Shown: in pieces, positions 1 to 64,000 of the stretch
Layout: each line of letters starts with the position of its first letter
Numbering within the stretch: position 1 is the first letter of the stretch
NCBI GenBank assembly: GCA_004431415.1
Contig: QPMI01000251.1
Span: 42,859-106,858, forward strand
Direction: 5' to 3'
Source: Cyanophora paradoxa CCMP329
Lineage: Eukaryota > Plantae > Glaucophyta
DNA length: 64,000 nucleotides
The notes under the pieces: model-generated
The model's input: only the letters and a program-made list of their open reading frames with translations
Databases searched by the model: none
Told to the model about the DNA's origin: nothing
Translations under genes and position numbers: made by a program

Positions 1-3000
1 GGTACGACGTGCGGGTGTGGGGCATGCCGGAGGGCGACAAGGTGCCGGTGGTGGCGGATGGTTTGAAGGTGACGACTCGCGCCCTGAATGCAGGTGAGCC
101 GCGGGCTTCCCGCTTTTGCGTCTGCGCCGGCCTTGCTGGCACGATAGTACGGTGATCTTCGATTGCGAGCACGCGGATGTTGAGCGTGCAATAGAGTGTG
201 CAACGAGAAGCCCGCGTTCGCGAGCTGACTGGCTCTGGGCGCGCCCGCAGGCGAAAAGCCGGCGTTGTTCGAGGCGCAGCCGGCGCAGCACTTCTACTAC
301 CGCCTGTCGACGCACTCGTCGCCGGTAACGGTGCAGCTGGCCGAGCTCGCGGGCGGCGGGTCGGTCGTCGATCTGTGGAACGCAATCAAGCGCCTGACGT
401 ACTACTCGCTGCCGGCCGCCGACAAGCCGCGGCTCGCGCTCGCGAGCGGCGAGGTCCTGAAGGTGCGCCGAGGCGCTGCGTTCCGCGTCCGCGCCCGCCC
501 AGTGTCGTGTGGCGCAGATGCACGAGAGGGACGGTGCGGCGGTGCCGCTGCAGTCGACCCCGGCTCAGGCGGGGGCGGTGCTGGAGGCGGGCGCGACGTG
601 CTACATGAGCGTGTCGGCGAGCTACAGCACGCGGGGCAAGGCGGCGGAGGGCCGGGACGTGTACGTGTCGTGGGCGCTGAACGAGAAGTGGAAAGAGAAG
701 GAGCCGCCTGTCTTCAACGAGATCTACGTGGAGCTGTGGGACGAGAGGACGCCCGAGCAGCGGGCGGAGTGGACGCTGCCGGCGAAGCACGGCGGGGTGG
801 AGTTCAACGCGCTGCAGATGTTCGGGCTGGTGCTGCGATCGCGTGTGACGTGAGCCCTGGCGATGTTGTGGCGCGGGCAGCTCGAGGGGGTCGCTGACGT
901 GGGTGCAGGTACTGCTTGCGGGTGTGGGGACGGTACGAGAGTGGGGCGCTGCCTGGGGAGACGAAGATCAACATTGGATCCCTGTCCTCCGGTGCGCTGC
1001 GCAGCCACGGGAGGGACGTCAGTGGCGTTGCTGACGGGAGAGACGGCCGCCCCGCGCGCAGGCGACGTGGAGCCGGCGGACGAGGCGATCCTCGCGAAGC
1101 CGGCGACGGCGTTCTTCGTGGCGCACGGGACGACGACGATGAAGTGGATCCAGCTCGCCAGCGGCGCCTCGACTCTCGGTCTCAAACAGGCGGTCGAGCG
1201 GGCGATGGGCCTCTCCGCGAACCGCAGGCGGCTGCGCATCGCGATGCCGGATGGCGAAGTTGTGCAGGCGTGCACCAGCTGCTCGCCGCCGTGCTTGGCG
1301 TTCAGTCACTCACGCCGTCCGCGCGCAGCCGTACTCGGCAGATGCGAAGGAGATACCGCTCGCGAAGACGCCCCTGAAACCGGGCAGCATCCTCACCGCC
1401 AAAGACCTCGGCGATTTCTACCTGCACTCCTGCCAATCTTCGTCGGGGCCGGTGTGGATCCACTGGGACCTTAACGGCCATCCGTCCGACGTCAAGGAGA
1501 AGCCGAAGCTCGCGTCCACGACGGTCGAGCTGTGGACGCAGGGCGCTGAGCGGAAGTGTGTCGGGGCGTGGAAGGTGCCGGCGAGAGAAGGCAACCTCGT
1601 GTTCGACAGGCTCATATTGCACTGGGGCACGATGAAGCCGTCCACCTCGTGCGTCGCGCATTGCACACCGGGCCGCGCCGTGATGCCTTCACGTCTGAAC
1701 TGCGCCGGCGTTGACCGCGAGAACGCTCGTGCAGGTACGACGTGCGGGTGTGGGGCATGCCGGAGGGCGACAAGGTGCCGGTGGTGGCGGATGGTTTGAA
1801 GGTGACGACTCGCGCCCTGAATGCAGGTGAGCCGCGGGCTTCCCGCTTTTGCGTCTGCGCCGGCCTTGCTGGCACGATAGTACGGTGATCTTCGATTGCG
1901 TGCACGCGGATGTTGAGCGTGCAATAGAGTGTGCAACGAGAAGCCCGCGTTCGCGAGCTGACTGGCTCTGGGCGCGCCCGCAGGCGAAAAGCCGGCGTTG
2001 TTCGAGGCGCAGCCGGCGCAGCACTTCTACTACCGCCTGTCGACGCACTCGTCGCCGGTAACGGTGCAGCTGGCCGAGCTCGCGGGCGGCGGGTCGGTCG
2101 TCGATCTGTGGAACGCAATCAAGCGCCTGACGTACTACTCGCTGCCGGCCGCCGACAAGCCGCGGCTCGCGCTCGCGAGCGGCGAGGTCCTGAAGGTGCG
2201 CCGAGGCGCTGCGTTCCGCGTCCACGCCCGCCCAGTGTTGTGTGGCGCAGATGCACGAGAGGGACGGTGCGGCGGTGCCGCTGCAGTCGACCCCGGCTCA
2301 GGCGGGGGCGGTGCTGGAGGCGGGCGCGACGTGCTACATGAGCGTGTCGGCGAGCTACAGCACGCGGGGCAAGGCGGCGGAGGGCCGGGACGTGTACGTG
2401 TCGTGGGCGCTGAACGAGAAGTGGAAAGAGAAGGAGCCGCCTGTCTTCAACGAGATCTACGTGGAGCTGTGGGACGAGAGGACGCCCGAGCAGCGGGCGG
2501 AGTGGACGCTGCCGGCGAAGCACGGCGGGTGGAGTTCAACGCGCTGCAGATGTTCGGGCTGGTGCTGCGATCGCGTGTGACGTGAGCCCTGGCGATGTTG
2601 TGGCGCGGGCAGCTCGAGGGGTCGCTGACGTGGGTGCAGGTACTGCTTGCGGGTGTGGGGACGGTACGAGAGTGGGGCGCTGCCTGGGGAGACGAAGATC
2701 AACATTGGATCCCTGTCCTCCGGTGCGCTGCGCAGCCACGGGAGGGACGTCAGTGGCGTTGCTGACGGGAGAGACGGCCGCCCCGCGCGCAGGCGACGTG
2801 GAGCCGGCGGACGAGGCGATCCTCGCGAAGCCGGCGACGGCGTTCTTCGTGGCGCACGGGACGACGACGATGAAGTGGATCCAGCTCGCCAGCGGCGCCT
2901 CGACTCTCGGTCTCAAACAGGCGGTCGAGCGGGCGATGGGCCTCTCCGCGAACCGCAGGCGGCTGCGCATCGCGATGCCGGATGGCGAAGTTGTGCAGGC

Positions 3001-6000
3001 GTGCACCAGCTGCTCGCCGCCGTGCTTGGCGTTCAGTCACTCACGCCGTCCGCGCGCAGCCGTACACGAAGGACGCGACGGAGATCCCGCTCGCCAAGAC
3101 GCCCGCAAAGTCGGGCAGCATTCTCGTCGCGCGGGACCTCGGCGAGTACTACCTCAGCATCGGGACCAGCTACGAGGGCCCCGTGTATGTCTATTGGTCG
3201 CTCAACGGGCAGCCGTCCGACGCGAAGGCGAAGCCGAAGCTCGCGCACGTGATGGTCGAGCTGTGGACGCAGGGCGCAGAGAGCAAGCGTGTGGGGCTGT
3301 GGAAGGTGCCCGCGTCCGAGGGAAGCGTCGTGTTCAACCAGGTCGTGCTGCACTGGGGCACGATGAAGCCTTCTACGCAGTGCGCGCGGCAGTGCTGCGC
3401 GCTCGCGATTTCCATGCTGCATCTTCACCAGGGGATGCCTGATCACTCTACGTGCCCGCGCAGGTACGGCGTGCGGGTGTGGACGATTCCGGAGCTGGAG
3501 GGCGAAACAGTGCCGCTGGTGTCGGACATCGTGGGCAAGAAGACGCGCGCCCTAAACTCGGGTGAGTGCCGTGCAGCGGGCTATAGAAGCGCGTGCTCCA
3601 TTCGTGAACTGCACGGTTCTCACGATGCGCTCTCGCCTCGCTCGTCCCCGCAGGAGAGACGCCCGCGCTTTTCAACTCGCAGCCCGACCTGCACCTCTTC
3701 TACCGGCGGACGGGTGACAGCTCGCCGGTGACGCTGCAGCTGGCCGAGATGGCAGAGGGCGCGACGGGTGTCGACCTCACTACCATGATCAAGCGCGTCT
3801 CCGTGTACTCGGTTCCAGAGGCTGCAAAGCAGCAGCTGTCTCTCGCAAGCGGCGACGCGATCAAGGTTCGTCGTATTCTACTCTCGATGCCGGATCGCCG
3901 ATCGGTTTACTCGACGTGCAGATGTACGCGGCGGACGGCACGCCTGTGCAGCTCACGGCGTCGGGTGTCACTCGGGTGTGGTAGTGGCCATCGGCGGGAG
4001 TTTCTACATGAGCGCGTCAGCCGGTTTCAGCTCGCGAAGCAAAGCGGTGGAGGGGCGAGACGTGACGGTCTCATGGCCCTCTTGGGGAGGCGAAAGGATC
4101 AGGGCCGCCCGTCTTCCACGAGATGTACGTGGAGCTGTGGGAGGAGAAGACACCGGAGACGCGAGCCGAGTGGACGCTGCCTGCGAAGCACGGCGAGGTG
4201 CAGTTCAGCGCGCTGCAGATGTTCGGGCTGGTGCTGCGGTCAAGCACGACGTGAGCCGGGTCGATTGACGAAGCGCTGGAAGGCGATGGCTGATGCCGCT
4301 GCGCGGCACGCAGGTACTGCGTGCGAGTGTGGGGCCGGTACGAGCAGGGCTCGCTCACGGCGGAGACGAAGCTCTCCATCGGGTCCCTGTCGTCGGGTTC
4401 GTCCCTTGCCGTGCTGCTTTCGCATTCCGAGCGTATTGCCCGAAAGGCTGATCTCGTTGCGCAGGCGACGTGGAGCCGGCGGACGAGGCGATCCTCGCGA
4501 AGCCGGCGACGGCGTTCTTCGTGGCGCACGGGACGACGACGATGAAGTGGATCCAGCTCGCCAGCGGCGCCTCGACTCTCGGTCTCAAACAGGCGGTCGA
4601 GCGGGCGATGGGCCTCTCCGCGAACCGCAGGCGGCTGCGCATCGCGATGCCGGATGGCGAAGTTGTGCAGGCGTGCACCAGCTGCTCGCCGCCGTGCTTG
4701 GCGTTCAGTCACTCACGCCGTCCGCGCGCAGCCGTACTCGGCAGATGCGAAGGAGATACCGCTCGCGAAGACGCCCCTGAAACCGGGCAGCATCCTCACC
4801 GCCAAAGACCTCGGCGATTTCTACCTGCACTCCTGCCAATCTTCGTCGGGGCCGGTGTGGATCCACTGGGACCTTAACGGCCATCCGTCCGACGTCAAGG
4901 AGAAGCCGAAGCTCGCGTCCACGACGGTCGAGCTGTGGACGCAGGGCGCTGAGCGGAAGTGTGTCGGGGCGTGGAAGGTGCCGGCGAGAGAAGGCAACCT
5001 CGTGTTCGACAGGCTCATATTGCACTGGGGCACGATGAAGCCGTCCACCTCGTGCGTCGCGCATTGCACACCGGGCCGCGCCGTGATGCCTTCACGTCTG
5101 AACTGCGCCGGCGTTGACCGCGAGAACGCTCGTGCAGGTACGACGTGCGGGTGTGGGGCATGCCGGAGGGCGACAAGGTGCCGGTGGTGGCGGATGGTTT
5201 GAAGGTGACGACTCGCGCCCTGAATGCAGGTGAGCCGCGGGCTTCCCGCTTTTGCGTCTGCGCCGGCCTTGCTGGCACGATAGTACGGTGATCTTCGATT
5301 GCGTGCACGCGGATGTTGAGCGTGCAATAGAGTGTGCAACGAGAAGCCCGCGTTCGCGAGCTGACTGGCTCTGGGCGCGCCCGCAGGCGAAAAGCCGGCG
5401 TTGTTCGAGGCGCAGCCGGCGCAGCACTTCTACTACCGCCTGTCGACGCACTCGTCGCCGGTAACGGTGCAGCTGGCCGAGCTCGCGGGCGGCGGGTCGG
5501 TCGTCGATCTGTGGAACGCAATCAAGCGCCTGACGTACTACTCGCTGCCGGCCGCCGACAAGCCGCGGCTCGCGCTCGCGAGCGGCGAGGTCCTGAAGGT
5601 GCGCCGAGGCGCTGCGTTCCGCGTCCGCGCCTGCCCAGTGTCGTGTGGCGCAGATGCACGAGAGGGACGGTGCGGCGGTGCCGCTGCAGTCGACCCCGGC
5701 TCAGGCGGGGGCGGTGCTGGAGGCGGGCGCGACGTGCTACATGAGCGTGTCGGCGAGCTACAGCACGCGGGGCAAGGCGGCGGAGGGCCGGGACGTGTAC
5801 GTGTCGTGGGCGCTGAACGAGAAGTGGAAAGAGAAGGAGCCGCCTGTCTTCAACGAGATCTACGTGGAGCTGTGGGACGAGAGGACGCCCGAGCAGCGGG
5901 CGGAGTGGACGCTGCCGGCGAAGCACGGCGGGGTGGAGTTCAACGCGCTGCAGATGTTCGGGCTGGTGCTGCGATCGCGTGTGACGTGAGCCCTGGCGAT

Positions 6001-9000
6001 GTTGTGGCGCGGGCAGCTCGAGGGGGTCGCTGACGTGGGTGCAGGTACTGCTTGCGGGTGTGGGGACGGTACGAGAGTGGGGCGCTGCCTGGGGAGACGA
6101 AGATCAACATTGGATCCCTGTCCTCCGGTGCGCTGCGCAGCCACGGGAGGGACGTCAGTGGCGTTGCTGACGGGAGGGACTGCCGCCCCGCGCGCAGGCG
6201 ACGTGGAGCCGGCGGACGAGGCGATCCTCGCGAAGCCGGCGACGGCGTTCTTCGTGGCGCACGGGACGACGACGATGAAGTGGATCCAGCTCGCCAGCGG
6301 CGCCTCGACTCTCGGTCTCAAACAGGCGGTCGAGCGGGCGATGGGCCTCTCCGCGAACCGCAGGCGGCTGCGCATCGCGATGCCGGATGGCGAAGTTGTG
6401 CAGGCGTGCATCAGCTGCTCGCCGCCGTGCTTGGCGTTCAGTCACTCACGCCGTCCGCGCGCAGCCGTACACGAAGGACGCGACGGAGATCCCGCTCGCC
6501 AAGACGCCCGCAAAGTCGGGCAGCATTCTCGTCGCGCGGGACCTCGGCGAGTACTACCTCAGCGTCGGGACCAGCTACGAGGGCCCCGTGTATGTCTATT
6601 GGTCGCTCATCGGGCAGCCGTCCGACGCGAAGGCGAAGCCGAAGCTCGCGCACGTGATGGTCGAGCTGTGGACGCAGGGCGCAGAGAGCAAGCGTGTGGG
6701 GCTGTGGAAGGTGCCCGCGTCCGAGGGAAGCGTCGTGTTCAACCAGGTCGTGCTGCACTGGGGCACGATGAAGCCTTCTACGCAGTGCGCGCGGCAGTGC
6801 TGCGCGCTCGCGATTTCCATGCTGCATCTTCACCAGGGGATGCCTGATCACTCTACGTGCCCGCGCAGGTACGGCGTGCGGGTGTGGACGATTCCGGAGC
6901 TGGAGGGCGAAACAGTGCCGCTGGTGTCGGACATCGTGGGCAAGAAGACGCGCGCCCTAAACTCGGGTGAGTGCCGTGCAGCGGGCTATAGAAGCGCGTG
7001 CTCCATTCGTGAACTGCACGGTTCTCACGATGCGCTCTCGCCTCGCTCGTCCCCGCAGGAGAGACGCCCGCGCTTTTCAACTCGCAGCCCGACCTGCACC
7101 TCTTCTACCGGCGGACGGGTGACAGCTCGCCGGTGACGCTGCAGCTGGCCGAGATGGCAGAGGGCGCGACGGGTGTCGACCTCACTACCATGATCAAGCG
7201 CGTCTCCGTGTACTCGGTTCCAGAGGCTGCAAAGCAGCAGCTGTCTCTCGCAAGCGGCGACGCGATCAAGGTTCGTCGTATTCTACTCTCGATGCCGGAT
7301 CGCCGATCGGTTTACTCGACGTGCAGATGTACGCGGCGGACGGCACGCCTGTGCAGCTCACGGCGTCGGGTGTCACTCGGGGTGTGGTAGTGGCCATCGG
7401 CGGGAGTTTCTACATGAGCGCGTCAGCCGGTTTCAGCTCGCGAAGCAAAGCGGTGGAGGGGCGAGACGTGACGGTCTCATGGGCCCTCTTGGGGGAGGCG
7501 AAAGGATCAGGGCCGCCCGTCTTCCACGAGATGTACGTGGAGCTGTGGGAGGAGAAGACACCGGAGACGCGAGCCGAGTGGACGCTGCCTGCGAAGCACG
7601 GCGAGGTGCAGTTCAGCGCGCTGCAGATGTTCGGGCTGGTGCTGCGGTCAAGCACGACGTGAGCCGGGTCGATTGACGAAGCGCTGGAAGGCGATGGCTG
7701 ATGCCGCTGCGCGGCACGCAGGTACTGCGTGCGAGTGTGGGGCCGGTACGAGCAGGGCTCGCTCACGGCGGAGACGAAGCTCTCCATCGGATCCCTGTCG
7801 TCGGGTTCGTCCCTTGCCGTGCTGCTTTCGCATTCCGAGCGTATTGCCCGAAAGGCTGATCTCGTTGCGCAGGCGACGTGGAGCCGGCGGACGAGGCGAT
7901 CCTCGCGAAGCCGGCGACGGCGTTCTTCGTGGCGCACGGGACGACGACGATGAAGTGGATCCAGCTCGCCAGCGGCGCCTCGACTCTCGGTCTCAAACAG
8001 GCGGTCGAGCGGGCGATGGGCCTCTCCGCGAACCGCAGGCGGCTGCGCATCGCGATGCCGGATGGCGAAGTTGTGCAGGCGTGCACCAGCTGCTCGCCGC
8101 CGTGCTTGGCGTTCAGTCACTCACGCCGTCCGCGCGCAGCCGTACTCGGCAGATGCGAAGGAGATACCGCTCGCGAAGACGCCCCTGAAACCGGGCAGCA
8201 TCCTCACCGTCAAAGACCTCGGCGATTTCTATCTGCACTCCTGCCAATCTTCGTCGGGGCCGGTGTGGATCCACTGGGACCTTAACGGCCATCCGTCCGA
8301 CGTCAAGGAGAAGCCGAAGCTCGCGTCCACGACGGTCGAGCTGTGGACGCAGGGCGCTGAGCGGAAGTGTGTCGGGGCGTGGAAGGTGCCGGCGAGAGAA
8401 GGCAACCTCGTGTTCGACAGGCTCATATTGCACTGGGGCACGATGAAGCCGTCCACCTCGTACGTCGCGCGTTGCACGCCGGGCCGCGCCGTGATGCCTT
8501 CACGTCTGAACTGCGCCGGCGTTGACCGCGAGAACGCTCGTGCAGGTACGACGTGCGGGTGTGGGGCATGCCGGAGGGCGACAAGGTGCCGGTGGTGGCG
8601 GATGGTTTGAAGGTGACGACTCGCGCCCTGAATGCAGGTGAGCCGCGGGCTTCCCGCTTTTGCGTCTGCGCCGGCCTTGCTGGCACGATAGTACGGTGAT
8701 CTTCGATTGCGAGCACGCGGATGTTGAGCGTGCAATAGAGTGTGCAACGAGAAGCCCGCGTTCGCGAGCTGACTGGCTCTGGGCGCGCCCGCAGGCGAAA
8801 AGCCGGCGTTGTTCGAGGCGCAGCCGGCGCAGCACTTCTACTACCGCCTGTCGACGCACTCGTCGCCGGTAACGGTGCAGCTGGCCGAGCTCGCGGGCGG
8901 CGGGTCGGTCGTCGATCTGTGGAACGCAATCAAGCGCCTGACGTACTACTCGCTGCCGGCCGCCGACAAGCCGCGGCTCGCGCTCGCGAGCGGCGAGGTC

Positions 9001-12000
9001 CTGAAGGTGCGCCGAGGCGCTGCGTTCCGCGTCCGCGCCTGCCCAGTGTCGTGTGGCACAGATGCACGAGAGGACGGTGCGGCGGTGCCGCTGCAGTCGA
9101 CCCCGGCTCAGGCGGGGCGGTGCTGGAGGCGGGCGCGACGTGCTACATGAGCGTGTCGGCGAGCTACAGCACGCGGGCAAGGCGGCGGAGGGCCGGGACG
9201 TGTACGTGTCGTGGGCGCTGAACGAGAAGTGGAAAGAGAAGGAGCCGCCTGTCTTCAACGAGATCTACGTGGAGCTGTGGGACGAGAGGACGCCCGAGCA
9301 GCGGGCGGAGTGGACGCTGCCGGCGAAGCACGGCGGGGTGGAGTTCAACGCGCTGCAGATGTTCGGGCTGGTGCTGCGATCGCGTGTGACGTGAGCCCTG
9401 GCGATGTTGTGGCGCGGGCAGCTCGAGGGGGTCGCTGACGTGGGTGCAGGTACTGCTTGCGGGTGTGGGACGGTACGAGAGTGGGCGCTGCCTGGGGAGA
9501 CGAAGATCAACATTGGATCCCTGTCCTCCGGTGCGCTGCGCAGCCACGGGAGGGACGTCAGTGGCGTTGCTGACGGGAGGGACTGCCGCCCCGCGCGCAG
9601 GCGACGTGGAGCCGGCGGACGAGGCGATCCTCGCGAAGCCGGCGACGGCGTTCTTCGTGGCGCACGGGACGACGACGATGAAGTGGATCCAGCTCGCCAG
9701 CGGCGCCTCGACTCTCGGTCTCAAACAGGCGGTCGAGCGGGCGATGGGCCTCTCCGCGAACCGCAGGCGGCTGCGCATCGCGATGCCGGATGGCGAAGTT
9801 GTGCAGGCGTGCATCAGCTGCTCGCCGCCGTGCTTGGCGTTCAGTCACTCACGCCGTCCGCGCGCAGCCGTACACGAAGGACGCGACGGAGATCCCGCTC
9901 GCCAAGACGCCCGCAAAGTCGGGCAGCATTCTCGTCGCGCGGGACCTCGGCGAGTACTACCTCAGCGTCGGACCAGCTACGAGGGCCCGTGTATGTCTAT
10001 TGGTCGCTCATCGGGCAGCCGTCCGACGCGAAGGCGAAGCCGAAGCTCGCGCACGTGATGGTCGAGCTGTGGACGCAGGGCGCAGAGAGCAAGCGTGTGG
10101 GGCTGTGGAAGGTGCCCGCGTCCGAGGGAAGCGTCGTGTTCAACCAGGTCGTGCTGCACTGGGGCACGATGAAGCCTTCTACGCAGTGCGCGCGGCAGTG
10201 CTGCGCGCTCGCGATTTCCATGCTGCATCTTCACCAGGGGATGCCTGATCACTCTACGTGCCCGCGCAGGTACGGCGTGCGGGTGTGGACGATTCCGGAG
10301 CTGGAGGGCGAAACAGTGCCGCTGGTGTCGGACATCGTGGGCAAGAAGACGCGCGCCCTAAACTCGGGTGAGTGCCGTGCAGCGGGCTATAGAAGCGCGT
10401 GCTCCATTCGTGAACTGCACGGTTCTCACGATGCGCTCTCGCCTCGCTCGTCCCCGCAGGAGAGACGCCCGCGCTTTTCAACTCGCAGCCCGACCTGCAC
10501 CTCTTCTACCGGCGGACGGGTGACAGCTCGCCGGTGACGCTGCAGCTGGCCGAGATGGCAGAGGGCGCGACGGGTGTCGACCTCACTACCATGATCAAGC
10601 GCGTCTCCGTGTACTCGGTTCCAGAGGCTGCAAAGCAGCAGCTGTCTCTCGCAAGCGGCGACGCGATCAAGGTTCGTCGTATTCTACTCTCGATGCCGGA
10701 TCGCCGATCGGTTTACTCGACGTGCAGATGTACGCGGCGGACGGCACGCCTGTGCAGCTCACGGCGTCGGGTGTCACTCGGGTGTGGTAGTGGCCATCGG
10801 CGGGAGTTTCTACATGAGCGCGTCAGCCGGTTTCAGCTCGCGAAGCAAAGCGGTGGAGGGCGAGACGTGACGGTCTCATGGGCCCTCTTGGGGGAGGCGA
10901 AAGGATCAGGGCCGCCCGTCTTCCACGAGATGTACGTGGAGCTGTGGGAGGAGAAGACACCGGAGACGCGAGCCGAGTGGACGCTGCCTGCGAAGCACGG
11001 CGAGGTGCAGTTCAGCGCGCTGCAGATGTTCGGGCTGGTGCTGCGGTCAAGCACGACGTGAGCCGGGTCGATTGACGAAGCGCTGGAAGGCGATGGCTGA
11101 TGCCGCTGCGCGGCACGCAGGTACTGCGTGCGAGTGTGGGGCCGGTACGAGCAGGGCTCGCTCACGGCGGAGACGAAGCTCTCCATCGGATCCCTGTCGT
11201 CGGGTTCGTCCCTTGCCGTGCTGCTTTCGCATTCCGAGCGTATTGCCCGAAAGGCTGATCTCGTTGCGCAGGCGACGTGGAGCCGGCGGACGAGGCGATC
11301 CTCGCGAAGCCGGCGATGGCCTTCTTCGTGGCGCACGGGACGACGACGATGAAGTGGATCCAGCTCGCCAGCGGCGCCTCGACTCTCGGTCTCAAACAGG
11401 CGGTCGAGCGGGCGATGGGCCTCTCCGCGAACCGCAGGCGGCTGCGCATCGCGATGCCGGATGGCGAAGTTGTGCAGGCGTGCACCAGCTGCTCGCCGCC
11501 GTGCTTGGCGTTCAGTCACTCACGCCGTCCGCGCGCAGCCGTACTCGGCAGATGCGAAGGAGATACCGCTCGCGAAGACGCCCCTGAAACCGGGCAGCAT
11601 CCTCACCGTCAAAGACCTCGGCGATTTCTATCTGCACTCCTGCCAATCTTCGTCGGGGCCGGTGTGGATCCACTGGGACCTTAACGGCCATCCGTCCGAC
11701 GTCAAGGAGAAGCCGAAGCTCGCGTCCACGACGGTCGAGCTGTGGACGCAGGGCGCTGAGCGGAAGTGTGTCGGGGCGTGGAAGGTGCCGGCGAGAGAAG
11801 GCAACCTCGTGTTCGACAGGCTCATATTGCACTGGGGCACGATGAAGCCGTCCACCTCGTACGTCGCGCGTTGCACGCCGGCCGCGCCGTGATGCCTTCA
11901 CGTCTGAACTGCGCCGGCGTTGACCGCGAGAACGCTCGTGCAGGTACGACGTGCGGGTGTGGGGCATGCCGGAGGGCGACAAGGTGCCGGTGGTGGCGGA

Positions 12001-15000
12001 TGGTTTGAAGGTGACGACTCGCGCCCTGAATGCAGGTGAGCCGCGGGCTTCCCGCTTTTGCGTCTGCGCCGGCCTTGCTGGCACGATAGTACGGTGATCT
12101 TCGATTGCGAGCACGCGGATGTTGAGCGTGCAATAGAGTGTGCAACGAGAAGCCCGCGTTCGCGAGCTGACTGGCTCTGGGCGCGCCCGCAGGCGAAAAG
12201 CCGGCGTTGTTCGAGGCGCAGCCGGCGCAGCACTTCTACTACCGCCTGTCGACGCACTCGTCGCCGGTAACGGTGCAGCTGGCCGAGCTCGCGGGCGGCG
12301 GGTCGGTCGTCGATCTGTGGAACGCAATCAAGCGCCTGACGTACTACTCGCTGCCGGCCGCCGACAAGCCGCGGCTCGCGCTCGCGAGCGGCGAGGTCCT
12401 GAAGGTGCGCCGAGGCGCTGCGTTCCGCGTCCGCGCCTGCCCAGTGTCGTGTGGCACAGATGCACGAGAGGGACGGTGCGGCGGTGCCGCTGCAGTCGAC
12501 CCCGGCTCAGGCGGGGGCGGTGCTGGAGGCGGGCGCGACGTGCTACATGAGCGTGTCGGCGAGCTACAGCACGCGGGGCAAGGCGGCGGAGGGCCGGGAC
12601 GTGTACGTGTCGTGGGCGCTGAACGAGAAGTGGAAAGAGAAGGAGCCGCCTGTCTTCAACGAGATCTACGTGGAGCTGTGGGACGAGAGGACGCCCGAGC
12701 AGCGGGCGGAGTGGACGCTGCCGGCGAAGCACGGCGGGGTGGAGTTCAACGCGCTGCAGATGTTCGGGCTGGTGCTGCGATCGCGTGTGACGTGAGCCCT
12801 GGCGATGTTGTGGCGCGGGCAGCTCGAGGGGGTCGCTGACGTGGGTGCAGGTACTGCTTGCGGGTGTGGGGACGGTACGAGAGTGGGGCGCTGCCTGGGG
12901 AGACGAAGATCAACATTGGATCCCTGTCCTCCGGTGCGCTGCGCAGCCACGGGAGGGACGTCAGTGGCGTTGCTGACGGCAGGGACGGCCGCCCCGCGCG
13001 CAGGCGACGTGGAGCCGGCGGACGAGGCGATCCTCGCGAAGCCGGCGACGGCGTTCTTCGTGGCGCACGGGACGACGACGATGAAGTGGATCCAGCTCGC
13101 CAGCGGCGCCTCGACTCTCGGTCTCAAACAGGCGGTCGAGCGGGCGATGGGCCTCTCCGCGAACCGCAGGCGGCTGCGCATCGCGATGCCGGATGGCGAA
13201 GTTGTGCAGGCGTGCACCAGCTGCTCGCCGCCGTGCTTGGCGTTCAGTCACTCACGCCGTCCGCGCGCAGCCGTACACGAAGGACGCGACGGAGATCCCG
13301 CTCGCCAAGACGCCCGCAAAGTCGGGCAGCATTCTCGTCGCGCGGGACCTCGGCGAGTACTACCTCAGCGTCGGGACCAGCTACGAGGGCCCCGTGTATG
13401 TCTATTGGTCGCTCAACGGGCAGCCGTCCGACGCGAAGGCGAAGCCGAAGCTCGCGCACGTGATGGTCGAGCTGTGGACGCAGGGCGCAGAGAGCAAGCG
13501 TGTGGGGCTGTGGAAGGTGCCCGCGTCCGAGGGAAGCGTCGTTTTCAACCAGGTCGTGCTGCACTGGGGCACGATGAAGCCTTCTACGCAGTGCGCGCGG
13601 CAGTGCTGCGCGCTCGCGATTTCCATGCTGCATCTTCACCAGGGGATGCCTGATCACTCTACGTGCCCGCGCAGGTACGGCGTGCGGGTGTGGACGATTC
13701 CGGAGCTGGAGGGCGAAACAGTGCCGCTGGTGTCGGACATCGTGGGCAAGAAGACGCGCGCCCTAAACTCGGGTGAGTGCCGTGCAGCGGGCTATAGAAG
13801 CGCGTGCTCCATTCGTGAACTGCACGGTTCTCACGATGCGCTCTCGCCTCGCTCGTCCCCGCAGGAGAGACGCCCGCGCTTTTCAACTCGCAGCCCGACC
13901 TGCACCTCTTCTACCGGCGGACGGGTGACAGCTCGCCGGTGACGCTGCAGCTGGCCGAGATGGCAGAGGGCGCGACGGGTGTCGACCTCACTACCATGAT
14001 CAAGCGCGTCTCCGTGTACTCGGTTCCAGAGGCTGCAAAGCAGCAGCTGTCTCTCGCAAGCGGCGACGCGATCAAGGTTCGTCGTATTCTACTCTCGATG
14101 CCGGATCGCCGATCGGTTTACTCGACGTGCAGATGTACGCGGCGGACGGCACGCCTGTGCAGCTCACGGCGTCGGGTGTCACTCGGGGTGTGGTAGTGGC
14201 CATCGGCGGGAGTTTCTACATGAGCGCGTCAGCCGGTTTCAGCTCGCGAAGCAAAGCGGTGGAGGGGCGAGACGTGACGGTCTCATGGGCCCTCTTGGGG
14301 GAGGCGAAAGGATCAGGGCCGCCCGTCTTCCACGAGATGTACGTGGAGCTGTGGGAGGAGAAGACACCGGAGACGCGAGCCGAGTGGACGCTGCCTGCGA
14401 AGCACGGCGAGGTGCAGTTCAGCGCGCTGCAGATGTTCGGGCTGGTGCTGCGGTCAAGCACGACGTGAGCCGGGTCGATTGACGAAGCGCTGGAAGGCGA
14501 TGGCTGATGCCGCTGCGCGGCACGCAGGTACTGCGTGCGAGTGTGGGGCCGGTACGAGCAGGGCTCGCTCACGGCGGAGACGAAGCTCTCCATCGGGTCC
14601 CTGTCGTCGGGTTCGTCCCTTGCCGTGCTGCTTTCGCATTCCGAGCGTATTGCCCGAAAGGCTGATCTCGTTGCGCAGGCGACGTGGAGCCGGCGGACGA
14701 GGCGATCCTCGCGAAGCCGGCGATGGCCTTCTTCGTGGCGCACGGGACGACGACGATGAAGTGGATCCAGCTCGCCAGCGGCGCCTCGACTCTCGGTCTC
14801 AAACAGGCGGTCGAGCGGGCGATGGGCCTCTCCGCGAACCGCAGGCGGCTGCGCATCGCGATGCCGGATGGCGAAGTTGTGCAGGCGTGCACCAGCTGCT
14901 CGCCGCCGTGCTTGGCGTTCAGTCACTCACGCCGTCCGCGCGCAGCCGTACTCGGCAGATGCGAAGGAGATACCGCTCGCGAAGACGCCCCTGAAACCGG

Positions 15001-18000
15001 GCAGCATCCTCACCGTCAAAGACCTCGGCGATTTCTATCTGCACTCCTGCCAATCTTCGTCGGGCCGGTGTGGATCCACTGGGACCTTAACGGCCATCCG
15101 TCCGACGTCAAGGAGAAGCCGAAGCTCGCGTCCACGACGGTCGAGCTGTGGACGCAGGGCGCTGAGCGGAAGTGTGTCGGGGCGTGGAAGGTGCCGGCGA
15201 GAGAAGGCAACCTCGTGTTCGACAGGCTCATATTGCACTGGGGCACGATGAAGCCGTCCACCTCGTACGTCGCGCGTTGCACGCCGGGCCGCGCCGTGAT
15301 GCCTTCACGTCTGAACTGCGCCGGCGTTGACCGCGAGAACGCTCGTGCAGGTACGACGTGCGGGTGTGGGGCATGCCGGAGGGCGACAAGGTGCCGGTGG
15401 TGGCGGATGGTTTGAAGGTGACGACTCGCGCCCTGAATGCAGGTGAGCCGCGGGCTTCCCGCTTTTGCGTCTGCGCCGGCCTTGCTGGCACGATAGTACG
15501 GTGATCTTCGATTGCGAGCACGCGGATGTTGAGCGTGCAATAGAGTGTGCAACGAGAAGCCCGCGTTCGCGAGCTGACTGGCTCTGGGCGCGCCCGCAGG
15601 CGAAAAGCCGGCGTTGTTCGAGGCGCAGCCGGCGCAGCACTTCTACTACCGCCTGTCGACGCACTCGTCGCCGGTAACGGTGCAGCTGGCCGAGCTCGCG
15701 GGCGGCGGGTCGGTCGTCGATCTGTGGAACGCAATCAAGCGCCTGACGTACTACTCGCTGCCGGCCGCCGACAAGCCGCGGCTCGCGCTCGCGAGCGGCG
15801 AGGTCCTGAAGGTGCGCCGAGGCGCTGCGTTCCGCGTCCGCGCCTGCCCAGTGTCGTGTGGCACAGATGCACGAGAGGGACGGTGCGGCGGTGCCGCTGC
15901 AGTCGACCCCGGCTCAGGCGGGGGCGGTGCTGGAGGCGGGCGCGACGTGCTACATGAGCGTGTCGGCGAGCTACAGCACGCGGGGCAAGGCGGCGGAGGG
16001 CCGGGACGTGTACGTGTCGTGGGCGCTGAACGAGAAGTGGAAAGAGAAGGAGCCGCCTGTCTTCAACGAGATCTACGTGGAGCTGTGGGACGAGAGGACG
16101 CCCGAGCAGCGGGCGGAGTGGACGCTGCCGGCGAAGCACGGCGGGGTGGAGTTCAACGCGCTGCAGATGTTCGGGCTGGTGCTGCGATCGCGTGTGACGT
16201 GAGCCCTGGCGATGTTGTGGCGCGGGCAGCTCGAGGGGGTCGCTGACGTGGGTGCAGGTACTGCTTGCGGGTGTGGGGACGGTACGAGAGTGGGGCGCTG
16301 CCTGGGGAGACGAAGATCAACATTGGATCCCTGTCCTCCGGTGCGCTGCGCAGCCACGGGAGGGACGTCAGTGGCGTTGCTGACGGGAGGGACGGCCGCC
16401 CCGCGCGCAGGCGACGTGGAGCCGGCGGACGAGGCGATCCTCGCGAAGCCGGCGACGGCGTTCTTCGTGGCGCACGGGACGACGACGATGAAGTGGATCC
16501 AGCTCGCCAGCGGCGCCTCGACTCTCGGTCTCAAACAGGCGGTCGAGCGGGCGATGGGCCTCTCCGCGAACCGCAGGCGGCTGCGCATCGCGATGCCGGA
16601 TGGCGAAGTTGTGCAGGCGTGCACCAGCTGCTCGCCGCCGTGCTTGGCGTTCAGTCACTCACGCCGTCCGCGCGCAGCCGTACACGAAGGACGCGACGGA
16701 GATCCCGCTCGCCAAGACGCCCGCAAAGTCGGGCAGCATTCTCGTCGCGCGGGACCTCGGCGAGTACTACCTCAGCGTCGGGACCAGCTACGAGGGCCCC
16801 GTGTATGTCTATTGGTCGCTCAACGGGCAGCCGTCCGACGCGAAGGCGAAGCCGAAGCTCGCGCACGTGATGGTCGAGCTGTGGACGCAGGGCGCAGAGA
16901 GCAAGCGTGTGGGGCTGTGGAAGGTGCCCGCGTCCGAGGGAAGCGTCGTGTTCAACCAGGTCGTGCTGCACTGGGGCACGATGAAGCCTTCTACGCAGTG
17001 CGCGCGGCAGTGCTGCGCGCTCGCGATTTCCATGCTGCATCTTCACCAGGGGATGCCTGATCACTCTACGTGCCCGCGCAGGTACGGCGTGCGGGTGTGG
17101 ACGATTCCGGAGCTGGAGGGCGAAACAGTGCCGCTGGTGTCGGACATCGTGGGCAAGAAGACGCGCGCCCTAAACTCGGGTGAGTGCCGTGCAGCGGGCT
17201 ATAGAAGCGCGTGCTCCATTCGTGAACTGCACGGTTCTCACGATGCGCTCTCGCCTCGCTCGTCCCCGCAGGAGAGACGCCCGCGCTTTTCAACTCGCAG
17301 CCCGACCTGCACCTCTTCTACCGGCGGACGGGTGACAGCTCGCCGGTGACGCTGCAGCTGGCCGAGATGGCAGAGGGCGCGACGGGTGTCGACCTCACTA
17401 CCATGATCAAGCGCGTCTCCGTGTACTCGGTTCCAGAGGCTGCAAAGCAGCAGCTGTCTCTCGCAAGCGGCGACGCGATCAAGGTTCGTCGTATTCTACT
17501 CTCGATGCCGGATCGCCGATCGGTTTACTCGACGTGCAGATGTACGCGGCGGACGGCACGCCTGTGCAGCTCACGGCGTCGGGTGTCACTCGGGGTGTGG
17601 TAGTGGCCATCGGCGGGAGTTTCTACATGAGCGCGTCAGCCGGTTTCAGCTCGCGAAGCAAAGCGGTGGAGGGGCGAGACGTGACGGTCTCATGGGCCCT
17701 CTTGGGGGAGGCGAAAGGATCAGGGCCGCCCGTCTTCCACGAGATGTACGTGGAGCTGTGGGAGGAGAAGACACCGGAGACGCGAGCCGAGTGGACGCTG
17801 CCTGCGAAGCACGGCGAGGTGCAGTTCAGCGCGCTGCAGATGTTCGGGCTGGTGCTGCGGTCAAGCACGACGTGAGCCGGGTCGATTGACGAAGCGCTGG
17901 AAGGCGATGGCTGATGCCGCTGCGCGGCACGCAGGTACTGCTTGCGAGTGTGGGGCCGGTACGAGCAGGGCTCGCTCACGGCGGAGACGAAGCTCTCCAT

Positions 18001-21000
18001 CGGGTCCCTGTCGTCGGGTTCGTCCCTTGCCGTGCTGCTTTCGCATTCCGAGCGTATTGCCCGAAAGGCTGATCTCGTTGCGCAGGCGACGTGGAGCCGG
18101 CGGACGAGGCGATCCTCGCGAAGCCGGCGACGGCGTTCTTCGTGGCGCACGGGACGACGACGATGAAGTGGATCCAGCTCGCCAGCGGCGCCTCGACTCT
18201 CGGTCTCAAACAGGCGGTCGAGCGGGCGATGGGCCTCTCCGCGAACCGCAGGCGGCTGCGCATCGCGATGCCGGATGGCGAAGTTGTGCAGGCGTGCACC
18301 AGCTGCTCGCCGCCGTGCTTGGCGTTCAGTCACTCACGCCGTCCGCGCGCAGCCGTACACGAAGGACGCGACGGAGATCCCGCTCGCCAAGACGCCCGCA
18401 AAGTCGGGCAGCATTCTCGTCGCGCGGGACCTCGGCGAGTACTACCTCAGCGTCGGGACCAGCTACGAGGGCCCCGTGTATGTCTATTGGTCGCTCAACG
18501 GGCAGCCGTCCGACGCGAAGGCGAAGCCGAAGCTCGCGCACGTGATGGTCGAGCTGTGGACGCAGGGCGCAGAGAGCAAGCGTGTGGGGCTGTGGAAGGT
18601 GCCCGCGTCCGAGGGAAGCGTCGTGTTCAACCAGGTCGTGCTGCACTGGGGCACGATGAAGCCTTCTACGCAGTGCGCGCGGCAGTGCTGCGCGCTCGCG
18701 ATTTCCATGCTGCATCTTCACCAGGGATGCCTGATCACTCTACGTGCCCGCGCAGGTACGGCGTGCGGGTGTGGACGATTCCGGAGCTGGAGGGCGAAAC
18801 AGTGCCGCTGGTGTCGGACATCGTGGGCAAGAAGACGCGCGCCCTAAACTCGGGTGAGTGCCGTGCAGCGGGCTATAGAAGCGCGTGCTCCATTCGTGAA
18901 CTGCACGGTTCTCACGATGCGCTCTCGCCTCGCTCGTCCCCGCAGGAGAGACGCCCGCGCTTTTCAACTCGCAGCCGACCTGCACCTCTTCTACCGGCGG
19001 ACGGGTGACAGCTCGCCGGTGACGCTGCAGCTGGCCGAGATGGCAGAGGGCGCGACGGGTGTCGACCTCACTACCATGATCAAGCGCGTCTCCGTGTACT
19101 CGGTTCCAGAGGCTGCAAAGCAGCAGCTGTCTCTCGCAAGCGGCGACGCGATCAAGGTTCGTCGTATTCTACTCTCGATGCCGGATCGCCGATCGGTTTA
19201 CTCGACGTGCAGATGTACGCGGCGGACGGCACGCCTGTGCAGCTCACGGCGTCGGGTGTCACTCGGGTGTGGTAGTGGCCATCGGCGGGAGTTTCTACAT
19301 GAGCGCGTCAGCCGGTTTCAGCTCGCGAAGCAAAGCGGTGGAGGGGCGAGACGTGACGGTCTCATGGGCCCTCTTGGGGGAGGCGAAAGGATCAGGGCCG
19401 CCCGTCTTCCACGAGATGTACGTGGAGCTGTGGGAGGAGAAGACACCGGAGACGCGAGCCGAGTGGACGCTGCCTGCGAAGCACGGCGAGGTGCAGTTCA
19501 GCGCGCTGCAGATGTTCGGGCTGGTGCTGCGGTCAAGCACGACGTGAGCCGGGTCGATTGACGAAGCGCTGGAAGGCGATGGCTGATGCCGCTGCGCGGC
19601 ACGCAGGTACTGCTTGCGAGTGTGGGGCCGGTACGAGCAGGGCTCGCTCACGGCGGAGACGAAGCTCTCCATCGGGTCCCTGTCGTCGGGTTCGTCCCTT
19701 GCCGTGCTGCTTTCGCATTCCGAGCGTATTGCCCGAAAGGCTGATCTCGTTGCGCAGGCGACGTGGAGCCGGCGGACGAGGCGATCCTCGCGAAGCCGGC
19801 GACGGCGTTCTTCGTGGCGCACGGGACGACGACGATGAAGTGGATCCAGCTCGCCAGCGGCGCCTCGACTCTCGGTCTCAAACAGGCGGTCGAGCGGGCG
19901 ATGGGCCTCTCCGCGAACCGCAGGCGGCTGCGCATCGCGATGCCGGATGGCGAAGTTGTGCAGGCGTGCACCAGCTGCTCGCCGCCGTGCTTGGCGTTCA
20001 GTCACTCACGCCGTCCGCGCGCAGCCGTACACGAAGGACGCGACGGAGATCCCGCTCGCCAAGACGCCCGCAAAGTCGGGCAGCATTCTCGTCGCGCGGG
20101 ACCTCGGCGAGTACTACCTCAGCGTCGGGACCAGCTACGAGGGCCCCGTGTATGTCTATTGGTCGCTCAACGGGCAGCCGTCCGACGCGAAGGCGAAGCC
20201 GAAGCTCGCGCACGTGATGGTCGAGCTGTGGACGCAGGGCGCAGAGAGCAAGCGTGTGGGCTGTGGAAGGTGCCCGCGTCCGAGGGAAGCGTCGTGTTCA
20301 ACCAGGTCGTGCTGCACTGGGGCACGATGAAGCTTCTACGCAGTGCGCGCGGCAGTGCTGCGCGCTCGCGATTTCCATGCTGCATCTTCACCAGGGGATG
20401 CCTGATCACTCTACGTGCCCGCGCAGGTACGGCGTGCGGGTGTGGACGATTCCGGAGCTGGAGGGCGAAACAGTGCCGCTGGTGTCGGACATCGTGGGCA
20501 AGAAGACGCGCGCCCTAAACTCGGGTGAGTGCCGTGCAGCGGGCTATAGAAGCGCGTGCTCCATTCGTGAACTGCACGGTTCTCACGATGCGCTCTCGCC
20601 TCGCTCGTCCCCGCAGGAGAGACGCCCGCGCTTTTCAACTCGCAGCCCAACCTGCACCTCTTCTACCGGCGGACGGGTGACAGCTCGCCGGTGACGCTGC
20701 AGCTGGCCGAGATGGCAGAGGGCGCGACGGGTGTCGACCTCACTACCATGATCAAGCGCGTCTCCGTGTACTCGGTTCCAGAGGCTGCAAAGCAGCAGCT
20801 GTCTCTCGCAAGCGGCGACGCGATCAAGGTTCGTCGTATTCTACTCTCGATGCCGGATCGCCGATCGGTTTACTCGACGTGCAGATGTACGCGGCGGACG
20901 GCACGCCTGTGCAGCTCACGGCGTCGGGTGTCACTCGGGTGTGGTAGTGGCCATCGGCGGGAGTTTCTACATGAGCGCGTCAGCCGGTTTCAGCTCGCGA

Positions 21001-24000
21001 AGCAAAGCGGTGGAGGGGCGAGACGTGACGGTCTCATGGGCCCTCTTGGGGGAGGCGAAAGGATCAGGGCCGCCCGTCTTCCACGAGATGTACGTGGAGC
21101 TGTGGGAGGAGAAGACACCGGAGACGCGAGCCGAGTGGACGCTGCCTGCGAAGCACGGCGAGGTGCAGTTCAGCGCGCTGCAGATGTTCGGGCTGGTGCT
21201 GCGGTCAAGCACGACGTGAGCCCGGTCGATTGACGAAGCGCTGGAAGGCGATGGCTGATGCCGCTGCGCGGCACGCAGGTACTGCGTGCGGGTGTGGGGC
21301 CGGTACGAGCAGGGCTCGCTCACGGCGGAGACGAAGCTCTCCATCGGGTCCCTGTCGTCGGGTTCGTCCCTTGCCGTGCTGCTTTCGCATTCCGAGCGTA
21401 TTGCCCGAAAGGCTGATCTCGTTGCGCAGGCGACGTGGAGCCGGCGGACGAGGCGATCCTCGCGAAGCCGGCGATGGCCTTCTTCGTGGCGCACGGGACG
21501 ACGACGATGAAGTGGATCCAGCTCGCCAAGGGCGCCACCGCCGTCGGCCTCACGCGGGCGATCGAGCGCGCAATGGGCGTCGAAGCGAACCGCAAGAAAC
21601 TGCGCATCATCACCGACGACGGCAAGGAAGTGCAGGTCCGCTGCTTCTGCTTCCCGTCGTGCCGAGCGTGCAGATACTAACGCCGCTCGCGCGCAGCCGT
21701 ATACAAAGGAGGCGACGGAGATCCCGCTCGCCAAGACGCCCGCAAAGCCGGGCAGCATTCTCAGCGTCACGGATCTCGGCGCGTACCACCTTAGCATCGG
21801 GACCAGCAGCGAGGGCCCCATGTATGTCTCGTGGTCTCTCAACGGCCAGCCGTCCGACGCGAAGGCGAAGCCGAAGCTTGCGCACGTGATGGTCGAGCTG
21901 TGGACGCAGGGAGCGGAGGGCAAGCGCGAGGGGCTGTGGAAGGTGCCGGCGTGCGAGGGCAACCTCGTGTTCAACCAGGTCGTGCTACACTGGGGCACGA
22001 TGAAGCCTTCTACGCAGTGCGTGCTGCGTCCGATGATCTCTCTGCCCTCGCGTTCCGGATCGCGTTCGTGCTGCATGTAAACCGGGTAATGCCTGATTGC
22101 TCCGGGCGGCCACGCAGGTACAGCATGCGGGTGTGGACGATTCCGGAGCTGGAGGGCGAGACGGTGCCGCTGGTGTCCGACTTTATCAACAAGAAGACGC
22201 GCGCCCTGAACTCGGGTGAGTGCCGTGCCACTGGTTGCAGACGGGTCTTCGTCTCACGATGCGCTTTCGCCTCGTCTGCCCCTGCAGGAGAGACGCCCGC
22301 GCTCTTCGACGCGCAGCCCGACCTGCACCTCTTCTACCGGCGGACGGGTGACAGCTCGCCGGTGACGCTGCAGCTGGCTGAGATGGCGGACGGCGCGACG
22401 GGTGTCGACCTCACCACCATGATCAAGCGCGTCTCCGTGTACACAGTGCCGGACGCTGCAAAGCAGCGCCTGTCGCTTGCAAGCGGCGATGCCATCAAGG
22501 TTCGTCGTATACTGCGAGTCTCTTCTTTAGAATTCAATGTCGGACGCACAGCCCGTTTACACAACGTGCAGATGTACGCGACGGACGGCACGCCGGTGCC
22601 GCTTACGGCGTCGGGCGTAAAGCCGGGTGTGGTAGTGGCGGTGGGCGGAACGTTCTTCCTGAGCGCGTCATCCAGCTTCGGCACTCGCGGCAAAGCAGCG
22701 GAGGGCCGGGACGTGTATGTCTCGTGGTCGATCACGGGGGAGACGGGCGGGGCCGATCTGCCCGGCTTCAACGAGATCTACGTGGAGCTGTGGGAGGAGA
22801 AGACACCGGAGACGCGAGCCGAGTGGACGCTGCCTGCGAAGCACGGCGAGGTGCAGTTCAGCTCGCTGCAGATGTTCGGGCTGGTGCTGCGGTCAAGCAC
22901 GACGTGAGCCCGGTCGACGAAGCGCTGGAAGGCGATGGCTGATGCCGCTGCGCGGCACGCAGGTACTGCGTGCGGGTGTGGGGCCGGTACGAGCAGGGCT
23001 CGCTCACGGCGGAGACGAAGCTCTCCATCGGGTCCCTGTCGTCGGGTTCGTCCCTTGCCGTGCTGCTTTCGCATTCCGAGCGTATTGCCCGAAAGGCTGA
23101 TCTCGTTGCGCAGGCGACGTGGAGCCGGCGGACGAGGCGATCCTCGCGAAGCCGGCGATGGCCTTCTTCGTGGCGCACGGGACGACGACGATGAAGTGGA
23201 TCCAGCTCGCCAAGGGCGCCACCGCCGTCGGCCTCACGCGGGCGATCGAGCGCGCAATGGGCGTCGAAGCGAACCGCAAGAAACTGCGCATCATCACCGA
23301 CGACGGCAAGGAAGTGCAGGTCCGCTGCTTCTGCTTCCCGTCGTGCCGAGCGTGCAGATACTAACGCCGCTCGCGCGCAGCCGTATACAAAGGAGGCGAC
23401 GGAGATCCCGCTCGCCAAGACGCCCGCAAAGCCGGGCAGCATTCTCAGCGTCACGGATCTCGGCGCGTACCACCTTAGCATCGGGACCAGCAGCGAGGGC
23501 CCCATGTATGTCTCGTGGTCTCTCAACGGCCAGCCGTCCGACGCGAAGGCGAAGCCGAAGCTTGCGCACGTGATGGTCGAGCTGTGGACGCAGGGAGCGG
23601 AGGGCAAGCGCGAGGGGCTGTGGAAGGTGCCGGCGTGCGAGGGCAACCTCGTGTTCAACCAGGTCGTGCTACACTGGGGCACGATGAAGCCTTCTACGCA
23701 GTGCGTGCTGCGTCCGATGATCTCTCTGCCCTCGCGTTCCGGATCGCGTTCGTGCTGCATGTATACCGGGTAATGCCTGATTGCTCCGGGCGGCCACGCA
23801 GGTACAGCATGCGGGTGTGGACGATTCCGGAGCTGGAGGGCGAGACGGTGCCGCTGGTGTCCGACTTTATCAACAAGAAGACGCGCGCCCTGAACTCGGG
23901 TGAGTGCCGTGCCACTGGTTGCAGACGGGTCTTCGTCTCACGATGCGCTTTCGCCTCGTCTGCCCCTGCAGGAGAGACGCCCGCGCTCTTCGACGCGCAG

Positions 24001-27000
24001 CCCGACCTGCACCTCTTCTACCGGCGCGCGTCAGACACGTCAACGGTGACGCTGCAGCTGGCTGAGATGGCGGACGGCGCGACGGGTGTCGACCTCACCA
24101 CCATGATCAAGCGCGTCTCCGTGTACACAGTGCCGGACGCTGCAAAGCAGCGCCTGTCGCTTGCAAGCGGCGATGCCATCAAGGTTCGTCGTATACTGCG
24201 AGTCTCTTCTTTAGAATTCAATGTCGGACGCACAGCCCGTTTACACAACGTGCAGATGTACGCGACGGACGGCACGCCGGTGCCGCTTACGGCGTCGGGC
24301 GTAAAGCCGGGTGTGGTAGTGGCGGTGGGCGGAACGTTCTTCCTGAGCGCGTCATCCAGCTTCGGCACTCGCGGCAAAGCAGCGGAGGGCCGGGACGTGT
24401 ATGTCTCGTGGTCGATCACGGGGGAGACGGGCGGGGCCGATCTGCCCGGCTTCAACGAGATCTACGTGGAGCTGTGGGAGGAGAAGACACCGGAGACGCG
24501 AGCCGAGTGGACGCTGCCTGCGAAGCACGGCGAGGTGCAGTTCAGCTCGCTGCAGATGTTCGGGCTGGTGCTGCGGTCAAGCACGACGTGAGCCCGGTCG
24601 ACGAAGCGCTGGAAGGCGATGGCTGATGCCGCTGCGCGGCACGCAGGTACTGCGTGCGGGTGTGGGGCCGGTACGAGCAGGGCTCGCTCACGGCGGAGAC
24701 GAAGCTCTCCATCGGGTCCCTGTCGTCGGGTTCGTCCCTTGCCGTGCTGCTTTCGCATTCCGAGCGTATTGCCCGAAAGGCTGATCCTGTTGCGCAGGCG
24801 ACGTGGAGCCGGCGGACGAGGCGATCCTCGCGAAGCCGGCGATGGCCTTCTTTGTGGCGCACGGGACGACGACGATGAAGTGGATCCAGCTCGCCAAGGG
24901 CGCCACCGCCGTCGGCCTCACGCGGGCGATCGAGCGCGCAATGGGCGTCGAAGCGAACCGCAAGAAACTGCGCATCATCACCGACGACGGCAAGGAAGTG
25001 CAGGTCCGCTGCTTCTGCTTCCCGTCGTGCCGAGCGTGCAGATACTAACGCCGCTCGCGCGCAGCCGTACACAAAGGAGGCGACGGAGATCCCGCTCGCC
25101 AAGACGCCCGCAAAGCCGGGCAGCATTCTCAGCGTCACGGATCTCGGCGCGTACCACCTTAGCATCGGGACCAGCAGCGAGGGCCCCATGTATGTCTCGT
25201 GGTCTCTCAACGGCCAGCCGTCCGACGCGAAGGCGAAGCCGAAGCTCGCGCACGTGATGGTCGAGCTGTGGACGCAGGGAGCGGAGGGCAAGCGCGAGGG
25301 GCTGTGGAAGGTGCCGGCGTGCGAGGGCAACCTCGTGTTCAACCAGGTCGTGCTACACTGGGGCACGATGAAGCCTTCTACGCAGTGCGTGCTGCGTCCG
25401 ATGATCTCTCTGCCCTCGCGTTCCGGATCGCGTTCGTGCTGCATGTATACCGGGTAATGCCTGATTGCTCCGGGCGGCCACGCAGGTACAGCATGCGGGT
25501 GTGGACGATTCCGGAGCTGGAGGGCGAGACGGTGCCGCTGGTGTCCGACTTTATCAACAAGAAGACGCGCGCCCTGAACTCGGGTGAGTGCCGTGCCACT
25601 GGTTGCAGACGGGTCTTCGTCTCACGATGCGCTTTCGCCTCGTCTGCCCCTGCAGGAGAGACGCCCGCGCTCTTCGACGCGCAGCCCGACCTGCACCTCT
25701 TCTACCGGCGCGCGTCAGACACGTCAACGGTGACGCTGCAGCTGGCTGAGATGGCGGACGGCGCGACGGGTGTCGACCTCACCACCATGATCAAGCGCGT
25801 CTCCGTGTACACAGTGCCGGACGCTGCAAAGCAGCGCCTGTCGCTTGCAAGCGGCGATGCCATCAAGGTTCGTCGTATACTGCGAGTCTCTTCTTTAGAA
25901 TTCAATGTCGGACGCACAGCCCGTTTACACAACGTGCAGATGTACGCGACGGACGGCACGCCGGTGCCGCTTACGGCGTCGGGCGTAAAGCCGGGTGTGG
26001 TAGTGGCGGTGGGCGGAGCGTTCTTCCTGAGCGCGTCATCCAGCTTCGGCACTCGCGGCAAAGCAGCGGAGGGCCGGGACGTGTATGTCTCGTGGTCGAT
26101 CACGGGGAGACGGGCGGGACCGATCTGCCCGTCTTCAACGAGATCTACGTGGAGCTGTGGGAGGAGAAGACACCGGAGACGCGAGCCGAGTGGACGCTGC
26201 CTGCGAAGCACGGCGAGGTGCAGTTCAGCTCGCTGCAGATGTTCGGGCTGGTGCTGCGGTCAAGCACGACGTGAGCCGGGTCGATTGACGAAGCGCTGGA
26301 AGGCGATGGCTGATGCCGCTGCGCGGCACGCAGGTACTGCGTGCGGGTGTGGGGCCGGTACGAGCAGGGCTCGCTCACGGCGGAGACGAAGCTCTCCATC
26401 GGGTCCCTGTCGTCGGGTTCGTCCCTTGCCGTGCTGCTTTCGCATTCCGAGCGTATTGCCCGAAAGGCTGATCCTGTTGCGCAGGCGACGTGGAGCCGGC
26501 GGACGAGGCGATCCTCGCGAAGCCGGCGACGGCGTTCTTCGTGGCGCACGGGACGACGACGATGAAGTGGATCCAGCTCGCCAAGGGCGCCACCGCCGTC
26601 GGCCTCACGCGGGCGATCGAGCGCGCAATGGGCGTCGAAGCGAACCGCAAGAAACTGCGGATCATCACCGACGACGGCAAGGAAGTGCAGGTCCGCTGCT
26701 TCTGCTTCCCGTCGTGCCGAGCGTGCAGATACTAACGCCGCTCGCGCGCAGCCGTACACAAAGGAGGCGACGGAGATCCCGCTCGCCAAGACGCCCGCAA
26801 AGCCGGGCAGCATTCTCAGCGTCACGGATCTCGGCGCGTACCACCTTAGCATCGGGACCAGCAGCGAGGGCCCCATGTATGTCTCGTGGTCTCTCAACGG
26901 CCAGCCGTCCGACGCGAAGGCGAAGCCGAAGCTCGCGCACGTGATGGTCGAGCTGTGGACGCAGGGAGCGGAGGGCAAGCGCGAGGGGCTGTGGAAGGTG

Positions 27001-30000
27001 CCGGCGTGCGAGGGCAACCTCGTGTTCAACCAGGTCGTGCTACACTGGGCACGATGAAGCCTTCTACGCAGTGCGTGCTGCATCCGATGATCTCTCTGCC
27101 CTCGCGTTCCGGATCACGTTCGTGCTGCATGTATACCGGGTAATGCCTGATTGCTCCGGGCGGCCACGCAGGTACAGCATGCGGGTGTGGACGATTCCGG
27201 AGCTGGAGGGCGAGACGGTGCCGCTGGTGTCCGACTTTATCAACAAGAAGACGCGCGCCCTGAACTCGGGTGAGTGCCGTGCCACTGGTTGCAGACGGGT
27301 CTTCGTCTCACGATGCGCATTCGCCTCGTCTGCCCCTGCAGGAGAGACGCCCGCGCTCTTCGACGCGCAGCCCGACCTGCACCTCTTCTACCGGCGCGCG
27401 TCAGACACGTCAACGGTGACGCTGCAGCTGGCTGAGATGGCGGACGGCGCGACGGGTGTCGACCTCACCACCATGATCAAGCGCGTCTCCGTGTACACAG
27501 TGCCGGACGCTGCAAAGCAGCGCCTGTCGCTTGCAAGCGGCAATGCCATCAAGGTTCGTCGTATACTGCGAGTCTCTTCTTTAGAATTCAATGTCGGACG
27601 CACAGCCCGTTTACACAACGTGCAGATGTACGCGACGGACGGCACGCCGGTGCCGCTTACGGCGTCGGGCGTAAAGCCGGGTGTGGTAGTGGCGGTGGGC
27701 GGAGCGTTCTTCCTGAGCGCGTCATCCAGCTTCGGCACTCGCGGCAAAGCAGCGGAGGGCCGGGACGTGTATGTCTCGTGGTCGATCACGGGGGAGACGG
27801 GCGGGACCGATCTGCCCGTCTTCAACGAGATCTACGTGGAGCTGTGGGAGGAGAAGACACCGGAGACGCGAGCCGAGTGGACGCTGCCTGCGAAGCACGG
27901 CGAGGTGCAGTTCAGCTCGCTGCAGATGTTCGGGCTGGTGCTGCGGTCAAGCACGACGTGAGCCCGGTCGATTGACGAAGCGCTGGAAGGCGATGGCTGA
28001 TGCCGCTGCGCGGCACGCAGGTACTGCGTGCGGGTGTGGGGCCGGTACGAGCAGGGCTCGCTCACGGCGGAGACGAAGCTCTCCATCGGGTCCCTGTCGT
28101 CGGGTTCGTCCCTTGCCGTGCTGCTTTCGCATTCCGAGCGTATTGCCCGAAAGGCTGATCCTGTTGCGCAGGCGACGTGGAGCCGGCGGACGAGGCGATC
28201 CTCGCGAAGCCGGCGACGGCGTTCTTCGTGGCGCACGGGACGACGACGATGAAGTGGATCCAGCTCGCCAAGGGCGCCACCGCCGTCGGCCTCACGCGGG
28301 CGATCGAGCGCGCAATGGGCGTCGAAGCGAACCGCAAGAAACTGCGCATCATCACCGACGACGGCAAGGAAGTGCAGGTCCGCTGCTTCTGCTTCCCGTC
28401 GTGCCGAGCGTGCAGATACTAACGCCGCTCGCGCGCAGCCGTACACAAAGGAGGCGACGGAGATCCCGCTCGCCAAGACGCCCGCAAAGCCGGGCAGCAT
28501 TCTCAGCGTCACGGATCTCGGCGCGTACCACCTTAGCATCGGGACCAGCAGCGAGGGCCCCATGTATGTCTCGTGGTCTCTCAACGGCCAGCCGTCCGAC
28601 GCGAAGGCGAAGCCGAAGCTCGCGCACGTGATGGTCGAGCTGTGGACGCAGGGAGCGGAGGGCAAGCGCGAGGGGCTGTGGAAGGTGCCGGCGTGCGAGG
28701 GCAACCTCGTGTTCAACCAGGTCGTGCTACACTGGGGCACGATGAAGCCTTCTACGCAGTGCGTGCTGCATCCGATGATCTCTCTGCCCTCGCGTTCCGG
28801 ATCACGTTCGTGCTGCATGTATACCGGGTAATGCCTGATTGCTCCGGGCGGCCACGCAGGTACAGCATGCGGGTGTGGACGATTCCGGAGCTGGAGGGCG
28901 AGACGGTGCCGCTGGTGTCCGACTTTATCAACAAGAAGACGCGCGCCCTGAACTCGGGTGAGTGCCGTGCCACTGGTTGCAGACGGGTCTTCGTCTCACG
29001 ATGCGCTTTCGCCTCGTCTGCCCCTGCAGGAGAGACGCCCGCGCTCTTCGACGCGCAGCCCGACCTGCACCTCTTCTACCGGCGCGCGTCAGACACGTCA
29101 ACGGTGACGCTGCAGCTGGCTGAGATGGCGGACGGCGCGACGGGTGTCGACCTCACCACCATGATCAAGCGCGTCTCCGTGTACACAGTGCCGGACGCTG
29201 CAAAGCAGCGCCTGTCGCTTGCAAGCGGCGATGCCATCAAGGTTCGTCGTATACTGCGAGTCTCTTCTTTAGAATTCAATGTCGGACGCACAGCCCGTTT
29301 ACACAACGTGCAGATGTACGCGACGGACGGCACGCCGGTGCCGCTTACGGCGTCGGGCGTAAAGCCGGGTGTGGTAGTGGCGGTGGGCGGAGCGTTCTTC
29401 CTGAGCGCGTCATCCAGCTTCGGCACTCGCGGCAAAGCAGCGGAGGGCCGGGACGTGTATGTCTCGTGGTCGATCACGGGGGAGACGGGCGGGACCGATC
29501 TGCCCGTCTTCAACGAGATCTACGTGGAGCTGTGGGAGGAGAAGACACCGGAGACGCGAGCCGAGTGGACGCTGCCTGCGAAGCACGGCGAGGTGCAGTT
29601 CAGCTCGCTGCAGATGTTCGGGCTGGTGCTGCGGTCAAGCACGACGTGAGCCGGGTCGATTGACGAAGCGCTGGAAGGCGATGGCTGATGCCGCTGCGCG
29701 GCACGCAGGTACTGCGTGCGGGTGTGGGGCCGGTACGAGCAGGGCTCGCTCACGGCGGAGACGAAGCTCTCCATCGGGTCCCTGTCGTCGGGTTCGTCCC
29801 TTGCCGTGCTGCTTTCGCATTCCGAGCGTATTGCCCGAAAGGCTGATCCTGTTGCGCAGGCGACGTGGAGCCGGCGGACGAGGCGATCCTCGCGAAGCCG
29901 GCGATGGCCTTCTTCGTGGCGCACGGGACGACGACGATGAAGTGGATCCAGCTCGCCAAGGGCGCCACCGCCGTCGGCCTCACGCGGGCGATCGAGCGCG

Positions 30001-33000
30001 CAATGGGCGTCGAAGCGAACCGCAAGAAACTGCGGATCATCACCGACGACGGCAAGGAAGTGCAGGTCCGCTGCTTCTGCTTCCCGTCGTGCCGAGCGTG
30101 CAGATACTAACGCCGCTCGCGCGCAGCCGTACACAAAGGAGGCGACGGAGATCCCGCTCGCCAAGACGCCCGCAAAGTCGGGCAGCATTCTCAGCGTCAC
30201 GGATCTCGGCGCGTACCACCTTAGCATCGGGACCAGCAGCGAGGGCCCCATGTATGTCTCGTGGTCTCTCAACGGCCAGCCGTCCGACGCGAAGGCGAAG
30301 CCGAAGCTCGCGCACGTGATGGTCGAGCTGTGGACGCAGGGAGCGGAGGGCAAGCGCGAGGGGCTGTGGAAGGTGCCGGCGTGCGAGGGCAACCTCGTGT
30401 TCAACCAGGTCGTGCTACACTGGGGCACGATGAAGCCTTCTACGCAGTGCGTGCTGCATCCGATGATCTCTCTGCCCTCGCGTTCCGAATCGCGTTCGTG
30501 CTGCATGGATACCGGGTAATGCCTGATTGCTCCGGGCGGCCACGCAGGTACAGTATGCGGGTGTGGACGATTCCGGAGCTGGAGGGCGAGACGGTGCCGC
30601 TGGTGTCCGACTTTATCAACAAGAAGACGCGCGCCCTGAACTCGGGTGAGTGCCGTGCCACTGGTTGCAGACGGGTCTTCGTCTCACGATGCGCTTTCGC
30701 CTCGTCTGCCCCTGCAGGAGAGACGCCCGCGCTCTTCGACGCGCAGCCCGACCTGCACCTCTTCTACCGGCGCGCGTCAGACACGTCAACGGTGACGCTG
30801 CAGCTGGCTGAGATGGCGGACGGCGCGACGGGTGTCGACCTCACCACCATGATCAAGCGCGTCTCCGCGTACACAGTGCCGGACGCTGCAAAGCAGCGCC
30901 TGTCGCTTGCAAGCGGCAATGCCATCAAGGTTCGTCGTATACTGCGAGTCTCTTCTTTAGAATTCAATGTCGGACGCACAGCCCGTTTACACAACGTGCA
31001 GATGTACGCGACGGACGGCACGCCGGTGCCGCTTACGGCGTCGGGCGTAAAGCCGGGTGTGGTAGTGGCGGTGGGCGGAACGTTCTTCCTGAGCGCGTCA
31101 TCCAGCTTCGGCACTCGCGGCAAAGCAGCGGAGGGCCGGGACGTGTATGTCTCGTGGTCGATCACGGGGGAGACGGGCGGGGCCGATCTGCCCGTCTTCA
31201 ACGAGATCTACGTGGAGCTGTGGGAGGAGAAGACACCGGGGACGCGAGCCGAGTGGACGCTGCCTGCGAAGCACGCTGAGGTGCAGTTCAGCTCGCTGCA
31301 GATGTTCGGGCTGGTGCTGCGGTCAAGCACGACGTGAGCCCGGTCGACGAAGCGCTGGAAGGCGATGGCTGATGCCGCTGCGCGGCACGCAGGTACTGCG
31401 TGCGGGTGTGGGGCCGGTACGAGCAGGGCTCGCTCACGGCCGAGACGAAGCTCTCCATCGGGTCCCTGTCGTCGGGTTCGTCCCTTGCCGTGCTGCTTTC
31501 GCATTCCGAGCGTATTGCCCGAAAGGCTGATCTCGTTGCGCAGGCGACGTGGAGCCGGCGGACGAGGCGATCCTCGCGAAGCCGGCGACGGCGTTCTTCG
31601 TGGCGCACGGGACGACGACGATGAAGTGGATCCAGCTCGCCAAGGGCGCCACCGCCGTCGGCCTCACGCGGGCGATCGAGCGCGCAATGGGCGTCGAAGC
31701 GAACCGCAAGAAACTGCGCATCATCACCGACGACGGCAAGGAAGTGCAGGTCGCTCACTCGTTGTTCGGGTTCCGAACGTGCCAGCGCTCACGCCAGCCG
31801 CGTGCAGACCTACACGAAGGACGCGACGGAGATCCTGCTCGCCACGAGGCCTCCAAAGCCAAGCGGAATCAAGCGCGCGAAAAGAGAGAAGGTCAAGGCG
31901 AAGCGCGCGAATCCGGCCTTCGATGCGACGGACGACGTCGAAGAAGTGCAGGCGGGCCACCTTGGCTTTCGCCTCGCTGAGAATGTGAGAGCTTACGCTG
32001 AGAAGCAGCCGGACGCAAAGGACGCGACGGAGACCTCGCTGGCCGAGACGGTCGCGACGCCGGGCGAAACGGAGCTTGCGAGCGAAGAGACTGCAACGGA
32101 GATGCGCGCGGAGCCGGCCACAGATGCGACGGAAGCTCCGGCCGGAGAGGTGCTGGTAAAGCCTGGCACAATCCTCAGCGTCACCGATCTCGGCGTGTGC
32201 TACCTGAAGCCCACCGTCAACGAGAGCGGGCCCTTCTACGTCTACTGGGCAATCGAGGGCCAGCCGTCGGGCGCAAAGGAGAAGCCGAAGCTCGCGCACG
32301 TGATGGTCGAGCTGTGGACGCAGGGCGCACAGAGCATGCGGCTCGGGCTGTGGAAGGTGCCGACCAGCGAGGCGAGCGTCGTGTTTGACAAAGTCATGCT
32401 TTCCTGGGGCACAATCAAGCCGTCCACTGCGTGCGCCGCCTGTGGCTGCCGCGCTGCGCCGCGTGTCTATTGCGTTGACTGAAAGCACGCGCGAGCAGTT
32501 ACGGCGTGCGGCTGTGGGGCATTCCAGTGGGCGAGACCGTCCCGCTGGTGGCGGACGTCGTGAGCAAGAAGACGCGCGCCCTGAACTCGGGTGCGCGCCG
32601 TGCAGATCGTCATCGAGGCGCTTTAGTCTCTAAGCGTTTGCCCTTCCGCCGCCACAGGAGAGACGCCCGCACTCTTCGACGCGCAGCCGAAGCTGCACTT
32701 TTTCTACCGGCGCGCGGCAGACAGCTCGCCAGCTGCCATACAGCTTGTAGAAGTGGCCGACGGGGCGACCGGCGTCGACTTGAGGAACTCAATCAAGCGC
32801 CTTTCTACGTACACGGTTCCCGACGCAGCAAAGCAGCGGCTCTCGCTGAGCAACGGCGACCCTATCAAGGTGCTCTCCGTGCTGCCGGACTGTATAGTCG
32901 CAGCGTGGCCCCTGATTCCTTTGCGCGACGTGCAGATGTACGCCACGGACGGCACGCCGGTGCCGCTATCGGCTTCCGGAGCGAAGCCGGGGGTGGTGGT

Positions 33001-36000
33001 GGCCGTGGGCGAGACGTGTTACCTGAGCGTGTCGTGCAGCTTTGGCTCGCGGAGCAAGACTGCGGAGGGCCGAGATGTCAATGTATCGTGGGCGTTGAAC
33101 GACAAGGCGAAGGACCCGTCGCCGCCCGCCTTCACCAAAATGTACGTTGAGCTGTGGGAAGAGAAGATACCGGAGAAGCGGGCCGAGTGGACGCTGCCTG
33201 CGAAGCACGGCGAGCCACCGGTGGAGTTCAGCGCGCTGCAGATGTTCGGGCTGGTGCTGCGGTCAAGCACGACGTGAGCCTGGTCGATTGATGTAGCGCT
33301 TAAAGGCGATGGCTGATGCCGCTGCGCGGCACGCAGGTACTGCGTGCGGGTGTGGGGCCGGTACGAGCAGGGCTCGCTCACGGCCGAGACGAAGTTCTCC
33401 ATCGGGTCCCTGTCGTCGGGTTCGTCCGTTGCCGTGTTGGCATTTTGCGAGTCTGTGTGGCATGCGCACGCTGATTGGAGTGCCCGCCCCACGCGCAGGC
33501 GACACGGAGCCGGCGGACGAGGCGATCCTCGCGAAGCCGGCGACGGCGTTCTTCGTGGCGCACGGGACGACGACGATGAAGTGGATCCAGCTCGCCAAGG
33601 GCGCCACCGCCGTCGGCCTCACGCGGGCGATCGAGCGCGCAATGGGCGTCGAAGCGAACCGCAAGAAACTGCGGATCATCACCGACGACGGCAAGGAAGT
33701 GCAGGTCGCTCACTCGTTGTTCGGGTTCCGAACGTGCCAGCGCTCACGCCAGCCGCGTGCAGACCTACACGAAGGACGCGACGGAGATCCTGCTCGCCAC
33801 GAGGCCTCCAAAGCCAAGCGGAATCAAGCGCGCGAAAAGAGAGAAGGTCAAGGCGAAGCGCGCGAATCCGGCCTTCGATGCGACGGACGACGTCGAAGAA
33901 GTGCAGGCGGGCCACCTTGGCTTTCGCCTCGCTGAGAATGTGAGAGCTTACGCTGAGAAGCAGCCGGACGCAAAGGACGCGACGGAGACCTCGCTGGCCG
34001 AGACGGTCGCGACGCCGGGCGAAACGGAGCCCGCGAGCGAAGAGACTGCAACGGAGATGCGCGCGGAGCCGGCCACAGATGCGACGGAAGCTCCGGCCGG
34101 AGAGGTGCTGGTAAAGCCTGGCACAATCCTCAGCGTCACCGATCTCGGCGTGTGCTACCTGAAGCCCACCGTCAACGAGAGCGGGCCCTTCTACGTCTAC
34201 TGGGCAATCGAGGGCCAGCCGTCGGGCGCAAAGGAGAAGCCGAAGCTCGCGCACGTGATGGTCGAGCTGTGGACGCAGGGCGCAGAGAGCATGCGGCTCG
34301 GGCTGTGGAAGGTGCCGACCAGCGAGGCGAGCGTCGTGTTTGACAAAGTCATGCTTTCCTGGGGCACAATCAAGCCGTCCACTGCGTGCGCCGCCTGTGG
34401 CTGCCGCGCTGCGCCACGTGTCTATTGCGTTGACTGAAAGCACGCGCGAGCAGTTACGGCGTGCGGCTGTGGGGCATTCCAGTGGGCGAGACCGTCCCGC
34501 TGGTGGCGGACGTCGTGAGCAAGAAGACGCGCGCCCTGAACTCGGGTGCGCGCCGTGCAGATCGTCATCGAGGCGCTTTAGTCTCTAAGCGTTTGCCCTT
34601 CCGCCGCCACAGGAGAGACGCCCGCACTCTTCGACGCGCAGCCGAAGCTGCACTTTTTCTACCGGCGCGCGGCAGACAGCTCGCCAGCTGCCATACAGCT
34701 TGTAGAAGTGGCCGACGGGGCGACCGGCGTCGACTTGAGGAACTCAATCAAGCGCCTTTCTGCGTACACGGTTCCCGACGCAGCAAAGCAGCGGCTCTTG
34801 ATGAGCAACGGCGACCCTATCAAGGTGCTCTCCGTGCTGCCGGACTGTATAGTCGCAGCGTGGCCCCTGATTCCTTTGCGCGACGTGCAGATGTACGCCA
34901 CGGACGGCACGCCGGTGCCGCTATCGGCTTCCGGAGCGAAGCCGGGGGTGGTGGTGGCCGTGGGCGAGACGTGTTACCTGAGCGTGTCGTGCAGCTTTGG
35001 CTCGCGGAGCAAGACTGCGGAGGGCCGAGATGTCAATGTATCGTGGGCGTTGAACGACAAGGCGAAGGACCCGTCGCCGCCCGCCTTCACCAAAATGTAC
35101 GTTGAGCTGTGGGAAGAGAAGATACCGGAGAAGCGGGCCGAGTGGACGCTGCCGGCGAAGCACGGCGAGCCACCGGTGGAGTTCAGCGCGCTGCAGATGT
35201 TCGGGCTGGTGCTGCGGTCAAGCACGACGTGAGCCTGGTCGATTGATGTAGCGCTTAAAGGCGATGGCTGATGCCGCTGCGCGGCACGCAGGTACTGCGT
35301 GCGGGTGTGGGGCCGGTACGAGCAGGGCTCGCTCACGGCGGAGACGAAGTTCTCCATCGGGTCCCTGTCGTCGGGTTCGTCCGTTGCCGTGTTGGCATTT
35401 TGCGAGTCTGTGTGGCATGCGCACGCTGATTGGAGTGCCCGCCCCACGCGCAGGCGACACGGAGCCGGCGGACGAGGCGATCCTCGCGAAGCCGGCGATG
35501 GCCTTCTTCGTGGCGCACGGGACGACGACGATGAAGTGGATCCAGCTCGCCAAGGGCGCCACCGCCGTCGGCCTCACGCGGGCGATCGAGCGCGCAATGG
35601 GCGTCGAAGCGAACCGCAAGAAACTGCGGATCATCACCGACGACGGCAAGGAAGTGCAGGTCGCTCACTCGTTGTTCGGGTTCCGAACGTGCCAGCGCTC
35701 ACGCCAGCCGCGTGCAGACCTACACGAAGGACGCGACGGAGATCCCGCTCGCCACGAGGCCTCCAAAGCCAAGCGGAATCAAGCGCGCGAAAAGAGAGAA
35801 GGTCAAGGCGAAGCGCGCGAATCCGGCCTTCGATGCGACGGACGACGTCGAAGAAGTGCAGGCGGGCCACCTTGGCTTTCGCCTCGCTGAGAATGTGAGA
35901 GCTTACGCTGAGAAGCAGCCGGACGCAAAGGACGCGACGGAGACCTCGCTGGCCGAGACGGTCGCGACGCCGGGCGAAACGGAGCCCGCGAGCGAAGAGA

Positions 36001-39000
36001 CTGCAACGGAGATGCGCGCGGAGCCGGCCACAGATGCGACGGAAGCTCCGGCCGGAGAGGTGCTGGTAAAGCCTGGCACAATCCTCAGCGTCACCGATCT
36101 CGGCGTGTGCTACCTGAAGCCCACCGTCAACGAGAGCGGGCCCTTCTACGTCTACTGGGCAATCGAGGGCCAGCCGTCGGGCGCAAAGGAGAAGCCGAAG
36201 CTCGCGCACGTGATGGTCGAGCTGTGGACGCAGGGCGCAGAGAGCATGCGGCTCGGGCTGTGGAAGGTGCCGACCAGCGAGGCGAGCGTCGTGTTTGACA
36301 AAGTCATGCTTTCCTGGGGCACAATCAAGCCGTCCACTGCGTGCGCCGCCTGTGGCTGCCGCGCTGCGCCACGTGTCTATTGCGTTGACTGAAAGCACGC
36401 GCGAGCAGTTACGGCGTGCGGCTGTGGGGCATTCCAGTGGGCGAGACCGTCCCGCTGGTGGCGGACGTCGTGAGCAAGAAGACGCGCGCCCTGAACTCGG
36501 GTGCGCGCCGTGCAGATCGTCATCGAGGCGCTTTAGTCTCTAAGCGTTTGCCCTTCCGCCGCCACAGGAGAGACGCCCGCACTCTTCGACGCGCAGCCGA
36601 AGCTGCACTTTTTCTACCGGCGCGCGGCAGACAGCTCGCCAGCTGCCATACAGCTTGTAGAAGTGGCCGACGGGGCGACCGGCGTCGACTTGAGGAACTC
36701 AATCAAGCGCCTTTCTGCGTACACGGTTCCCGACGCAGCAAAGCAGCGGCTCTTGATGAGCAACGGCGACCCTATCAAGGTGCTCTCCGTGCTGCCGGAC
36801 TGTATAGTCGCAGCGTGGCCCCTGATTCCTTTGCGCGACGTGCAGATGTACGCCACGGACGGCACGCCGGTGCCGCTATCGGCTTCCGGAGCGAAGCCGG
36901 GGGTGGTGGTGGCCGTGGACGAGACGTGTTACCTGAGCGTGTCGTGCAGCTTTGGCTCGCGGAGCAAGGCTGCGGAGGGCCGAGATGTCAATGTATCGTG
37001 GGCGTTGAACGACAAGGCGAAGGACCCGTCGCCGCCCGCCTTCACCAAAATGTACGTTGAGCTGTGGGAAGAGAAGATACCGGAGAAGCGGGCCGAGTGG
37101 ACGCTGCCGGCGAAGCACGGCGAGCCACCGGTGGAGTTCAGCGCGCTGCAGATGTTCGAGCTGGTGCTGCGGTCAAGCACGACGTGAGCCTGGTCGATTG
37201 ATGTAGCGCTTAAAGGCGACGGCTGACAGGCCCGCACAACGCGCAGGTACTGCGTGCGGGTGTGGGGCCGGTACGAGCAGGGCTCGCTCACGGCGGAGAC
37301 GAAGTTTACCATCGGGTCCCTGTCGTCGGGTTCGTCCGTTGCCGTGTTGGCATTTTGCGAGTCTGTGTGGCATGCGCACGCTGATTGGAGTGCCCGCCCC
37401 ACGCGCAGGCGACACGGAGCCGGCGGACGAGGCGATCCTCGCGAAGCCGGCGACGGCGTTCTTCGTGGCGCACGGGACGACGACGATGAAGTGGATCCAG
37501 CTCGCCAAGGGCGCCACCGCCGTCGGCCTCACGCGGGCGATCGAGCGCGCAATGGGCGTCGAAGCGAACCGCAAGAAACTGCGCATCATCACCGACGACG
37601 GCAAGGAAGTGCAGGTCCGCTGCTTCTGCTTCCCGTCGTGCCGAGCGTGCAGAAACTAACGCCGCTCGCGCGCAGCCGTACACAAAGGAGGCGACGGAGA
37701 TCCCGCTCGCTAAGACTCCCGCAAAGCCGGGCAGCATTCTCAGCGTCACGGATCTCGGCGCGTACCACCTTAGCATCGGGACCAGCAGCGAGGGCCCCAT
37801 GTATGTCTCGTGGTCTCTCAACGGCCAGCCGTCCGGCGCGAAGGCGAAGCCGAAGCTCGCGCACGTGATGGTCGAGCTGTGGACGCAGGGAGCGGAGGGC
37901 AAGCGCGAGGGGCTGTGGAAGGTGCCGGCGTGCGAGGGCAACCTCGTGTTCAACCAGGTCGTGCTACACTGGGGCACGATGAAGCCTTCTACGCAGTGCG
38001 TGCTGCATCCGATGATCTCTCTGCCCTCGCGTTCCGGATCGCGTTCGTGCTGCATGTATACCGGGTAATGCCTGATTGCTCCGGGCGGCCACGCAGGTAC
38101 AGCATGCGGGTGTGGACGATTCCGGAGCTGGAGGGCGAGACGGTGCCGCTGGTGTCCGACTTTATCAACAAGAAGACGCGCGCCCTGAACTCGGGTGAGT
38201 GCCGTGCCACTGTTTGCAGACGGGTCTTCGTCTCACGATGCGCTTTCGCCTCGTCTGCCCCTGCAGGAGAGACGCCCGCGCTCTTCGACGCGCAGCCCGA
38301 CCTGCACCTCTTCTACCGGCGCGCGTCAGACACGTCAACGGTGACGCTGCAGCTGGCTGAGATGGCGGACGGCGCGACGGGTGTCGACCTGCGAAATGCG
38401 ATCAAGCGCGTATCGGTCCATTCGGTTCCAGAGGCGCTGAGACAGCGCCTGTGGCTCGCAAGCGGAGAGGTCATCAAGGTACGCCTGTCTCTCTTATCCA
38501 ACTTACGACGCGTAGATGCCGAGTCTTCATTGTGCAGATGTACGACAAGGAGGGCGACGGCGTGCTGGTCTCGGCTTCAGGCGCAAAGCCGGGCTCTGTA
38601 GTGGCCGTGGGAGAGACATGCTACCTCAGCATATCGACGAGCTACAGCACGCGGGGCAAGGCGGCCGAGGGCCGGGACGTTACCGTCTCTTGGTCGATGT
38701 ATGACAAGGGGAAAGATCCGTTTGACTTCGTTGATATCTCCGTTGAAATGTGGGAGGAAAAGACACCGGAGAAGCGGGCCGAGTGGACACTGCCGACAAA
38801 GCACAACGGGGTAGAGTTCAGCGCGCTGCAGATGTTCGGGCTGGTGCTGCGGTCAAGCACGACGTGAGCCCGGTCGATTGACGAAGCACTGGAAGGCGAC
38901 GGCTGACAGGCCCGCACAACGCGCAGGTACTGCGTTCGCGTGCTGCATCGATACGATCAGGGTTCGGTCGTCGGGCAGGCAAAGCTCTCCATCGGGTCCC

Positions 39001-39083
39001 TGTCGTCCGGTTCGTCCTTTCCATCGATATCGATACTCGCCGCAGTGGCAACATGCTGACTGAAAAGCTCAACCCTCACGCAG
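1..39083 (+). repeat. Tandem array of 22 complete 1.67-1.96 kb units plus a partial first unit
   Basis: The exon encoding GD(V/T)EPADEAILAKPA recurs at about 1062, 2793, 4465, 6198, 7873, 9601, 11272, 13004, 14679, 16411, 18086, 19758, 21430, 23114, 24798, 26485, 28172, 29860, 31544, 33499, 35454, 37409 and 39083. Same-type units are near-identical, including introns. Confidence 0.98.
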
Positions 39084-40164
39084 GGGACACGGAGCCGGCG
39101 GACGAAGCGATCCTCGCAAAGCCGGCAACAGCCTTTTTCGTGGCGCACGGGCCAACGACATTGAAGTGGATCCAGCTCTCCAAGACCGCAACTGGCCTCC
39201 ACTTCAACCAGGCAGTTGAGCGCGCGATGGGCCTCGAAGTAAACCGCTTCAAGCTGTTGATCACCACGCCAAGCAGCACGAATGTTGATGTCGAGGCATG
39301 CGCCTTTCCAACCGTGCAAACACTTCTGTCTGCGACTTACTTCTTTGTCGCAGCGCTATGCCGAAGACGGCGCCGTGCTCCCCCTTGGAAGCAGGCCCGC
39401 AAAGTCGGGCTCTCTTCTCACCATCGCGGCAAAGAAACTATGCACCATCTCGTCGTCTTTGGGTAGTGACAGCACCCGTCCTCTGACGATTAGCTGGAGC
39501 ATCTCATCTGGTGACGGCGGAGAGCCTCCGGAGGTGACAATAGAGCTGCAAGAGTTCGAGAAGCGGGATCGGCGCTTCGCTTGGAAAGTTCCAACTTCCG
39601 ACAACTCGACTCGAACCGGGAGACTGGATTTCGTGTGGGGCACAATGAGGCCGGCAACCAAGTAAGCCACCCTCTTACGCTCTCAGCATAACTTGTACGA
39701 ATACATTGCGCTCAGATACATTGTTCGGGTGCGAACAGTGGACCAGGGCTCGGTGGTGTCCGCCAGTGAATTGGAACACACGACGCGGCCCCTGAAATCA
39801 GGTGCGCTACCGTAGTACGGGGAATTCGCGTCGTACTCCCCACGTCTGGAATGTAACTCCTTGCGGCCCGGCAGGGGAGGCGGCTCCGAGCTGGGATAGG
39901 CAACCCGCCTGGCATTGCATTCTCCGGAGGCACAACGATAGCTCTCCTCTCTATCTGGCTGTCTTGGAGCTGCCCGACGACGCACCCGCTGTCGACCTGC
40001 TCACTGAGGTTCACCGCGTAACAAATTGGGGCTCTTCGCCAAGTTCGTACAGAATATACCTGCAAGACCGGAAAAAGCAGGTGGAGACGCACAAGAATGG
40101 ATCGGTGGTGCCGAAATCGGAGTTGGGGCTGAAGTCTGGACAGTTTGTAATTGTCCATTTCTAG
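1..40164 (+). CDS. Giant multi-exon protein (5' end outside window) of alternating ubiquitin-like and fibronectin type III-like domains, about 47 Ubl and 46 FN3 visible
   Basis: Six short introns per unit (five GT-AG, one GC-AG or GT-AG) join the exons in frame with no stop or new start between units. Ubl-like segment: FFVAHGTTTMKWIQLASGASTLGLKQAVERAMGLSANRRRLRI...[17 protein letters not shown]. FN3-like segment: VWIHW...VELW...WKVPA...MKPSTSYDVRVW (strand-B Trp and tyrosine corner). The only terminal stop is TAG at 40162-40164 after ...LKSGQFVIVHF. Scattered 1-bp losses in G/C runs break the frame in some units. Confidence 0.8.
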
Positions 40165-40427
40165 TCGTCGCAGGCATAGGCATGTATAGTTAGGCAGAGG
40201 CAACTATTAATTGGTTTCTTAGGCAGAGTGGCATGTATAGTTACCCAGCCACACTCATGTATAGTTCAACGGTTAGTAAGTAACCAGACGCATGCAGCTA
40301 TTGGCGCGCACCGAGCCCTCGGAGCTCTTTAGTTCACCGGTACCGAGTACCAGGGACTGAACAGCACATTCTACCCCCCTAGACATTTGTTCAATTTCTA
40401 GCATCGAAGTTCAGTAACTGCAGGCTG

Positions 40428-41214
40428 ATGGCGGACGACACGGGCCCCGGCGGGGCGCGCGCCACTGACCCAAATTAAAATTAGAGACAGCTGCAGTGGC
40501 TCTGAAGACTGCGGCAGCAGCCGATGGCGCCTTCGCAGCGCTCGTCGCGATCGGCGGTGCCGGCCGCCGCGAGCCGGCCGCGGAGCAACCCGCGGCCGCG
40601 AAGCGGGCGCAGGCGCTGCGGTGCAGCGCGTGCCAGATCCCTCCGAAGCGGTTGGCCGCGGCGCGAACAGATCCGGTACCGGTGAGTCCGATCCTTGCTC
40701 GCGCGGCGTTCCCGCACTTTTGACGGGTGCAGCTGCTGCCAGGCTGCGAAAACCGCAGGCTCCGACGTACGGCTGCGGTGCACGTGCGCGCGTGCTGCGG
40801 CGTTTTCGATCTTGTCTAGATCCTTCGATCACCTAGGCCTGTCGGGGGGGGGCCGGGGGCCTGCTGGCGGGGGTGTGGGAGGCGCTGGGGGCGACCCTCG
40901 CGATCGAGGCGCGCTACCGCCGCTTCGAGCAGATCGCGATCGTCGTCCAGTGCTACGGCCTCGCCGAGCGGCCCCCCGAGCCGCCCGACCCCGCCGCCCA
41001 AATCTTTGAAAATGAATTCGCACACACCGAGACAAATGGCTATATATAGCTATAGATATAACTGAGGTGTCCATCTGTGTCAAGTCGAGAGATGAGCCTA
41101 CGGGACTAAGCCTTTCGGACATCGGACCGGGTGGAGCTCGGCGACCCCGCCGCCCTCCGCGCCGCCCTCCGCGCCGCCTGCGCCCGGGCCTACGCCCGCC
41201 TCTCCCCCTACTAG
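40428..41214 (+). pseudogene. Possible degraded spliced gene fragment (Cys-rich, perhaps zinc-finger-like)
   Basis: Coding-like pieces LRCSACQ, IRYR/CC across a GTGAGT..GCAG intron near 40682-40731, LLAGVWEALGATLAIEARYRRFEQIAIVVQCYGL and DPAALRAALRAACARAYARLSPY-stop. They cannot be joined into one frame. Confidence 0.25.
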
Positions 41215-41575
41215 GCTAGCCCGCCCACCTCCGACGCTCGACCCTCCAAACAGACCGTCGGCCTCTCCCTCCGCCGAGCGCCCCTCCCAAGGCCCCGCCG
41301 GGCCGGGCCCGCGGCGGCCGGCCTCCGCCGCCCGGCCAGCTGCAGGCGCCGGGCGCCGGCCCGCGCCGCGGCCGGAAGAGAAATTTTCGGAAGGCTTCGT
41401 TGGCGCATATGCATGCCATGATGATCAAGGATTTGCTTTATAATTAGGCGGGACTCCGCCGCCGCGCCGCAGGCCCGCACTGGCCCCGCAGTCTGGTCCA
41501 GTGGGCCGCAGGGCCTCAGCAATGAGTCAGCATGCTTCGCTCGATGAGTCCATTACATTGATCATAAGAAGGTTG

Positions 41576-43508
41576 AACAAGCGAGTCCCTGCGGAGCAGG
41601 AGTGGCCTTGGGTCTTGGGGCTTCAAGGCGCGGGGGTGGCAGCTCTTTCTTTTTAAACGGGGGCCCGCAACCGCGCGCGGTTACGGGGGAGGGGGGAGGA
41701 GAAATAGGGGGGTCCACTCGGCAAGGGTACACACTCAAGTGAGAGGGTACAGATCTAGAATTGTGCCGCAAGGGTACAGATATCGATGCGGGGCCCAATC
41801 GGCCGCAATTGTACCGAGTACAGGCCCCGACTCGGCGAGGGGCCCATTGGTCGTCTCAGCTGAATGAAAACGACTTTCGGCGCTTTTTGGAGGTGGTTAA
41901 TAATTATCTATGAACCATTCGAATGTAATTCGCAGTAATAAGGCTCTGTCTAAATTGTTTATTTTGATAATCTTTCAACTAACTCATCAAGTATATTTAA
42001 AACCCACCTCGTGGCACGCAACGACTCTGACTCATACAAATTTGCTGGCCGGCCCCGTGGCACTCCGTTAATTTGGAAACTATTTCCTAGCGAATGGGGT
42101 GCGGTCTCTTGAAATTAATAATTTTCAAATTTCGACTCGGACGACCAATGTTATTTGCGCTTTTCGTGAAAATGCTTTTCGATGCTTTTCGACGTGCTGT
42201 TACTGCCCATTAGAGGCCTCTCATAGGAAAACGGGCCGGACCATCGTGCTCCCCAGGGTCTAAAATGGGGTAGTAGGTGTCTTCAAAAATACGAATTTCG
42301 CTTTCTAAAATTTTGTGACAAGTGACCAACAGACAAGATCCGTGCTCCTGCGGAGCACTAAGTACGGCGAAGCCTCGCGGACGCCCTCACGTCTGTCACA
42401 GCAGAGGGGCCGGCACTGTTGAGCGCCCGGAGAGTAGGCGGCCAGCTCCAGCCCCGCCCAGGTGGCCCGGCTTGGAAAGCTTCTTCTACATCTCAAATGC
42501 TTATGCTATTGTTCCGCGCATGCACCGCGGCGTGGGCGCGCGGAAAGATGTCCGGGCCCGTGCAGGATCGAATTTTTGCCGCCGGCTGGGTTCTCGTGCT
42601 CTTTCGCGTCTTCGAAGCTTGTGGAAGGCTTAGATAAAATCCCAAATGAATATAGTAGCGATGGGCTCGCGTGAGGATGCGAGGGCGCGCGGAAAGACGT
42701 GCAGGTCCGTGAAGGATCGAATTTTCGGGGTCGGCTGGGTCCTCGCGGCCCGGCGCATCTGCAAAGCGTGGGGAACGCTTTGTCTACATCTCAGATGCTT
42801 ATGCTATTGTTCCGCGCATGCGCCGCGGAGCGGGCGCGCGGAAAGTTGCCCGGGTCTGTGCAGGATCGAATTTTTGCCGTCGGGTACCTTCCTGCGCTGT
42901 TCCGGCTCCGAAAAGCGGATTTCGGGCGTGCGCAGGCCCTGCTATGTCTATGCGCGCCAGTACGCATCGATTGCGCGCGTCGCGGGACCGGACGGGACCG
43001 GCCGGATCAAATGTTCGGCCGACGCTTCCCACTGGAGCGTCGAGGGCGCCCGAAATCGAGCTTGCAGCGATGCGCTCGCCCTCGTGCATCATTCTGTATC
43101 GTTCTGGGGCGCCCCTGGCGCGATTTCGTCGCGGGACCGGGCGGGACCGGGTCCCACCTTCTGACCCGGACTGCATTTGTCGGAGGTTAAGTACCGGAAT
43201 TGATCCAGAGGGAAATTCGATTTTCGTGCGATGCCCACGGGCGAGCGGTCGTCTTAGGGGAGCCAGGCCGCTAAAAATGGATCTAGAGAGGTCTGTGGGG
43301 GTTAGGGTAGCTGAGTCATTAGCGGCAATCGCGTCCGTGTCGAGGCAGAATTAATAATTCTGCCTCGAGGGAGTGCGACACGGAAATTATTTAGCAGGGG
43401 GGATCTTGAGTGGAAAAAAAGGTTAAAAAAGGAATTAGGGTCGTCGGTTTTTGGGTTTGAGAAAGAGGCTTCGCCTGACCTAAGGGCCTCTCCTTTCCCC
43501 AAGGCCGA
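41576..43508 (-). mobile_element. Non-autonomous Helentron/Helitron2-like (DINE-1/HINE-type) element, copy 1, probably composite
   Basis: Both ends are shared with 52295-53114: 45 identical bp (similarity to about 109 bp) at the left and 32 identical bp at the right. Short subterminal inverted repeat GGCCTTGGG/CCCAAGGCC. The minus-strand 3' end is hairpin CCTGC-TCC-GCAGG followed by GACTCGCTTGTT. Confidence 0.6.
42470..43160. repeat. Degenerate tandem repeat, period about 150 bp
   Basis: GGCGCGCGGAAAG...AGGATCGAATTTT at about 42535, 42685 and 42834. CTACATCTCA(A/G)ATGCTTATGCTATTGTTCCGCGCATGC at about 42486 and 42784. GTCGCGGGACCGG at about 42979 and 43128. Confidence 0.75.
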
Positions 43509-43785
43509 TCAAGTTGAATGGCGCCCTCGGATTTGGGGGGGTTGAGTGACTTGAGTCCCGGTTGACTCGGTCATTAGCAACTTGCAAGTTCGCTTGCGGA
43601 GCCTTGCGCATGCAAACTTTGCAAAGCCAACGCGGCGGCGGCGCCTTATAAGCTTGCATTTTGCATTTGCTGCGGATCGATATCCGGATTCCGGAGGTTG
43701 GCGATGGCTCTCGGAGTCTCGGAGGAGTCGGAGCTTGAACCGTGAACTTGTTCGAAAAATTCATCGGTCCCCAGACTTCCCCCCC

Positions 43786-44350
43786 CCCCCGGCCCTCCCG
43801 CCGGGCCCCCGGCAGGGTTCCGGCCGAAAAATTTTTCGAAAAATAAAACAAAATTTTTTGTAAAATTTTTTGCAAAATTTTTTGGTCTCGGCTGGACGCT
43901 CAAAAAATTTTGCTCGAGAAAATATTCGGGGGGCCCTTTTCTCGTGCAGAACACGTCGTAATAAGCTTCCTATACGTATCTCTTGCATGTATAATGAAGT
44001 TTAAGCGATAAGCAATGCGATAGGGGCACTCTGCACGTCGATAAGGTTCAGACCTCACTGTACCCCTGGCGAGCCCTAGGAAATTCATGAGTGTGCCTTC
44101 GCCCAAATGGGCTCGAAATAAAACTTCTGACCACTTCCCATGCTACAAGAATGTTAAGAGGACCTTAAGAGCACGTTTAGAGCGCGTTTGCGCGCCTCTG
44201 GAACGTGCCTTCTCGTTTGTATGGCAAAAAAATTTTGAGAAATTTTTCAAAAATTTTTAAAACTTTTTAAAATTTTTTGGGGGTCTCCTGGGCCCACAAA
44301 AAATTTTGGAACTCTGGCCCCCGGGGGGCCGGCGGGGGCCCGGGCCGGCC
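43786..44350. repeat. Two clusters of phased A/T tracts flanked by loosely inverted GC-rich arms
   Basis: AAAATTTTTT-type tracts every 10-12 bp at 43827-43925 and 44226-44310. CCCGCCGGGCCCCCGGCAGGGTTCC (about 43797) is loosely the reverse complement of GGAACTCTGGCCCCCGGGGGGCCGGCGGG (about 44309). Confidence 0.55.
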
Positions 44351-44730
44351 GCGGCCCCCTTCGATTCGAGCTTCTCGGAATCTCGGGCGCCCGCGGCCGG
44401 CGCCGCCTCGAGTTCGACTCCCGGCCCTCGAGCCATATATGTATATGCATACGCACCAGCGCTGGAGCACGTGCTGCCTTCTCGCAAAGGAGGCGCGCGG
44501 CGCAGCGCTGACTCCGTGAAGCGCGCGCCCTCGGCCTAAAAACCTGCAGGGCGCTGCCGGCCGCGGCCGCGGGGACGCACCGGCGAGCCTTGCAATTGGA
44601 GTCGCGGAGCGCGGAGCGGTTAACGAGTTGGAAGCCTCCAGCTCGGGCACGCTGGTCTCGCAGCTCTCAGCTGCTCTCAGCTGCAGCCTAGCCTGGCCGG
44701 CGCCCGGCCGGCGCCGCGGCCGTCGACGTC

Positions 44731-47700
44731 ATGCGGCGTGCGATTGCGCCGGTCCCGGGCGGAGCCGCTGGAGGCCTGGGAAGCATCGGGCACGCGCCAC
44801 TCAACCTTGACGGCAGCGCGTCCGCGGCGCCGGCGCCCCCGCGCCCGCCGTCCGTACACAGCCTTGGCCATGGCCTCGAAGGCCCCAACGTGTCGGCGCG
44901 CTCCTCGACCGAGCCCATTATGCTCTCATTCCGAGCCCGCTCCGACGGGCTTAAGCCGCCTCATAGGTGCCCGCGCGTCCGCATCCCGCAACGAATGCGT
45001 TTTATCCCGCGGCCGCGGCTGACCGTGCCGGGCGCCGGCGCGCGCCCCTTCCGGATCCGCGCGCGCGGCAGGCGCATGCGCGTTGCCGGCTCGAAGAAGC
45101 TCTCCATCCGTTTCCTCTTCGTGCTCCTGTCCGTCGTCTACATCGTAGTCGCAACCTGCGTGCGCCCCCGGCCGCGGCCGCCTCGGCGCCGGTCGGCGCC
45201 CTTGCAATTGGCCATGGCCGTGATGGTGCTCTTGAAGCCGAACCGGGCCCTCGCGCTCGCAGGTGACGTGGGCTGTCACGTACGTCTTCGCTTTGCGCAA
45301 CATCCGGTGCGCGTGCGCGCCGGCGCGGCGCGGCGCGGCGCGGGCTGCGCGGCGCGGCGCGGCGCCGGCAGCGCCATGGCCAGCGCTAGCGCTCGCAATC
45401 GCGCCGGCTCACGGCGGGGCAGGGAGATCACTGCGGCGCTGCTGGACGAGGCGCGCGAGAGCACAGTCCAGTCGGTCACCGTGCGGCCCGCGGCGCCCGC
45501 CGCCCCCCGGCCCCGCTCGCGCGCTGAGAGGGGTGGGGCGTCAGGGGTACGTCACGACGGCGCAGACCATCAACCTCCGGACCCGCAGCGGCTTCGAGAG
45601 CGTGCGCGCGGCCGCCCGCCCCGCGAGCCCGCCCGCGCCGAAGCGAAGCCTCGGGGGCGCGCAGGGCCTGCTGACGCAGGGGGCCTGGCGCAAGACGCTC
45701 GAGGTCGGCCGCCCCCGCCCCTCCCCGCCCCCCCCCGCCCCCCCCTCCCCCCCCCCCCCCCCCCCCCCCCCCCCCGCCCGGCCCCTCGGGCCGCCCCGCG
45801 CGCCTCCCCTCGGCCCCTCGCCGAGCCGCGGGGCGCAGTTCATGGCGGCGAGCGTGGGCGCCGCGGCGAGCTCCTTCCCGAGGTCGCCGCCGTCGCCGCC
45901 GCCGTCCGCTTCGCCGGTGCGCACCCCCGCCCCGCCGCCCCGCAGCCCCTGACCGCCCGCGCGCACCCCGCCAGACTCCACGATCCTCGGCATCCGGAAC
46001 TGCCGGCGGGGCGGGCTGCACGGCTGCAGGGAGCCCGACGTGTACCACTCGAACGGTGCGCCGCGCGCCGCGCGCGCGGGGCCGGCCCCGGGCGGGCCCC
46101 GGCCCCCGCCGACGCCGGGGGGCGGGCAGGGACGCACTTCAGCTACTACGCGGGTCCGACCGGGGGCAGTCCCTCGCCCTCCTCGTGCGCCCGCCTCCCC
46201 CGGCACCCCGCCCCGGCCCCGGGCCCCCGTGAGTCGGCCCCGGGGCGTGCGCAGTGGTCGGAGCCGGCGCCGTCGACCGTCTCGGGCATGTGCGTGTCCC
46301 CTTCGACGCCCCGACGCCCGGCCGCCCCGTCGCCGACGCCGGGGCCGGGGCCGGTGCAGGTGGCGGGAGGTGGCGGCGAGCGCCGGCCTCGCGAACTGGC
46401 ACGACCTCGTCGTCCTCCGCCTCAGCGTCGCGGCCCGCCCCGCCCCCGCCCCGGCCCCGCCCCGGCGCCCCTCACAGGCGCGCAGAACTGGGGCCCCCTC
46501 AACCGCATCGCCTTCGAGTGCGCCCCGCCCGCCGCCCCGCCGCCCCGCCCCCGCGTCCGACCCCGAGGCGGACAGGTACGGGACGGGCATCCGCGTGCGG
46601 CCGCCGCCGGAGGAGCTCGGCCTGCCGCTGCCGGCCGGCCTCCCGCGGGAGGCCCCCGCCCGGGGCCGCCCCCGCCCGACGCCCCCGGCGAGATGGCCGC
46701 CATCTCCGTGGCCCGCCCCGGCCCCGCCCCGCCCCGCCCGCCCCTCGCCCGCGCTGAGGGGCGGCAGGTGTCGGTGGGCGTGGGGCCCTCTCGGCGTTCC
46801 TGCGGGGGACGCGGCTGGCGCGGGACGGCGTCGTGGTCGTGACGACCCCGCGGGGGCCATGGTCGCCACCTCCACGGGGACCCCGCCCACCTCGTCGACC
46901 CCGCCGTCCGCCCCCCGGGCCCCGCCGGGCCCCGCCCCGCCCCCCCGCCGAGCGCGCGGGGCGCAGGGGCAGCCGGTGCTGGCGTCGCGGAGCCCGTCGC
47001 CCCTCATCCTGGCGCTGGTGGGGGAGGGGGGGGGGCGGGCGGCCCCCGCGCGGGGCTCCTTCCTGACGCTGGCGGCGGAGGGCTGGCCCTACTACTACTC
47101 CCGCGCCTCCGTCTCCCTCGAGCCGAACCTCAACTGGACCATGCCCGCCCCCGCCCCCGCCCCCGCCCCCGCCCCCGGCGGGGCCTGACGGGCAGGGGGT
47201 AGCTTTCTTGCGGTGCGGGAGGAGGCGGTGGTGGCGCAGATCAGCTCCTCCCTCACCGTCATCTCCTCCGCCAACGCCGCCTGGTCGCCCCGCCCCGCCC
47301 CGCCCCCGCGCGGCCTCCGGGCGCGCCGGCTGAGGCCGGGAGGCGGGGCGGCAGGCTGGTGGTGAGCGTGGCGGGGGCGGTGCTGGCGGGGCTGCGGGTG
47401 ACGCGGCCGCTGGCCGAGCTGCACGCGCAGCTCGAGCGCGTCCTCGAGACCCTCGTCGCCATGACCCGCGAGCTCCGCGCCCGCCTCGCCGAGGGCGCCC
47501 CGGGGCCCGGCCGCCGCGCCTCCCTCGCCTCCACAGCCTCCCTCTCCGACCCCGACGCGCCCGACCCGGCCGGGCCCGCCCCCGAGCCGCCCGATCGCGA
47601 CGCCTACCGCCCCGGCGACGAGAGCAAGCCGGCGAGGTCCGCCCGCCCCACCCGCCGGCCGCGGCGGGACGGGGGCCTGAGGGGGCGCAGCCCGCGGGCG

Positions 47701-50700
47701 GGGGAGGGGCGCGGGCGGCGCCGGGGCTGGCGTCGAGCTTCAGCGAGCTGGCGCGCTTCGAGCCGCTGCTGGCGCGCGTGCACGCGCGCTTCTCCGCCTT
47801 CGCGGGGCTCCTCTCCGCGAGAACCAGGCCCGCGTCGGTCCGCCCCGCCCCCCACCCCATCCTTCGCCTCGCTCAGCGGGGCGGCAGAGACGCGGGCGCG
47901 GGCGGAGGCCGTCTCCAAGTTCCTCTCCACCATGTCCCACGAGAGCGCGCCCCGCCCCGCCCCGCCCCCGCGCCCCGGGCCCGAGCTCTCTCGCGCAGTG
48001 CGGACGCCGCTGAACGGCATCCTCGGCATGCTCGTGCGCCCCCGCCCGCCCCGCCCGGCGCCCGCCGCCGGCCCCGAGCCCCGCGCCGCCGCCGGGCAGG
48101 AGCTGGCGTCGGACTTGGAGCTGCCGGGGGAGGCGGCGGGGTACCTGGCGGCCGCCTCGCGGTGCGGGGAGCACCTCCTCTTCATCGTCTCCGACCTGCT
48201 CGACTTCCAGCGCATGGAGTCCGGCGCCCTCGCCCTCCGCCAGGCGCCCCCGCCCCCCGCCCCGCCCCGCGGGGCCGCCTCAGAGGGACGGGGCGGCAGG
48301 TGGCGCTGGACGTGCGCGAGGTCCTCGCCAGCGCCCTCAAGATGCTCGAGGCCCGCCCCCGCCCCCGCCCTCCCTGCGCGCAGGCGGGGGGCGAGGCGGG
48401 CCGGGGGCGGGCAGGTGCAGGCGGAGGCGAAGGGCGTGGAGCTGCGGGCCGAGGTGGAGGCCGGCGTGCCCGCGGCGCTCCTCTCCGACCCCAACCGCCT
48501 CCGCCGTCCGCCCCCCGCCCCGGCCCCGCGCAGCGCCGCGCTGACGGCCCCGCGCAGAGGTCCTCCTCAACCTCATCGGTGCCGGCCCCCCGCCCCCGCC
48601 GCCCGCCCCTCACCCCGCGCCCCTTCCCCCGCCCCCGCTCCCGCAGGCAACGCGCTCAAGGTCCGTCGGCGGCCCCCGCCGGCGGCCTCCGCCGCCCCCG
48701 CCGGCCCTGAGGCGGGGCGGCAGTACTCGCCGGCCGGCTCGGGCCCCATCGGAGTGCGCGTCGCCCTCGAGAGCGGCGCCGGCGCAGCCGGCACGCCCTC
48801 CCCGAGCGCCCCACCGGAGCCGGCGCGGTGGTCCTCCGCTTCGAGGTCGCCGACACGGGTGCGGCCGGCGGAGCCCCGCCCCCGCCCCCGCCCCGCCGCC
48901 CCTCACCGGCGGCGCCTGCTCGCCCCGGGCGGGCGGCAGGGCTGGGGATCCCGCTGGAGGAGCAGCCGCTGCTCTTCGCCCCCTTCTTCCGCGCCCGTGT
49001 CGAGGGCGGGCCCGACCCGGCGGCACCGGTCCCGCCCCGCCCCGCCGCCCCGCCCCGCCGCGGGGCCCGGGGCGAGGCGGCGGCAGGGCTCGGGCTGGCG
49101 ATCTGCAAGGAGCTCGTGCAGCGCGCGGGGGGGCGATTGGGTGCACCAGCGAGCCCGGGCGCGGCTCCACCTTCCACTTTACCTGGCCCTTCCTCCCCGG
49201 CACGTTTTCGAGCTCGAGCCCCCCGGCCCCCCGCCCCTCCCGCCTGACGCCGGCCCGCAGCCCCGAGGAGGCCCCGCCCCAACGCCGCCGCCGCCCCCGC
49301 GGTGGGCCCCCGCCCCCGCCCGCCCCCTCCTCCCCTCGAGCATGCGCGCGCAGGGCGGCCTTGCAATTGGCGGCGCTGCCGGAGCCCGCCCCGCCGCGCC
49401 TGCCGCCGCTGCAGGCGCTGCCGTCGCCGCGGGGCCCGGCGCCGGTGGAGGAGGCCGCCGCCCGCCGCGTGCTCGTCGTCGAAGGCGCGCCGCGTGCCGG
49501 GCCCCGCGGGGCCCCCGCCGCCGCTGAGGGCGGGGCGGGGGCAGACGACGAGGTGACGCAGCGCGTGGTGGCGGCGACGCTGAAGCGGGCGGGGCACGCC
49601 GCCCTCGTCGCCCGCCACGGCGCCGAGGCCCGCCCCCGCCCCGGCCCCGCGCGGGGAGCGCGGGCGGGGCGCCGACCCTCGCGCAGGCGGTGGAGCTCTT
49701 CGGTGCGGCGGCGGAGGCGGCCCCGCGCGGCGCCCGCGCCTTCGACTGCATCTTCATGGGCCCGCCCCGCCCGCCCCCGCCCCAGGGCCCCGCCCCGCTG
49801 ACGGGCGGCCGCGGGCAGACTGCTCGATGCCGGTGCTGGACGGGTACCGGGCGACGGAGGCGATCCGGGGGCTCGAGGCGGCGCGGGGCCTCCCCCGCCA
49901 CCCCATCGTCGCCTTCACCGCCCACGGCGACGCCGACGGTGAGCGCCGGCCCCCGCCCGGCTCCCCCGCGGGGGCGAGCGGGGCGCGGGGCCCCCGCAGA
50001 CGAGGACCTGTGCCGGCGGGCGGGGATGGACCTCTTCCTCATCAAGCCCGTCCGCCGCGCCGCCCTCCTCGCCAAGGCAGGCGGCGCCCCGCCCCACCCG
50101 CCCCGCGCCCCGCTGTGCTGAGGCTCGGGGCCCCGCGGCCGCAGCTCGCGGAGGCGGTGGCCGGCGGCGCTGCCGGCGGGCCCCTCCCCGCTTTCCCCGC
50201 GGCCGCGCCGGCGCCGCACGCTGTCTCCGCCCCCGCCGCGCTGGCCCCCGCGCCGCCCTCGCCCCGCGGCCGGCCCGCGGGGCCGCTCTCGCGAGCGCCG
50301 GCGAAGCCCTCCTCGAGCCCCCACCCCCGCGGGGCCCCTCCTTCCCCTTCCCCGCCCCCGCCCCCGCCCCCGGCGCGGGCCCCTCCGCCGCGGAGGGAAG
50401 GGAGCCGGCGGGCGAGCAGACCGTCCTCGTCGTGGTGAGCCGCCCGCCCCGCGGGGCCCTGAGCCCAAATTAAAGCGCGGGACCGGCGGGGCCCTCACGG
50501 GGCCGGGAGCAGGACGACGTGGAGATGAACCGGCGCGTGCTCGTCGGCCTCGCCCGCAGGGAGGGCCTCCCCGTGCGGCCCCTCCCCCGCGCTGGCGCCG
50601 CCCCGCCTCGCGCTGGCGCCCGAGGCCTTGCCTGCGGCAGGTGGAGACGGCGGGGGACGGGGAGGAGGCGGTGGCGGCCTTCGCGGCGCGCGCCGCCGCC

Positions 50701-51217
50701 GGCCGCCGCTTCGCCCTCATCCTCATGGACATCCAGGCCCGCCCCGCCCCGGCCCGGCCCGCCCCGGCCTGCTCGGTGCGAGGGGGCGGCAGATGCCGCG
50801 GATGGACGGGCGGCAGGCGGCGGCGCGCATCCGCGAACTCGAGGGCGAGCTGCGCCTCCCCGCCCCCACCCCCATCGTCGGTCCGCCCCGCCCCGCCCCC
50901 TCGCCCGCCCGCCGCCCGCACGGCGCCGCGCGCTGAGAGGCGGGGGCAGCGTGCACGGCGTTCAGCGACAGGGGCGCCTCCCTCGAGGCCGGCATGCAGG
51001 ACCACCTCCAGGCCCGCCCCGCCCCCGCTCCCCGCCCCCGCCCGCCCTGGGCCTGACTCGAGCTCGGCGACCGGCGCAGAAGCCGGTGACGCGCGCGGCG
51101 CTCCTTCCCGTCCTCAGGCGCTACTGCCCCGCCCCGGCCCCCGAGGGGGCCAGCCCCGCGGCCGCCCCGGGGCCCCCCGCGCCCCCAGGGCCGCCCGCGA
51201 AGCTCTCCCCCGCATGA
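44731..51217 (+). CDS. Membrane-bound hybrid sensor histidine kinase with two receiver domains (highly spliced)
   Basis: After splicing: TM1 IRFLFVLLSVVYIVVATCVTWAVTYVFAL, TM2 LVVSVAGAVLAGLRVTRPLAEL, H-box SKFLSTMSHEMRTPLNGILGML, N-box RLRQVLLNLIGNALKYS, G1 FEVADTGLGIP, G2 GLGLAICKELV. REC1 is VLVVEDD..FDCIFMDCSMPVLDG..FLIKPV and REC2 is VLVVDD..LILMDIQMPRMDG..HLQKPV. Stop at 51215-51217. Several exons have apparent indel errors. Confidence 0.93.
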
Positions 51218-51509
51218 CGTGACTCGGTGACGTGACGCGGAGCTCGAACCCGTCGGGGGGAGCCTGGGCCCCGAACTGCTCGCCCATGGCCAGCGCTAGC
51301 TGCCAGGCTGCCGCAGTGCCGCAGTGCAGATAATCGGATCTAGAGCGAGGCTCGTTTCCACCCCCGACTCGGTGACTCAGTGACAGAACAGCCAGGAAAC
51401 ATCTCCCTTATTATTTATCACAGCACTATAATTCTACTACTTTCTCAAGCATCCAAGCTTATTCCATGTTTCATATGCATTAATATTGGCATAATATGCA
51501 GTGCGGCAT

Positions 51510-51916
51510 ATGTCAGATTTTCCTACTGTTCTACCGCCTTTGCCTCCTGCGACTACGTCTTCTAGTTCTGCTGTTAGCTCTGTCTTGTCGTCTTCGTCTA
51601 GATCTTCGTCTTCGACTGTAGTTCCTCGTGCTCGTTCTCCTTATTTGCTGCGTCCCCGTGCTCCTCGTCGTTCTAGTGTGACTAGTACTTCTGCATCGAC
51701 GCCCTTGAGCTCTTCTACTCCTTCTCCTCGTGCTCGTTCTCCTTATCTTTTGCGTTCTTCTGATCGTGTCCTTTCTCGTGATCCCTCTTGATTCTGTATA
51801 TATTTTGTGCTAGTTTACTGTATCTTTGATTTGTGATTGCTTTGTTGTCTTTAATATCACTACCTACGGGGGGTTCGCCCCACCGTAGTCTCTCAAAAAA
51901 AAAATGTCAGATTTTC
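51510..51916 (+). mobile_element. 5'-truncated non-LTR retrotransposon 3' end with poly(A) and 13-bp TSD
   Basis: ATGTCAGATTTTC at 51510-51522 and 51904-51916 flanks a T-rich insert of about 380 bp. The insert has an ORF tail (stop 51791), hairpin CTACGG-GGGG-TTCG-CCCC-A-CCGTAG (51864-51888) and A10 (51895-51904). Confidence 0.88.
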
Positions 51917-52294
51917 ATTATTATTTCATGTCACAGTGTGCAGACTTTCACATCAGAATATGTTTCTCAGCCTCAGCTAGCTATAGAGTCTCGAGCTCAT
52001 GATCACTGATACTCCCCCGTAGATAGATCATCATCGTAGACTCGTAGAGATAGATCATCTCGGATGAGGATCTCATCACACCGTGGTCACCGGGTGGTAT
52101 TGTGGCCCTGCAGCTGAGGGCCGCGGGCTACCATCGGTTCACTCTCACTCTAGATCTACTGGCCGGGCCCAGTGGCCACTGCACAGTGCCGCTGAGCCAG
52201 TGTGGAAGATGAAGGTCCCTTCCTCGCCAAGACCTCGAGCTCGTCCCCGAGATCTGCCGTGCAGATCATGATCATCGATCATGAGTAACTTAGT

Positions 52295-53114
52295 AACAAG
52301 CGAGTCCCTGCGGAGCAGGAGTGGCCTTGGGTCTTGGGGTCTCAAGACGTGAGGGTGGCCGCTCTTTGTTTTAAAACGGGGTCCCGCAACCGCGCGCGGT
52401 TACGTATACTGTTGAGAGGACTATGCCGCCTACAGCTAGAAGCTTCTAGCTTGGTCTAGCTAGCGCCATGCGCCAGCGATACGTCTGCTGGCTTCGTCGA
52501 CGTCGTATAGCTATGTAGCAACGCCTGCTGGCGCGCGCCGGCGGCGAGCCTGCCAGGCTGGCGCGGCCGGCGAGCCTGCCAGGCTGGCGCGGCCGGCGCG
52601 CGCCGGCGTCCGACGCGTACGGTCGATATCGATCGCGACGTCGGCGCCGGCGCGCGCGGCGCTCAGCGGCTGGCGCTGCTCAGCGCGCGGCTAGCGCTAG
52701 CGCTATAGCTAGCGCTCGATCGTTGATCGCGATCGTTTTGCGAACCGACGCGCGGCGATTCCGCCGGCGAAGCGCCTAGTGACTCCAGCCTTCCAGCCGG
52801 GTACAGAGGCTCTTTGCAATTTCCATCGGCGAAGGGGAAGCAAGCTGGAACCAATGACAATCGCGCTTGTCCGTGAATGGGTGAATTGACTTTTTGTGCC
52901 AATGGCGATCAGGCTTGACGCGAACAATTTCGTTCGTACGTGCTGTTAGTGCTTGTTAGATCTAGAGGTGTCGCATTTGAAAAGTAGCCCGGCCATCGTG
53001 TTCCCTAGGGTCGAAAATGGGTACCTAGGTCCAAAAATTTTGACCTGAATCGCATTTTGAATCCACTGACAAGACAGGCACAGACCTAAGGGCCTCTCCT
53101 TTCCCCAAGGCCGA
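52295..53114 (-). mobile_element. Non-autonomous Helentron/Helitron2-like element, copy 2
   Basis: Same two termini as 41576-43508 around a mostly different interior. GACA/GACAGGCACAGAC microsatellite-like tract next to the right end. Internal CCATCGTGTTCCCTAGGGTCGAAAATGGG (about 52993) resembles 42241. Confidence 0.62.

Positions 53115-64000: not shown

Follow-up and report, generated by a model that had tools for sequence, protein, structure and literature searches.

Architecture of the gene

The window analyzed here is a 64,000-nucleotide stretch of Cyanophora paradoxa contig tig00001057, and its positions 1–40164 (+ strand) are the 3′ part of one gene. Using tblastn with the exon peptides of unit 1 and inspection of splice sites, we identified 143 short exons and 142 introns in this part of the gene (Table 1). 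Introns are 54–157 nt long, with GT-AG ends in 126 cases and GC-AG ends in 16; splice-site pairs are intact at all 142, and intron phases follow a 1-0-2 pattern. The exons total 29,818 nt, or ~9,946 codons once missing bases are counted, and encode 23 'a' and 23 'b' modules of ~207 aa each, followed by a terminal exon that contains only a ubiquitin-like (Ubl) domain. One unit is an 'a' plus a 'b' module (209 + 206 = 415 aa) with the domain order Ubl-FN3-Ubl-FN3, and is encoded by six exons with conserved AG acceptors and with GT or GC donors where expected. Since a partial FN3 exon lies at the 5′ edge of the window, the array runs past it; the gene continues beyond this edge and the N-terminus is outside the window. 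A first-pass annotation of this DNA had described a protein of about 10,000 aa or more, with about 415 aa per unit and strictly alternating Ubl and FN3 domains. The exon table bears out the unit length and the domain order, the codon count together with the 5′ extension bears out the size, and alternation is strict. Modules are not uniform, because three 'b' Ubls hold an insertion of ~80–100 aa, each with a K/R-rich basic stretch. In the variants present in the public gene model P0001 (below), the 'a' module is acidic (pI 5.25) and the 'b' module basic (pI 8.6).

The units form a tandem array on the + strand from window position 1 to about 38,900. Offsets of k-mers and blastn of unit 1 give periods of 1,672–1,734 nt and 1,951–1,955 nt and a higher-order repeat of 3,407 nt, whose copies reach 100% identity.

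Table 1. Coordinates of the gene features in the window.
Feature	Position	Strand	Basis or remark
Whole feature: 3′ 40 kb of giant gene, 46 Ubl-FN3 modules + terminal Ubl	1..40164	+	Exon table; RNA joints for last 5 kb
First exon in window, last third of 'b'-type FN3	2..93	+	Identical to exon 1735-1826; AG acceptor ends at base 1
Example 'a' module, 209 aa	251..991	+	Exons 251-462, 518-849, 909-991
Example 'b' module, 206 aa	1062..1826	+	Exons 1062-1267 (GC donor), 1329-1648, 1735-1826
Five higher-order repeats of ~3,407 nt, two units (four modules) each	1735..18755	+	k-mer offsets, blastn of unit 1, exon identities
Seven units of 1,671-1,688 nt, DNA ~75-81% identical to unit 1	18756..30547	+	
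Three units of 1,951-1,955 nt, 'b' Ubl with charged insertion	30548..36408	+	P0001 alignment; RNA joints
Insertion exons of three 'b' modules	31808-32430, 33763-34385, 35718-36340	+	
57-nt in-frame GC-AG introns splitting insertion exons	31952-32008, 33907-33963, 35862-35918	+	
Last two units, most divergent	36409..39801	+	Sequence; RNA joints
Final 'b' module	39084-39801	+	Includes GC-AG intron 39296-39353
Terminal exon, complete Ubl-like domain in one exon	39875..40164	+	Aligns with a-type Ubls; TAG at 40162-40164
3′ UTR	40165..40414	+	RNA-like contigs end at ~40309-40414; depth collapses past 40400
Single-base deletions, first eleven	2526, 3973, 4074, 4083, 9071, 9113, 9174, 9466, 9482, 9969, 9985	+	
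Single-base deletions, other ten	10779, 10857, 15061, 18974, 19264, 20257, 20332, 20936, 26103, 27046	+	

Transcription and the public gene model

Within the last 5 kb of the gene, RNA-like contigs from three studies lack the predicted introns, pass through the stop codon and reach about 40414, while contigs from a DNA run carry the same introns unspliced. Joints 35659>35718 and 35861>35919 occur in three runs and are absent from the DNA run, and the final units are spanned by joints 38478>38538, 39009>39084, 39295>39354, 39661>39716 and 39801>39875. Transcription across a unit-to-unit junction, proposed earlier as a check on the architecture, is seen in RNA-like contigs of all three studies within these 5 kb. 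The RNA comparison was confined to this 3′ portion, so that the existence of one mRNA of at least 30 kb is inferred. Combinatorial splicing that skips modules was considered and rejected: two joints that skip ~2 kb (35373>37408 and 35655>37672) have a short side of only 24–82 nt in exons that are near-identical between units, and are ambiguous placements of ordinary junctions.

P0001 is the EukProt C. paradoxa model tig00001057_g6695.t1 (g6695; 3,359 aa), which spans about 27180–40000 and is a truncated version of the gene whose 3′ exon is wrong. The public proteome annotates the locus incorrectly, with cuts at homopolymer errors, a wrong last exon and retained introns, so that the protein has been invisible to comparative work.

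Reading frame and assembly quality

The frame had been reported to run without a stop until 40164. This is not true of the sequence as assembled, in which 21 single-base deletions, spread over 13 exons from 2526 to 27046, shift the frame and bring the first in-frame stop after 625 codons. All of the deletions lie in homopolymers (18 G and 3 C), and 21/21 are in copies that have no other mismatch to an intact sister exon. Deletions confined to homopolymers and unaccompanied by mismatches are the signature of long-read homopolymer error; we therefore reject real mutation as their origin and regard them as probable PacBio consensus errors. The assembly was made from PacBio RSII reads with Canu and Quiver, followed by Illumina correction (PMC6704402). 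Such correction cannot work well within repeats of this kind, and since the affected copies have intact counterparts of identical sequence, short reads cannot decide the frameshifts even in principle. The copy number within the near-identical 3.4-kb repeat may also be mis-assembled.

It is highly improbable that the locus is a decaying pseudogene or an assembly artefact, with real frameshifts or with an array expanded by assembly. The 21 frame-breaking deletions speak for such an origin, as does the public annotation, which splits the locus and includes models g6690–g6693 without annotation. However, no substitutions accompany the homopolymer deletions, the splice sites are intact throughout, and DNA-run contigs cover the region. 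The 3′ 13 kb is intact and partly unique sequence, with RNA-supported splicing and transcription in its last 5 kb, and dN/dS is below 1. We consider it very probable that this is a spliced, transcribed nuclear gene for a chain of Ubl-FN3 modules.

Selection and concerted evolution

Thirty-three of the 34 comparisons between unit types gave dN/dS values of 0.17–0.6; in the remaining one dS is 0. At the most diverged linker and Ubl start, 7 codons differ synonymously and 4 non-synonymously. Judged by these ratios, the protein is under purifying selection. There are 12 'a' and 14 'b' protein variants, with differences concentrated in loops. Several units are identical in protein, and others differ by up to ~50% in sequence. 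The array grew via tandem duplication, and its similarity is kept by unequal crossing-over or gene conversion. The gene is an extreme case of concerted evolution inside coding sequence, with higher-order repeats of 3.4 kb and 16 GC-AG introns that duplication has spread.

Folds of the two domains

Modules for fold prediction and searches were taken from P0001; for the module types further upstream, each exon served as a separate query. AlphaFold2 predicted the same layout for an 'a' module (pLDDT 73) and for a 'b' module (pLDDT 60) that is only 29% identical to it: a beta-beta-alpha-beta-beta-beta segment and then seven strands. Confidence is modest, especially for the Ubl halves (pLDDT 43–77), with shallow alignments of 26–28 rows that include many near-duplicates. 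DSSP assigns E14-19, H39-49, E60-64, H82-85 and a strand from residue 92 in the 'a' model, and E17-22, E26-31, H41-49, E58-62 and E91-95 in the 'b' model. At this confidence, the modelled Ubl halves have the beta-grasp topology, beta-beta-alpha-beta-beta-(3-10)-beta, over ~75–90 residues.

In the FN3 half, residues 97–208 of 'a' superimpose on FN3 domains of fibronectin, the leptin receptor and PTPRD with Z of 9.7–10.2 (2gee_A, Z 10.2; 8dh9_A, Z 9.9; 6mfa_A, Z 9.8), and residues 96–208 of 'b' on 6mfa_A (Z 10.2) and 4gh7_B (Z 10.1). Foldseek placed this half with probability 1.00 and TM of 0.6–0.72 depending on the target. All FN3 variants share VSW, followed by (H)WGTMKPST.Y..RVW in 'b' and LVLRSSTTYC.RVW in 'a'. 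We take these motifs to correspond to the FN3 consensus, which has a tryptophan in strand B and Leu..Pro.Thr.Tyr..[RV]V, the tyrosine corner, in strands E-F. The Pfam fn3 family (PF00041) matched the last 'b' module at 18 bits (E 0.0035) when searched alone and at 25.4 bits, against a cut-off of 25, within P0001:2600-3359; no other module matched fn3. The assignment of the second domain to FN3, made from its tryptophan and tyrosine corner, agrees with this seven-strand sandwich at Z ~10, and Pfam support is marginal.

For the Ubl half, residues 10–96 of 'a' superimpose on Rad60 SLD2 (3rcz_A; Z 9.0, 74/74 residues, rmsd 2.5), the plexin-D1 Ubl (3h6n_A; Z 9.0) and the UHRF1/NP95 Ubl (2faz_B; Z 8.8). 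By Foldseek the 'b' model matches SUMO (Smt3)-fusion chains (E 5e-6) and FN3 monobodies. Ubiquitin_2 (PF14560) scored 14 bits (E 0.073) for a single 'b' module, below the cut-off of 23.1, and did not match 'a' modules or single exons; only summed repeat copies exceeded the cut-off (23.9–32 bits). Single exons had no Pfam match at E up to 10, and the module profile matched none of the PDB sequences at the same limit. The Ubl assignment, first made from a ubiquitin-like sequence pattern, is upheld by the AlphaFold beta-grasp and Z of ~9 to Rad60 SLD2 and the UHRF1 Ubl, again with marginal Pfam support.

The Ubl domains end in GG, GA, GE or DLG depending on the variant and run straight into FN3, and the terminal Ubl ends in VIVHF without a diglycine. 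Because the diglycine is not conserved, polyubiquitin-like processing is not expected. As modelled, the module Ubl is a non-conjugatable beta-grasp domain.

The chain could be a polyprotein precursor, cut at the inter-module linkers into Ubl-FN3 or a+b units in the manner of polyubiquitin or nematode polyprotein antigens. Variants hardly differ in the linker from FN3(a) to Ubl(b) or in the first Ubl strand, and several units have identical proteins, which would fit such cleavage. There is no conserved diglycine or dibasic site, however, and units that differ by up to ~50% are unlike those of one-product polyproteins, so that we regard cleavage as improbable. It is slightly less plausible still that the protein would be a multivalent scaffold or decoy offering ~47 ubiquitin-like surfaces to ubiquitin- or SUMO-binding proteins. 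The modelled beta-grasp fold has SUMO-like and Ubl matches, but in sequence the domains resemble ubiquitin or SUMO only marginally (Pfam E 0.073 per domain) and the profile search found no solved structure; conservation of a recognition patch therefore cannot be claimed.

Searches for relatives

In searches of 1.8 and 5.8 billion proteins the only relative found was one Logan contig of 80% identity. The word-indexed search of 5.8 billion proteins, with five modules, a region of P0001 and the module profile as queries, returned only P0001 and the Logan-contig fragment. HMMER with exon 1329–1646 against 1.84 billion representatives gave five matches. Candidates P0003/P0011 (ENA), P0004/P0012 (bacterial PKD-repeat proteins) and P0005 (a moth START protein), with full-sequence E of 0.02–0.2 to the module HMM, were rejected and are treated as repeat or composition artefacts or generic Ig-like similarity. 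JGI metagenome scans with two exons as queries found no relative, and the ESM Atlas gave no usable match by features and only generic FN3 proteins by shape (TM 0.42–0.52 by query). Rfam and tRNA scans of the window found nothing. We found no paper that combines Cyanophora, ubiquitin-like and FN3, none that names tig00001057, and no description of a giant protein of alternating Ubl and FN3 domains. Within these protein, metagenome, structure and literature searches, the statement that no Ubl-FN3 co-polymer has been described holds. Should the product be a single chain, it would to our knowledge be the first regular ubiquitin-like/FN3 co-polymer.

Possible functions of the protein

We tentatively propose, with a probability of about 0.4, that the product stays inside the cell as a very long modular rod or tether and would serve as a structural scaffold or ruler, a bead-on-a-string in the manner of titin or obscurin. 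Ubl-FN3 pairs would form stiff beads, joined by the conserved 10–17-residue linkers as hinges or as docking sites, and the structural period would be the 415-aa a+b pair. Acidic 'a' and basic 'b' modules alternate along the chain, and one extra Ubl closes it. Textbook domain sizes would put the length of the part encoded in the window at roughly 0.3 micrometre. Against this mechanism, the near-invariance of the linker from FN3(a) to Ubl(b) points to a specific site and not to a hinge that is merely passive.

Known Ubl domains are cytosolic or nuclear, and the terminal exon has neither a transmembrane segment nor a GPI-like tail (maximum Kyte-Doolittle value 0.92 over 19 residues), as the first-pass annotation had stated. 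In 3,290 aa there are only 8 N-x-S/T sequons and 0.67% Cys, about one Cys per module. We lean to an intracellular location because of the usual place of Ubls, the few sequons, the low Cys content, the K/R-rich insertions and the lack of a C-terminal membrane anchor. FN3 arrays are, however, also typical of extracellular proteins. The FN3-containing beads might instead project from the cell as a secreted or surface-anchored fibre, with the chain acting as an adhesin, coat or matrix protein comparable to the giant adhesins of bacteria and the matrix proteins of animals. The FN3 half finds its best structural matches in extracellular FN3 domains, and tandem near-identical repeats are common in adhesins. 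We nevertheless judge a fibre quite doubtful, given the scarcity of N-glycosylation sequons and the absence of disulfide pairs and of a C-terminal anchor, and we know of no Ubl domains in secreted eukaryotic proteins.

An unlikely alternative to the intracellular rod, though a less doubtful one than the fibre, makes the array the sensor or spacer of a giant MLKL-like cell-death or immune protein with an N-terminal four-helix-bundle executioner upstream, whose near-identical repeats would evolve fast by unequal recombination, like fungal NLR-like repeat arrays. We know of no death or immune receptor with Ubl-FN3 repeats. The highly similar internal repeats, with variants that differ mainly in loops, would fit this role, as would a SARM1-like TIR gene reported ~20 kb downstream (supplement of PMC6704402), but dN/dS is below 1 throughout. 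In its fullest form, that of a protein of at least 13,000 aa with an N-terminal MLKL-like membrane-attacking four-helix bundle, representing a new type of algal cell-death or immune receptor, the idea is rather doubtful. Were it true, the place that LRR, WD40 or TPR sensor arrays hold in known NLR-like proteins would be taken by a rapidly recombining array of Ubl-FN3 modules, whose FN3 loops would be the variable binding surfaces.

If made as one chain, the protein would have ~1.1 MDa from the window alone and more upstream, which would be very large for a unicellular eukaryote. Giant 'bead' proteins would then have arisen outside animals too, from another fold pair, and the array would be a natural system for the mechanics of alternating beta-grasp and sandwich domains.

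Comparison with known systems

The proposed rod resembles titin, obscurin and twitchin in being a beads-on-a-string of at least 1 MDa with FN3 domains in a two-module super-repeat, encoded by many small exons with symmetric phases, and the Foldseek matches of the module include FN3 domains of titin and myomesin. Unlike that family, it has no Ig I-set domain, Ser/Thr kinase, PEVK-like spring or sequence homology (Pfam on P0001 and exons; protein searches); the partner of FN3 is a ubiquitin-like beta-grasp, and the host, a unicellular glaucophyte, has no sarcomeres.

Polyubiquitin (UBB/UBC) likewise has beta-grasp units head-to-tail in one ORF and evolves in concert. It differs from the present array, in which FN3 lies between the units, the diglycine is not conserved, units differ by up to ~50%, ubiquitin sequence similarity is marginal and the gene is intron-rich. 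The SUMO-like domains of Rad60/RENi, the UHRF1 Ubl and the plexin Ubl/RBD, to which the N-terminal half of the module has its best structural matches (Z 8.8–9.0), are also non-conjugatable Ubls within larger proteins, although these proteins have one to a few Ubls, never dozens, and none is known to alternate them with FN3.

Bacterial giant repeat adhesins (RTX extender regions) are also long extenders of dozens of near-identical sandwich modules. One of them, 6xi3 ('tetra-tandem repeat in extending region of large adhesion protein'), is among the structural matches, and the Mub repeats of bacterial adhesins have beta-grasp-like subdomains. In contrast to these adhesins, the Cyanophora gene is eukaryotic and intron-rich, with no homology detected and no sign of secretion.

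Exon structure of the Ubl-FN3 repeat array

A single tandem array on the + strand spans base 1 to ~38,900, and its repetition is real and far beyond chance. GC content is 65–68% across the first 38 kb. The main k-mer offsets in the array are 1,684–1,688, 1,672, 1,733, and 1,955 nt; at a higher order, the sequence repeats every 3,407 nt. A blastn search with the first 1,734 nt as query returned 22 more copies, whose identity declines from 95% to 75% towards the 3′ end. In a three-frame forward translation the coding segments switch frame at GT...AG boundaries. Splice motifs were used to set the six exons in unit 1; we mapped these to all units by tblastn and checked every boundary. Without exception, the exons of all units are bounded at homologous positions by an AG acceptor and by a donor that is GT or GC. 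Each module consists of three exons with phases 1-0-2, and modules of type a (209 aa) alternate with modules of type b (206–208 aa) that are 29% identical to them. There are 23 a and 23 b modules in the window, flanked by the terminal pieces listed in the table.

The part of the gene in the window has 143 exons and 142 introns of 54–157 nt (126 GT-AG, 16 GC-AG), counts that include three 57-nt introns added on RNA evidence. Together these exons amount to 29,818 nt (~9,946 codons), and the gene crosses the 5′ edge of the window and extends further upstream. The first-pass annotation had put each unit at 415 aa and the protein at ~10,000 aa, and the exon table agrees with the first figure and, within the window alone, with the second.

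Transcription and splicing

Several studies have runs containing ~62% of the words from 37400–40400, which we estimate to be roughly the exonic fraction of this region. Splicing was checked across 35200–41199 with contigs of three RNA-like runs from three studies (X1, X2, X7) and of one DNA-like run (X15). The contigs of all three RNA-like runs have joints exactly at predicted introns, while the DNA-like run contains the region unspliced, for example in one contig across 38848–40454. Two further RNA joints correspond to GC-AG introns after an alignment shift. RNA contigs cross the stop and reach ~40414, where depth collapses, so the C-terminus placed at 40164 in the first-pass annotation is right.

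Features of the 3′ part of the gene, with the evidence for each
Feature	Position	Strand	Evidence
Tail of b module	2–93	+	exon table
Intron	35375–35453	+	joints in RNA-like contigs
Intron	35660–35717	+	joints in RNA-like contigs
Intron	36341–36408	+	joints in RNA-like contigs
Intron	36780–36845	+	joints in RNA-like contigs
Intron	37996–38096	+	joints in RNA-like contigs
Intron	38479–38537	+	joints in RNA-like contigs
Intron	39010–39083	+	joints in RNA-like contigs
Intron	39662–39715	+	joints in RNA-like contigs
Intron	39802–39874	+	joints in RNA-like contigs
GC-AG intron	39296–39353	+	RNA joint, after alignment shift
GC-AG intron, in-frame, 57 nt, donor GTGCAG/GC	35862–35918	+	RNA joint, after alignment shift
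Other 57-nt GC-AG introns	31952–32008, 33907–33963	+	exon table
Last single exon, one further Ubl-like domain, TAG stop at 40162–40164	39875–40164	+	exon table

In the first 20 kb, 12 b-module donors (E1b, between 1268 and 19964) carry the motif GTGCAG/GC. Since this is the motif of the 57-nt intron that is joined in RNA, their use as GC donors is credible; an in-phase GT two codons upstream is an alternative that also keeps the frame. GC-AG introns are unusually common in this gene (16/142), two kinds of them proven by RNA, and the GTGCAG/GC donor has been copied along with the unit duplication. For the first 35 kb, we infer that the region is transcribed and that the gene yields one mRNA of at least 30 kb.

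Frame breaks and the public gene model

The first-pass annotation had read the frame as open until 40164. The end point stands, but the open frame, the one flaw in that reading, does not hold in the sequence as assembled, where a literal spliced read stops after 625 codons. We found 21 single-base deletions across 13 exons, between 2526 and 27046, and all 21 lie inside homopolymers (18 in G runs, 3 in C runs). Apart from the deletions, each of these exons is identical to an intact sister exon. Had the gene truly decayed, substitutions and insertions would also be present, and indels would not be confined to homopolymers. The C. paradoxa assembly used PacBio RSII reads, the programs Canu and Quiver, and Illumina majority correction through read mapping (PMC6704402). 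Correction of this kind cannot work properly in near-identical repeats. From the restriction of the deletions to homopolymers and the weakness of this method in such repeats, we infer that the 21 frameshifts are consensus errors. Short reads are unable to decide the matter, since affected and intact copies are identical. Between diverged unit types, dN/dS was 0.17–0.6 for 33 of the 34 exon pairs compared (dS was 0 in the remaining one), so the modules are maintained as protein. That the array is a pseudogene or an artefact is, in our view, very improbable.

A search with one exon identified the public EukProt model tig00001057_g6695.t1 (EP00741, Cyanophora paradoxa), which is encoded by ~27180–40000. 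Its start is an internal Met just past the frameshift at 27046, and it keeps the three 57-nt introns as coding sequence. Its last exon, 40828–41046, is joined to the gene by no RNA contig, with depth near zero at 40400–40800, and is probably an annotation artefact. The upstream models g6690–g6693 are listed without any annotation (supplement of PMC6704402). The public annotation of the locus is thus truncated and partly wrong.

Domain identity

Pfam gave no match on single exons or on a modules. One b module matched Ubiquitin_2 (PF14560) at E = 0.073 and the last b module matched fn3 at E = 0.0035. Gathering scores were passed only with repeated copies summed, and such scores are not independent evidence because the copies are near-duplicates. 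The module profile had no match by sequence among solved structures. For fold prediction we took modules from g6695 and aligned them with other modules and with exons of the window and of a related Logan contig, L001 (alignments A1 and A2). AlphaFold2 gave a mean pLDDT of 73 for a and 60 for b, ranging over 61–93 in the FN3 halves and 43–77 in the Ubl halves, and in both models a beta-beta-alpha-beta-beta-beta segment precedes seven strands. Residues 97–208 of the a model align with the FN3 domains 2gee_A, 8dh9_A, and 6mfa_A at Z 9.7–10.2, and residues 10–96 with Rad60 SLD2 (Z 9.0, 74/74 residues), the plexin-D1 Ubl (Z 9.0), and the UHRF1 Ubl (Z 8.8). Foldseek matched the a model to FN3 domains of tenascin, myomesin, integrin beta4, and titin, and the b model to SUMO(Smt3)-fusion chains (E = 5e-6) and FN3 monobodies; VIA matched the b model to FN3 at Z ~10. 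All variants carry the FN3 hallmarks: strand B contains VSW, and the region of the tyrosine corner reads PST.Y..RVW. The predicted models, beta-grasp plus FN3, thus agree with the initial Ubl-FN3 reading, which is supported at the fold level and marginal at the level of sequence.

Three b modules carry a charged insertion inside the Ubl, ~80 aa once the 57-nt intron is removed; within it lie a basic K/R stretch and degenerate repeats of the adjacent loop. A diglycine is not conserved at the Ubl ends, indicating built-in Ubls, not modifiers. So many Ubls might act together as a ubiquitin-binding decoy, a role that we consider very improbable.

Sequence downstream of the array

A 416-aa ORF at 58374–59621 (+) matches Pfam Actin (E = 1.6e-36) and is probably tig00001057_g6700, whose 416-aa ORF is listed as ‘actin-related protein 10-like’; Trinity transcripts with the actin-related ORF carry a SARM1-like TIR ORF on the other strand (supplement of PMC6704402). 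A long ORF at 47359–49524 (+), in a stretch of 82–83% GC, matches the HisKA phospho-acceptor domain (E = 2.2e-7) and may belong to a histidine kinase gene. GC reaches 82–85% at 46001–50000 and 62001–64000, compared with 65% in the giant gene, and ORF lists are meaningless there because many ORFs overlap on both strands. Downstream of the gene, 42474–42883 is a tandem repeat with a 149-nt unit (2.8 copies, 67% matches). A short AT-rich segment, 41010–41043, is common to very deep contigs (~10^4) of RNA-like and DNA runs alike that have loose ends on both sides, and probably belongs to a high-copy or low-complexity sequence.

Proposed role and relatives

The Ubl-FN3 pairs of the array number at least 46, and acidic ones (pI 5.25) alternate with basic ones (pI 8.6). 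The linkers between modules are short, and the a-to-b linker with the first Ubl strand is nearly invariant. We consider release of the modules from a polyprotein improbable. The protein has no C-terminal anchor, in line with the earlier remark that its tail lacks a TM helix or GPI-like signal, sequons are few, and there is ~1 cysteine per module; a surface fibre is, in our view, unlikely. The alternating pairs, short linkers, missing anchor, and scarce sequons and cysteines suggest a long, modular rod or scaffold inside the cell that would serve as a ruler or tether (probability about 0.4), with the a+b pair as its would-be structural period. The most probable alternative, itself unlikely, is a death or immune protein of MLKL-like type with the array as its body.

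Among 1.84 billion representative proteins, HMMER found credible matches only in g6695 and two fragments (P0002, P0006), both from L001, a contig of run SRR31724264. L001 (1,817 nt) has ~80% DNA identity to the window units and the same exon-intron layout. Its terminal bases repeat its opening bases, and this overlap marks it as a collapsed tandem unit of ~1.8 kb. It derives either from an upstream, diverged stretch of this array or from a different Cyanophora strain or species. No further relative came from word-indexed searches of 5.8 billion proteins, from metagenome scans, or from feature-based and shape-based searches of the ESM Atlas, and a literature search returned no description of such an architecture. 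The first-pass annotation knew of no described Ubl-FN3 co-polymer, and as far as these searches reach the architecture is undescribed and without homologues. The protein itself belongs to a known class, the giant bead-on-a-string proteins, of which it is a new variant.
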